DNA from: Mizuhopecten yessoensis
Taxonomy: Eukaryota
Direction: 5' to 3'
DNA length: 64,000 nucleotides
Assembly (NCBI RefSeq): GCF_002113885.1
Contig: NW_018408864.1
Location: 2,037,412 to 2,101,411, forward strand
This document shows positions 1 to 64,000 of the stretch, in pieces. The notes under the pieces were generated by a model. That model saw only the letters and a list, made by a program, of their open reading frames with translations. It had not been told where the DNA came from and ran no database searches. How positions within the stretch are numbered: the first letter of the stretch is position 1; each line of letters opens with the position of its first letter. Made by a program: the position numbers and the translations under genes.

Positions 1-158
1 AAAGATCAAATGTTTTGGTTTTAGTGTGTTCTTAGATGATGAAAACATTGCTTTACTCTAACTTAATTTCCAAAATGTTATTTCACCATTCTTCTTCCAT
101 ATATAGTTTATCTTTTGAATTAGAAAACTTTCTAGCTACGATGGTTGAAAAAAACTCG
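1..158 (+). repeat. Tail fragment of an additional upstream copy of the tandem unit
   Basis: Matches 22361-22518 with no differences found by eye; followed by an N gap (159-1078). Confidence 0.8.
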
Positions 159-2278
159 NNNNNNNNNNNNNNNNNNNNNNNNNNNNNNNNNNNNNNNNNN
201 NNNNNNNNNNNNNNNNNNNNNNNNNNNNNNNNNNNNNNNNNNNNNNNNNNNNNNNNNNNNNNNNNNNNNNNNNNNNNNNNNNNNNNNNNNNNNNNNNNNN
301 NNNNNNNNNNNNNNNNNNNNNNNNNNNNNNNNNNNNNNNNNNNNNNNNNNNNNNNNNNNNNNNNNNNNNNNNNNNNNNNNNNNNNNNNNNNNNNNNNNNN
401 NNNNNNNNNNNNNNNNNNNNNNNNNNNNNNNNNNNNNNNNNNNNNNNNNNNNNNNNNNNNNNNNNNNNNNNNNNNNNNNNNNNNNNNNNNNNNNNNNNNN
501 NNNNNNNNNNNNNNNNNNNNNNNNNNNNNNNNNNNNNNNNNNNNNNNNNNNNNNNNNNNNNNNNNNNNNNNNNNNNNNNNNNNNNNNNNNNNNNNNNNNN
601 NNNNNNNNNNNNNNNNNNNNNNNNNNNNNNNNNNNNNNNNNNNNNNNNNNNNNNNNNNNNNNNNNNNNNNNNNNNNNNNNNNNNNNNNNNNNNNNNNNNN
701 NNNNNNNNNNNNNNNNNNNNNNNNNNNNNNNNNNNNNNNNNNNNNNNNNNNNNNNNNNNNNNNNNNNNNNNNNNNNNNNNNNNNNNNNNNNNNNNNNNNN
801 NNNNNNNNNNNNNNNNNNNNNNNNNNNNNNNNNNNNNNNNNNNNNNNNNNNNNNNNNNNNNNNNNNNNNNNNNNNNNNNNNNNNNNNNNNNNNNNNNNNN
901 NNNNNNNNNNNNNNNNNNNNNNNNNNNNNNNNNNNNNNNNNNNNNNNNNNNNNNNNNNNNNNNNNNNNNNNNNNNNNNNNNNNNNNNNNNNNNNNNNNNN
1001 NNNNNNNNNNNNNNNNNNNNNNNNNNNNNNNNNNNNNNNNNNNNNNNNNNNNNNNNNNNNNNNNNNNNNNNNNNNNNNAGTGGGGTTACTACAGGATAAT
1101 ATAATTGCTTTTGTTGGAATTTCTACTGAACTGCAATAGATACGGGTGGGCTTATTACCAGGCATGGGCTTATTGTCTGATAAAATACTGTAATACATAC
1201 AGATCCCAAATCCGTTCCCAAACTTAACCATTCGTTAACATTGCGACAAAAAAAACTAAGGAAGTTTTCATAACTCAAGCAGTGCTCACCAATGAGAATT
1301 AAGGTGAAAAATCTTCTTCAGTTAAAGAACGTTCGTAAATATGTGGCTTCACCTGATAAGTAATACTGTGACTATACTAAGGCATATGACAAGGTGAGTT
1401 GACATGCTCCCGTGTCTATATTGTAGCAAGTTATTGTGACTAAAGTAGATATGTTGCTAAGAAGCATTACTCCTCCTCTTATAATGTCTTCCATGATACG
1501 TGTCGACTGCTGACGGACTTACTTAAAACAGGGTTTTCAGGGATGGTTAAGGACAATGTCAATACATTTTCTTTTATTACCATACAATATTTTTGGAATA
1601 CTGCCAGAGTTGGGGCCCTTGATTAAATATCCTCAAAAAACGTGTCCTCATGCAAGAGGGCTGTCATTCATTCATCCTTTCATTCAGTCGTTGAATTATT
1701 CATTCAATTGTTTACTTATTCTCTCATTGATTTCTTTTCATAACATCCTTTCTTTTACATTTTATTCCGTGTTTACATTCATTCCTACATTTATTATTTA
1801 CATTAATTCTCTCTTTGTTTACACTCATTCACTCATTTCATCTATTTATTCATACAATTTGAAGTTTTCTCCTTTATAATATATATATGATATAAAAATA
1901 TATATAATATAATAATAGTAATACTGTGACTATATATACTAAGGTATATGACAAATATTACTATATGTCTTCTATGATACGTGTCGACTGCTGACGGACT
2001 TATTTGAAACAGTGTTTTTAAATAGTTATATAATATAATATATAGAGATACTATATAATACTTAGTAAATGTACTGAGGCATGACAAATATGAGGCAGGA
2101 AGGAGGGGAACCCCCTGATTTGCCAGCTAGGCACCGGATATATCACAAATGAGCATGCGAGGAGAGCAAACATTTCAAACTAATAAGGGGAGATAACTTT
2201 TATTAAAAAAACAACAACATGTAAGTAATATTTAAAATAATAATGAATTAATGTCGTTATTATTAAAAGTTGTTCGAA

Positions 2279-2860
2279 TTAACCCCATTTATTTTGGAAG
2301 GATAATAGAGATTTACTTTTCATCGCAATAAACTTCTCTTCTTTCATTGTATGTGCAAAAATAATCTTACACATTTCAAAATTTGGAATGTAGTCTTTAA
2401 TGCGGCTACAGTATATGTGATCTTTTATTATTACCAGAAAATGGTTTAATAAAAGTCCAATCTTTGAATTTCCAAAATGGATATCTATATCTTTAAATTC
2501 AATATATGGCTGTCTATCATCATTCTCAGTATACCAAACATTAAAATCATCCAATAATCTCTGTACATAATAGCATTGAGTAAAAATGGGTTCCAATGTT
2601 TCTGTTTCTCTGTTACAGAATGTACATAATTGATTTGTTATTAATTTCATTTTTACTTACTCTTTATTAGTTGGTAGAATCCTATGATTGATTTTGTATT
2701 GGAAAGTTTGTAATTTTGTTTCCATTTTACGGTTAAATGCATTCATATAAATATCTTGCCAGTTGAAATCCTCATCCATCTCGAAAACTGATTTCCATTA
2801 CTCTTGGCTATGATTGGGCATTATTATGACATTTGCAACAAACTTTCTATAGATAATAAT
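2279..2860 (-). mobile_element. L1/Tx1-type LINE ORF2 C-terminal remnant (zf-RVT-like region)
   Basis: Minus-strand translation ETKLQTFQYKINHRILPTN...LCTFCNRETETLEPIFTQC matches the RT zinc-binding C-terminus of Tx1/L1 elements; 5'-truncated and interrupted by stops. Confidence 0.85.
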
Positions 2861-5712
2861 GTATCATCAGCGTACAAATGTATATATGCAAACTACATTA
2901 ATTGACACTAAGTGGTATGTCATTGACATACATGATGCACATCGGAAAACCAGGTTTCCCTCGGGTATACTTACTGTAAGCTGTGTCTCGCTCAAACTTG
3001 GTTTTGATTTTACAACCAAAAATCTGAAAAGGCACAAACAAAACCGAAGAGAAACTGGAAACACATTAATTAGTTTACTTGTCAAAACGAAACAAGTCCA
3101 GATTTATTTTGAAAGCAGTACACTGTAACTTTAAGCCCTGAATTGCCTTCATTTGTCATTCATTGATAAAAGCCTGTCCAGTTTGCATTCACATTGCCTA
3201 TGAATATCATCTGAAAGTAATATGATCATAGGTTTCACTGTACCCGGACCAGATCAATGCTTAAATGTATACTAGTGATCAAGGTAAAAACTTAAAATAG
3301 AAAGTGTATTTAAAAATAAGGATATATCTTTTTACTCCGGATACGACCAGTCACTGTGATGCCTTTTCTTTTCCTTTTACCAGGGCGACACAATTCTGCT
3401 CAAGAGTCAAATAAACAATTACAGGCAAAGTCTCTGAACAATATGTTTACGTTGGCCAGTGCTATACATAAAACTGACTTTTATTCAATACGTAGAACTA
3501 CAAACTGCAAAAAAAAATATCTGCTGAAGCAATGACATCAAATGTTACTATTTGTTATCAGAATTAACGAGAGAAATGGGAAGTTCCATCTGTTTGAAGC
3601 TTCTTTAGAAGTTTAATTTAAACGAATATATTTCTCATGAGCAAGACAGGGACATAGCGTAGAATTATTTGAATATTTTCCAACGAATATATTAAACGTC
3701 AAAATAACAACGGACATTTATATTTTTATTGTAAAGATATATATTCAGTGGAGGGTAAATGGATTTTTTCGATCGTATCGATTTGAGTAATTTGTTATGA
3801 TTGATTAAATAAGTTACCATAGAACAACCGATTTTAGCCTTCAAATCGAAACAGTACCCCAGGAAATGCAAATTTGAGGCAAAGTTTTCAATTCACATAT
3901 TTTAATTATCATTTTATTAGTAAATGTGTTTGTCAAACCATTACTGCAATTAGAGGGGCAGATCAGCCCTTAGTGTTACCAATAAGACTCAATATTTTCA
4001 TTCATTGAGACAAAATAGCTCGGAAGTCGTAGTCGTTCGTAACTATGCAACGTCAGAACATGTTGGCTGGCCTATCGAAATCTAGCGCAATCTGTGTATG
4101 TATATAACAGTTATTATAAATCAGTTGTTTCGCTTGACACGTTTTGTTTGTAATGTAGCGGAACTGGACTGGACCGATCATCGGAAGGAGAAGACGCTTA
4201 CCCTTCCGGAACACATGTTCTTATTATCATTGTACAATGAACTTCCCCAGGGGTCTACAAACAACACTTTCTTTGATTATATTCTGCCCTGATTCGATAG
4301 ATTTCGAGTTCGAACAACGGTCTGGTGCACACTGCGATAGTACGTATTCTTTCTTAAACAAGGACAATGGACAGGAGATGTACAATGGTAACTAGAGTAC
4401 TTTTTTTTTTCAAAAATATTATACAACATACAAACAAATTCCTTTTCTCTGATTTTCGCTGGCGCCGATTGTGCCTCCTCCTTCCCTCCTTAAATAATAT
4501 TAAACTATTAATATTAAAATTGAACTGCATCAAGTGTGACACCATCACGATGTCTCCCGTCAAAACATGCAATGGGATTTTTTGAAACGTTTACAAAATG
4601 TAATACATGAAACTACACATGCAACATGCAGTTATATCTCACCCGTCGAGACATCAGTGATTTTTTTCACTAGTTCTTCTCTGTTTTATTGCTCCGAGCG
4701 GGATCCCTTCTTATTCGTATTCGTATTCTTTTGTCATAATCAAGTTTCGTCACGCCTAGTGTATACATTTTGTTTTTATTTAAATCGACTTTTCAGTCCA
4801 GTTTGGTCGTTTGTGTATTGACGATTGTTGATGTTTCACTCCTCTTGTTTATTTCTGAACGGTATAATTTGAAAACAAAATATTTCACCTGCAACTTCAA
4901 ATGGAGTTCAACATTGTGGTCTTACTACTGAGACTTGTTATAACACAATTGGAAACTATAAATGCCATTGTCATTGTACATACAGTATGTAGCCATATGT
5001 ATTGATGTGTTTTCTTTCTTCAGAACGACATTTACTGCAATCCGGATAAAAGATTGCATACCGTTCCATCTTTTAGTTTATAATTTTGTTTTCCGGTTTC
5101 GTTTCGTTGTTTATCGTCCTGCTTTCGGTTCCACACTTTGACCGGGGACTTTTACTCCACAGGTTTACAAGATTTAAACTGCAAACGCTTGCGTGCATGA
5201 AGCAAATGTTTTAGTGATATGCTATGACAAGTGTTCAGTTTGTTTTTATAAGGGAGTAAAGACAGGTCCTGCACAACGCAACTATCAATATTGTCATTAT
5301 TGATCTTGTTACTACTTGTTAGACTTTGAACCGCCAGGTACGTTATTGGATAGGGGCGCATATAAGATCACTATTGATAGTAGTTGCGTGACCCTGTGGG
5401 TCCTGTTAATGAGTTACATCCACTAGCAGGTGCTTGGTACATAAACATAAATATAAATCCTTGGACACACATATTATATATAAGGACGTTGTAGTATTAA
5501 ACATTTAAAAAAATATTTCGCTTCTCAATTACATCCTGCTACAAGGAACTTACTTCCTTTTAGCACCATTGTAAGAACGGCCGACTGGATAGCTGGGAGG
5601 GTGAGGTGGGGGCTGATTTGATTCCTGGTGGAAACACTATTTATTTCCTGTTTAATTATTAAATATTTAATTGATGTACATAATCTCAAATGAGAAAACA
5701 ATACTGATGCAA

Positions 5713-6662
5713 TTTAGCTCAACTGCCCGAAGGGCAAGTGAGCTTATGACATAGCGCATCGTCCGCCATCCGTCCATCTATCAACTTTTCCTTTAAAACG
5801 ATACTAGTCTTGAACGGTGAAGTGGTTTTTAACTCAATTTGGTTTGGATCATCTGTGGACTCAGGCAGTCATTTTTTGATAAACGTGGGTGTGGTCCCCC
5901 TGGGGGCAGAGGGTTGGGGTCAATAGGGGAAATAGAGGTTTACATTTAAAATCCCTTTTCTACCATAAGGATTAAGGGATTTTATCCCAATTTGGTCTGG
6001 GCCATCCTTATGTCAAAGGGCACTCTAATTTGTATAAACGGTGGGCGTGGCCCCCTAGGGGCAGAGGAGAGAGGCCCAATAGGGATAATAGAGGTAAAAC
6101 TTTTAAATCTTTTTTCTACTGTAAGGGATAAAGGGATTTTATCCTAATTTTGTCTATCAAGTTATCAAGAAGTGCCTGTTACTATTAGGATGTATTCATT
6201 CAAACAAGATGGCCAACAGGACGCCATCTTGGATTTTGACATTTGAAGGTTGTTCTTGCTATATCTCTAGAAATACTGGATGGATCTTCTTGAAATTTCA
6301 TTTAAGGAATGAAATTTATTTTTTCAACACTCATGAGGTCATAACAACATTAGCTTTCTGGGTATATTTTATGAATCGTGTTAGTGGTTCTTGGTAAATT
6401 TATTAACATTTTTTAAGTGCTTTGAATTCTCCAATCGTCTACCGGTCGCCAACTACCCCCTGTACTACGTCATTGTAGTGTATCAAGACGCAGTGATGAG
6501 GTCATCTGTGTTATGCAAAAATGAAATTTATGTTGGTCAATGGGTCAAAGCATACATAATGTAATTATATGTACATACAGTAACTACCATTGAGTGCTAT
6601 ATCTTTTACCTCATATCAAATACTTTAAACATATACAGGTGAGCGATACAGGGCATCGTGTT
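5713..6662 (+). mobile_element. Non-autonomous Helentron/HINE-like element with a nested repeat
   Basis: Starts tttagctca(a/c)ctg...gtgagctt, then a GTCC microsatellite, and ends caggtgagcgatacaggg (subterminal inverted repeat). A copy lies at 16820-17728 and a truncated copy at ~29560-29860. Confidence 0.65.
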
Positions 6663-7141
6663 GTATAGATAATTCCATTTGGAGCCTAGTAACCTGATGA
6701 ATCCAGAAGTAAAAGACAAAGCACTGGCAACTCTGACTAACAGTTTGGTTTTTGTACGGGTCACACAGGCAATATTTTATTAATTCTACCACATCACAGT
6801 CTCATTTCAATTTTTTCTTAGAGAATCTTCCTAACAAGACAACCATAAAATCAAAAGGAAAGTTCATACATTCTTAATAAGGAAAAGGGAGGAAAGATCG
6901 AGTAATATCGTTTGGAATGTAGTTAATTTTAGACAACTGATATAAAGAAGGTGGTTAGTGTTTCAGTATACCACACAGTTAACGTTTAGTGTTGTTGGCA
7001 GTTTATAGCCTGACACATCTGCCCTTCTTGAATACTAATTCCTAATTGATCCAACATTTTTGTTTTGTTTGAAATAGGTAAGCTATTTCTAAAGGAAGAG
7101 TCTTCTACAGCAGTGAGCCAGGTACAACAGGTTTGAAAAAC

Positions 7142-10100
7142 ATGGCATCCAACTGGCAGGGAGATTACTCGGCTCTTCAATGTAAGTGTCTGTAAGTTAG
7201 ACCAGATTGACCAAAAACTTATACATGATGGTAATTAATGATGGATCAGCCGATATAAATAAATCATTCTAAATCATAAAATGATTTACCAATATCAGAG
7301 TTTTATCACATTTATTATAAGGTGACAGTGCCCTGAGTCAACCTGAGAATATCCCTCACAACAAATGGAAGCATGCAAAAACTTTTAAAATGCATTTGTG
7401 ACATCATTATGTACTTTAGGCAATTTTCTAATTAGTCCATCATGATGTTCCCACCTGTTCCTTATGCTTAAATACTTGGTTAGGAACTAAATATCACAAA
7501 GTAAGGTAAATTGAGAATTTTTCTCTTAAAATATAATGAATATAATCCTGATTGACAGTAGGTAACATTTTATTATTTCATCTTTTTCGCCAGTTCCTCA
7601 AATTCTGGTCAACTTCAGTAAAAGTATATCATAGACTATAAGTCATGTTATGAAAGCCTTGATACGAAAATATTCCAACGTCTTTTCATCTTTTTTCAGC
7701 ATAATATATTTTTGTAACATTCATAAATCAGCCTGATTTCTTTAATAAAGACTCACCATCTTAACGTTAAGATTCATTTAAATGACTGGTGTGTTATATT
7801 GACACTTCTTTATAGAAAATGTATATTAATTTCAATGAATATTACCTGTTGTTGGTATTTAATGACAGTTGCTATTGTGGAAGACAAAAAAGATTATGGA
7901 AAGTTCAAGATAGAGAGGAAAGACCTTGGCGATTTTACAAAACTGGCTTTTAGCGTCACTTTTGATGAGGCACAAAGGTGAGTCTGTCCTCTGTCCTGTC
8001 TTTGACCTTTTTTGTCTAGCATGTTTAATTTCCTGACTTTTTATCTAACATACTTTACCTTCATTTACCTGAATGATAAAACTTCGCTGCATCAGATGGT
8101 TATGATGGTGGAATGTTGATGTAGCATTTCATCTGTGCTCTCTCATCCATCCTTAACCATTTATTATTGTCACGTTTTCTCAGGAAAATACTGGAAATTT
8201 TTTCTTATTTTTCTTCATCTATGTAATGCAGGTTCCCCTGTGTCTATGTTTTTATTTTGAGACTGATCTGAAGAACAATATAGTTGCCAAGCAGCCATGA
8301 TAGATTTAGATTTTGACTGATGAAGATTGTTATCGCTATTTCTCTGGAAGTATTTATCAGGCCTGTCTCAAATTTTATTTCTTATGGATACAAAGTGATA
8401 ATTGCTTCAACAATTTATCAAATGTAGGTCACTGTGACCAATATTTACACTTCAGTAACTTTGGATTTAGCATCATTTCTTGTTGTGACTTAGAATTTAC
8501 TCTATTTCCATCAACTGAGGAGGTACATGTTTTAAAAACGTTTTCCATTTAGAATAATCTTTGATTTAAATTAAATTAAAATTGACCCGGTGTATTACTT
8601 ACAGAAATGATAACAATGATCACAGATTTCTGTTAAAACAGCACAGATTAAAGAGTATCACAGACAGGGCATACATTTAACAAGATAAAGGACTGTGTTG
8701 TATACACAATGATAACAAATGTTATTTAAAATATTTAGCCTTTAGCTAGAAGAGACTTAAAAGATTGCAGGGTACATTAAAAATTGCAGTCAAGTTCATG
8801 ATCGTTTTTGTTAAAAGTTCTCTCAGCAAGGTAAGAATTACTTAAGTTTCCTACATTAATTTCACTCTTTGGACAATAAAACTGTAAAAGCATACAGGAC
8901 TAAACTAGTTTAATATTATTGCTTTAATTTCTACTTATGTGTTTTGGTATATATTTTTATCATGAGTTTCGTAGATATTGTTTCTGTCCTCTTTTATCTT
9001 ATTTTATTTTATTTTCTCATGATTTTTACAGCGAGCTGCGAGTTCGGACCAGGAAGGATAATGACTTGTATGGATTTAATTACATCATTAAGGGATTAAT
9101 TAAAACTTCAAACCTTGAAGGGGGGCTAAAGGTGAGTCATTAATCTTTTTATCTCATTCCTGTTTTGGGGAGTAATATATTCCAATAGTACTCCAATAGA
9201 TTCTTAATCTCAAACCTTGGGTACTCACGATGATACTAAACTTTCTTGAGCTCCAAGTTATCTGGGATACTTAATATGGCCAAATTAGTTCTTCTTGTAT
9301 GGCGGAACTGCAAGGGGAAATAAGTTATTTATATGGAGTTTCAGGGTGATACAGTAAATTCTTAATTCATCAGTGAAAACAACTCTAGTTTTACTCTCTA
9401 CGTTGTTTGATATTCATTTTTCATTTCAAAAAAAAAATTAAGATATATGTTTTTAGCAAGTGAGCTTATGCCATGGCGCGGCGTCCGTCGTCCGTCCGTC
9501 CGTCATCCGTCCGTCGTCTGGCGTCAATATTTTATTATTAAACAATTTCTCCTCAATAACCAAACGGCCCAGGAAACTGATATTGAACCTGTAGCATGCT
9601 AGATTGAAAGGCTACCAAGTTTGTTCAATTGAATGACCTTGACCTTCTTTCAAGGTCACAGGGGTCAAATATGTTAAAAACCTGTAATACAACTTCTTCT
9701 GAATAACCAAAATGCATAGGATGATGATGATATTTGGCCAGTAGCATGCTGGAATAAAGGACCACCGAGTTTGTCCAAAGCAAAAAACTATTTAACAACA
9801 TCTTCTGAATAACCAAGAGGTATAAGGTGATGATATTTTGCCAGTAACATGCTCGGATGAAGGACTACCACTTTATTCAAATGAATGACCTTGACATATA
9901 TTCAAGGTCACAGGGGTCAAATATGTTAAAAAAAAACACTTTAAAAGACTTTTTCTTAAAAAGCAAAAGGCCAAGGGTGATGATATTTAGCCATAAACAT
10001 GCTGGGATGAAGGACTACCAAGTGAATGACCTTCGCCCATATTCAAGGTCACAGTGGTCAATATATGTTTAAATCTTTAAATGATTTGTTCTGTATAACC

Positions 10101-10462
10101 AAAAGGTCCAGGGTAATAATATTTTGCAAGAAGCATGCTGGGTTAGAAGACTATCAACTCTGTTCAACCTAATGACCTTGTTCGATATTCAAGGTCACAG
10201 GCGTCAAATGTTTTAATCTTTTAATAGGTTCTTATAAATCAAACGCTGATATTCTGCCCGTAGCTGTATTTTAGTCCACTTTAAAGATTACAAGTGTGAT
10301 ATTGATACCAGGTGAGCGATGCAGGCCCATTGGGCCTCTTGTTCCCTGTTTAATATGATAACTTCATTCAGATGCTATGTTTTCTTTGGTTTACAGAAGG
10401 AGAAGAAGCAGGCATTCCTGCGGATAGAAAAGGATTTGAAAGATGGAAACTTTAATCTTTAG
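7142..10462 (+). CDS. Spliced gene, tandem copy 1: uncharacterised 104-aa protein (possible HSP20/CS-like beta-sandwich)
   Basis: Coding exons 7142-7181, 7869-7977, 9032-9131, 10397-10462. GT-AG introns (gtaagt, gtgagt, gtgagt donors; pyrimidine-rich cag acceptors) in phases 1/2/0 join into one open frame: MASNWQGDYSALQFAIVEDKKDYGKFKIERKDLGDFTKLAFSVTFDEAQSELRVRTRKDNDLYGFNYIIKGLIKTSNLEGGLKKEKKQAFLRIEKDLKDGNFNL*. Good start context (AACATGG); AATAAA at 10468-10473. Exon structure is conserved in two more copies. Confidence 0.85.
9451..10343 (+). mobile_element. HINE-like element in intron 3 of copy 1
   Basis: ttttag...gtgagctt start, (GTCC)n, internal tandem repeats with tgaccttga/aaggtcac, and an end of caggtgagcga plus hairpin aggcccattgggcct plus cttgtt. 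Copy 3 shows the empty T-run site at ~36208-36212. Confidence 0.8.
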
Positions 10463-13366
10463 TGACAAATAAAACACATCATCAGCAATGCCTTTAGAAT
10501 GGTTCAGTACGGCATTTATTGTAGTCAGGATTGCAGAGAGGATCAAAGACAGCTTTTACTTTAAGAGACAATCCTGGAATATTCTAACACAGCATTTAGT
10601 TTATAGTTCACATTTATAAACTGTACATTATACATAATAACGATGTGATTTCTTGTTGCTAGACATTAACACTGGATTACCTCCCCTCGTTGGATAACAT
10701 ATATTAACATAATTATAGACATCAACATAGGATTACATTGGCTCGTTTAATAATACCATGCAGGTATAATACTGGATTATCTCCTGTTTTTGGATAATGT
10801 TTTAAGTTGATAATGAGACTTTTAGAAAAATCGTACTGTTTATTGAATTCATTTCACTGTCTTAATTGGGTAACAACACACTGAATTGTTTGTTATAACC
10901 CAATAGTATGTGTTGCAATGCTAGTCTTTACATCATGATGACCAGAAGAAGAGAGCAGGTACAAATTATACTGCAAAAGTCACAAGGATTAATTTTATCA
11001 TATACATTAACACCGGGTTATCTCCCCTCGTTAGATACTACTATATAGGCATTAACACTGGATTATATTAATTACCTCCATTTGTTGGAGATTAGTATAT
11101 AGGCACTAACACTGGATTTTATTAATTACCTCCATTTGTTGTAGATAACTATATAGGCATTAACACTGGATTATATTAATTAAGGATATGTCTTGTATAA
11201 AAAAAAAATGATAATGAGACTTAAACAAAAATCTGTTTATTTGAGTCATGTCTTTGGAAGGAAAGAGCATGTACAAATTAAGCTGCAAAACACACTATTA
11301 GTGCTAAGAGTATTAAGTAAACCTGAATTAAAGTTGTATTTACCTTGAAACAAAATGAACCTTTATTTTTTTATAAATAAACTTTTATCTACATTCCTGT
11401 ATAATTGTATGTGATGTCTTGTCTACAATGAGTTATGGCTATGAAACAGTGCTAGAAATATAGATCGATTTTTTTTGAAATAATTACTTCTTATGGATAT
11501 ATTTGATGTTCAGCATGGTTGTTTTTCTGTGAAATCTAAACCAAAACATTATAGGTAAAATGATGTACATGTACTGATACAGATAAATAGTTTTACGTCC
11601 TATAGTAGTTTGTAAGACTGCTGACTAGCTACGATATTGCATTAAAATGAAACAATAAAATTGTTCCAGAAGCAGAACTAAAATATGTTTGTGGCAGAAT
11701 TCAATACCTATGTCTGTATTGATATTGTAGTAGAGTTTTAATGTGGTCAGCCAAGCAGAGATGACATATAGAAACACTTGGTTTACATTGACGGAATCCT
11801 TCAATTTCAAACAAAACTACACATCAATAACCGCTCAAATTCAATCTCAATCAAAATTAGAAAATTTTATGCACATAAATAACCGCTCAAATTCAATCTC
11901 AATCAAAAAATCAAAAATCAACATCAGCTTCTACTACTGTTATCGAACCTGGTCGTAGATGCTAGAATGTCTTTGTTGTGTACTATTACTGCTGAAATGT
12001 TCATGCTTATATTGTTTAATGTTACTCTATATCAAACATTACATTCATGTATGTATATTTTTTTTTCTTTTCTAAACTTTACTGTACTGTTGTATAGACA
12101 GACATCACTTCCATTTATATATTTTTTTTATTGAGATGAATGTCATTCACATTTTTTTTTTAATTTACATTAATATTTTGTACTTAATTTAAGTAAGGGA
12201 TCATTTAATTCCTTGTGTTTTCAAAGTGGTCAGGTTTTGTATGAATATAAAAGACCTTATTTGGTATTGCAATGTCTGCTAGCCAACAGAAAATGTTGTT
12301 TGAAGTCTATGTTAAAAATCATGTAGATTTATACTTTTTATATACTTATATCTGAAATATTGTTTTTTTCATAATTCACTTTAGGTTTGGCAACAACACT
12401 CTTTATTCAATGTATTTTGTTTTAGTTTTTATTTGGTGTGGTATTTGTAGTGTAGTTTGTGGTTTGTGTATTGCATTTGTTAGAGGATGTTATGCAGATA
12501 TAGTTAATAAAAATTTGAATAAGACTTCCACATTTTTGTTTACACCTTCCAGGCTGGACATCTTTGAAACATGCTAATATTTTCATTGCGACTATGATAT
12601 CAATCTTACAACGTACCTGACGTACTCATATTAATAAGCGGGGGATGGNNNNNNNNNNNNNNNNNNNNNNNNNNNNNNNNNNNNNNNNNNNNNNATTTTT
12701 GGAATACTGCCAGAGTTGGGGCCCTTGATTAAATATCCTCAAAAAACGTGTCCTCATGCAAGAGGGCTGTCATTCATTCATCCTTTCATTCAGTCGTTGA
12801 ATTATTCATTCAATTGTTTACTTATTCTCTCATTGATTTCTTTTCATAACATCCTTTCTTTTACATTTTATTCCGTGTTTACATTCATTCCTACATTTAT
12901 TATTTACATTAATTCTCTCTTTGTTTACACTCATTCACTCATTTCATCTATTTATTCATACAATTTGAAGTTTTCTCCTTTATAATATATATATGATATA
13001 AAAATATATATAATATAATAATAGTAATACTGTGACTATATATACTAAGGTATATGACAAATATTACTATATGTCTTCTATGATACGTGTCGACTGCTGA
13101 CGGACTTATTTGAAACAGTGTTTTTAAATAGTTATATAATATAATATATAGAGATACTATATAATACTTAGTAAATGTACTGAGGCATGACAAATATGAG
13201 GCAGGAAGGAGGGGAACCCCCTGATTGGCCAGCTAGGCACCGGATATATCACTAATGAGCATGCGAGGAGAGCAAACATTTCAAACTAATAAGGGGAGAG
13301 AACTTTTATTAAAAAAAACAACATCTAAGTAATATTTAAAATAATAATGAATTAAGGTCGTTATTA

Positions 13367-13950
13367 TTAAAAATTGTTCGAATTAACCCCATTTATTTTG
13401 GAGGATAATAGAAATTTACTTTTCATCGCAATAAACTTCTCTACTTTCATTGTATGTGCAAAAATAATCTTACACATTTCAAAAATTGGAATGTAGTCTT
13501 TAATTCGGCTACAGTATATATGATGTTTTATTATTACCAGAAAATGGTGTAATAATAGTCCAATCTTTGAATTTCCAAAAAGAATATCTATATCTTTAAA
13601 AACAATATAGGGCTGTTTATCATCATGCTCAGTATACCAAACATTAAAATCATCCAATAATCTCTGTGCATAATAGCATTGAGTAAAATTGGGTTCCAAT
13701 GTTTTTGTTTCTCTGTTACAGAATGTACATAATTGATTTGTTATTAATTTCATTTTTACTAACTCTTTATTAGTTGGTAAAATCCTATGATTGATTTTGT
13801 ATTGGAAAGTTTGTAATTTTGTTTCCATTGTACAGTTAAATATAAATATCTCGCCAGTTGAAATCCTCATCCATCTCAAAAACTGATTTCCATTTTTCTT
13901 GGCTATGTTTGGGCATTATTATGACATTTGTAACAAGATTTCTGTAGATA
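13367..13950 (-). mobile_element. L1/Tx1-type LINE ORF2 remnant (unit 2 copy)
   Basis: ORF 13367-13879 contains FQYKINHRILPTNKELVKMKLITNQLCTFC; duplicated with the unit. Confidence 0.85.
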
Positions 13951-16819
13951 ATAATGTATCATCAGCGTACAAATGTATATATGCAAACTACATTAATTGA
14001 CACTAAGTGGTATGTCATTGACATACATGATGCACATCAGAAGACCAGGTTTCCTGGGGTATACTTACTGTAAGCTGTGTCTCGCTTAAACCTGGTTTTA
14101 ATTTTACAACCAAAAATCTGAAAAGGCACAAACAAAACTGAAGAGAAACTGGAAGCACATTAATTAGTTTACTTGTCAAAACGAAACAAGTCCAGATTTA
14201 TTTTGAAAGCAGTACACTGTAACTTTAAGCCCTGAATTGCCTTCATTTGTCAGTTATTGATAAAAGCCTGTCCAGTTTGCATCAACATTGCCTATGAATA
14301 TCATCTGAAAGTAATATGATTATAGGTTTCACTGTACCCGGACCAGATCAATGCTTAAATGTATAATAGTGATCTTATCCAAACAAGGTAAACACTTAAA
14401 ATAGAAAGTGTATTTAAAAATAAAGATATATCTTTTCACTCCGGATACGACCAGTCACTGCGATGCCTATTCTTTTCCTTTTACCAGGGCGACACAATTC
14501 TGCTCAAGAGTCAAATAAACAATTACAGGCAAAGTCTCTGAACAATATATTTACGTTGGCCAGTGCTATACATAAAACTGACGTTTATTCAATGCGTAGA
14601 ACTACAAACTGCAAAAAAATAATATCTGCTGAAGCAATGACATCAAATGTTACTATTTATTATCAGAATTAACGAGAGAAATGGGAAGTTCCATCTGTTT
14701 GAAGCTTCTTTAAAAGTTTAGTTAAAACGAATATATTTCTCATGAGCAAGACAGGGACATTATTTGAATATTTTCCAACGAATAAATTAAACGTCAAAAT
14801 AACAACGGACATTTATATTTTTATTGTAAAGATATATATTCAGTGGAGGGTAAATGTATTTTTTCGTTAGTATCGATTTGAGTAATTTGTTATGATTGAT
14901 TAAATAATTTACCATAGAACAACCGATTTTAGCCTTCAAATCGAAACAGTACCCCAGGAAATGCAAATTTGTGGCAAAGTTTTCAGTTCACATATTTTAT
15001 TTATCATTTTATTTGTAAATGTGTTTATCAAACCATTACTGCAATGAGAGGGGCAGATCAGCCCTTAGTGTTACCAATAAGACTCAATATTTTCATTCAT
15101 TGAGACAAAATAGCTCGGAAGTCGTAGTCGTTCGTAACTATGCAACGTCAGAACATGTTGGCTGGCTTATTGAAATCTAGCGTAATCTGTGTATGTATAT
15201 AACAGTTATTATAAATCAGTTTTGTGGACATGTTTCGCTTGACACGTTTTGTTTGTAATGTAGCGGAACTGGACTGGACCGATCGTTGGAAGCAGAAGAC
15301 TCTTACCCTTCTGGAACACATGCTCTTATTATCATTGTACAATGAACTTCCCCAGGGGTCTACAAACAACACTTTCTTTGATTACATTCTGCCCTGGTTC
15401 GATAGATTTCGAGTTCGAACAACGGTCTTGTGCACACTGCGATAGTACGTATTCTTTCTTAAACAAGGACAATGGACAGGAGATGTACAATGGTAACTAG
15501 AGTACTTTTTCTCCAAAATATTATACAACATACAAACAAAATCCTCTCTGATTTTCGCTGGCGCCGATTGTGCCTCCGCCTTCCCTCCTTAAAAAATATC
15601 AAACTATTAATATTAAAATTGGACTGTATCAAGTGTGACCCCATCACGATGTCTCCCGTCAAAATATGCAATGGGATTTTTTGAAACGTTTACAAAATGT
15701 TATACATGAAACTACACATGCAACATGCAGTAATATCTCACCCGTCGAGTCATCAGTGATTTTTTTCACTAGTTCTTCACTGTTTTATTGCTCCGATCGG
15801 GATCCCTTCTTAATCGTATTCTTTTGATTTAGGTTGGTCATGATCAACTTTCTTCACGCCTAGTGTATGCATTTTGTTGTTATTTAAATCGACTTTTTAG
15901 TCCAGTTTGGTCGTTTGTGTATTGACGATTGTTGATGTTTCACTCCTCTTGTTTATTTCTGAACGGTATAATTTGAAAACAAAATATTTCACCTGCAACT
16001 TCAAATTGGGTTCACCATTGTGGTCTTACTACTGAGACTTGTAAAAACACAATTGGAAACGATAAATGCCATTGTCATTGTACGTTAAGTATGTAGCCAC
16101 ATGTATTGATGTGTTTTCTTTCTTCAGAACGACATTTACTGCAATCCGGATAAAAGATTGCATACCGTTCCATCTTTTAGTTTAAAATTTTGTTTTCCGG
16201 TTTCGTTTCGTTGTTTACCGTCCTGCTTTCAGTTCCACACTTTGACCAGGGACTTCTACTCCACAGGTTTACAAGATTTAAACTGCAAACGCTTGCGTGC
16301 ATGAAGCAATTGTTTTAGTGATATTCTATGACAAGGGTTTAGTTTGTTTTTATAAGGGAGTAAAGACAGGTCCTGCACAACGCAACTATTAATATTGTCA
16401 TTATTGATCTTGTTACTACTTGTTTGACCTTCAACTGCCAGGTACGTTATTGGATAGGGGCGCATATAAGATCACTATTGATAGTAGTTGCGTGACCCTG
16501 TGGGTCCTGTTAATGAGTTATATCCACTGGCAGGTGCTTGGTACATAAACATAAATATAAATCCTTGGACACACATATTATATATAAGGAAGTTGTAGTA
16601 TTAAACATTTAAAAAATGATTACGCTTCTCAATTACATCCTGCTACAAGGAACTTACTTCCTTTTAGCACCATTGTAAGAACGGCCGACTGGATAGCTGG
16701 GAGGGTGCGGTAGGGGCTGATTTGATTGCTGTTGGAAACACTTCTTATTTCCTGTTTAATTATTATTAAATATTTAATTGATTTACATAATCTCAAATGA
16801 GAACAAAATACTGATGCAA

Positions 16820-17728
16820 TTTAGCTCACCTGCCCGAAGGGCAAGTGAGCTTATGCCATGGCGCATCCACCGTCATCCGTCCATCCATCAACTTCTCCTT
16901 TAAAACGATACTAGTCCTGAATGGCGAAGTGGTTTTTAATTCAATTTGGTTTGGATCATCTTTGGGCCAAGGGCAGTCAAGTTTTTATAAACGTGGGTGT
17001 TGTCCCCCTGGGGGCAGAGGGTTGGGGCTAATAGGGGAAATAGAGGTTAACATTTAAAATCCTTTTTCTACCATAAGGATTAAGGGATTTCATCCCAATT
17101 TGGTCTGGACCATCCTTATTTTAAAGGGCACTCTCATTTCTATAAACGGTGGGAATGGCCCCTAGGGGCAGAGGAGAGAGGCCCAATAGGGATAATAGAG
17201 GTAAAACTTTTAAATCGTTTTTCTACTGTAAAGGATAAAGGGATTTTATCCTAATTTTGTCTATCAAGTTATCTAGAAGTGCCTGTTACTATTAGGATGT
17301 GTTCATTCAAACAACATGGTCACCCGGACGCCATCTTGGATTTTGACATTTGAAGTACTGGATGGATCTTCTTGAAATTTCATTTAAGGAATGACATTTA
17401 TTTTTTCAACATTCATGAGGTCATAACAACATTAGCTTTCTGGATATATTCCATGAATCGTGTTAGTGAATTTATTAACATTTTTTAAGTGCTTTGAATT
17501 CTCCAATCGTCTACCGGTCGCCAACTACCCCCTGTACTTCGTCATTGTAGTATATCAATACGCAGTGATGAGGTTATAGGTGTTATGCAAAAAATGAAAT
17601 TCATTTTGGTCAATGGGTCAAAGCATACAGAATGTAAGTATATGTACATACAGTAACTACCATTGAGTGCTATATCTCATATCAAGTACTTTAAACATAT
17701 ACAGGTGAGCGATACAGGGCATCTTGTT
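16820..17728 (+). mobile_element. HINE-like element (unit 2 copy)
   Basis: ttagctcacctg ... caggtgagcga inverted subtermini and a GTCC tract. Confidence 0.65.
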
Positions 17729-18208
17729 GTATAGATAATTCCATTTGGAGCCTAGTAACCTGATGAGTCCAGGAGTACAAGACAAAGCACTGGCAACTCT
17801 GACTAACAGTTTGGCTTTTGTACGGGTCACACAGGAAATATTTTATTAATTCTACCACATCACAGTCTCATTTCAATTTTTTCCTTAGAGAATCTTTCTA
17901 ACAAGACAAACATAAAATCAAAAGCAAACTTCATACATTCTTTATAAGGAAAAGGGAGGAAAGATTGAGTAATATCGTTTAGAATGTAGTTAATTTTTGA
18001 CAACTGTTATAAAGAAGGTGGTTAGTGTTTCAGTATACCACACAGTTAACGTTTAGTGTTGTTGGCATTTTAAAGCCTGACAAATCTGCCCTTCTTGATT
18101 ACTAATTCATAATTGATCCAACCTTTTTGTTTTGTTTGAAATAGGTAACCTATTTCTAAAGGAAGAGTCTTCTACAGCAGTGAGCCAGGTACAACAGGTT
18201 TGAAAAAC

Positions 18209-21200
18209 ATGGCATCCAACTGGCAGGGAGATTACTCGGCTCTTCAATGTAAGTGTCTGTAAATTAGACCAGATTGACCAAAAACTTATACTTGATGGTA
18301 ATTAATGATGGATCAGCCGATATAAATAAATCATTCTAAATCATAAAATGATTTACCAATATAAGAGATTTATCACATTTATTATAGGGTGACAGTGCCC
18401 TGAGTCAACCTGAGAATATCCCTCACAGCAAATGGAAGCATGAAAAAACTTTTAAAATGCATTTGTGACATCATTATGTACTTTAGGCAATTTGCCAATT
18501 AGTCCATCAAGATGTCCCCACCTGTTCCTTATGTTTAATTACCTGGTTAGAAACTAAGTATCACAAAGTAAGGTAAAATGAGAAGTTATCTCTTAAAATA
18601 TAATGAATATAATCCTGATTGACAGTAGGGAACATTTTATTATTTTATCTTTTTCGCCAGTTCCTCAAATTCTGGTCAACTTCAGTAAAAGTATATCATA
18701 GACTATTAGTCATGTTACGACACCCTTGATACGAAAATATTCCAACTTCTTTTCATCTTTATTCGGCATTATATATTTATGTAACATTCATAAATCAGCC
18801 TAATTTCTGTAATAAAGACTCGCCATCTTAACGTTAAGATTCATTTAAATGACTGGTGTGTTATATTGACACTTCTTTATAGAAAATGTATATTAATTTC
18901 ACTGAATATTACCTGTTGTTGGTTTTTAATGACAGTTGCTATTGTGGAAGACAAAACGGATTATGGAAAGTTCAAGATAGAGAGGAAAGACCTTGGTGAT
19001 TTTACAAAACTGGCTTTTAGCGTCACTTTTGATGAGGCACAAAGGTGAGTCTGTCCTCTGTCCTGTCTTTGACCTTTTGTCTAGCATGTTTAATTTCCTG
19101 ACTTTTTATCTAACATACTTTACCTTCATTTACCTGAATGATAAAACTTCGCCTCATCAGATGGCTATGATGGTGGAATGTTGATGTAGCATTTCATCTA
19201 TGCTCTCTCATCCATCCTTAAACATTTATTATTGTCACGTTTTCTCAGGGAAATACTGGACATTTTTTTCTTATTTTTCTTCTTCTATGTAATGCAGGTT
19301 TCCCTGTGTCTATGTTTTTATTTTGAGACTGATCTGAAGAACAATATAGTTGCCAAGCAGCCATGATAGATTTAGATTTTGACTGATGAAGATTGTTATC
19401 GCTATTTCTCTGGAAGTACTTATCAGGCCTGTGTCAAATTTTATTTCGTATGGATACACAGTGATAATTGCTTCAACAATTTATGAAATGTAGGTCACTG
19501 TGACCAATATTTACACTTCAGTAACTTTGGATTTAGCATCATTTCTTGGTGTGACTTAGAATTTACTCTATTTCCATCAAATGAGGTGATGCATGTTTTA
19601 AAAACGTTTTCCATTTAGAATAATCTTTGATTTAAATTAAATTAAAATTGACCCGGAGGTTTACTTACAGAAATGATAACAATGATCACAGATTTCTGTT
19701 AAAACAGCACAGATTAAAGAGTATCACAGACAGGGCATACATTTAACAAGATAAAGGACTGTGTTGTATACACAATGATAAAAAATGTTATTTAAAACAT
19801 TCAGCTTTTAGCTAGAAGAGACTTAAAAGATTGCAGGGTACATTAAAAATTGCAGTCAAGTTCGTGATCGTTTTTGTTAAAAGTTTTCCCAGCAAGATAA
19901 AAATTACTTAAGTTTCCTACATTAATTTCACCCTTTGGACAATAAAACTGTAAAAGCATACAGGACTGAACTAGTTTAATATTTTTGCTTTATTTTCTAC
20001 TTGTATGTTTTGGTATTTATTTTTATCATGAGTTTCGTAGATATTGTTTCTGTCCTCTTTTATCTTATTTTATTTCCTTTTCTCATTATTTTTTACAGCG
20101 AGCTGCGAGTTCGGACAAGGAAGGATAATGACTTGTATGGATTTAATTACGTCATTAAAGGATTAATTAAAACTTCAAACCTTGAAGGGGGACTAAAGGT
20201 GAGTCATTAATCTTTTTATCTCATTCCTGTTTTGGGGAGTAATATATTCCAATAGTACTCCAATAGATTCTTAATCTCAAACCTTGGGTACTCACGGTGA
20301 TACTAAACTTTCTTGAGCTCCAAGTTATCTGGGATATTCAATATGGCCAAATTAGTTCTTCTTGTATGGCGGAACTGCAACTGGAAATAAGTTTTTTGTA
20401 TGGAGTTTCAGGGTGATACAATTTCTCCTCAATAACCAAACGGCTCAGGAAACTGATATTGGGCCTGTAGCATGCTGGATTGAAAGGCTACCAAGTTTGT
20501 TTAAATGAATGACCTTGACCTTCTTTCAGGGTCACAGGGGTCAAATATGTTAAAAACCTGTAATACAACGTCTTCTGAATAACCAAAATGCATAGGATGA
20601 TGATGATATTTGGCCAGTGGCATGCTGGAATAAAGGACTACCGAGTTTGTCCAAAGCGAAAAACCATTTAACAACTTCTTCTGGATAACCAAGAGGTATA
20701 AGGTGATGATATTTTGCCAGTAACATGCTCGGTAAAGGACTACCAACTTTGTTCAAATGAATGACCTTGACATATATTCAAGGTCACAGGGGTCAAATAT
20801 GTTAAAAAACTTTAAAAGACTTTTTCTTAATAAGCAAAAGGCCAATGGTGATGATATTTAGCCATTAACATGCTGGGATGATGCACTACCAAGTGAATGA
20901 CCTTCGCCCATATTCAAGGTCACAGTGGTCAAGATATGTTAAAACTTTAAATGATTTGTTCTGTATAACCAAAATGTCCAGGGTAATGATATTTTGCCAG
21001 AAGCATGCTGGGTTGGAAGACTATAAACTCTGTTCAACCTAATGACCTTGTTCGACATTCAAGGTCACAGGCGTCATATGCTTAAATATTTTAACACTGA
21101 AATCTGCCTGTAGCTGTATTTTAGTCCACTTTAAAGATTACAAGTGTGATATTTATACCAGGTGAGCAATGCAGGCCCATTGGGTCTATTGTTCCCTGTT

Positions 21201-21312
21201 TAATATGATAACTTCATTCAGATGCTATGTTTTCTTTGGTTTACAGAAGGAGAAGAAGCAGGCATTCCTGCGGATAGAAAAGGATTTGAAAGATGGAAAC
21301 TTTAAACTTTAG
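18209..21312 (+). CDS. Spliced gene, tandem copy 2: 104-aa paralog
   Basis: Exons 18209-18248, 18936-19044, 20099-20198, 21247-21312, with the same splice sites and phases as copy 1. Three amino-acid differences from copy 1 (K>T, I>V, N>K) and 4 synonymous codon changes. Confidence 0.85.
20421..21193 (+). mobile_element. 5'-deleted HINE-like element in intron 3 of copy 2
   Basis: Same element as 9451-10343, with a deletion removing its left end and the adjacent intron. Confidence 0.75.
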
Positions 21313-24300
21313 TGAAAAATAAAACACATCATCATCAATGCCTTTAGAATGGTTCAGTACAGCATTTATTGTAGTCAGGATTTCAGAGAGGATCAAAGAC
21401 AGTTTTTACTTTAAGAGACAATCCTGGAATATTCTAACACAGCATTTAGTTTATAGTTCACATTTATAAACTGTACATTATACATAATAACGATGTGATT
21501 TCTTGTTGCTAGACATTAACACTGGGTTACCTCCCCTCGTTGGATAACATATATGAACATAATTATAGACATCAACATAGGATTACATTGTCTCGTTTAA
21601 TAATACCATGCAGGTATAATATTGGATTATCTCCTCTTGTTGGATAATGTTTTAAGTTGATAATGAGACTTTTAGGAAAATCGTACTGTTTATTGAATTC
21701 ATTTCAGTGTCTTAATTGGGTAACAACAGACTGAATTGTTTGTTATAGCCCAATAGTATGTGTTGCAATGCTAGTCTTTACATCATGATGACCAGAAGAA
21801 GAGAGCAGTTACAAATTATACTGCAAAAGTCACAAGGACTAATTTTATCATATACATAAACACCGGGTCATCTCCCCTCATTAGATACTACTATATAGGC
21901 ATTAACACTGGATTAAATTAATTAAGGATATGTCTTGTATAAAAAAAAAATGATAATGAGACTTAAACAAAAATCAGTTTATTTGAGTCATTTCTTTGGA
22001 AAGAAAGAGCATGTACAAATTATGCTGCAAAACACACTATTAGTGCTAAGAGTATTAAGTAAACCTGAATTAAAGTTGTATTTACCTTGAAACAAAATGA
22101 ACCTTTATTTTTTTATCAATAAACTTTTATCTTCATTCCTGTATACTTGTATGTGATGTCTTGTCTACAATGAGTTATGGCCATGAAACAGTGCTAGAAA
22201 TATAGATCGATTTTTTTTTTTGAAATAATTACTTCTTTTGGATATATTTGATGTTCAGCATGGTTGTTTTTCTGTGAAATCTAGACCAAAACATTATAGG
22301 TAAAATGATGTACATGTACTGAAATGACTTTTAGTTTAGAAAGTTTACAGTGCATTATTAAAAGATCAAATGTTTTGGTTTTAGTGTGTTCTTAGATGAT
22401 GAAAACATTGCTTTACTCTAACTTAATTTCCAAAATGTTATTTCACCATTCTTCTTCCATATATAGTTTATCTTTTGAATTAGAAAACTTTCTAGCTACG
22501 ATGGTTGAAAAAAACTCGGCAAATTTATAACATTTGTGGATTTATGTGTTTTCTCGTACACGAAAATTCCTTGTTTTTAATACAGATAAATAGTTTTACG
22601 TCCGATAGTAGTTTGTAAGACTGCTGACTAGCTACGATATTGCATTAAAATGAAACAATGAAATTGTTCCAGAAGCAGAACTAAAATAAGTTTGTGGCAG
22701 AATTTAATACCTATGCCTGTATTGATATTGTAGTAGAGTTTTAATGTGGTCAGCCAAGCAGAGATGACATATAGAAACACTTGGTTTATATTGACGGAAT
22801 CCTTCGATTTTCAAACAAAACTACACATCAATAACCGCTCAAATTCAATCTCAATCAAAATTAGAAAATTTCATGCACATCAATAACCGGTAAATTCAAT
22901 CTCAATCAAAATTAGAAAATCAACATCAGCTTCTACTACTGTTATCGATCCTGGTCGTAGATGATATAATGTCTTTGTTGTGTACTGTTACTGCTGAAAT
23001 GTTCATGGTTATATTTGTTTAATGTTACTCTATATCAAACATTACATTCATGTAAGTATATTATTTTCTTCTTCTAAACTTTACTGTACTGTTGTATAGA
23101 CAGAAATCACTTCCATTTACAATTTCTTTTATTGGGATGAATGTCATTCACATATTTTTTTTAATTTACATTAATATTTTGTACTTAATTTAAGTAAGGG
23201 ATCATTTAATTCCTTGTGTTTTAAAGTTGTCAGGTTTTGTATGGATATAAAAGACCTTATTTGGTATTGCAATGTCTGCTAGCCAACAGAAAATGTTGTT
23301 TGAAGTCTTTGTTGAAAATCATGTAGATTTATACTTTATATACTTATATCTGAAATATTGTTTTTTTCATAATTCACTTTAGGTTTGGCAACAACACTCT
23401 TTATTCAATGTATTTTGTTTTAGTTTTTATTTGGTGTGATATTTGTAGTGTAGTTTGTGGTTTGTGTATTGCATTTGTTAGAGGATGTTATGCAGATATA
23501 GTTAATAAAAATTTGAATAAGACTTCCACATTTTTGTTTACACCTTCCAGGCTGGACATCTTTGAAACATGCTAATATTTTCATTGCGACTATGATATCA
23601 ATCTTACAACGTACCTGACGTACTCATATTAATAAGCGGGGGATGGTGGGGGGGGGGGGGNCATACAGATCCCAAATCCGTTCCCAAACTTAACCATTTG
23701 TTAATATTGCGACAAAAAAAACTAAGGAAGTTTTCATAACTCAAGCAGTGCTTACCAATGAGAATTAAGGTGAAAAATCTTCTTCAGTTCGTAAATCTGT
23801 GGCTTCACCTGGTAAGTAATACTGTGACTATACCAAGGTATATGACAAGGTGAGTTGACATGCTCCTGTGTCTATATTGTAGCAAGTTATTGAGACTAAA
23901 GAAGATATGTTGATAAGAGGCGTTACTCCTCCTCTTATAATGTCTCCCATGATACGTGTCGACTGCTGACGGACTTACTTAAAACAGGGTTTTCAGGGAT
24001 GGTTAAGGACAATGTCAATACCTTTTCTTTTATAACCCTACAACATTTTTGGAATACTGCCAGAGTTGGGGCCCTTGATTAAATATCCTTACAAAAAGTG
24101 TCCTCATGCAAGAGGGCTGTCATTCATTCATCCTGTCATTCAGTCGTTTAATTATTCATTCAATTGTTTACTTATTCTTTCATTGATTTCTTTTCATAAC
24201 ATCCTTCCTTTTACATTTATTCCTTGTTTACATTCATTCGTACATTTATTATTTCCATTAATTATCTCTTTGTTTACACTCATTCACTCATTTCATCTAT

Positions 24301-24734
24301 GTATTCATACATTTTGAAGTTTTCTCCTTCATAATATATATATGATATAATAATATATATAATATAATAATAGTAATACTGTGACTATATATACTAAGGT
24401 ATATGACAAATATTACTATATGTCTTCTATGATACGTGTCGACTGCTGACGGACTTATTTAAAACAGGGCTTTTAAATAGTCATATAATATAATATATAG
24501 AGATACTATATAATACTTAGTAAATGTACTGAAGCATGACACATATGAGGCAGGAAGGAGGGGAACCCCCTGATTCGCCAACTAGACACCGGATATATCA
24601 CAAATGAGCATTCGAGGAGAGCAAACATTTCAAACTAATAAGGGGAGAGGACTTTTATTTAAAAAAAACAACATCTAAGTAATATTTAAAATAATAATGA
24701 ATTAAGGTCGTTATTATTAAACATTGTTCGAATT

Positions 24735-25310
24735 GACCCCATTTATTTTGGAAGGATAATAGAAATTTACTTTTCATCGCAATAAACTTCTCTACTTTCA
24801 TTGTATGTGAAAAATAATCTTACACATTTCAAAATTTGGAATGTAGTCTTTAATGCGGCTACAGTATATGTGATGTTTTATTATTACCAGAAAATGGTGT
24901 AATAATAGTCCAATCTTTGAATTTCCAAAAAGAATATCTATATCTTTAAAATCAATATAGGGCTGTCTATCATCATGCTCAGTATACCAAACATTAAAAT
25001 CATCCAATAATCTCTGTACATAATAGCATTGAGTAAAAATTGGTTCCAATGTTTCTGTTTCTCTGTTACAGAGTGTACATAATTGATTTGTTGTTAATTT
25101 CATTTTTACTTACTCTTTATTAGTTGGTAGAATCCTATGATTGATTTTGTATTGGAAAGTCTGTAATTTTGTTTCCATTTTACGGTTAAATGCATTCATA
25201 TAAATATCTTGCCAGTTGAAATCCTCATCCATCTCAAAAACTGATTTCCATTTTTCTTGGCTATGTTTGGGCATTATTATGACATTTGCAACAAACTATC
25301 TATAGATAAT
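24735..25310 (-). mobile_element. L1/Tx1-type LINE ORF2 remnant (unit 3 copy)
   Basis: ORF 24798-25103 is homologous to the other two copies. Confidence 0.85.
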
Positions 25311-27127
25311 AATGTTTCATCAGCGTACAAATGTATATATGCAAACTACATTAATTGACACTAAGTGGTATGTCATTGACATACATGATGCACATCAGAA
25401 GACCAGGTTTCCTGGGGTATACTTACTGTAAGCTGTTTCTCGCTCAAACTTGGTTTTAATTTTACAACCAAAAATCTGAAAAGGCAAAAACAAAACTGAA
25501 GAGAAACTGGAAGCACATTAATGAGTTTACTTGTCAAACCGAAACAAGTCCAGATTTATTTTGAAAGCAGTACATTGTAACTTTAAGCCCTGAATTGCCT
25601 TCATTTGTCATTTATTGATAAAAGCCTTCCAGTTTGCATTCACATTGCCTATGAATATCATCTGAAAGTAATATGATCATAGGTTTCACTGTAGCCGGAC
25701 CAGATCAATGCTTAAATGTATACTTGTGATCTTATACAAACAAGGTAAAAACTAAAAATAGAAAGTGTATTTTAAAATAAAAAAAAACATAAAAACTTTT
25801 TACTCCGGATACGACCGGTCACTGCGATGCCTATTCTTTTCCTTTTACCAGGGCGACACAATTCTGCTCAAGAGTCAAATAAACAATTACAGGCAAAGTC
25901 TCTGAACAATATATTTACGTTGGCCAGTGCTATACATAAAACTGACTTTTATTCAATGCGTAGAACTACAAACTGCAAAAAGTAATATCTGCTGAAGCAA
26001 TGACATCAAATGCTATTATTTGTTATCAGAATGAACGAGAGAAATGGGAAGTTCCATCTGTTTGAAGCTTCTTTAGAAGTTTAATTTAAACGAATATATT
26101 TCTCATGAGCAAGACAGGGACATAGCGTAGAATTATTTGAATATTTTCCAACGAATAAATTAAACGTAAAAATAACAACGGACATCTATATTTTTATTGT
26201 AAAGATATATATTCAGTGGAGGGTGAATGTATTTTTTCGTTCGTATCGATTTGAGTAATTTGTTATGATTGATTAAATAAATTACCATAGAACAACCGAT
26301 TTTAGCCTTCAAATCGAAACAGTACCCCAGGAAATTTTCAGTTCACATATTTTAATTATCATTTTATTAGTAAATGTGTGTGTCAAACCATTACTGCAAT
26401 GAGAGGGGCAGATCAGCCCTTAGTGTTACCAATAATACTCAATATTTTCATTCATTGAGACGAAATAGCTCGGAAGTCGTAGTCGTTCGTAACTATGCAA
26501 CATCAGAACATGTTGGCTGGCTTATCGAAATCTAGCGTAATCTGTGTATGTATATAACAGTTATTATAAATCAGTTGTTTCGCTTGACACGTTTTGTTTG
26601 TAATGTAGCGGAACTGGACTGGACCGATCGTCGGAAGCAGAAGACGCTTACCCTTCCGGAACACATGTTCTTATTATCATTGTACAATGAACTTCCCCAG
26701 GGGTCTACAAACAACACTTTCTTTGATTATATTCTGCCCTGATTCGATAGATTTCGAGTTCGAAAAACGGTCTTGTGCACACTGCGATAGTACGTATTCT
26801 TTCTTAAACAAGGACAATGGACAGGAGATGTACAATGGTAACTAGAGTACTTTTTTTCCAAAATATTATACAACATACAAACAAATTCCTTTTCTCTGAT
26901 TTTCGCTGGCGCATATTGTGCCTCCGCCTTCCCTCCTTAAATAATATTAAACTATTAATATTAAAATTGGACTGTATCAAGTGTGACCCCATCACGATGT
27001 CTCCCGTCAAAACATGCAATGGGATTTTTTGAAACGTTTACAAAATGTAATACATGACGATTGTTGATGTTTCAATACTCCTGTTTATTTCTGAACGGTA
27101 TTATGTCTTAAAATACGGTTCTTTTAA

Positions 27128-27650
27128 GGGGCTGGGAAATAAATGGGTCTAAATGCGTTCTCTGGCCTTCCAAAAGTTATACCACACGGCAATATGATGG
27201 TCGAGTTCTGCTTGCAGTGTCCAGTTTTGACAACTGAAATTTCGTGGAAGCCCCGCGTAAATTTAGCGCAGATCTATTTATATATGTCACGTGGTTGTTT
27301 CGAAGGTAAGGCAGTGAAGATAACAAGAATAGCACGCCGTCATGTACCATGTCTGACTCAACTAGCGGACAAGACAGCAATACTATACGTAAATAATTGT
27401 TTTCAAAGGTCATGTATGATGCAAGTGTAGTATTCCTACCTATATGTTGTTGTTATTTATAACGGTATTGATACCTCGTGCCTGTCATGACTTTTGCATG
27501 CATCTTTTTCTTTCGCCGCGATGTTTACATTTGACCTTGTTGATGACGTGAATTTCAGCAAAATTTGTATCGGTATATTTCATAAGAGGGTATTTTAAAC
27601 ATGTGTATGCCATTTTAGCAAATATGACATTTTTTCCCCGACCAGCCCCT
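27128..27650. mobile_element. TTAA-flanked MITE (Kolobok-like non-autonomous DNA transposon)
   Basis: TTAA-GGGGCTGG ... CCAGCCCCT-TTAA termini; absent from units 1 and 2. Confidence 0.65.
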
Positions 27651-27853
27651 TTAAAGACAAAATAGTTCACATGCAGCTTCAATCTGATTAAAATCATATG
27701 TTACATGGCTTCGTTTACTTCGTACTACGCCTGGACATCTGATTGTGCTGCGGTCAGGGTCACGTTCAGGTGACCTTTATATTTATAGATACTCATTAAA
27801 TGTTGACCAATCAGAGACCCTCTTTCAAAAGGGCGCTCGGAGTTGTAACAAAT

Positions 27854-27985
27854 ATGGCGAACACTGATGAGAATGATGCGAAAGTTCTGAAGTTATTTGA
27901 GATTGATCGTCTGAAACCCGAACAGAAAAAGATATTCGAAGCTTTATTAGAGAAGAAAGACTGTATGGCGGTGTTGCCTACGTAA
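27854..27985 (+). pseudogene. RecQ-like (SF2) helicase N-terminal fragment within an insertion, probably transposon-derived
   Basis: MANTDENDAKVLKLFEIDRLKPEQKKIFEALLEKKDCMAVLPT matches RecQ motif 0 leading into motif I (LPTGxGKS), then breaks off. A CCAAT box lies at ~27807. The enclosing insertion (~27685-28137) is absent from units 1/2. Confidence 0.7.
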
Positions 27986-29941
27986 TTATTACCCAATGGG
28001 TACGTTTTCCTTGGCGTCGTAGAAACGTCAGTTTCCGCCGCCATATTTGTTTTGGAAAACTAATCTGTTCGATACCCCTCGCTATTTATCTATCAACCAT
28101 GATATTTCGATTCGCTGGCAAACTTTTGCCAGCACGCCTCTGAGAGTTGTAATAATACAATTGGAAACTATCAATTTCATTTTCATTGTACATACCGTAC
28201 GTAGCTACATGTATGTATGTGTTTTCTTTCTACAGAATTACATTTCTGCAATCCGGATAAAGATAGCATACCGTTTCATCTTTTAGTTTGTAATTTTGTT
28301 TTCCGGTTTCGAGTTGTTTATCGTCGGCGAATGACCCGTGTGGCGGTGCATGCTTTCGGTTCGACATTTTGACCAGGGACTTCTACTTCACAGGTTTACA
28401 AGGTTTAAACTACACACGTTTGCATGCATGAAGCAATTATTTTAGTGATATTCAATGACAAGTGTTCCATTTGTTTTTATAAGGGAGTAAAGACAGGTCC
28501 TGCACAACGCAACTACTATTAATATTGAGCTTGTTAGACTTTCAGCCGTTGGTTACGTTATTTGATATAACGCATCCAACGGATGAAAGTCTCACAAGAT
28601 CGATATTGATAGTAGTTGCGTGCCCCATGTGGTCCTGTTAATGAGTTATATCCACTGGCAGGTACTTGGTACATAAAAATAAATATAAAAACATATTTGG
28701 TGTGTATACATAGGATGCTTACTATGTTAATAACTTACAATATATATGCGAAATATTTTCTAAGGAGTAGACTAATAATGTTACATTTTCAGTGGCATAA
28801 ACACTATATATGTAGTACTAATATTAAAACCCGCCTCCTCTGCCCCGCCGCCGGCCGCATAAAAAAGGTCCGGTAGTTAAAAGCTACGTTATCGCAGCTA
28901 ATGATATTGGTGTACCGTCCAAGGCCTGTTACATTGTCCTTGGCATTATCAGCAGTTGATTTTGTATACTTAACGGAGGACCTCAGTGAGTCACTGCATA
29001 CTTTATTATCTGTAGGATACGACAGATTGTGTCAATTCAGATACTAAAATGATATGGTTGCCGTTTAACTTCAAGCTAGACTTCCTGTTTAACTCAACCT
29101 GTGTAGCGGAAGCTGGGAGACTATTAGTACCTATATTTAAATACATGACCTACACACAATATATAAAAGGCTTGTTATCAAAAGCTACGTGATCACAGCG
29201 AGGGGACTATGACTGGATCCATAGTGGAAGCTCACTACTTTCTTCCTGTTAAAGATAGTAGTTTTGGCCCTCTCTGTGGTTGCTGCACGTTAGATACTGT
29301 TTTGGAGCCTGATCAAATATAAAAAGGAAGTCGCAGTATTGTACATTTTAAAAATGATTAAGTTTCTCAATTACATCCTGCTACAGGGAACTTACTTCCT
29401 TTTAGCACCATTGTAAGAACGGCCGACTGGATAGCTGGGAGGGTGAGGTGGGGGCTGATTTGTTTCCTGTTGGAAACACTACTTATTTTCTGTTTAGTTA
29501 TTAAACATTTAATCGATTTACATAATCTCAAATGAGAAAAAAGTACGGATTCAGTATGTCATGGCGCATCGTCCGTCATCTGTCTATCCATCAACTTTTC
29601 CTTTAACACGATACTAGTCCTGAACGGCTAAGTGGTTTTTAACTCAATTTGGTTTGGAGCATCTTTGGGCCAAGGGCAGTATTTTTTTTATAAACGCGGT
29701 TGTGGTCCCCCTGGGGGCAGAGGGGTGGGGCCAATAGGAGAAATAGAGGTAAACATTTAAAATCATTTTTCTACCATAAAGATTAAGGAATTTCATCCAA
29801 ATTTGGTCTGGACCATCATGAGGTCAAAGGGCACTCTAATTTGTATAAACGGTGGGTGCCGAGCTACTATTTTATTTGCAATTGACAACAAAAGTAATAT
29901 CATACAATACAAACATTCATTTACATTATACACAATATACA

Positions 29942-32566
29942 ATGTGTTACTGTCGTAATGCTGACATATAGACACATGTTACTGTCGTAATGCTAACATA
30001 TAGACACATGTTACTGTCGTAATGCTGACATATAGACACATGTTACTGCCGTATAGCTGACATATAGACATGTGTTACTGTCGTAATGCTGACATATAGA
30101 TACATGCTACTGTCGTAATGCTGACATATAGACAGTAACATATGTATATATGTCAGAATTACGGCAGTGACATGTGTCTATATGTCAGCATTACGACATT
30201 AACACATGTCTATATGTCAGCTATATGGCAGTAACATGTGTCTATATGTCAGTTATACGGCAGTAACACATGTCTATATGTTACTGCCGTATAGCTGACA
30301 TATAGACACATGTCTATATGTCAGCATTACGTCAGTAACATATGTCTATATGTCAGCATTACGTTAGTAACATATGTCTATATGTCAGCATTACGACAGA
30401 AAAATATGTCTATATGTTAGCATTACGACAGCAACATGTGTCTATATGTTAGCATTACTACAGTAACATGTGTCTATATGTCAGCATTAGGACAGTAACA
30501 TATGTCTATATGTCAGCATTACGTCAGTAACATATGTCTATATGTCAGCATTACGTTAGTAACATATGTCTATATGTCAGCATTACGTCAGTAACATATG
30601 TCTATATGTCAGCATTACGATAGTAACACATGTCTGTATGTTAGCTATACGACAGTAACATGTGTCTATATGTCCGCATTACGACAGTAACATGTGTCTA
30701 AATGTTAGCATTACGACAGTAACATGTGTCTAAATGTTAGCATTACGACAGTAACATGTGTCTAAATGTTAGCATTACGACAGTAACATGTGTCTATCTA
30801 TTAGCATTACGACAGTAACACATGTCTATATGTCGGCATTACGACAGTAACATATGTCTATATATTAGCATTACGACAGTAACATGTGTCTAAATGTTAG
30901 CATTACGACAGTAACATATGTCTATATTTCAGCATTACGACAGTAACACATGTCTATCTGTCAGCATTACGACAGTAACATATGCCTATATGTTAGCATT
31001 ACGACAGTAACACATGTCTGTATGTTAGCTATACGACAGTAACATGTGTCTATACGTCAGCTATACGGCAGTAACACATGTCTATTTGTTAGCATTACGA
31101 CAGTAACATGTGTCTATGTCTGTATGTTAACTATACGACAGTAACATGTGTCTATATGTCCGCATTACGACAGTAACATGTGTCTAAATGTTAGCATTAC
31201 GACAGTAACATATGTCTATATATTAGCATTACGACAGTAACATGTGTCTAAATGTTAGCATTACGACAGTAACATGTGTCTATACGTCAGCTATACGGCA
31301 GTAACACATGTCTATATGTTACTGCCGTATAGCTGACATATAGACATGTGTTAATGTCGTAATGCTGACATATAGACACGTGTTACTGTCGTAATGCTGA
31401 CATATCGACATGTGTTACTGTCGTAATGCTGAAATATAGACATATGTTACTGTCGTAATGATAACATATAGACATATGTTACTGTCGTAATACTAACATA
31501 TAGACATATGTTACTGTCGTACTGCTAACATATAGACATATGTTACTGTAGTAATGCTGACATATAGACACATGTTGCTGTCGTAATGCTGACATATAGA
31601 CAAATGTTACTGTCGTAATGCTAACATATAGGCACTTGTTACTGTCGTAATGCTGACATATGGACATGTGTTACTGACGTAATGCTGACATATAGACACA
31701 TGCTACTATCGTAATGCTGACATATAGACATATGGTACTGTCGTAATGCTGACATATAGATACATGCTACTGTCGTAATGCTGACATATAGATACATGCT
31801 ACTGTCGTAATGCTGACATATAGATACATGCTACTGTCGTAATGCTGACATATAGACATTTGTTACTGTCGTAATGCTAACATATAGACAGGTGTTACTG
31901 TCGTAATGCTGACATATCGACATGTGTTACTGTCGTAATGCTGAGATATAGACATGTGTTACTGTCGTAATTCTGACATATAGACATGTGTTACTGTAGT
32001 AATGCTGACATATAGACACATGTTGCTGTCGTAATGCTGACATATAGACATGTTTTACTGTCGTAATGCTGACATATAGTCATGTGTTACTCTCGTAATG
32101 CTAACATATAGACACATGTTACAGTCGTAATGCTGACATATAGACATGCGTTACTGTCGTAATGCTGACATATAGACAGTAACATATGTATATATGTCAG
32201 AATTACGGCAGTGACATGTGTCTATATGTCAGCATTACTACAGTAACATATGTCTATATGTTAGTATTACGACAGTAACATATGTCTATATTTCAGCATT
32301 ACGACAGTAACACATGTCTGTATGTTAGCTATACGACAGTAACATGTGTCTATACGTCAGCTATACGGCAGTAACACATGTCTATATGTTACTGCCGTAT
32401 AGCTGACATATAGACACATGTTACTGTCGTAATGCTAACATATAGACATGTGTTACTGCCGTATAGCTGACATATAGACACATGTTACTGTCGTATAGTT
32501 AACATACAGACATATGTAACTGTCGTAATGCTAACATATAGACATGTGTTACTGTCGTAATGCTAA
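29942..32566. repeat. 32-bp minisatellite with repeated orientation switches
   Basis: Unit tgttactgtcgtaatgctgacatatagacaca, about 80 units; strand switches near 30132, 30279, 30311, 31318, 32176 and 32388. Confidence 0.95.
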
Positions 32567-33343
32567 GGATTCCTCTCATGCACCTCTTATTATCATTATC
32601 TGATATACTATACCCGCAATATTATATATGATGCACTACAGTATCTATATATTACAAGCTGTATCCTACAGTCTTGGTAGCTTGCCAAACGGTGAACGAG
32701 TTACAAAGTCCCATGTTAAAAATCTCCTTCTATCCCATGAAACAGTACAGCACAATAAATACATGGTATGCACACCACAACGATATGTATAGATATTTCA
32801 TGCGTAGCCTAGTTACCTGATGAACCCAGAAGCACAAGACAAAGCACTGGCAACTCTGACTAACAGTTTGCTTTTCGTACGGGTCACACAGGCAATACTT
32901 TATTAATTCTACCACAACACAATCTCATTTCAAATTTTTCCTTAGAGAATCCTCCTAACAAGACAACATAAAAACAAAAGCAAAATCCATACATTCTTTC
33001 TAAGGAAAAGGGAGGAAAGACTGAGTAACATCGTTTGATGTGTAGGTAATGTTTGCCAACTGATTTAAAGAAGGTGGTATTTACCAAAATGACCATGAAC
33101 AATCCTATCGTTTCAGTGTCCCACACAGTTGATATTAAGTGTTGTTGGCAGTAATACAGAGCAGAGCAGACAATTCTAAAGGTGATTACACACAGAATTA
33201 TAGCCTGACACATCTGCCCTTCTTGAAGTTGGTTACTAATTCATAATTGATCCACCTTTTTTTGTTTTGTTTAAAATAGGTAAGCTATTTCTAAAGGAAG
33301 AGTCTTCTACAGCAGTGAGCCAGGTACAACAGGTTTGAAAAAC

Positions 33344-36341
33344 ATGGCATCCAGCTGCGAGGAAGAATACTCGGCTCTTTACCGTAAGTGTCTGGAAATT
33401 AGACCAGATTGACCATACACTTATACTTGATGGTAATTAATGATGGATCAGCCTATATGAATAAATCATTTTAAGTAATCAAATGAGTTATCGATATTAG
33501 ATATTTATCACATCTATTATAGGGTGACAGTGCCCTGGGTCAACCTGGGAATATCACTCACAACAAATGGAAGCATGAAAAACCTTTTAAAATGCATTTG
33601 TGACATCATTATGTACTTTATGCAATTTGCTAATTAGTCCATCAAGATGTCCCCACCTGTTCCTTATGTTTAATTACTTGGTTAGGAACTAAGTATCACA
33701 AAGTAAGTTAAAATGAGAAATTTTCACTTAAAATATAATGAATATAATCCTGATTGACAGTAGGTAAAATTTTATTATTTTACCTTTTTCGCCAGATCCT
33801 CAAATTCTGGTCAACTTCAGTAAAAGTATATCATAGACTATTAGTCATGTTTTAAAAACCTTGATACGAAAATATTCCAACTTCTTTTCATCTTCATTCA
33901 GTATAATATTTGTATGTAACATACATAAATCAGTCTAATTTCTGTAATAAAGACTCACCATCTTAACGTTAAGATTCCTTTAACTGACTGGTGTGTTATG
34001 TTAATAATTCTTTATAAAAAATACATCTGTAATGGTTTAACCAAGATAAATTATTCAAAATGTATATTAATTTCACTGAATATTACCTGTTGTTGGTTTT
34101 TAATGACAGTTGGTATTGTGGATGACGAAGATAATTACGTAAAGTTCAAGATAGATAGGAAAGATCTTGGTGATTTTAGAAAGCTGGATTTTAGCGTCAC
34201 TTTTGATGAGGCACAAAGGTGAGTCTGTCCTCTGTCCTGTCTTTGACCTTTTTGTCTAGCATGTTTAATTTCCTGACTTTTTATCATACTTTACCTTCAT
34301 TTACCTGAATGATAAAACTTTGCCTCATCAGATGGCAATGATGGTGGAATGTTGATGTAGTATTTCATCTTTGCTCTCTCATCCATTCTTAAGCATTTCT
34401 TATTGTCACTATTTCTCAAGGAAACACTGGACAAATATTTCTTTTTTTCTCTATGTAATGTAGATTCCCCTTTGTCTATGTTTTTATTTTGAGACTGATC
34501 TGAAGAACAAAATAGCTGCCAAGCGGCAATGATAGATTTTGACTGATGAAGATTGTTATCGCTATTTTTCTGGATCGAGCCATCTGACTCATAGGTTGAA
34601 TATCAAACAATTACATCATGTAATACCTGTACAAGATATTTTGATACAAATTTAAATTGATGAAGTGGAGAGTGAGCTTACAAATTACACAAGTAGTTTT
34701 CCATGTCAGACATTGATTTCTCTACGTTTACTCATAGCGCAATATAAATACATTCCTATATTGCATAATTCTTTTACATTATTAGTACTCAATAATTTCG
34801 TTAACTTATAAACATTAGGACTTCTGTGATAGAATCGCTTGATATATTTACGTCTCAGGTCTTGATGTAATGGACATTTTAGGATGAAATTCATTTTCTA
34901 TATCACCAGAAGCACAGCGAGAACAATGATGATATATTCTGTCGAACACCATTGTTCCGTCTACCTACTTCAATATTTAAATCATGAGACGACAATCTTA
35001 AACATGTAATAAGGCGTTTGTACTTAGATTCTATAGATTTACATAAGTAAAATTGAAGACAAACATTATCAAAAAGGTGCTGGTATAAATAACCTTTAGG
35101 TGACCTTGCTAAATTTGGTATCATCTTCTGTTTACAATTATCTAAAATTCTTTGTTCTATATTCTTAAAAGCAATGTTCTTGTCAGGTCTGTCTCAAACT
35201 CAATTTTGTATTGATACACAGTGAGAATTGCTTCAACAATTTATTAAATGTAGGTCACTGTGACCAATATTTACACTTCAGTAACTTTGGATTTAGCATC
35301 ATTTCTTGGTGTGACTTAGAATTTACTCTATTTCCATCAAATGAGGTGGTGCATATATGTTTTTAAAATATTTTCAAGTTAGAATAAACTTTGTTTTGAA
35401 TTGAAATAAAACAGACCCGGAGGTTTACTTACAGAAATGATAACAATGATCCCAGATTTCTGTTAAAACAGCACAGATTTAAGAGTATCACAGACAGGGC
35501 ATATATTTAACAAGATAAATGACTGTGTAGCATACACAATGAAAAAAATGTTTTAAAAAAATCTTAAGTTTCTTACATTAACTTCACTCTTTGGACAATA
35601 AAACTGTAAAAGCATACATGAGACAGAACGTTTTTGTGAGCTTCCTGGAGATCACCATCAGGACTGAACTCGTTTAATATTTTTCTTTAATTATTACTTG
35701 TGTGTTTTGGTATATATTTTTATCATGAGTTTCGTAGATATTGTTTGTGTCCTCTTTTATCTTATTTCATTTCCTTTTCTCATTTGTTTTACAGACAGCT
35801 GTGGGTTCGGACCAGGAAGGACAATGTCTTGTATCAATGTAATTACCTCATTAAGGGATTAATTAAAACTTCAAACCTTGAAGGGGGACTAAAGGCGAGT
35901 CGCTAATCTTTTTATCTCATTCCTGTTTTTGGGAGTAATAGATTCCAATAGTATTCCAATAGATTCTTAATCTCCAAACTTGGGTTCTCACAGTGATACT
36001 ATACTTTCTTGAGCTCCATCGGGGATACTTAATATGACCAAATTAGTTCTTCTTGTATGGCGAAACAGCAAGTGGAAATATATTTTGATAAGGAGTTTCA
36101 GGGTCATGCAGTAGTTTCTTAATTCGTCAGTGAACGCAACTCTAGTTTTACTTTCTACATACACATGTTTGATATTCATATTTCATTTCCAAAATTTGAG
36201 ATATAGGTTTTTCCCTGTTCAACATGATAACATCATTCAGATGCAATGGTTTTCTTTGGTTTACAGAAGAAGAAGGATTATGCATCCCTGCGGATAGAAA
36301 AGGATTTGAAAAATGGAAAATTTAATCTTAATGACAAATAA
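33344..36341 (+). CDS. Spliced gene, tandem copy 3: diverged 107-aa paralog with GC-AG third intron
   Basis: Exons 33344-33383, 34110-34218, 35795-35894, 36267-36341 give MASSCEEEYSALYLGIVDDEDNYVKFKIDRKDLGDFRKLDFSVTFDEAQRQLWVRTRKDNVLYQCNYLIKGLIKTSNLEGGLKKKKDYASLRIEKDLKNGKFNLNDK*. Frame intact; the intron-3 donor is AAG|gcgagt; the stop codon is shifted by 3 codons. Confidence 0.75.
34575..35180 (-). mobile_element. 5'-truncated CR1/L2-group LINE in intron 2 of copy 3
   Basis: Minus-strand peptides ITCLRLSSHDLNIEVGR and FILKCPLHQDLRRKYIKRFY are typical LINE ORF2 C-terminal motifs; absent from the same intron in copies 1/2. Confidence 0.8.
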
Positions 36342-36842
36342 AACACATCATCATCAATGCTCTTTAGAATGGTTGAGTACAGCTTTTGTTGTAATCAAGA
36401 TTTCAGAGAAGATCAAAGACAGCTTTTTAAGAGACAATCCTGGAATATTCTAACACAGCATTTAGTTTATAGTTCACATTTATAAAACTGTACATTATAC
36501 ATAATAACGATGTGATCTCTTGTTGCTAGACATTAACACTGGATAACCTCCACTTGTTGGATAACATATATTAACATAATTATAGACATCAACATAGATT
36601 ACCTTGGCTCGTTTAAGAATACCTTTTAGGTATAATACTGGAATATCTCCCCTTGTTGGAGATGACCATAATATAACCTACATGGAGATGACCATAATAT
36701 AACCTACAATGTACATGTATTTTAATTGAAGGAAATCTCTTGTAAAAAAGTTGATAACGAGACTTTTAAAAACATCGTACTGTGTATTGAATTCATTTCA
36801 CTGTCTTAACTGGGTAACAACAGACAATAAACTGAATTGTTT

Positions 36843-37681
36843 TGTGATGTCTAATAATGTTTAATAAATAAAGGACGAAAAAAGGCGACGAAGACTCCCT
36901 TTATAGTTTCCATCTTGTAGAGAAATTTATTTCACACACCTCCAGAGAGGGTGAAAAACTACAAAGAAAAACGAATAAAACACTCATAAGATTACTGGAA
37001 ATTAACTAGGTCAAACAATGGTAATTATCTCAAACCGACAAAAATGTTGGAGCTAAACAATAGCCACTTTATCTTTTAGTTTAGGCTTCTTTTATATGAA
37101 CATTGTGCCATCAAAATTACATACAGAATAAATTTACTATTGCTCCATACCACTTGATAATAAATTAGAAAATACCCTGTGCTAACCAGATCCTTCAAGA
37201 CACAACACGTCACATACCAGACACAATTATGGTTAGTTGCACGATATTCTCATTACTATTATTCATATTAATACAGTTGGTAACTATAATGAAGTACAAA
37301 ATAATAAAATATACTATTTGACTAGGTTATTGTGTCGAGCAAACAAGCAGACGACACCGATTGAAATATGGCGGGACCCACCCAAGCCCAACAAAACCAT
37401 CGGATTTACCAAACGTACAGAATGAGCATATGCATATTACATAAAAACCAGCATCAAAGATACATTATGCAATAAATCATACAGTTATTATAAACACTTA
37501 CTCCTTAGGGAGGCCCGCATTTAGCCAAACCAAAAGCAGCGTGACTGTGACGCTTCCACATGGTAGACATAGGAACTTGGAAAACAAAACTAATATGTGG
37601 AATAGAGGCGGGTACTAATTTCCGGACAATAAATTCCGAACTTATAGTCCGGACTATAAATTCTGGACCAAGACCGTCACA
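36843..37681. mobile_element. Solo LTR (Gypsy-like, 4-bp TSD)
   Basis: TGTGATGTCT...AGACCGTCACA imperfect inverted termini (TG..CA), GTTT duplicated on both sides, and the empty site aattGTTTgttata present in units 1 and 2. Confidence 0.8.
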
Positions 37682-38602
37682 GTTTGTTATAACCCAATGT
37701 TATGTGATGCAATGCTAGTCTTTACATCATGATTACCAGAGGAAGAGAGCAGGTACAAATTATACTGCAAAAGTCACAAGGACTAATTTCATCATAGACA
37801 TTAACACCGGCTTCTCTCTCCCCTTGTTAGAGATTACTATATAGGCAGTAACACTGGATTGTTGGAGATGAAGGAAATCTCTGGTATAAAAAATGTTGAT
37901 AATGAGACTTTAACAAAAATCTGTTTATTTGATTCATTTCATTCGAAGGAATGAGCATGCACACATTATGCTGCAAAAGACACAATTAGTGCTAAAAGTA
38001 TTAAGTAAACCTGAATTAAAGTTGTATTTACCTTGAAATAAAATGTTTTTTTTAGTTTTTATAAATGAATTTGTATCTACATTCCTTTATACTGGTATGT
38101 GATGTCTTGCCTACAATGAGTTATGGCCATGAAACAGTGCTAGAAATTTAGATCGAATTGTTTTGAAATAATGACTTCTTTTGGACATATTTGATGTTGA
38201 AAGTTGACAGTGCATTATTAAAAGATCAAGTGTTTTGGTTTAAGTGCTTACTTAGATGATGACAAAAGTGCTTTACTCTAACTTAATTTCCAAAATGTTA
38301 TTTGACCATTCTTCTTCCATGTATAGTTTATCTTTTGAATTTGGCAAAAAATTCAAGACCTTTTCTAGCTACGATGGTTGAAAAAACATTTGAAAATATA
38401 ATACTTTTGGGGATTAATTGGTCTTCTCGTAAACGAATATTCCTTGTATTTAAGACAGATACATAGTTTTGCGTCTGATAGTAGTATGTAAGACTGCTGA
38501 CGAGCTACGTATACGATATTGCATTAAGATGAAACAATGAAATTGTTCCAGAAACAGAACTAAAATATTATTGTCGCAGAATTCAATACCTATGCCTGTA
38601 TA

Positions 38603-38810
38603 ATTGGAGGGCGTCATGTAGTGTTCGTGGCTCAACTTCTCGATAAAATTTACATTCGCTGTCTCATTCGGAACACCTTGCCCCGATTACAGTTCCTTCC
38701 AATGTAGATGACCGAATCGGCCGAGAAGTTCCGAGTGTCGCTGTCTTTGCTTGTAAATCAAGATTGATATCGCGCAGACGGTGACAATCCCCACCACCAG
38801 ACGTTGTCAT
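38603..38810 (-). pseudogene. Possible disrupted first coding exon of a type II membrane protein
   Basis: Minus-strand frame RLVVGIVTVCAISILIYKQRQRHSELLGRFGHLHWKEL*SGQGVPNETANVNFIEKLSHEHYMTPSN: a signal-anchor-like segment with an internal stop and an out-of-frame ATG, cut off at the unit-3 boundary. Confidence 0.3.
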
Positions 38811-41609
38811 GACGTCGTGTGATATACTGTACAGTAAATCGTATTTTGAAGAGATATTTGTACCCTTGCAGTACCTCTGGATTTCCTTTAGCACTTAGTA
38901 TTGCACCTGTGTTACACTGTAGTTCTACCAACGCGTGAAGCATTGATACTTAAAAGCCTGGTCGAAACCAGTGATTGCAATTAAGTTATCTTTTTCCCGT
39001 CTATTTTTTCTCTCTCTGATGCACACTTGTGTGTTCAAAACTCCAAAAACGGACATATTTTGCACTGTGATGTCTACATATGTACATGAACATGTAACCA
39101 TTATATCCTTTTTGTATAATTGTGTCATTAAGTGTAAAGTGTATGATAGCCAGAACCCTTTGTAATCCGGAAATCCATATTAATCCAAACAAATCTCATA
39201 TAAGGTCATATTGTCTACAGTTGACTGTTTTATGTAAAGTCAATGTTCAGGACCCTCGTTATCAAAAAGCCTATTCTAGCCAGAGCCATTGTTTGAACGA
39301 GTTTTAATGAAATCGCTCCATATCTATCTATTAATTTTGTTACATTATGTATTCATTATTATTGAGGGGGAACTAACAATGCCCAGCATGACGTTCAAGG
39401 TACTGGTATAAACCAGCGACATAGATAAACCAGCGACATAGATAAACCTGTGATTGGACCCACTTGACTATCGGCTGCTGTGACGGAATGTTTACCTGAT
39501 CAATGTTGACTTTGTTGAGTAGCGTCCTCGAGTGTCACGAATCACTATTCAGTAATAACAAAGTTGTTTAAACACCAGTAAATGTATTACGTGAACTATT
39601 GATGTATACCTTATACATTATAAACATGTAGACCAACACATGATTATCACAAACACACGCCTTGTGGCCATTCAAAACTGACAGGGTTTAAGTTTTAACA
39701 CTTTAAAATCTCGTTTATATATTTAACACATATATAGATACGAGATACGGAACCCCCTTATCGGCAGAGGACGTCATTACTTCGCCAAAGACTGACCGGA
39801 ATTTGGCGGTTTTCCGAACTATTTTAACAAGCGGACTGATTCAAACCGCCTGCAATTGCTTTCAAATACATACATTTCCGAAATCAGCATCCATATTATC
39901 AAAACGACATAAAATATACTAAACCCAGTGCACATACACTATCCTATACAAGACTACACTATGTACCAAATGTTCCCATTTTAAAAGCGGTATGTGTTAC
40001 ATTATATTTACCATCATATACATGTGGTACTGGCACTTTATAACCCTACCACATCAAGACGGCGTTCATTGAGGCGTGAATGTCAGGAGCTGATTGAGAT
40101 GATCCTTATATTATGACGTCATATTTGGTACGTTGGATAGCATTGACTCTTTATGGATAAATGGCTATTCTATTCATGGAACAAGCATACACAATATTAG
40201 TATAGCGAGCTTCATTTGAATTTGCTTAAATGACAGAAAAAGTTTTGGAATACAATTTGTGCCTGACTTCGATTGCAATGTTATAACATATCAAATACTG
40301 CTACACGTTACCAAGTATACGGAACTAAACAAATTTTTACAAAGAAAACGCCAAAATGTATTATCCAATGATATTTCTGTGTGATCTAACACATATAAGT
40401 GCCAATACTATATGGCAGGTATCATATGTTGATATTAAACTTGTTTTGTCAATATTAGACGCCGGATGTTAAATATTGTGTACAAATTAAAATAATTGTA
40501 TTATATTCATTTTAATGCTTATGCTACCTTTACTTTGAAAATTAAAACTGTAAGTCATGTAATTGTCGACAGACAAAAAAGACATTGATGAGATAACAAA
40601 ATGTAAACAGTATTAAAAATCAAATTTTAACGTTTATATTAAGTGAAATAAAGACCAGCCTTGTCGCGAACAGAGCGCTGGAATATTGTAAGGAGAGTGT
40701 AGCGGGTCTATATCGGGGCGTGTAGATTTACTGGAGAATTAATTACCCCGGGATTAAAGTGAGGTGCTTCGTGGTATTGATTAGGTGTGTTGTGTGGCCG
40801 AGACGTGGTAATATGTTAGTAAAATATGACCCAGTCTAGATATACCTACCCCTAATTACACGGGTAGTCGGCATTTAAACCGCTATATATACTCAGGCGA
40901 TCATGTGTAGTATACAGGTATATAATCTCTTGTTGGCATTTGTTCGATACAGCGTCCTCGTACGGACAGACTGGAGAAGTAGTCAGTTAGGCCTTGTGTA
41001 TAAAACATATACAGTATAAACAACAATAATGGAGACAATTGGAGTAAAACGCCGAACATAGGATTTTAATTTTACGGATTCTGACGGTATTTGGTAGTTA
41101 GTGACGCACATCAGGGGACACTTTACATTACAGACAGGATCAAGGAGTAAGATGGCGGAACGGACCATTCCTAATTAGTAATCCTGTCACAGGTGTGAAA
41201 TACAGGTATGTATATCAAAAGAAGGCGACAACTTTCCTTGAATCTCCACTGTATCGTTCATGTAAAATACCAATCTAGTTTAAAATGCGTTAAATATCAA
41301 AGATAATGTCTTCACTATAAACAGGTAAGAGCGTAACACCACTTACAATGTATATACTACGGTAATCACACAGACTATACATACCGTTTACAGAAACCTT
41401 CCGATATTATAACAATTCCAGAAACTTAAAATGTTTTGTACCTGTACATTGACCTGTACTTAAGGAGTTAAATACAATCAATAGATTGTTTAACTAATAT
41501 ACTGCATAATCAATAGATTACATACAGAATACATCAGGATCATTTTTCCGTCCGAAAAACTAATCCCGCAAGGAATCTCTCCGAACAAATAGTTCTTCCA
41601 ACTCAAGGT

Positions 41610-44600
41610 CTATCCGGACAACTAGTCCCTCCGACACTAATTATATCAGGACAACAAGTCCCTCCGACAACAACTCCATCCGGACAACAAGTCCCTCTGA
41701 CACTGATTCTATCCGGACAACTAGTCCCTCCGACACTAATTTTATCCGGACAAGTCCCTCTGACACTAATTCTTTCCGGACAACTCGTCCCTTCGTTACT
41801 AATTATATCCGGACAACTAGTCCCCCCGACACAAATTCTATTCGGACAACTAGTCATTCCGACACCAATTCTATACCGACAACTAGTCTCTCCGACACTT
41901 ATTCTTTTCGGACAACTAGTCTCTCCGACCCTAATTCTATCCGGCAAACTAGTCCCTCCGACAATAACTCTATCTGGACAACTAGTCCCTCCGACAATAA
42001 TTCTATATGGACAAATAAACCCTCCGACACTTAGTCTATCTTGTCAAATATTCACTCCGACACTAATTCTATCCGGACAGCTTGTCCCTCCGACAATAAT
42101 TCTATCCGGACAACTAGTCCCTCCGACAATAAATCTATCCGTACACCTAGTCCCTCCGACACAAATTCTATCCGGACAACTAGTCCCTCTGACACTTATT
42201 CTATACGGACCCTAGTCTCTCCGACCCTAATTCTATCCGGACAACTATAGTCCCTCCGACAATAATTCTTTCCGGACAACTGCTCCCTTCGACACTAATT
42301 CTATACGGACAACTAGTCCCTCCGACACTTATTATATCAGGACAACTAGTCCCTCCAACACTAATTCTATATTGACAAATATACCCTCCGACACTTAGTC
42401 TATCTTGTCAAATATTTACTCCGACACTAATTCTATCCGGACAGCTTGTCCCTCCGACAATAAATCTATCCGTACACCTAGTCCCTCCGACACTAATTCT
42501 ATCCGGACAACTAGTCTCTCCGACACTTATTCTATACGGAAAACTAGTCTCTCCGACACTAATTCTATTCGGACAACTAGTCCCTCCGACACCAATACTA
42601 GACCGACAACAAGTCTCTCCGACACTTATTCTATCCGGACAACTAGTCCCTTCGACACTGATTCTATCCGGATAACTAGTCCTTCAGACACTTATTATAT
42701 CCGGACAATTAGTCCCTCCGACACTTATTATATCAGGACAACTAGTACCTCCGACACTAATTCTATATGGACAAATAGTCCCTCCGACACCAATTATATC
42801 CGGACAGCTAGTCCCTCCGACACTAATTCTTTCCGGCCATTACCTCCGACACTAATTCTATATGGACAAATAGTCCCTCCGACACCAATTATATCCGGAC
42901 AGCTAGTCCCTCCGACACTAATTCTTTCCGGACAACTAGTCCCTCCGACACTAATTCTATATGGACAAATAGTCCCTCCGACACCAATTATATCCGGACA
43001 GCTAGTCCCTCCGACACTAATTCTTTCCGGACAACTAGTCCCTCCGACACTAATTATATTCCTTCCGACACCAATTATATCCGGACAACTAGTCCCTCCG
43101 ACACTAATTCTATTCGGACAACTAGTCCCTCCGACACCAATACTAGACCGACGACAAGTCTCTCCGACACTTATTCTATCCGGACAACTAGTCCCTTCGA
43201 CACTGATTCTATCCGGATAACTAGTCCTTCAGACACTAATTATATCCGGACAATTAATCCCTCCGACACTTATTATATCAGGACAACTAGTACCTCCGAC
43301 ACTAATTCTATATGGACAAATAGTCCCTCCGACACCAATTATATCCGGACAACTAGTCCTTCCGACACCAATTATATCCGGACAACTAGTCCCTCCGACA
43401 CCAATTATATCCGGACAGCTAGTCCCTCCGACACTAATTCTTTCCGGACAACTAGTCCCTCCGACACTAATTCTATCCGGACAACTAGTCCTTCCGACAC
43501 CAATTCTATACCGACAACTAGTCTCTCCGACACTAATTCTATACCGACAACTAGTCTCTCCGACACTAATTCTATCCGGACAACTAGTCTCTCCGACACT
43601 TATTCTATCCGGACAACTAGTCCCTCCGACACTTATTCTATACGGACAACTACTCCCTCAGCCACTTATTCTATCCGGACAACTAGTCCCTCCGACACTA
43701 ATTCTATCCGGATAACTAGTCCCTCTGACACTTATTATATCAGAACAACTAGTCCCTCCGACGCTAAGTCTATCTTGTCAAATATTCCCTCCGACACTAA
43801 TTCTATCCGGACAACTAGTCTCTCCGACACTAATTCTATCCGGACAACTAGTCCCTCCGACACTAATTCTATCCGGACAGCTAGTCCCTCCGACACTTAT
43901 TCTATACGGACAACTAGTCCCTCCGACACTAATTCTATCCGGACAACTAGTCCCTCCGACACTAATTCTCTCCGGACAACTAATCCTTCCGACACCAATT
44001 CTATACCGACAACTAGTCTCTCCGACACTAATTATATACGGACAACTAGTCTCTCCGACACTAATTCTATCCGGACAACTAGTCTCTCCGACACTAATTA
44101 TATCCGGACAACTAGTCCCTCCGACACTTATTCTATACGGACAACTAGTCCCTCAGACACTTATTCTATACGGACACCTAGTCCTTTCGACACTTATTCT
44201 ATACGGACAACTAGTCCCTCCGACATTAATTCTATCCGGACAACTAGTCCATCCGACACCATTTTTATACCGACAACTAGTCTCTCCGACACTAATTCTA
44301 TCCGCACAACTAGTCTCTCCGACACTAATTATATCCGGACAACTAGTCCCTCCGACACTAATTCTTTCCGGACAACTAGTCCCTTCGACACTAATTCTAT
44401 ACGGACAACTAGTCCCTTAGCTACTTATTCTATCCGGACAAGTAGTCCCTCCGACACTAATTCTTTCCGGCCATCTAGTCCTTTCGACACTAATTCTATG
44501 CGGACAACTAGTCTCTCCGACACTTATTCTATCCGGACAATTAGTCCCTCCGACACTAATTCTATATGGACAAATATTCCCTCCGACACCAATTCTATCC

Positions 44601-45157
44601 GGACAACTAGTCCCTCCAACAATAATTCTGTCCGGACAACTAGTCCCTCCGACACGTATTCTATCCGGACAACTAGTCCCTCCGACACTTATTCTATACG
44701 GAAAACTAGTCCCTCCGACACTAATTATATCCGGACAACTAGTCCCTCCGACACTAATTTTATCCGGACAACTAGTCCCTCCGACACTAATTCTATCCGG
44801 ACAACTAGTCCCTCCGACACTAATTCTATACGGACAACTAGTCTCTCGGACACTAATTCTATCCGGACAACTAGTCCCTCCAACAATATTTCTAACCGGA
44901 CAACTAGTCTTTCCGACACGTATTCTATCCGGACAACTAGTCCCTCCGACACTTATTCTATACGGACAACTAGTCCCTCCGACACTAATTATATCCGGGC
45001 AACTAGTCCCTCCGACACTAATTCTATCCGGACAACTAGTCCCTCCGACCCAAAGTCTATACGGATAACTAGTCTCTCCGACACTAATTCTATCCGGACA
45101 TCTAGTCCCTCCGACACTTATTCTACCCGGACAACTAGTCCCTCCGACACTAACTTT
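41610..45157. repeat. 33-bp minisatellite (~105 units)
   Basis: Unit tccgacactaattctatccggacaactagtccc; source of the S/T-rich ORFs in the track. Confidence 0.95.
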
Positions 45158-45994
45158 ATGCATGCAGTTAAACATATGTTCTTGTGACGTTTAACATTTA
45201 TGGATCAGACTCCATTATTTAAGCTAATCGTGTTTTCCTTTGACACAGGTACAACATAATGAATCACGTGAATCAATAAATGGACCTTTTCCGAATTCCG
45301 TGATATTTTATGAAGGTTCGCACTATTTTATTAAACTGCGTTTGTATTTAAGGGTTATTGATCCCGTTATTATCTATGGAGTTACAACCTGTGTACAAAA
45401 TATAGTCCTTTGTGTACATTGAGAATTACGAGGTGCATTTGTGTATAGCGGGTAAGCATAAAACACTTTATTATAGAAATAGACTAAACACAACTACAGT
45501 CTACACCTGTATAACAGTAAAAGGTGCTGTCTATTACACAACACAGTCACATTTCAAAAAGAACCACAAACTGCTAATTCTTTGACACACTTGTTTCGTC
45601 TGAGAAAGAGTGGACTACGTTCATATTTCTTTATTCGGAGCATTTTTCTGTCGGATAACCACTTTAAAAAAATCCACTGTAACTAAAAGAATGCTTTAAG
45701 GTAGGTACTCGGGCGTCAAAGGTACGCAAATATCTGTCTTCTTGTAATTTTAAACAGAACCTTTATTTCTGCTCTTCAAGCATTGCAATCGTGTCCAGCT
45801 AGCTAGTCCATGTATTCTGATTTCCTACAAACGCCATAGAAACCCCCTAGTCTGCAGAGGGTTCCTCGCTAGTCGCCGGACATGATACTGGTACAAGCAG
45901 TGGGATACTATGGAACGCCATAGCTGTCAAATAATATAATAATGGAAGCTTACAATACAATGGAAACCAAATCATATAATGATAAATAAAATCA

Positions 45995-46350
45995 TTTATT
46001 ACATACTTACTAATAAATACGGGCTTTTTGTATATGCGATACGACACAATTGCTCTACCCCATATATCAGCCCTCGCCGTATCACACCCCGAAACCCGTA
46101 TCAGCCCCCGCCGTAGCACACCCCAAAAACCCGTATCAGACCTCTCCGTATCAATCAGCAAAACCCGTCTCACACCCCTTTTGTAAATTTTTCGTTTTTC
46201 AATATTTCAAAAGAAAAAGAAAAATTGATCATAAGATAGTAGCTTTTATTAGTAAGTATGTAATAAACAGGCCTTTTTTCCATATCACACCCAGTATCAA
46301 CCCTCGACCAATATCGGGTTGATACTGGGTGTGATATGGAAAAAGGCATG
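45995..46350. mobile_element. Palindromic non-autonomous DNA element (family uncertain)
   Basis: Perfect 23-bp inverted repeat at 45995-46017/46245-46267, plus a hairpin with 29-bp perfect arms and a 12-nt loop at ~46275-46344. Confidence 0.6.
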
Positions 46351-46359
46351 TATTATTCT

Positions 46360-46640
46360 CTATATATTGATGATATCAAATAATGTATTGATGAAATCAT
46401 ATAATGATAAAATCAAATCATATATTGGTGAAACCAAATCATATAATGATGATATCAAATAATATAATGATAAAATCGAATAATGTAATGATGACATCAT
46501 ATATGATAATGATAAAATCAAATCACATAATGATGAAATCAAATAATATCATGATGACATCAATTAATATAATGATAAAATCGAATAATATAATGATAAA
46601 ATCAAATCATATATTGATGCAATCATACAACATAATGAAA
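46360..46640. repeat. AT-rich 21-bp minisatellite
   Basis: Degenerate units of ataatgataaaatcaaatcat; one unit also lies at ~45965, left of the palindromic element. Confidence 0.85.
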
Positions 46641-47056
46641 ATATCAATTCTTATAGTATTGTTATGCCATATGTGACAGCTATTGCGTTCCATAGGATAC
46701 AGTAGCCATGTTCTTTCTTCGAACCTGGAAGTTGGCGTGTGTGGGGATGTATTAGTCTCGTCTAACAAAAACATGCAATGGGGTGCAATGTGCTTATCCC
46801 CCCCNNNNNNNNNNNNNNNNNNNNNNNNNNNNNNNNNNNNNNNNNNNNNNNNNNNNNNNNNNNNNNNNNNNNNNNNNNNNNNNNNNNNNNCCCCCCTCCG
46901 TTCCTTGCCTCTAGATCTTACTAGATAGCATAAAGTGGGGGACAGCAGGTGTGTTGCATTGAAGTACGTGTAAAATAATGTACAGTACATTTCTCACAAG
47001 GTACATGTAAGGTCAAATTAATTAATGTGAACTGCGCTTATGCATGAGTATTTAAT

Positions 47057-47586
47057 GAAGGAATGACATTTATGTTTTCAACATTCATCAGGTCATAACA
47101 ACATTGGCTTTCTGGACGCATTCCAGGAATCGCGGTCATCGATTCATGGTAAATGACCTCATGAATGTTGAAAAAAAATCATTCCTTATTCCGATCGAAC
47201 ATAAATTTTAAAAAAAACCAGTTTGTTTCCCCTATTTATACATGGGGGCAATGCAGTAGAGGGTACAGAGTGTTTTCGCAGGAAAATGTAAAACATTCAC
47301 TGGGGTCCTGGAAACAGCACGACTAAAAAACAAACAAAATACAGTTCCATTTTCCAAATTTAATTTGTAGAATGTATCCAAGTCGTATACTTTTATCGAA
47401 TACTTTACATACCTTATTTTAGCTTTAAAATCAAGCCTATCATGTTTAATGTTAATTCATATTGGCATAACAAATCTACATCCAGGGCTGTATCACTGCG
47501 GACGTGAACCAAGTAAGCCCTGTGCTACGTCATTGAAGTGTATCAATACGCAGTGATGAGGTCACCTGTGATATGCAAAAATGAAT
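47057..47586 (+). repeat. Dispersed repeat with an internal inverted repeat, related to the insert at ~6305-6525 and ~17385-17600
   Basis: Shared aaggaatgacattt...ggtcataacaacatt and tacgtcattg...acgcagtgatgaggtca...tatgcaaaaatgaa blocks; aaggaatga...tcattcctt inversion at 47059-47187. Confidence 0.7.
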
Positions 47587-47875
47587 GACATTAATGTAAA
47601 TCTTGCCTCATACTATGGACTGTTTTTGTTACTCCATGCAAGGAGAGTTCCACACAGCTAAACACGTATACTGACTTCGCTGACAGGTGACACAGAGAAA
47701 TACGCATACTATCTCTGGTAAGCTTGCGGTGATTTACACTCAGTTACTTTTTCATATACAAAGTTTTTGAACCTACTGTTTTCCAAAACATTGATTTCGC
47801 TATTTTGTATATATCCCAGTGGTTTACTGTATTACATGGCGGCTATTTATTAGACATGTGTACCACGATTAGAGA

Positions 47876-48016
47876 GAGAGACACGTGTGGTCGGGTGGTG
47901 CACTGGATAACATGACTGGGGTTCGATTTCCCGATCGGACGTGGAAAGCTATGGGGCACCTGCCCGATCGCGCAGGGCTTGTTTCCTCCAACATTGAGCC
48001 CCATACCAACCAGGCA
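47876..48016 (+). mobile_element. tRNA-derived SINE (internally deleted)
   Basis: A-box-like tggtgcactgg and B-box-like ggttcgatttcc; homologous copy in opposite orientation at 49592-49738. Confidence 0.65.
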
Positions 48017-49591
48017 AGCAAGAATGATTAACATAAGTGATATGGCATGTTTCATAACATACACTGTGAATTCTTCTTCAATACTACTGTTGAGGTAACT
48101 ATGTGCTTTAGATACCTTAACCAATGTGTGATTTGTGCGAGTCTTACATTGTACATCTACAATTGATAAGTGATATAGTGTGCGTAATTTTACAAGTGTC
48201 AGTATGAATCTATAAAACACCTGACCAAGACTTGATAGTTCTATACACTATCTCAGGAGTTCTTTTCGTTTTTTATACTCGCAGCTCGTTATTTAACAGT
48301 TAAAGGGCCGCCCCATGTGGTCGGAAATTCGATATTAATGTGTTTTACTTTTGTATTGAATGGAATCGAAATACATGGTAAATTATAAAATCCTTTTAAT
48401 AACACACATAGTGCCTCGCGGTATATAACCGAGGTTTTAACCATCGTCAGGTGTAATAACTATTGAACAAAATTCCAGTGAAACAGGATAATGAAAGCTT
48501 GTATAGTGTTTGTGTTCCGTTATATAGATTTGTAATCGTGATATGTGTACAGGACACACAGAGATAGAAGTAAATATGTAGATTTTGAAAAGTTCATACA
48601 GGAAGTTTATTAGAAGCTAATAATTAAAAGTAATTCTGTGTGAGTCGTCTTTCTCCAGTACTGTATAATATAAAAACCTACATAAACATAAAGTCCAAAC
48701 ATATAAACGTTTACGCAGTATACACGTGGCATCTGTTTTAGTTATATTCTATAGAATGTTAAATAAACAGTAAAAAATGATTTAAAATGTAGATTCATAT
48801 TGAACTATGTGACACTTGTAAAACTACGCACACTCTTTCACTTATCAACTGTAGATGTAAGAGCTATCTAAAGTACATAGTTATCTTAACAGTAGTATTG
48901 AAGAAGATTCCACCCTGTATGTTCCAACAGAGTACCTGTTATCAGTATATGTTTCTTTGTGCAATGTACAACCTGCAACCTGGCAGTAACACACAGTGCA
49001 ACTACAGGAAGTGTTTTGTGTACAAACTGATCATAAATCACGTACGCTGAGATGTATTTCGTAGTTAACGTATATTGACATCATTTAATAAACATTAATT
49101 GACATTATTTAGTATACATAACGTTAACATTGACCTTAGTCAACGTTATATATTGACAAGTATTTCATGTACACATCATATAACAACGTTGAAATTGATT
49201 TTCATCTAAGCTGTTAGATCGATTTATTTTTATGGAAGCTTAATACACAACGTTAAACTTAAAATTATTCCTGTATATAAATTACAAGTTCTTATACATT
49301 CGATTGCTATGGATTAGACGGGCATCATAACTACATTAATCAGTTCTAAAGGTGTAATCTACATAAGTAAAAAGCACTATGAATAAGTAATACAACTCTT
49401 TGTCCGGCCATTGTGTGAGAGGTATAATTTATACCATAGAGGGTATATACGCGTTTATCTTGATCACGATATTCCGGGAAAATTCACGGACGTGTTGCCC
49501 CAGAAACCCCCTTATTAAATAAAATTAAAAAATATTTATGTTACAACAATTATGAAACATGTCATATTAATTTATATTAATCAGTCTCGCT

Positions 49592-49738
49592 GGCCTGGGT
49601 GGTATAGGGGCTCAATGTTGAGGAAACAAGAGTACCCAGACAAAACCAACGCGATCGGGCAGGTGACTCCATAACTTTCCACGTCCGATAAAAGGCGAAT
49701 GCGTAATCCACTGCGCCACCCGACCACACGTGTCTCTC
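49592..49738 (-). mobile_element. tRNA-derived SINE, same family as 47876-48016
   Basis: Reverse-complement match (ccacccgaccacacgtgtctctc; gcgatcgggcaggtg; ggggctcaatgttg); contains a ggttttgtctgggtactc core-like motif on the minus strand. Confidence 0.65.
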
Positions 49739-50356
49739 TTGAATCGTGTATATTATAAACAGTCGTCAATACTTCTCTAAACGATTGGGATATACATAAT
49801 GGTATTTGATATGAACGAAACTATTTGTGGGAAAACATTAGGCTCAAAAGCATTTGTATATATGAAAAACTTAATAAGGTTTGCGTCGGATCTACTCAGT
49901 GAGTTTGGCTTTATCGTGTTGTCATACTTCGCATTTGCCATCAATAGATTCTAATTTCAAATAAAAATTGTTTGCGTGTTGAATGACAAATAATTGGTGG
50001 AGGAGATATACAGATAAGTACATCAACAAATATTTACGTCAAACATCATTTTTGTACCAATTAGAGCGTCACCACAGGGTACTCGAGCCGGTAAGAAAAT
50101 GTGTCAATACCACAGGTGACGTTTACCAATCCTTAGGATATTTAATAATAAAGTCTTGTTATCATAAATAAGCAGCTTTCCACTTACATATCCACTGACA
50201 GAGGTCTAACGCATGGGATATGTTGGGCTTGCTCAAGTCTGGTGTTTTTCTATAAATTTATTTACATTACGACTCCTAGATTTGGACTAATCTTCGCCCC
50301 CACACCCACTCTCAACACACATGGGCATTTATTTACGGGGCGAAGATAAATCATTG

Positions 50357-50895
50357 AAAGATATGTCTAATTAAATCAAAGATACGTCTAATTAAATTAA
50401 AGATACGTCTAATTAAATTAAAGATACGTCTAATTAAATTAAAGATATGTCTAATTAAATTAAAGATACGTCTAATTAAATTAAAGATATGTCTAATTAA
50501 ATTAAAGATACGTCTAATTGAATTAAAGATATGTCTAATTAAATTAAAGATACGTCTAATTAAATTAAAGATATGTCTAATTAAATTAAAGATACGTCTA
50601 ATTAAATTAAAGATATGTCTAATTAAATTAAAGATACGTCTAATTGAATTAAAGATATGTCTAATTAAATTAAAGATACGTCTAATTAAATTAAAGATAT
50701 GTCTAATTAAATTAAAGATACGTCTAATTGAATTAAAGATATGTCTAATTAAATTAAAGATACGTCTAATTGAATTAAAGATATGTCTAATTGAATTAAA
50801 GATACGTCTAATTAAATTAAAGATATGTCTAATTAAATTAAAGATGCGTCTAATTAAATTAAAGATATGTCTAATTAAATTAAAGATATGTCTAT
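50357..50895. repeat. 21-bp minisatellite (~25 units)
   Basis: Unit aaagata(c/t)gtctaatt(a/g)aatt; tacg and tatg variants mostly alternate. Confidence 0.95.
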
Positions 50896-52322
50896 TACTT
50901 TGAAATGTATCTTCATTAAAATTGAAAAAAATCTCTATTAGATCTAAGCTATCTCTATTCCCTCAAACGATATATCTATTACATTACATATGTAACCCCT
51001 TTTCGGACATTAGATATTAAGCTGGCTTGCCATTTCCCACTCATGATATAGGATATCCATCAAGCGGTGTGCGAGTCTGATCTTTTTATGAAAGAGTTGA
51101 TTCCAAAGTGTAAAACTTTTATTTCAAATTTTTATTAAAATTGTTGCAGATGAGAATTGAATCCTAGGGGAAAAACATAATTCTTAATCTATAAACGAAA
51201 CGCAATCAAAGAGATTATGATGTCCCTCTTCTGATGTTATAACAATAAATACTGGCCAACGCCAAAACTTTGATCATGCTATTCGGGGTTGTCCGTCATA
51301 GTGTTTGACCAATCAGGGACAACCATATTATCGTAAAGTCACATACAAAAGTTTGCGTAAACCCATGAATGGTTTTGTCACGGTGTGGTATGGTATATTT
51401 TGAAACATGAAGTTCTCCTATATACATTAAACAGGTGTAATGTTTAAAATTATGGTTGTGTAACTGGTTAACAAAACAGTTTGAATCATAATGACTGAAT
51501 GACATCTTTTCACATCTCTATTACCTCCCTTTACCTGTTGAAGCTCAGGGAATATATCACTGTTCTCTCAGCCTCTTTGATGTATAAAATATCTTTCTGC
51601 CTACTATTTAATATATAATGTATAATATGGTTCCCTCTTCATAATTCTTTATCACTATGCATACATATTGGTAAATCTGGAAGGAATATATTTAACCTTT
51701 CTGTTTGACAAATCACAACCACATTGTTATCCTCTTTCACGAACATTACAAACATTATATTGGGTTCCTAGGAATTAAAGAACCTTAATCTAAAGGTATT
51801 AATTAATCTACGTCATCACCAGGCTAAAATTTCCATACGTGAGCAGCCAGTATGTGTCATTTGGTATTCAGGTAAGGTCAGTTTCCCTGAAAAGGGTATT
51901 TTAATTTCATCACCTTGGTGCGGATCTCAGACAAGCTCATTATCTATTCCGTCGTGTACACGGACTTTGTTGAAAAGCCTCCATTTGTGCGACTAACCTG
52001 TAAAAGATGGCAAGGTTAACGTAGGTATCGTAATCATCGATACTTCAACTTGTCTAAACTTCTTGAATAAGTAGACTAAGTTAGAATATAAACTTGTCTG
52101 CGTTCCGTGCGCGCTGTAGAATTGGGATGCATGTCTGAGCTTACAAAACACCTAAAGCGACAAAAAACAGCGGCTCATTTATGGAAACGTATGCGTGTAA
52201 TTCGTTGGTGTCATGAGGCTTTATATCATTACTGAACTATGTAAAAGTTAAAGACCTGATGACCTTGTGACATTGGCAAGAATTAAAATTCTTCCTTCTA
52301 TCATTTTCAGATAACCGGAAGT

Positions 52323-52925
52323 ATGACTAAGCGCGCGCCTGAATGGTACGAGGAGTACCGGAAGGTGAGTGACAAACAGCGAAACTACTTAGACCAGATT
52401 CAGGACCTTCGGAGGACTTTCAAGAGTAGCGCAAAGCCCCTGATGGTTTCTATAGAGCGACAAAGACACCTCAGGGGCCGTAAAGTGGAACCAAAAAACC
52501 CGTCATTGCGAAAAATGGAACAAAAAGTGATGTTATTTGGGCCCCAGAAGTTCCCGACCAGACAGAGTTTCCTACAGGACAAACCGCACAAGTTTTACAT
52601 GACTCCTACCATCCTTCCGCGTACACTGCCCCCGCTGGTTCGGGGGAAGAATGTTGACTTAGACGGAGATCAAATCCGTAAAGATTCCGACTTGGACACT
52701 ATTGATGCCGTGGCAGAGACAAATAAAGGTGTGGTTCGAGGGAAAATGTCCGACATTTCCGATCTTCAAAAATCTCCCTCGTCCCGGAAAGTGCTCTCTA
52801 TCAGCCGTGTTAATGTAAAGGAACTCATCTCCCCGATGGTACGGGATTCTCCGATTGAATATATTACAAACGTCAGCTCCCGGAAAGCGCTAATGTCGGG
52901 GCCAAACAAGGAAAAAGAAGATTAA
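52323..52925 (+). CDS. Uncharacterised 200-aa basic protein; CDS in a single terminal exon
   Basis: 603-nt non-repetitive ORF, more GC-rich than its flanks. A splice acceptor (ttcttccttctatcattttcag) ends at 52310, 12 nt before the ATG. Candidate upstream donor CAG|gtaagg at ~51872. AATAAA at 52955-52960. No domain recognised. Confidence 0.7.
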   Translation: MTKRAPEWYEEYRKVSDKQRNYLDQIQDLRRTFKSSAKPLMVSIERQRHLRGRKVEPKNPSLRKMEQKVMLFGPQKFPTRQSFLQDKPHKFYMTPTILPRTLPPLVRGKNVDLDGDQIRKDSDLDTIDAVAETNKGVVRGKMSDISDLQKSPSSRKVLSISRVNVKELISPMVRDSPIEYITNVSSRKALMSGPNKEKED

Positions 52926-53564
52926 CCAACTACTGTTTTGTCAAGTTTATTTCCAATAAAAATATATGACATGACATTGGAAATCTTAGACAAACACAAT
53001 GAAAGTGTCTGTACAAAACATGTGAGATTCACCATGTTTGTGTTGATATATAAGTGACGTATACGTAAATAGTGCCCCTTCGTCTAAAGTTGGCGCATCC
53101 TTCGATAGAACTGTTGCTAGTTATACGATAGTATACACTTACACGGTCATGTAAGTGTTATGTGTAAAGCGTTTCACCTAAGCTGACGGGATTCCTGTTT
53201 TGGAAACTAAATAACTAAGTTTTATTGAAATAACAGCGTTCAATTTTAGCATCATTTGTTGTTGAATAGAAATTAATCTTCGTTAAAGTAGTTTCCATTG
53301 GTTAGAATAATTTCAACCGTTTTTAAAAGTATCAAGGGTTGAATAAAATGAATTCTAACTTATTTATTAACAAGTGGCTAGTTATTTTATCACTGCGGCA
53401 GTATCATGTTGCTGTGGTATCATTTAAAACGATAAAAATTCATTAAGAAAGTCTAATATTTATATTGTAGAATTTCCTGACAAGGTAAGGTGTACCGGGA
53501 AACTTCCCCACACTCAAATTTTGGCCCTTCACTGATCATATTTATATTCACCCAGTGTTAATTC

Positions 53565-54219
53565 CATCCTCGATATCCAGGGGTTACGCTCACTTTCGCT
53601 CTCTGCATCCCGGGAATATGTCATAGCAAAATTGAAGGCTCAATGTGCAGCACATTGTGGTAAGACGAGAAGACTAGTTTAGTCCTTTGATGCACATCAA
53701 AAGAATCTCGCTGTCCGGCAACGGAACAAAAATGACAGGCTTTGAAGTCGGGCGTCGCTCCTTTGTAATCTTTAAAGGACAAGTATCCGCCTAGTGATTG
53801 GTCAGGTGTTTTTTTACCTGACACCAATCAAATAGCTAGCCGCGAGCCTTCAATTTTGCTATGACATATTCCAGGGGTGTAGAAAGCGAAAGTGAGCGTA
53901 ACCCCTGAATATCGACGATTCCCTGGAATATGTCATAGCAAAATTGTAGGCTCAATGTGCAGCACCTTGTGGATGAGACGAGAAGACTAGTTCGATCCTT
54001 TGGTGTACATCAAAAGAATCTCGCGGTCAGCTAACGGTATAAATTGACAGACTTTGAAGTCGGACATCTCTTCTCTGTAATATTCAAAGGACAGGTATCC
54101 GCCTAGCGATTGGTCATTTTGTTAACCTGAGACCAATCAAACAGCTATCATCGTGCCTTCAATTTTGCTATAACAGTGCAGAGAGCAAAAGTGAGCGTAA
54201 CCCCTGGATATCGAGGATG
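53565..54219. mobile_element. MITE with long TIRs, internal tandem dimer and 9-bp TSD (Academ-like, tentative)
   Basis: CATCCTCGATATCCAGGGGTTACGCTCACTTT ... AAAGTGAGCGTAACCCCTGGATATCGAGGATG termini; flanks tgttaattc / tgctaattc; an extra internal right TIR ends at ~53919. Confidence 0.8.
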
Positions 54220-55328
54220 TGCTAATTCCAACCTTCACGTGTAGTGACTAAATACAGTATGCTTTGTATAAATATTTGCCGTTATGATTAAATCCCTCTC
54301 ATTATCGAGGGTGAAAGGCGTAATTTGAACTGCGGCGGTAATTTCCCAGTGTGTCGTACTTTCATTTCGTTAAGTTTTCTGGTGTTTCTTTCACATTACC
54401 GTTCAGACAACTTACGTCGCTTATGAACACATATGTCCTTTGAAATTGTGATAAATAGAATCTTTGATATAATTATATCATGTATTTTCCATCCTGTCGG
54501 ATGGATGAACACGTATATTTTTACAATCTTTTAACTACCGACCCGGAAGTCATGAAAGTCGCTTAAATCATGTGGCATATTAAAATAGTCAAGTTTAGAT
54601 AATAAAAAATGTCTTTTTAAGTCTCATCTCTCTTTCCAAATTAATGACAAAATGTTATTTTTTATTATTTATCACAAGTACAGGAAATTGCACTTGAGCA
54701 CAGAATGTGATTTTAAGAATAAGAACAGATTGAGGAATACGGGCCCTGATGAAGTATAACTTGTGTTTATAACATTCCAGTGATAACTCCACAAGTTTAG
54801 TTAACTTTAACCAGTGGTTAGTGAACAATTCACTTATTTGTCACTTTAAACAGTGCTTTCAAAATAAAATACATCCTCTAAACACACCATCTGATCTGTC
54901 TGAACGAAGTCATTTTGTTGTATTCAAATTATAAAACGTCACTAACCACTGGTTACCTCTAACGAACTTTTGGACATCCGGGTCCTGTAAGTCTTTAACA
55001 TGCTATTGAATTGAAATGAAAGTCAACGATTACGTTGAGATTATGAAAAACAATAAGTTAAATTAACGTGCTTTTTTCTACACGTGCTTACACGTTTAAA
55101 AAACCGGCATTTATGTTTTTTCGTGAAATCTTGAAACGTGCATTTGCGGTGTTTCCCTTGATTGTGAAGTAATAGAAGTATACTTCGACATAAATTAAGG
55201 TCCTACTCTTCAATGAATTTAAACCAATTTCAATATTTGTTCGGGTAATGTTCTCTTTGATGCAATTTCCAAAAAACAACTTAGAGAGGACTTAATGGTT
55301 TCCTGTTGAAAGTCCAACACACGTATAG

Positions 55329-56585
55329 TGTACCAGCATATCTGACCCGCCCTTATGTACAACGTACATTGTACCAGCATATCTGACCCGCCCTTATGTA
55401 CAAAGTACATTGTACCAGCATATCTGACCCGCCCTTATGTACAAAGTACATTGTACCAGCATATCTGACCCGCCCTTATGTACAAAGTACATTGTACCAG
55501 CATATCTGACCCGCCCTTATGTACAAAGTACATTGTACCAGCATATCTGACCCGCCCTTATGTACAAAGTACATTGTACCAGCATATCTGACCCGCCCTT
55601 ATGTACAAAGTACATTGTACCAGCATATCTGACCCGCCCTTATGTACAAAGTACATTGTACCAGCATATCTGACCCGCCCTTATGTACAAAGTACATTGT
55701 ACCAGCATATCTGACCCGCCCTTATGTACAAAGTACATTGTACCAGCATATCTGACCCGCCCTTATGTACAAAGTACATTGTACCAGCATATCTGACCCG
55801 CCCTTATGTACAAAGTACATTGTACCAGCATATCTGACCCGCCCTTATGTACAAAGTACATTGTACCAGCATATCTGACCCGCCCTTATGTACAAAGTAC
55901 ATTGTACCAGCATATCTGACCCGCCCTTATGTACAAAGTACATTGTACCAGCATATCTGACCCGCCCTTATGTACAAAGTACATTGTACCAGCATATCTG
56001 ACCCGCCCTTATGTACAAAGTACATTGTACCAGCATATCTGACCCGCCCTTATGTACAAAGTACATTGTACCAGCATATCTGACCCGCCCTTATGTACAA
56101 AGTACATTGTACCAGCATATCTGACCCGCCCTTATGTACAAAGTACATTGTACCAGCATATCTGACCCGCCCTTATGTACAAAGTACATTGTACCAGCAT
56201 ATCTGACCCGCCCTTATGTACAAAGTACAATGTACCAGCATTTCTAACCCGCCCTTATGTACAATGTACAATTTACCAGAATTTGTAATACGGCCTTATG
56301 TAAACAGTACAATGTACCAGCATTTCTAACCCGCCCTTATGTACAAAATACATTGTTCAGTATTGCTAACCCGTTCCTACGTACATAGTACCAGTATTTC
56401 TAACCCGTTTCTACGTACATAGTACCAGTATTTTTAACCCGCCCTTATGTACAAAGTACATTGTACCAGCAATTATAACCCGCCCTTGTGTACAAAGAAC
56501 ATTGTACCTGCATGTTTGACCTGCCCTTATGTACAACGTACATTGTACCAGCATTTCTAGCACGCCTCTACGTACATAGTACCAG
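55329..56585. repeat. 41-bp minisatellite
   Basis: Unit gtaccagcatatctgacccgcccttatgtacaaagtacatt; about 21 identical units to ~56228, then degenerate units. Confidence 0.95.
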
Positions 56586-56992
56586 TATTTTTACAGTCCC
56601 TACAAACCAGGGAATCTAACCCTCGCTTACATATCAGTCAATCTTTACTTAATCAGTGTCAGTCGCTGTAAAGCTGACATTAACGGCCCTATCAATTAAT
56701 CATAGTGAGATAATCTCGGCTGATAATATTGAATTCACAGTACCATAGTCTATACTGACGTTCACTCAATAACCATTGTAGCATACTACCCCATACTTAC
56801 AGATTCAGATGGTTCAGATGATTTTATATTCCTGTTTTACAACACATCGGAGAGAACACATAACATATACAGTTTTTTTCAAAATACATTGTAATTCATT
56901 GCTATACAGTATGATAGTGAAGCATTACAACATGTTATACATGGACATATGTAATAAACAAACAGTTAACAGTGTCTCTCAACCAAGTACTA

Positions 56993-57045
56993 CTCACGGG
57001 TAGCTTTCGACTACCTACTGGTTGCCTTCCTTAGCCCTTACTGAG
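56993..57045 (-). ncRNA. Degenerate minimal type I hammerhead ribozyme (Penelope-associated)
   Basis: Minus strand reads CTCA-GTAA-GGG CTAAGGA A GGCAACC-AGTA-GGTAGTC GAAA GC TA CCC-G-TGAG: stems I and II pair, helix III is a palindromic AGCT, and the core CUGANGA is mutated to CUAAGGA. Confidence 0.55.
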
Positions 57046-58520
57046 ATCAGTAGGGGGCTTCAGACTAGTCATGCAATTCAGTCATGTGACTCGGGGATTA
57101 TCCCCAAGACATGTGAATGAATCAGGCTGACATAGGCTGGCGGTAGGTGGTAGCGCCCTCGGTCTTTGTTCAAGTCTGGAATGGTGGCCGCCTCTTTAAC
57201 CCCTCTCTGGAACCAGCGGGGGTCTTGGTCTAGCACTCCTATGCTGGAAGCCCCAACGAGTGAGATCTTTGGCTCATGTGAGCTCCGACTGGTAACAAGT
57301 TTCTATGATGTTCTGAGACTCATTTTCGGAGTACCAGTTTTAGGTGGTCAATTTCTCTGTTCTTGATATCTCCCGATGCGCAGATGATACTGGCCCGGTG
57401 GGTGAGGATTCTAATTACACCAAGTTTGTGTTCAAGGGGCTGATGGCTGTCAAACTTGAAGTACTGATCTGTATGGATGGGTTTCCGGTAAACCTTGAAA
57501 TACAGACTGCCATTGTCAAGTTTTGTGATCTAAGTGTCACGGACAGGGATCTTGTGGTCCTTCATTCGTTCCATAGTGAACTTGATGGCAAGGTAAACGT
57601 TAGTCACATGCTCCGAGAAGGCGTCCAACACACACAACTTTGTGATGGCGAGGGTATCGTCCACATAACGGCCCCAGTATCTTGGGCGTTGAATGAAGGT
57701 GGAGAGCGCTTTGGATCAAAATGTTCCATAAACAAGTTGTCCACTATAGGGCTCATCGCACTCTTCGCTTGCTGGTAGAATTTCCCCCTGTACACAAAGT
57801 AGGTAGTAATGAGGCATATATCGAGGTCTGTGATCTGAGTGGGAGAAACGCAGTCCAGTCGGATAGAGTGGTGTCCTCCGCAATTCTCTTTTTAATGATC
57901 CTGATGATCTCGGCTAATGCTAACAGAGTGACGACACATCATAGGACACAACACATTCCTCGGGGAAGCATGATTTCTTCCATCCATATTACTAAATCGG
58001 CGCTGTTCTGATATGGTGTTCTGATTTGCTTACTAATGGTGAAAGAACGTTAGCCAAAAAAATGGCTACATTGTAGTTGATTGATCCCCTAGATGCCACT
58101 ATGGGTCTGAGAGGGACTGTCTCCCTATGTACCTTGGGTAGGCCTTACAGTTTTGGAACATCTGTAGATGTTGGTTATAAGTACCTGTGATGTTCCTAGG
58201 TTAACGTGTGGTCTTTCTTTCAACGTTCTAAGATCTTGTCATAATCTGGTACAGTACAGTACTTGGTTGTGGGGCCTTTCCTAAGGCTCTTGTAAGTGTT
58301 GGTATCCTAAAGTAGTTCACTTATCTTATCCTTGTACATAGTTTTAGGCGTGATGACAGTAGCCTGTACCTTATCAGCTGGGAGCATCATGGATTTAATT
58401 CGTCTTCAAAGAAATTACCAACCGGCTTTTCTCTTTGGAATTATTGGATCTAGGTTTATTTTTGCTTTCTTTAGATTTTAACACATTCTAAATGAGTGGA
58501 CTCCTCCGACTGTAAGCCGA
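56993..58520 (-). mobile_element. Decayed Penelope-like retroelement (RT + C-terminal endonuclease region)
   Basis: Minus-strand motifs LPADK, VPKL*GLPKVHRETVPLRPIVASRGS, YRGKFYQQ..SAMSPIVDNLFMEHF and GVKEAA..PDLNKDRGRYHLPP; stops, frameshifts and deletions; hammerhead-like 3' end. Confidence 0.85.
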
Positions 58521-58822
58521 TGTGCTTACATGCTTCCATCCGCGCGTTAATACAAATGATACACTCGTACATTATTCTATCCTGTCCTAATCTGTTTTTA
58601 TATTCTTAATGCTGTAAATGAAATATAATCTTAACTCTAAATATGAAAGAGTGTTACTGTCAAAGCGCTTGACAAGATTTACAATGTCATCATCAAACAA
58701 ATAATCACTTGCAATATGAAGAATAAATCACCTTATTGAAAATTAGTACGTCAATGACGAAATCCATTTTACTGCACTAAATGACTATGAAAATGAATAA
58801 GAACCCAAAATATACAAGTCAG

Positions 58823-59082
58823 ACATATACTACTCACATTATGCTAAGGATCACCTATATTTTGAAGAAAAAAATGTTAGAAAGGATATTATATTTTCCT
58901 TCCGTACTGTTTTGGACGAATATGTGGCTCATTTTCCGACTGTAATTACGATTTTTGGAATTTTTGCATGCTGATGAATTAAAAAAAACAATCAATTTTT
59001 CAAAAATAATCTCAGTAAAAACCAAAAAAAATATATGTCCCAAAAATAAAAGTAATCCTTAGAAAATGTGAGTAGTATATGT
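58823..59082. mobile_element. MITE-like element
   Basis: Perfect 18-bp inverted termini acatatactactcacatt / aatgtgagtagtatatgt, extending imperfectly inward (ctaaggat/atccttag). Confidence 0.6.
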
Positions 59083-60499
59083 AGAAATACAGCTAAAGGT
59101 GAAAAGTGTCCAATGGAAACTATGTTTTATCGTTGTGTGATGTGACGAAACTATGTTTTATCGTTGTGTGATGTGACGAAAATATGTTTTGACTATGCTC
59201 ATTAGTATAGGGTTTAAATGACAGGTCTCGTCGATAAAGCAGAAGACGCACTCCCTACCAGAAAACCTGGTCTTTTTCTCCTTGTACCTGTTCATTGGGC
59301 GCCATGGAAATCTTTTCTTTGTTTCATATCCTGCCCTAGTTTATTTTATTTTCTCTTTTTTTTTCTATCACAAAAATGGTCCAAACTTCTACTAATGCAA
59401 TACGGACTATATATAAAATGAGGGACTTTCCTGCGTTCTGACTAAACAATTACTACAATTATCCGACGACGGTGAAAATGAAACGTTTCAAATTTGCAAC
59501 ACTGTTCTCTTAAAATGTTTGTAGATTTCTAGAAACAACATTGAAAATATTAAGTATGATATACATCCTGTAACTGTCACATTTATGTCATACGTTATAC
59601 AGAATAAGATGTTGTATTTGTATAAATGTGACCTCGTGTACCAAACAAAAGTGTGGCTGAGTGAAATAAAAACTTGTCAAAAAACTTGGTATGTGAAACT
59701 ACAATAACGATAATGCATGCATAAATGGAGTTAAAGCTTTGTATTGATTTCAGCTTGGGTACAACCCCCAGGCAGTCTTAAGGTAGGACTTCACGTGTAC
59801 ACTTTAGTTAATTAAGCTAGTTTCTTTCAAACGAGTTATTACTTTTAATTATTTAAGGGGTTTGAAACCCTAAAAGACAAAAAATATCAGATATACAGCC
59901 AGTCGAAATGAAAAATTCTGATTGATTTACAGTATGTCTCGTTTTTGCGAACAAATTTCATCAAATAACATATAGCATCTCTAGTTTACTGATCTGTAAC
60001 CATGGTACGTGATACCACGTTATACAATATGCACTCTAGGAACATTCTACAGATACACTGTACCGTGAAGGTGTTCTAAGGAATTATTGATTGATACCAG
60101 ATGAGATAAGATAGTGACACAACAAACAATTATTATAAATGCATTATTCATATAACACTATTTGTCAGTGAGAATGGTGGCGACTATACAACTTGTTTAC
60201 ATTCCTCATCGACATGCATCCATGGAAACCATGTGACACAAGTTTGTCCGCCAGCAGTTGACATCAATTTCGGAATTCAACATATTCGGAGTAGTCCCTT
60301 GAATGCCAGATCAGCTGCAATATGTTAAGATCGTTGGTAGGGTGAGTTGAGGGAAATTACTATTACGAAAAGGAAAGTTCACGATAGGGAAGTGTCACAC
60401 TTATCCTACAGTAATAGTACTTCTTCCCGGTTGGTCATGGTGTAAGTAATAATCAAGGATAGCGGCTGACGTAAACGAGTCTGTAGTGTCCTTGATTTA

Positions 60500-61450
60500 A
60501 AGTTCAGAAAGGTAAACATGATCGACTTGTTCATTACAAATCGTACTGTTTAAAGGTAGCACATCTGATAGTAAGCTTGCAGGCATAGTTTGTGTTACCA
60601 GTCTTGATAAGCCCAGGAAATGTTAACAAAGAAATCAATATTTCTTTTGGGTTTCATTCTCAGGATATTTCTAGTTTTGCCTTTGTTACAGTTTTTATTT
60701 TACCGAATATTATCTATAAAAATTTAAACGCATATGTCTCCAAAGCTCGGTACGAAGTTTGTCGGTGTTAAGAGTTGAACAGCTTTTGTTATAAGAAACA
60801 TTTTGAAGATAGGATATCCAAGTTGATCAAAAATATTTCAATTCTTAAAAATCCACATTGCATTTATAATAGGTAATTTAAATGTCGTGGTTGAACAACT
60901 AAAATAAAACGTTGTTTAAATGTTTTTGTGAAGTTTTGGGATCCCATGAAAAAGAGGCGAGTCCGCAAAGTTTATTATTAATGGGTAGCAGGAAATATCG
61001 GAATACGAATCCAAGTGGACCATGGTTGTTTGCTGATATGTAGCAAGTTCAGAGGAGTTTTTCTCAGGTCTAATACATGCAATGCAAATTCAGCTGTCTG
61101 CTTGTAGTAAATGTTTGAAGCATTGCATTTAGAAAAATTGGAAGACATGAATGGAGTATTATTTCGTCTTAGGTATGGCGATCTTTCTGTTTGTAATGTT
61201 GTATTTAATGAAATTCTGCGTGATCTGAGAGTGGCGCAACACCCTCAGTAATTTTAAAATGAATAAAGTATCCAAGCTCATTTCCAAATATCACGAGGAA
61301 GAGTTTAAGTAGAATCCTTTTGTAAAGCTCTTAATACAGAAAGAGGAAGCGAATGCAATGAGGTTCAAACATTGTTTGTCTAGAATTTCCATTTGGTCTT
61401 CAAACGGGTTATGTTCCATTTTCCATTTAACGGAATCGATAGGCAAAACA
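60500..61450 (-). mobile_element. Highly decayed Penelope-like RT remnant (second family)
   Basis: Minus-strand fragments FHGIPKLHKN, QRFI, SCST, MWIFKN and FSTL occur in the order expected for a Penelope-like RT; boundaries approximate. Confidence 0.5.
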
Positions 61451-62574
61451 ATCTAGCGTCAATACACAAGGAGAATATCATAACTAAATATCGATACACC
61501 AATACAACAGAAAAGATATCACGAAAACACACAAAACCTTAATGCAGAGATAATCATGCAAATTGGTTTTGTTTTGGTTTCAAAGCGTTTGACGTCCTAT
61601 TAAACACTTAAGTCATTTGCAGACGTGCCTCTATGTAATTAATGCATGCATGCGTGTGTATGCGTACTAAAGGCAAGGAATGTTGGTGTACTTGCCTTCT
61701 TACTATAGTGCGGATCTGATGCCAACTTAATCGTGCCTATTGACTATTTCATCCAGTCACATTTTACTGATCCATTGCCTTTCTCACTTGGATGAACATC
61801 AAAAGTAAGGTATGGCCAATGAAGGCGCCAGGACAACAATTTTGGAAATAATTCCAATTGTGCATCGAAGCAAATCCCAAATGTTGCAGAGGGTTTCCAC
61901 ATTATTGCCTCTGCAACATGCAGCGGGCAACAGTAGGAGTATTATTACGCAATTCCTATCCTTTACTGATGCTGGGACCGTGATCTAATGCTATCAGAGA
62001 TTACAGGTGTCATATGAGACAACAATATATCAAGCAGAGCTATTTCTGTAAAAGATGAAAAACATAACGTCTGAGAGTCTTGGTTTTGATGTTCAATGTA
62101 CTTGAGGTGTGGCCAGTTGCATTTTAATACCTATGATGGAAAAAAAATAGTTTATGCCCAAAGTACAATTTTAAGCACTGATGAAGCAAAAAGGAATTTC
62201 GCGAAAATGTCTACAGGCAACAGTCGTTCCGCGACAGTGATTGTTTCTATCGACCGTGGTGGAATACTTATACTTACTGTCAGTACTAGAAGTCAAAAGT
62301 AAGTCTACACCGGTCTCATAAACTCGGCTATATAGGAAGACGATAGTTTGATTACAACAAACCACAGCGTTGGAGCAACCTTATTTGTCCAGAAACGTTG
62401 ATCCAGTTTGTCAGGTAGCTATTAAGTTTAGATTCATTTTACACATGTATGTAATTGTGATTTGTTCAAAGCACAGGGGCGTAAAGTATACATGTTAGTG
62501 ATTTATCAATACATGTTCACTGTATCTGAGTTTGTTGTTGACAAACTAGCCGATCTGGCATTGAGAAGAGAAAC

Positions 62575-63180
62575 GATGACAGTTGTCAAGTTGACAGAAG
62601 ACACGGTGACAGGTGTCAAGCTGACAGGAGACATGCTGACATGTGTCAAGTTGACAGGATACAAGATGACAGGCGTCACGTTGACAGAGGACACGACAAC
62701 ATGTGTCAAGTTAACAGGAGACAAGATGACATGTGTTAAGTTGACAGGAAACACGGTGACAGGTGTCAAGCTGACAGGAAAAATGACGACAGGTGTCAAG
62801 TTGACAGGATACAAGATGACATGCGTCACTTTGACAGAAGACACGACGACAGGTGTCAAATTAAAAGGCGACTGGCAAGTGTCAAGTTGACAGGAAACAC
62901 GGCGACAAGTGTCAAGCTGACAGGAGACATGATTACAGGTGTCAAGTTGACAGAATACAAGATGACATGCGTAACTTTGACATAAGACACGACGACAAGT
63001 GTCAAGTTAACAGGAGACAAGATGACAGGTGTCAAGTTAATAGGACACAAGATGGCAGGTGTCAAGTTGACAGGAGACATGATAACAGGTGTCAAGTTGA
63101 CAGAATACAAGATGACAGGCGTCACTTTGACATAAGACACGACGACAGGTGGCAAGTTGACAACAGACAAGGTGACAGGT
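62575..63180. repeat. 30-bp minisatellite with an internal palindrome (~20 units)
   Basis: Unit approximately tgtcaagttgacaggagacaagatgacagg, containing tgtcaa-g-ttgaca. Confidence 0.9.
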
Positions 63181-64000
63181 GGCGAACCAGAAGCCTCTGT
63201 GTCCTTTGTTAGAGTTTATATTATCTTTCGTTTAGTTTGACGTTTCCTTGATTCTGAACTTATCTGTTCTTTTCTACTATCTGTTTTATTCTCTCTTTGC
63301 GTCTGCCTTTTGATGACATATGTCTTTTTCCCTTGCATTTGTGTTATTAACTGAGATATAATTTAAGGTCTAAAGGAGCAAACTAGAAAATAGTGCTTCA
63401 ATGGCTGACATAAAGCAATGGTTTACATATGTATATGCCAAGCAAATAAGTGAAATGGGAAAAAAACAAAGGGGAAAGGGAAAATACAGTTCTTAATTGT
63501 TCAAATATAAGCAACATATTTCGATATCTCTATAATTTTGGGTGATTGGATGGCACAGTGGATAGCGCACTTACCTTTACTGAGTACTCCGGGTTCATCA
63601 TATGCGCGCTAACATCCGGGGCAACAACATCGATTAATTTAAGTTGTCACAAATGGTCATGTCTTAACATTTTTGCAAGCTGTTTGGTATAAACACTTCA
63701 ACCTTATAAAAGTATATAAGCAAATCGTACCGGAGAACTGGTTCGCGGGTTCTTTATTTAGATTAGTGATATCGACACCTGAATATACATGTATGCAACT
63801 TGTGGCGGCTTGTTTCTGCTGACAACTTCAACATAATATATTGGTAACACCCTTTCTCAGCATGGGTTTCCAAGATTTCTTCATTACAACAAAATCTGTA
63901 TAGCCTTCTTATTCTTAACACAAATTGTGCTTACATTTAGGAGTTCAATGTGACGTTTCTTATAGATATATGGCAAAACGTAAGAAGAATATTTCGATAG

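What the first reader, a model, noticed from the sequence alone, without database searches (positions are those of the whole stretch)
7142..36341. Hidden tandem gene family of small (104-107 aa) proteins, invisible to the ORF track
Seen: three full copies of a four-coding-exon gene with conserved splice sites and phases, open frames and AATAAA next to the stop. The tail at 1-158 implies a fourth unit upstream. I recognise no named gene; the protein has no signal peptide or TM segment and is K/D/E-rich. Inference: a recently amplified, possibly lineage-specific cytosolic protein family. This is the best candidate for an undescribed system in this window.
Basis: partly seen in the sequence, partly recalled or inferred. 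Interest (0 to 1): 0.8.

Follow-up and report, generated by a model that had tools for sequence, protein, structure and literature searches.

The report
Scallop-only tandem family of small proteins
The window holds three of six tandem copies of a real, spliced and transcribed Yesso-scallop gene for a ~104-residue protein found only in scallops; public annotation already lists it as "uncharacterized protein", and it is predicted to fold like the small-heat-shock/p23 (HSP20-like) chaperone domain.

Summary
Copies A, B and C each have four coding exons of 40, 109, 100 and 66 or 75 nt, identical phases and open frames of 104, 104 and 107 codons. Copy C's third intron has a GC donor, not GT. The array has six units, three of them upstream of the window, and nothing similar lies elsewhere in the 988 Mb assembly. 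RNA-seq shows introns 1 and 3 exactly as predicted (234 and 223 spliced reads in one poly(A) run), plus an untranslated leader exon. The middle junction was not listed.

The genome is Mizuhopecten yessoensis. All six models equal RefSeq "uncharacterized protein" entries (LOC110465300, -302 to -305, -329), so the family is uncharacterised rather than hidden. Relatives appear only in Ylistrum balloti, Pecten maximus and one unidentified transcriptome. Between genera, exon lengths are conserved and dN/dS is 0.08-0.26.

No Pfam or PDB sequence match exists. Two AlphaFold models (pLDDT 74 and 85) both match HSP20/alpha-crystallin and CS/p23 domains (Z up to 10.0).

Verdict: a lineage-restricted, recently amplified, divergent stand-alone HSP20-like domain family. 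A chaperone-type role is inference only. Interest is moderate to low.

The parts
1..158 (+). Downstream tail of the preceding unit (U3, LOC110465303), followed by a 920-N gap
   Evidence: 100% identical to 22361-22518. U3's gene ends 1134 nt before the window starts.
5239..5284 (+). Putative core promoter of copy A (TATAAG at 5247-5252), 46 nt identical in A, B and C
   Evidence: Alignment A4. The promoter function is inferred, not shown.
5277..5337 (+). Untranslated leader exon of copy A. The donor at 5337 is shown by RNA; the 5' end is inferred from the TATA position.
   Evidence: Joint 5337->7078, GT..AG, 76 reads in run X24.
7078..7181 (+). Copy A exon with 64 nt of 5'UTR and the first 40 coding nt (ATG at 7142)
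   Evidence: Acceptor and donor both seen in spliced reads. Sequence.
7869..7977 (+). Copy A coding exon 2 (109 nt)
   Evidence: Joint 7181/7869: 234 reads in X24, 9 in X22, 2 in X19 and one X1 contig.
9032..9131 (+). Copy A coding exon 3 (100 nt)
   Evidence: Depth 79/56 in X24 and donor joint 9131/10397 seen. The acceptor joint 7977/9032 was not listed. Exon length is conserved in Pecten and Ylistrum.
10397..10462 (+). Copy A coding exon 4 with the stop codon. The transcript continues to at least 10700.
   Evidence: Joint 9131/10397: 223 reads in X24. Depth is 150-165 up to 10700.
12649..12694 (.). Assembly gap at the A/B unit junction. It is intergenic, and about 395 nt of unit sequence is missing by paralogy.
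16381..16441 (+). Copy B leader exon (by paralogy with A)
   Evidence: Alignment A4, 93% identical. Not tested separately with reads.
18145..18248 (+). Copy B 5'UTR and coding exon 1 (ATG at 18209)
18936..19044 (+). Copy B coding exon 2
20099..20198 (+). Copy B coding exon 3
   Evidence: The marker 9092 G>A, carried by copy B (U5) and by U2, is seen in 14% of RNA reads.
21247..21312 (+). Copy B coding exon 4 with the stop. The protein equals P0006 (LOC110465302).
28470..28552 (+). Copy C promoter core and leader-exon equivalent. The donor is altered relative to A and B.
   Evidence: Alignment A4. Coordinates are approximate and expression was not tested.
33280..33383 (+). Copy C 5'UTR (1 difference in 64 nt from A) and coding exon 1 (8 differences in 40 nt)
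34110..34218 (+). Copy C coding exon 2
35795..35894 (+). Copy C coding exon 3, followed by a GC (not GT) donor
36267..36341 (+). Copy C coding exon 4 with the stop (107 aa). The protein equals P0008 (LOC110465329).

Best explanation
This is a genuine, transcribed, scallop-restricted gene family. In this Mizuhopecten yessoensis assembly it forms a head-to-tail array of six units of about 11-15 kb, and the window holds units 4-6.

Each gene has one untranslated leader exon and four coding exons. The product is a soluble, charged protein of 104-107 residues with no signal peptide, consisting of a single domain. That domain is predicted to be a seven-stranded beta-sandwich of the HSP20-like chaperone superfamily, the fold of alpha-crystallin domains and of CS/p23 domains.

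The array arose by recent unequal-crossover duplication within the Mizuhopecten lineage. The protein is under purifying selection between genera. The most diverged copy, C, evolves at or above the neutral rate.

Most likely mode of action (inferred, not shown): a minimal stand-alone protein-binding module of the p23/CS or small-HSP type, meaning a co-chaperone-like adaptor or a holdase. Gene dosage was raised by amplification, and expression differs strongly between samples.

My confidence by step: real expressed gene family about 0.97, HSP20-like fold about 0.8, chaperone-type function about 0.35. The overall figure of 0.55 is for the statement as a whole.
For: - Gene structure and open frames.
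- Spliced reads at two of the three coding junctions, plus the leader junction, in RNA-seq. Three runs from separate studies and an X1 contig show the 7181/7869 joint. Depth in X24 is more than 30 times that in X19 and X22.
- Paralog-specific variants in the reads show that at least three copies are transcribed.
- Only six copies exist, all in one array.
- The models are identical to RefSeq proteins.
- Orthologs in Ylistrum and Pecten have the same 109 and 100 nt exons and phases.
- dN/dS between genera is 0.08-0.26, Fisher p from 3e-6 to 2e-16.
- dS within the array is 0.02-0.13.
- Fold: two separate AlphaFold runs on members 48% identical (alignments of largely the same relatives) gave pLDDT 73.8/pTM 0.66 and 84.5/pTM 0.71. 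Foldseek on PDB, an exhaustive VIA-align search and the ESM-Atlas shape search returned almost only HSP20/ACD and CS domains (p23, Sba1, Sgt1, Shq1, PIH1D1, NudC). The best results were Z 10.0 with 87 residues aligned and Foldseek E 9e-4. Twenty chains scored Z >= 8, all from this superfamily.
Against: - There is no sequence-level link to any family. Pfam gave nothing at E <= 10 for all ten members. PDB sequence and profile searches gave nothing. hhalign against the scallop's own CS domain gave probability 0.6%. Language-model neighbours were noise.
- The models rest on shallow alignments of 9-10 sequences.
- Z of 8-10 is only modestly above the tool's stated background of 7-8 for unmatched models, and small beta-sandwiches are common.
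- A shared fold does not show function.
- Small-HSP hallmarks are absent: no N-terminal region and no C-terminal I-x-I motif. p23's acidic tail is absent too.
- The one perfect heat-shock element (6287-6299 and its paralog) lies in the leader intron and is not above chance.
- The tissue or condition of the high-expressing sample is unknown.
- Junction 7977/9032 was not directly listed.
Confidence: 0.55

Rival explanations
1. An orphan beta-sandwich protein unrelated to chaperones. The HSP20-like match would reflect a generic or convergent small sandwich, or a bias of the predictor. The real function would be something else, for example a structural, ligand-binding, immune or tissue-specific scallop protein.
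For: - No sequence or profile similarity to CS or HSP20.
- Z-scores are near the tool's background range.
- The strictly conserved loop (residues about 75-84, with L78, G80, G81, K83 and K84 invariant) has no obvious counterpart motif and was modelled with low confidence in P0002.
- Expression differs more than 30-fold between samples, as expected for a specialised tissue product.
Against: The hit lists from three different search methods and two models are almost purely HSP20-like superfamily. They cover the whole domain, with rmsd 2.2-3.0 A over 78-87 of about 96 residues. Unrelated sandwiches appear only lower down.
Confidence: 0.3
2. The copies, or at least copy C, are decaying duplicates with no function of their own. 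Only one or a few units would matter, and copy C's amino-acid changes would reflect relaxed constraint rather than adaptation.
For: - Copy C against the others: dN/dS is 1.2-1.6, not different from 1 (p = 0.68).
- Copy C has a GC donor in intron 3 and an altered leader-exon donor.
- Its protein branch is long: 0.36 against 0.02 or less for the others.
- Its expression was not tested.
Against: - All six frames and nearly all splice sites are intact.
- Copy C's promoter core (46 nt) is identical to A's, and its 64-nt 5'UTR has one difference, while its CDS differs by 13%. Uniform decay would not give that pattern.
- U1-U5 pairs with enough changes show dN/dS of 0.15-0.33.
- At least three copies are transcribed.
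Confidence: 0.15
3. The frame belongs to a transposon or is a chance or annotation artefact.
For: Transcribed repeats lie inside intron 3 and around the units.
Against: - Only six copies exist, all in one array.
- Introns are conserved in three genera.
- Purifying selection is strong.
- There is no transposon domain.
- Reads are spliced exactly at the predicted sites.
Confidence: 0.01

Closest known systems
CS-domain proteins (p23/PTGES3/Sba1; CS domains of Sgt1, Shq1, PIH1D1/kintoun, NudC)
   Same: - The predicted seven-strand sandwich of about 90 residues starts almost at the N-terminus.
- These give the tightest structural superpositions: rmsd 2.2-2.3 A over 78-80 residues, Z 8.1-9.4.
- The best ESM-Atlas shape hit is kintoun's PIH1_CS region, TM 0.69.
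- Like p23, it is a small soluble cytosolic protein built around one such domain.
   Different: - No PF04969 match at E <= 10, and hhalign probability 0.6% against the scallop's own CS domain.
- No acidic C-terminal tail.
- pI is 6.3-9.1 depending on the member.
- It is restricted to scallops, whereas p23, Sgt1 and Shq1 occur across eukaryotes (from my own knowledge).
- Hsp90 binding is untested.
Small heat-shock proteins (alpha-crystallin domain, PF00011 HSP20)
   Same: These give the highest Z-scores: Sulfolobus Hsp20.1 ACD at Z 10.0 with 87 residues aligned, and Mycobacterium marinum sHSP at Z 9.7. The best Foldseek E is 9e-4.
   Different: - No PF00011 match.
- There is no N-terminal region, since the domain starts at about residue 9.
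- There is no C-terminal extension with an I-x-I/V motif (read directly from alignment A1).
- Four coding exons.
- No significant heat-shock element.
Minimal sHSPs such as the C. elegans Hsp12 group (about 110 aa, essentially an alpha-crystallin domain alone). Recalled from my own knowledge, not tested here.
   Same: It is a stand-alone HSP20-like domain of about 100-110 residues with almost no extensions, encoded by a small multigene family.
   Different: By my recollection Hsp12 proteins are recognisable as HSP20 by sequence. The scallop family is not.

Membership tests
HSP20-like chaperone superfamily (fold level: alpha-crystallin and CS domains) | Compact 7-9-strand beta-sandwich with ACD/CS topology covering the whole domain | tested here: met
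   Two AlphaFold models were used. The top 30 or so hits in Foldseek/PDB, VIA-align wide and ESM-Atlas are ACD or CS domains, with Z up to 10.0 and rmsd 2.2-3.0 A. This was met on predicted structures only, not on an experimental one.
CS domain family (Pfam PF04969) | Sequence-profile match at or near the gathering threshold | tested here: not met
   No hit at E <= 10 for any of 10 members. hhalign against a scallop CS domain gave probability 0.6%.
CS domain family (p23-type co-chaperones) | Binding to Hsp90 or another partner through the sandwich face | not testable with these tools
   This needs pull-down or ATPase-inhibition assays.
Small heat-shock proteins (Pfam PF00011 HSP20) | Sequence-profile match to the alpha-crystallin domain | tested here: not met
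   No hit at E <= 10. The PDB profile search found no sHSP.
Small heat-shock proteins | Variable N-terminal region plus a C-terminal extension with the I-x-I/V anchoring motif | tested here: not met
   The domain spans residues about 9-95 of 96-107. The C-terminus has no I-x-I/V in alignment A1.
Small heat-shock proteins | Oligomer formation and ATP-independent holdase activity, often with heat inducibility | not testable with these tools
   Only one heat-shock-element site was found (with its paralog), inside the leader intron and within chance expectation.
Lineage-restricted tandem gene family | Several intact, co-oriented paralogs in one array, conserved exon structure, evidence of transcription and of selection, and no relatives outside the clade | tested here: met
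   Caveat: every unit junction carries an N run, so the exact copy number rests on scaffolding.

The most novel reading that the evidence does not exclude
A previously unnamed sequence family within the HSP20-like superfamily, restricted to scallops. It would be a minimal stand-alone co-chaperone or holdase. It has been amplified independently in Mizuhopecten (six copies) and in Pecten (at least three copies). One Mizuhopecten copy (C) would be under diversifying selection on the protein while its promoter and 5'UTR stay frozen. That would be a young example of neofunctionalisation of a chaperone-fold module, linked to a scallop-specific tissue or stress response.
Probability: 0.25. Interest if true: 0.45.

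Novelty: new member of a known kind. Interest (0 to 1): 0.3.

Why it matters
It gives six "uncharacterized protein" entries of a commercially important scallop, and their Pecten and Ylistrum orthologs, a structural class and a testable hypothesis: a CS/alpha-crystallin-like binding module.

It also documents a clean case of recent tandem amplification of a taxonomically restricted gene, with one fast-evolving copy. Bivalves are known for lineage-specific expansions of stress and immune genes, so this is a modest addition rather than a surprise. It opens no long-standing question.

Tried and rejected
- Pfam on single exons by reference gave only a sub-threshold chance hit to the integrin beta cytoplasmic domain, E 0.089.
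- Pfam on all full-length members gave nothing.
- phmmer and a profile search against PDB sequences gave nothing beyond E 9.8.
- The ESM-Atlas feature search scored 0.82, which is the noise range.
- hhalign against the scallop CS domain gave nothing.
- In the exhaustive profile search, two of the four hits were rejected as spurious. P0013 is a Q/N/E low-complexity repeat protein. P0014 is a bacterial GW/SH3-like repeat protein. Both score by summing many weak stretches.
- A word search with the divergent member P0012 found no further relatives.
- Literature searches by LOC identifiers, by the SRR accessions of P0012 and by general terms found no paper on this family.
- The heat-shock-element scan was not above chance.
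- ORFs of 110 aa or more in 38-64 kb have no Pfam domain, so no informative neighbouring gene was found.
- The protein tree is unresolved apart from the Pecten pair.
- The first repeat finder was swamped by a satellite, so I replaced it with my own BLAST.
- The joined spliced protein was never typed into a search tool. Exons were searched by reference. Full-length searches used database proteins P0001-P0008, which a script reading the stored files showed to be identical to the spliced models.
Full report
**1. What is in the sequence**

A self-comparison of the first 40 kb shows three head-to-tail units:
- A, 1196-12648
- B, 12695-23646, 94.5% identical to A
- C, 23662-38600, 84-94% identical. 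It is longer because a 2.6 kb 32-nt satellite sits in its leader intron.

The four coding exons are 40, 109, 100 and 66 nt (75 nt in C). Phases are identical, and the frames are 104, 104 and 107 codons. AATAAA follows or overlaps the stop. All introns are GT..AG except C's third, which has a GC donor.

**2. The assembly gap, tested first**

The gap at 12649-12694 lies at the A/B unit junction. It is 2187 nt past A's stop and about 3.7 kb before B's leader exon, so no exon, intron or frame crosses it.

- The 100 nt to its left are identical to 23547-23646.
- The 100 nt to its right are identical to 1589-1688.
- By paralogy, about 395 nt of unit sequence is missing there, so the flanks are not contiguous.

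Every unit junction in the window carries an N run (159-1078, 12649-12694, 23661). The order and number of units therefore rest on scaffolding.

**3. Extent of the family in this genome**

Searches of the window's own 988 Mb assembly with exon 2 DNA, and with exon 2 and exon 3 peptides by reference, found six copies. All are on this contig, co-oriented and 11-15 kb apart. I fetched the 40 kb upstream and rebuilt all six models. All are intact.

**4. Transcription**

Four runs from four studies were laid on 5300-10700.

| Joint | Intron ends | Reads |
|---|---|---|
| 7181/7869 | GT..AG | 234 in poly(A) run X24, 9 in X22, 2 in X19, one X1 contig |
| 9131/10397 | GT..AG | 223 in X24 |
| 5337/7078 (not predicted) | GT..AG | 76 in X24 |

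- The third joint shows an untranslated leader exon.
- Upstream of it, a 46-nt block containing TATAAG is identical in A, B and C.
- Joint 7977/9032 was not among the listed rows. The tool masked a repeat at 8984-9023 right beside the acceptor and dropped rows there. Exon 3 still has exon-like depth (79/56).
- That junction is supported indirectly: the 109 and 100 nt exons are conserved in two other genera, and the homologous P0012 ORF is uninterrupted on assembled contigs.
- Coverage stays at 150-165 up to position 10700. The AATAAA next to the stop is therefore not shown to be the poly(A) signal in use.
- Depth in X24 is more than 30 times that in X19 and X22, so expression is sample-specific. 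The samples are coded, so I cannot say which tissue.
- Variants in the reads match paralog differences. About half the reads carry copy A's private alleles, 14% carry 9092 G>A (carried by U2 and U5), and about 2% carry U1's marker. At least three copies are transcribed.

**5. Identity**

Single exons given by reference had no Pfam family.

An uninterrupted 84-codon open frame containing exon 2 (7727-7978), given by reference, retrieved a 107-aa NCBI protein of Mizuhopecten yessoensis. Its 90% cluster, plus one more cluster, holds six entries. A script reading the stored files showed they are identical to my six models:

| Unit | Protein | RefSeq gene |
|---|---|---|
| U1 | P0001 | LOC110465300 |
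| U2 | P0004 | LOC110465304 |
| U3 | P0005 | LOC110465303 |
| U4 (copy A) | P0002 | LOC110465305 |
| U5 (copy B) | P0006 | LOC110465302 |
| U6 (copy C) | P0008 | LOC110465329 |

All are named "uncharacterized protein". So the genes are in public annotation. They are "hidden" only from a prokaryote-style ORF list.

**6. Relatives**

- A word search with P0002 found only Ylistrum balloti (74% identity) and two Pecten maximus proteins (62%).
- An exhaustive HMM search of 1.84 billion representatives with the family profile found four hits. They were the scallop cluster, a 96-aa protein from three Logan contigs of SRR18313975-77 (P0012, 48% identity, organism unknown), and two repeat proteins that I reject as spurious.
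- A word search with P0012 added nothing.
- No oyster, mussel or other annotated proteome gave a hit. The family is restricted to scallops plus that one unidentified source, at the sensitivity of profile HMMs.
- No paper mentions the LOC identifiers.

**7. Evolution**

The Pecten and Ylistrum genes have the same four coding exons: 37 or 34, then 109, 100, and 57 or 75 nt. Pecten has a further partial tandem copy 8-10 kb upstream.

- Between genera, dN/dS is 0.08-0.26, with Fisher p from 3e-6 to 2e-16. This is a protein under purifying selection.
- Within the array, dS is 0.02-0.13 against more than 1 between genera. The six copies therefore arose, or were homogenised, within the Mizuhopecten lineage.
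- Pecten's two full copies also pair together (99/99 support), so amplification was independent there.
- Copy C differs from the others at 29-36 non-synonymous and 6-7.5 synonymous sites. That gives dN/dS of 1.2-1.6, not significantly different from 1 (p = 0.68).
- Copy C's 5'UTR has 1 difference in 64 nt and its promoter core none in 46 nt, while its CDS differs by 13%. That pattern fits change focused on the protein better than uniform decay, but it does not prove it.

**8. Fold**

No member has a Pfam hit at E <= 10. There is no PDB sequence or profile hit. hhalign against a CS domain from the same genome gives probability 0.6%.

- AlphaFold on P0002 with 9 sequences gave a seven-strand all-beta model (pLDDT 73.8, pTM 0.66).
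- A separate run on P0012 gave the same architecture with higher confidence (pLDDT 84.5, pTM 0.71).
- Foldseek/PDB, the exhaustive VIA-align search and the ESM-Atlas shape search all returned nearly pure lists of alpha-crystallin domains and CS domains: p23/Sba1, Sgt1, Shq1, PIH1D1/kintoun and NudC.
- The best values were Z 10.0 (Sulfolobus Hsp20.1 ACD, 87 residues) and Foldseek E 9e-4. Twenty chains scored Z >= 8.
- CS domains superpose most tightly, at 2.2-2.3 A over 78-80 residues.

The scores are moderate: the tool's own background for unmatched models is Z 7-8. The uniformity of the hits across methods and across two models makes the superfamily assignment reasonably safe. I cannot decide between the CS and ACD sub-types. 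The lack of an N-terminal region and of a C-terminal I-x-I motif, together with the tighter CS superpositions, lean towards a p23/CS-like stand-alone domain.

**9. Mechanism**

Shown:
- a spliced, polyadenylated transcript
- a conserved protein
- tandem amplification

Predicted:
- an HSP20-like sandwich
- cytosolic location, since there is no signal peptide or TM segment, GRAVY is -0.72 and pI is 6.3-9.1 across members

Inferred:
- It acts as a small protein-binding module of the co-chaperone or holdase type, with dosage raised by amplification.
- The invariant loop around residues 75-84 (L78, G80, G81, K83, K84) is a candidate interaction site.

**10. Verdict**

This is a taxonomically restricted, recently amplified family that is already annotated but uncharacterised. 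I place it here as a divergent member of the HSP20-like fold class. It is not a new kind of system.

Noticed in passing
window 41609-45153: This 3.5 kb satellite has a 33-nt unit (about 107 copies, 80-87% matches) and strong C-over-G skew (GC skew down to -0.47). One frame stays open for 470 codons, giving an 11-residue repeat, but it has no Pfam match.
   Followed up: partly
window 29945-32564: This 32-nt satellite has about 80 copies in blocks of opposite orientation, forming a large palindromic array. It lies inside the leader intron of copy C and accounts for much of unit C's extra length.
   Followed up: partly
window 9457-10343 (intron 3 of copy A) and the paralogous 20418-21094: This is a highly repeated, transcribed element. 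RNA and contig depth is far above the exons (X1 word depth up to about 289,000), with many loose ends and internal 135-136-nt tandem duplications. It is probably a SINE- or MITE-like repeat.
   Followed up: no
window 5239-5284, 16343-16388, about 28470-28515: This 46-nt block with TATAAG is identical in copies A, B and C although its surroundings in C are only 78% identical. The 64-nt 5'UTR upstream of the ATG has one difference in C, while the first 40 coding nt have eight.
   Followed up: partly
G000:C5537:2022028-2022067 (unit U2, upstream of the window) and window 33344-33383: Exon 1 of U2 encodes the same SSCEEE N-terminus as the diverged copy C, while the rest of U2 matches U3-U5. This is either a mosaic from gene conversion or unequal crossover, or a retained ancestral state.
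   Followed up: partly
L028:378-473 and 1856-1912 (Pecten maximus LR736851.1): Exon-3-like and exon-4-like pieces of a third Pecten paralog lie 8-10 kb upstream of LOC117342182. The family is therefore tandemly duplicated in Pecten as well.
   Followed up: partly
window 6287-6299 and 17369-17381: A perfect three-unit heat-shock-element consensus (TTCnnGAAnnTTC) lies in the leader intron of copies A and B. It counts as one independent site and is within chance expectation.
   Followed up: yes
window 159-1078, 12649-12694, 23661; contig 2016126-2016158: N runs sit at the same relative place of each unit junction, and the flanks are 100% identical between units. This suggests the assembler struggled with the array, so the copy number may be mis-estimated.
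   Followed up: partly
window 50357-50894, 55329-56582, 62561-63181: Three further satellites, with 21-nt, 41-nt and 30-nt units, lie in the gene-poor right half of the window. ORFs of 110 aa or more there have no Pfam domain.
   Followed up: partly

What the first reader, a model, noticed from the sequence alone, without database searches (positions are those of the whole stretch)
33344..36341. Excess of amino-acid-changing substitutions between copy 3 and copies 1/2
Manual count, copy 1 vs copy 3: 41 nucleotide differences in 104 codons, 29 amino-acid replacements, and only 6 purely synonymous codon changes. Exons 1 and 4 have 8 differences each and no silent ones. Coding divergence (~13%) is at or above that in a sample of intron 1 (~10% by eye), yet the frame is preserved. 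Changes cluster (NWQGD>SCEEE, KKD>EDN, GF>QC, EKKQ>KKDY), while KGLIKTSNLEGGLK and FSVTFDEAQ are invariant. Inference: diversifying selection, as in immune or recognition proteins; relaxed constraint is the alternative.
Basis: partly seen in the sequence, partly recalled or inferred. Interest (0 to 1): 0.7.

Follow-up and report, generated by a model that had tools for sequence, protein, structure and literature searches.

The report
Fast-evolving scallop HSP20-fold gene copy
The last of six side-by-side copies of a small unnamed scallop gene, whose protein is predicted to fold like a small heat-shock or co-chaperone domain, is spliced into RNA and has changed amino acids about two to three times faster than the non-coding DNA around it, which likely reflects a burst of positive selection for an altered binding partner.

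Summary
Pairwise they do not show selection (dN/dS 1.4-1.7, p 0.15-0.37). The array has six copies (A-F), and copy 3 is F, the last. Three-way comparison is stronger. Non-coding DNA gives near-equal branches (F 4.9%, A 4.8%, middle copies 3.7% of 3,422 sites). F's coding branch has 29-30 replacement changes in 245 sites (12%) and 3-4 silent in 67 (5-6%). Joint ML gives omega_F 2.8-2.9 (p about 1e-5). Codon-only tests give 1.8-2.3 against 0.35-0.43 background, not significant against 1 (p 0.10-0.31). Under the strictest polarisation with other scallops, p is 0.035-0.076. F is spliced in three studies and keeps its frame and hydrophobic core. It was minor or unseen in most runs laid and also makes truncated splice forms. 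The protein has no Pfam match, was found only in scallops plus one unnamed record, and is predicted to have an HSP20-like (alpha-crystallin/CS) sandwich. Nothing points to immunity, and clustering is not significant. Verdict: likely positive selection after duplication (about 0.6); relaxation remains the main rival.

The parts
33280..33383 (+).
   Evidence: RNA loose ends before 33278 show an upstream non-coding exon
34110..34218 (+). Copy F coding exon 2 (109 nt); skipped in one minor form, which would give 35 aa
35795..35894 (+). Copy F coding exon 3 (100 nt), ending in a GC donor (GT in the other five copies)
   Evidence: spliced joint seen in X2 and X4
35839..35844 (+). F-only cryptic GT donor created by the Phe65>Cys change; joining it to exon 4 gives an immediate stop (64 aa product)
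   Evidence: joint 35838>36267 in X2 (depth 21 vs 43 normal) and X4 (12.7 vs 14.9); translation length
36267..36341 (+). Copy F coding exon 4 to the stop (107 aa in all; annotated LOC110465329, P0008)
36839..37681 (+). 843-nt insertion in the 3' region of F, flanked by a 4-nt direct repeat; absent from the other copies and from an F-type RNA contig; likely a polymorphic insertion rather than an intron
28351..28652 (+). F's counterpart of the upstream non-coding exon region, 78% like copy D's, with a deletion and an altered donor; its use was not tested
7142..10462 (+).
18209..21312 (+).
23662..27057 (+). Front part of the F repeat unit, 94-95% identical to the D and E units, whereas the rest of the F unit is about 78-90% identical; sign of recent unequal exchange or conversion at the E/F boundary

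Best explanation
Copy F is the spliced, frame-intact last member of a six-copy tandem array of a small scallop gene predicted to encode a stand-alone HSP20-like (alpha-crystallin/CS) domain, and it likely went through a burst of positive selection after duplication that would have changed its binding partner or client while keeping the fold. Shown: array anatomy, splicing, an F-branch replacement rate 2-3 times the local non-coding rate, a silent rate equal to it, and purifying selection on the sister copies. Predicted: the fold. Inferred: positive selection, a cytosolic chaperone or co-chaperone-like binding role, and a partner shift. The middle copies B-E are 94-96% alike through recent duplication or exchange, while A and F sit at the array ends, about 10% apart in non-coding DNA. 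F may now be under weaker constraint, since it also makes truncated splice forms.
For: Three-way A / middle / F count on 3,422 non-coding sites: F-specific 4.9%, A 4.8%, middle 3.7%. Coding, same method: F branch 29-30 nonsynonymous of 245 sites and 3-4 synonymous of 67; A 3 and 1; middle 3 and 2; codons 8 and 50 (three states) left out. Fisher p 1e-5 to 5e-5 against non-coding. Resampling non-coding blocks of exon size gives p=0.0009 for 33 changes. Counting each multi-hit codon once: 24/245, p=0.003. Joint ML: omega_F 2.79-2.92 with each of B, C, D and E as middle copy, p 5e-6 to 1e-5, profile interval about 1.8 to 4.2 or more; other branches 0-0.7. Codon-only branch model: omega_F 1.8-2.3 versus 0.35-0.43, p 0.014-0.026. 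Outgroup relative-rate tests favour F in 8 of 8 comparisons, 6 of 8 with p<0.05. Of 52 sites invariant in three other-scallop proteins, F has 12 own changes and A/D have 1. Constraint persists: 3 of 27 family-hydrophobic sites changed versus 24 of 77 others, p=0.03, all three to hydrophobic residues; no indel where 2.5 were expected (P=0.09); no stop where one would arise in 50-76% of neutral runs. F-type GT..AG splice joints in X2, X4 and X7, three studies. AlphaFold models at pLDDT 86 and 81 match Sgt1 CS and sHSP domains at Z 9.3-9.7, rmsd 2.6-3.1, 85-89 aligned.
Against: On codons alone omega_F is not significantly above 1 (p 0.10-0.31; N versus S on the F branch one-sided p 0.046 or 0.12). 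The strong p-values assume that alignable non-coding DNA is neutral and not homogenised, yet conversion is visible in this array (mosaic copy B, 95%-identical front of the F unit). Six F-branch changes have the F state in an outgroup and may belong to the A-E side. Dropping them gives 24/245, p=0.003; strict polarisation gives 20/245, p=0.035; removing exon 1 as well gives 17/215, p=0.076. F changed 6 of 28 family-invariant residues, no fewer than chance. Core sparing is weaker by simulation (p=0.13; p=0.06 for no polar change). F has a GC donor, a self-made cryptic donor giving a 64-aa product in two studies, and exon-2 skipping in one. In raw reads of X24 only 1 of 36 and 3 of 51 laid reads carried the F letter at two diagnostic sites, and X3 showed only A-E-type joints. 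No function has been tested.
Confidence: 0.6

Rival explanations
1. Relaxed constraint: F is a redundant end-of-array copy drifting at omega near 1 and decaying. The apparent excess comes from chance, from constrained or converted non-coding reference DNA, and from changes that really belong to the A-E side.
For: Codon-only tests cannot reject omega_F=1. Invariant sites are hit at the chance rate, 6 of 28. Weak GC donor, truncating cryptic donor, exon skipping, altered upstream exon donor, and low share in the raw RNA runs. Strict polarisation leaves p 0.035-0.076.
Against: The silent rate on F (3-4/67) equals the non-coding rate while the replacement rate is 2.4 times it. None of 13 non-overlapping 245-site non-coding blocks exceeds 18 F-specific changes, against 29-30. 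A-versus-middle silent divergence (3-6/67) is near their non-coding divergence (8.5%), so recent exon-wide conversion between them is not indicated. Frame and core are kept.
Confidence: 0.25
2. Older duplicate held apart under gene conversion: F's exons split earlier than its flanks suggest, conversion homogenised the non-coding DNA, and selection removed conversions that overwrote the exons (the opsin-type peak of divergence). This is selection to keep a difference, not a fast burst.
For: Conversion or unequal exchange is evident: copy B joins an F-type codon 4-8 block to an A-type intron 1 start, and 23662-27057 is 94-95% like D/E. The model is described in PMC3924837 (passages read).
Against: It predicts raised silent divergence inside F's exons; the observed 3-4 of 67 is not raised (about 8 expected at 12%; small numbers). 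The non-coding F branch is 2.6-7.7% across five regions, with no rise confined to the gene.
Confidence: 0.1
3. Host-pathogen arms race on an immune or recognition protein, as the first reader suggested (one possible driver of the selection).
For: Replacement excess; N-terminal block shared between B and F; plant alpha-crystallin-domain proteins include ones that inhibit virus movement (PMC4814718, abstract start in listing).
Against: The other five copies are under purifying selection. No F coding variant was listed in the covered parts of X2, X4 or X15, though contigs drop rare variants. No signal stretch and no known recognition fold. Changes are not significantly clustered.
Confidence: 0.05

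Closest known systems
CS domain / p23-like co-chaperones (Sgt1 CS, p23/Sba1, Shq1, NudC)
   Same: Predicted seven-strand sandwich aligns over model residues 10-107 to Sgt1 CS (Z 9.7, rmsd 2.6-2.7, 88-89 aligned) and p23 (Z 8.8); tight turn at 59-60 between strands 4 and 5, with no long dimer loop.
   Different: 7-16% identity and no Pfam CS hit; no TPR, CHORD, SGS or acidic tail; found only in scallops plus one unnamed record; Hsp90 binding untested.
Small heat-shock proteins (HSP20 / alpha-crystallin domain)
   Same: Equally good fold match (M. marinum sHSP Z 9.7, rmsd 3.1, 87 aligned; Sulfolobus Hsp20.1 best Foldseek row, E 1.4e-3); Atlas leads for P0012 are HSP20 clusters at 0.88, lead level only; C-terminal F-x-L/F faintly recalls the IxI motif (motif recalled).
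   Different: Only about 12 residues precede the domain, so there is almost no N-terminal region; no G-V-L motif before the last strand (recalled consensus); no PF00011 hit; oligomer and holdase activity untested.
Asymmetric evolution / neofunctionalisation of one tandem duplicate under gene conversion (e.g. red/green opsins)
   Same: One copy carries an exon-confined excess of replacements in an array with signs of conversion (PMC3924837, passages).
   Different: Here silent sites match the flanks, which favours a rate burst over an older protected island; the function is unknown.

Membership tests
HSP20-like chaperone fold (ACD/CS superfamily) | Compact antiparallel beta-sandwich of ACD/CS topology | tested here: met
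   Predicted models. The top 34 entries are HSP20-like (sHSP, CS, p23 or NudC type, or unannotated), best Z 9.7, first other fold at Z 6.7. The F model used the same alignment, so one search is not independent.
HSP20-like chaperone fold (ACD/CS superfamily) | Sequence-profile match to PF00011 or PF04969 | tested here: not met
   No Pfam family for P0001 at E<=5 or for P0007, P0008, P0009 and P0012 at E<=1
small heat-shock proteins | ACD flanked by an N-terminal region and a C-terminal extension (PMC9346038, PMC6197667, passages) | tested here: inconclusive
   About 12 residues before and 0-12 after the sandwich; much shorter than typical
small heat-shock proteins | C-terminal IxI/V motif (recalled) | tested here: inconclusive
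   F-x-L or F-x-F in the named scallop proteins, absent in P0012
small heat-shock proteins | Dimer or oligomer formation and ATP-independent holdase activity; stress induction | not testable with these tools
   needs biochemistry and labelled expression data
p23/CS co-chaperones | Binding to Hsp90 | not tested
   no job run
gene under positive selection | dN/dS significantly above 1 on codon data alone | tested here: not met
   omega_F 1.8-2.3, p 0.10-0.31
gene under positive selection | Replacement rate above the local neutral (non-coding) rate on the same branch | tested here: met
   12% versus 4.9%, p 1e-5 to 1e-3; strict versions p 0.035-0.076
gene under positive selection | Expressed with an intact frame | tested here: met
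gene under positive selection | Excess of fixed over polymorphic replacements (McDonald-Kreitman) | not testable with these tools
   too few variants are visible in contigs
immune recognition proteins under diversifying selection | Variable sites forming one exposed surface; high allelic diversity | tested here: inconclusive
   No coordinates were available; by strand position the changes lie on both sheets, the arm and loops; clustering p about 0.09

The most novel reading that the evidence does not exclude
An undescribed, scallop-restricted family of minimal stand-alone HSP20-like domain proteins, invisible to Pfam, has expanded to six copies. Its last copy was driven by positive selection (omega near 3) to a new partner or client, and an F-type N-terminal block was swapped into copy B, giving a natural series for studying how a chaperone-fold module changes specificity.
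Probability: 0.4. Interest if true: 0.55.

Novelty: new variant of a known kind. Interest (0 to 1): 0.4.

Why it matters
The evolutionary process (one duplicate accelerating) is well known. What is new is the object: a family of about 100-residue proteins, unnamed in all records seen, that is predicted to be a bare HSP20-like domain between sHSPs and CS co-chaperones. One copy shows a replacement excess against an unusually clean internal control. If the family is a stress chaperone or Hsp90 co-factor, it would be missing from Pfam-based heat-shock gene inventories of a farmed scallop. The A-E versus F pair would then be a small, easily expressed test of how such a domain changes partners. It does not overturn a principle or open a long-standing question.

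Tried and rejected
Pairwise dN/dS as proof of selection: rejected, not significant in any of the five pairs with F. Clustering of changes: not significant. Multinucleotide mutation as the whole cause (concern from 10.1101/165969, listing and abstract start only): neighbouring differences are not in excess and the signal survives one event per codon. F as an assembly artefact: rejected; the listed contigs of an independent run (X15) cover exons 2 and 4 and intron stretches with 0-1 other letters each, and F-type transcripts exist. P0013 and P0014 were dropped as repeat-inflated chance hits. PDB sequence searches gave nothing useful; the Atlas search with P0001 gave only unnamed clusters at 0.88. 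Homodimer prediction: no answer, score 0.00, alignment not used; no evidence either way. No run was on record as an RNA holder; the lays decided expression. Polymorphism test: too few variants listed in contigs. Further paralogues elsewhere in G000: none among scored candidates. Literature: no paper holds the six M. yessoensis gene ids tried or the one Pecten id; no paper holds all four terms on scallop sHSP tandem duplication and positive selection; searches listed nothing on this family. Supplements were not searched and may list these ids in expression tables. Earlier scan notes: none found.

Full report
Anatomy. The window holds three units of a tandem array of about 11 kb. Searches of G000 with exon 3 DNA and exon 2 protein each returned six places on one contig, so three more copies lie upstream. 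These equal annotated 'uncharacterized' proteins of Mizuhopecten yessoensis (label). B-E units are 94-96% alike; A and F, at the two ends, are more distant. Assembly gaps separate several units, so the exact number of middle copies could be off.

Checking the counts. About 79% of sites are nonsynonymous, so 34 of 41 is close to neutral expectation: omega 1.36-1.65 by counting (p 0.15-0.31) and 1.5 by ML (p 0.34-0.37). Clustering is not significant. Five of the 29 replacements (codons 4-8) are shared with copy B, whose intron 1 starts like copy A's, so B is a mosaic. In X24, 63 reads lie on F's exon 1 up to 33379 and continue as A-E type, which fits a real B-type transcript (inference).

Which lineage changed. 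Relatives were found in Ylistrum (P0007), Pecten (P0009, P0010) and one unnamed record (P0012, 48% identical to A). At 52 sites invariant in the three named outgroups, F differs at 14 and A/D at 3, two of these shared, so 12 versus 1. At 28 sites invariant in all four, F differs at 6 (W5, D8, Q13, A15, G64, F65) and A/D at none. Relative-rate counts lean to F in 8 of 8 comparisons, 6 of 8 at p<0.05. A codon branch model gives omega 1.8-2.3 on F versus 0.35-0.43 elsewhere (p 0.014-0.026), but does not reject omega_F=1 (p 0.10-0.31). Acceleration of F is therefore shown; codons alone cannot tell selection from relaxation.

A larger neutral yardstick. Projecting A and B-E on F over flanks and introns gave 3,422 three-way sites. 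F-specific, A-specific and middle-specific changes are 4.9%, 4.8% and 3.7%; an independent alignment of introns and 3' DNA gave 4.7% for F on 1,860 sites. In the coding sequence the F branch has 33 changes: 30 replacement and 3 silent by direct count, or 29 and 4 once codon 53 is routed around a stop. Two three-state codons were left out. That is 12% of 245 and 4.5-6% of 67 sites: silent sites match the yardstick and replacement sites are 2.4 times it (p 1e-5 to 5e-5). Resampling exon-sized non-coding blocks, which allows for patchy rates, gives p=0.0009. A joint ML model gives omega_F 2.79-2.92, interval about 1.8 to 4.2 or more; it assumes independent sites and equal mutation rates, so its p-values are optimistic. 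Conservative versions shrink the signal: changes whose F state is in no outgroup, 24/245, p=0.003; strictly F-derived, 20/245, p=0.035; without exon 1, 17/215, p=0.076 (the strict lists were drawn by hand). The main caveat is conversion or constraint in the non-coding reference. Against it, A-versus-middle silent divergence (3-6 of 67) resembles their non-coding divergence, and the three non-coding branches are near equal. On the other hand, A and the middle copies share derived residues at 21, 37 and 40, so some change or exchange took place on their side too.

Is F alive? F-type splice joints were seen in contigs of X2, X4 and X7 (three studies): all three introns in X2 and X4, intron 2 in X7. 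X3 showed only A-E-type joints. Raw reads in X19, X22 and X24 were almost all A-E type; in X24, 1 of 36 and 3 of 51 reads carried the F letter at two sites. Contig depths cannot rank copies, but F looks sample-dependent and often minor. F's exon 3 donor is GC, and the F65C change creates a GT donor that is used in X2 and X4 and yields a 64-aa product; X2 also skips exon 2. Yet F has no stop or indel where neutral drift would often have made one (2.5 indels expected, P=0.09), and only 3 of 27 family-hydrophobic sites changed, all to hydrophobic residues, versus 24 of 77 others (p=0.03; simulation p 0.06-0.13).

What the protein is. No Pfam or PDB sequence match was found. AlphaFold2 on a 7-row alignment gives a seven-strand sandwich at pLDDT 86 for A and 81 for F. 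The best structural matches are tied between CS domains (Sgt1, Z 9.7, rmsd 2.6, 89 aligned) and small heat-shock proteins (Z 9.7, rmsd 3.1, 87 aligned), followed by p23 and Shq1. Such ACD-type domains serve as chaperones, Hsp90 co-chaperones or interaction modules (PMC6197667, passages). The protein is the bare domain, lacking the long N-terminal region of sHSPs (PMC9346038, passages) and the tails of p23 or Sgt1. I file it in the HSP20-like fold but in neither family. By strand position, F's changes lie on the N-terminal arm (4-8), strands 1, 2 and 7 (13-18, 24, 29, 88, 90), strands 4-5 and the residue before strand 3 (40, 51, 53, 61, 64, 65, 68) and loops. They do not obviously form one patch (inference; no coordinates were available).

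Mechanism and verdict. Most likely an ancestral gene, found in one or two records per other scallop species, expanded locally. The middle copies kept the old protein under purifying selection and recent exchange. The last copy fixed about 20-27 mostly non-core replacements faster than neutral DNA while keeping its core, as expected if selection retuned what the domain binds. Leaky splicing suggests weak present constraint or a side cost of F65C. I give this 0.6, relaxation 0.25, an older conversion-protected duplicate 0.1 and an immune arms race 0.05. The process is of a known kind; the family appears undescribed in the searches run (supplements not searched). Interest 0.4.

Noticed in passing
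G000:C5537 upstream of the window (L012-L014), copy B: Mosaic copy: F-type codons 4-8, A-type intron 1 start, middle-type body, and a deletion over part of the upstream non-coding exon.
   Followed up: partly
window 13370-13915 (-) and matching places in other units: Fragment of a LINE-type element (Pfam zf-RVT, E 1e-7) carried inside the tandem unit.
   Followed up: partly
window 29934-32566: 32-nt-period tandem repeat that matches itself on both strands, inserted only in the F unit between the upstream exon region and exon 1.
   Followed up: no
window 40950-41205: RNA coverage with a shared loose end at 41205 in X2 and X19 (a 1,534-nt contig lies here on the - strand): probably the end of a neighbouring spliced transcript.
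   Followed up: no
window 41543-45190: 33-nt tandem repeat with strong C>G skew and long open frames (786 codons, Thr/Ser/Pro/Asp-rich); minisatellite or mucin-like coding, untested.
   Followed up: no
window 52287-52925 (+) and 57344-57778 (+): Open frames of 212 and 144 codons without a Pfam match.
   Followed up: partly
codon 105 of copies B-E (e.g. window 10460-10462): The four middle copies share a stop three codons earlier than A and F; the longer tail also occurs in Ylistrum.
   Followed up: yes
window 50357-50986, 55321-56593, 62561-63181, 46362-46655: Further tandem repeats (21, 82, about 30 and about 20 nt periods by self-match offsets).
   Followed up: no
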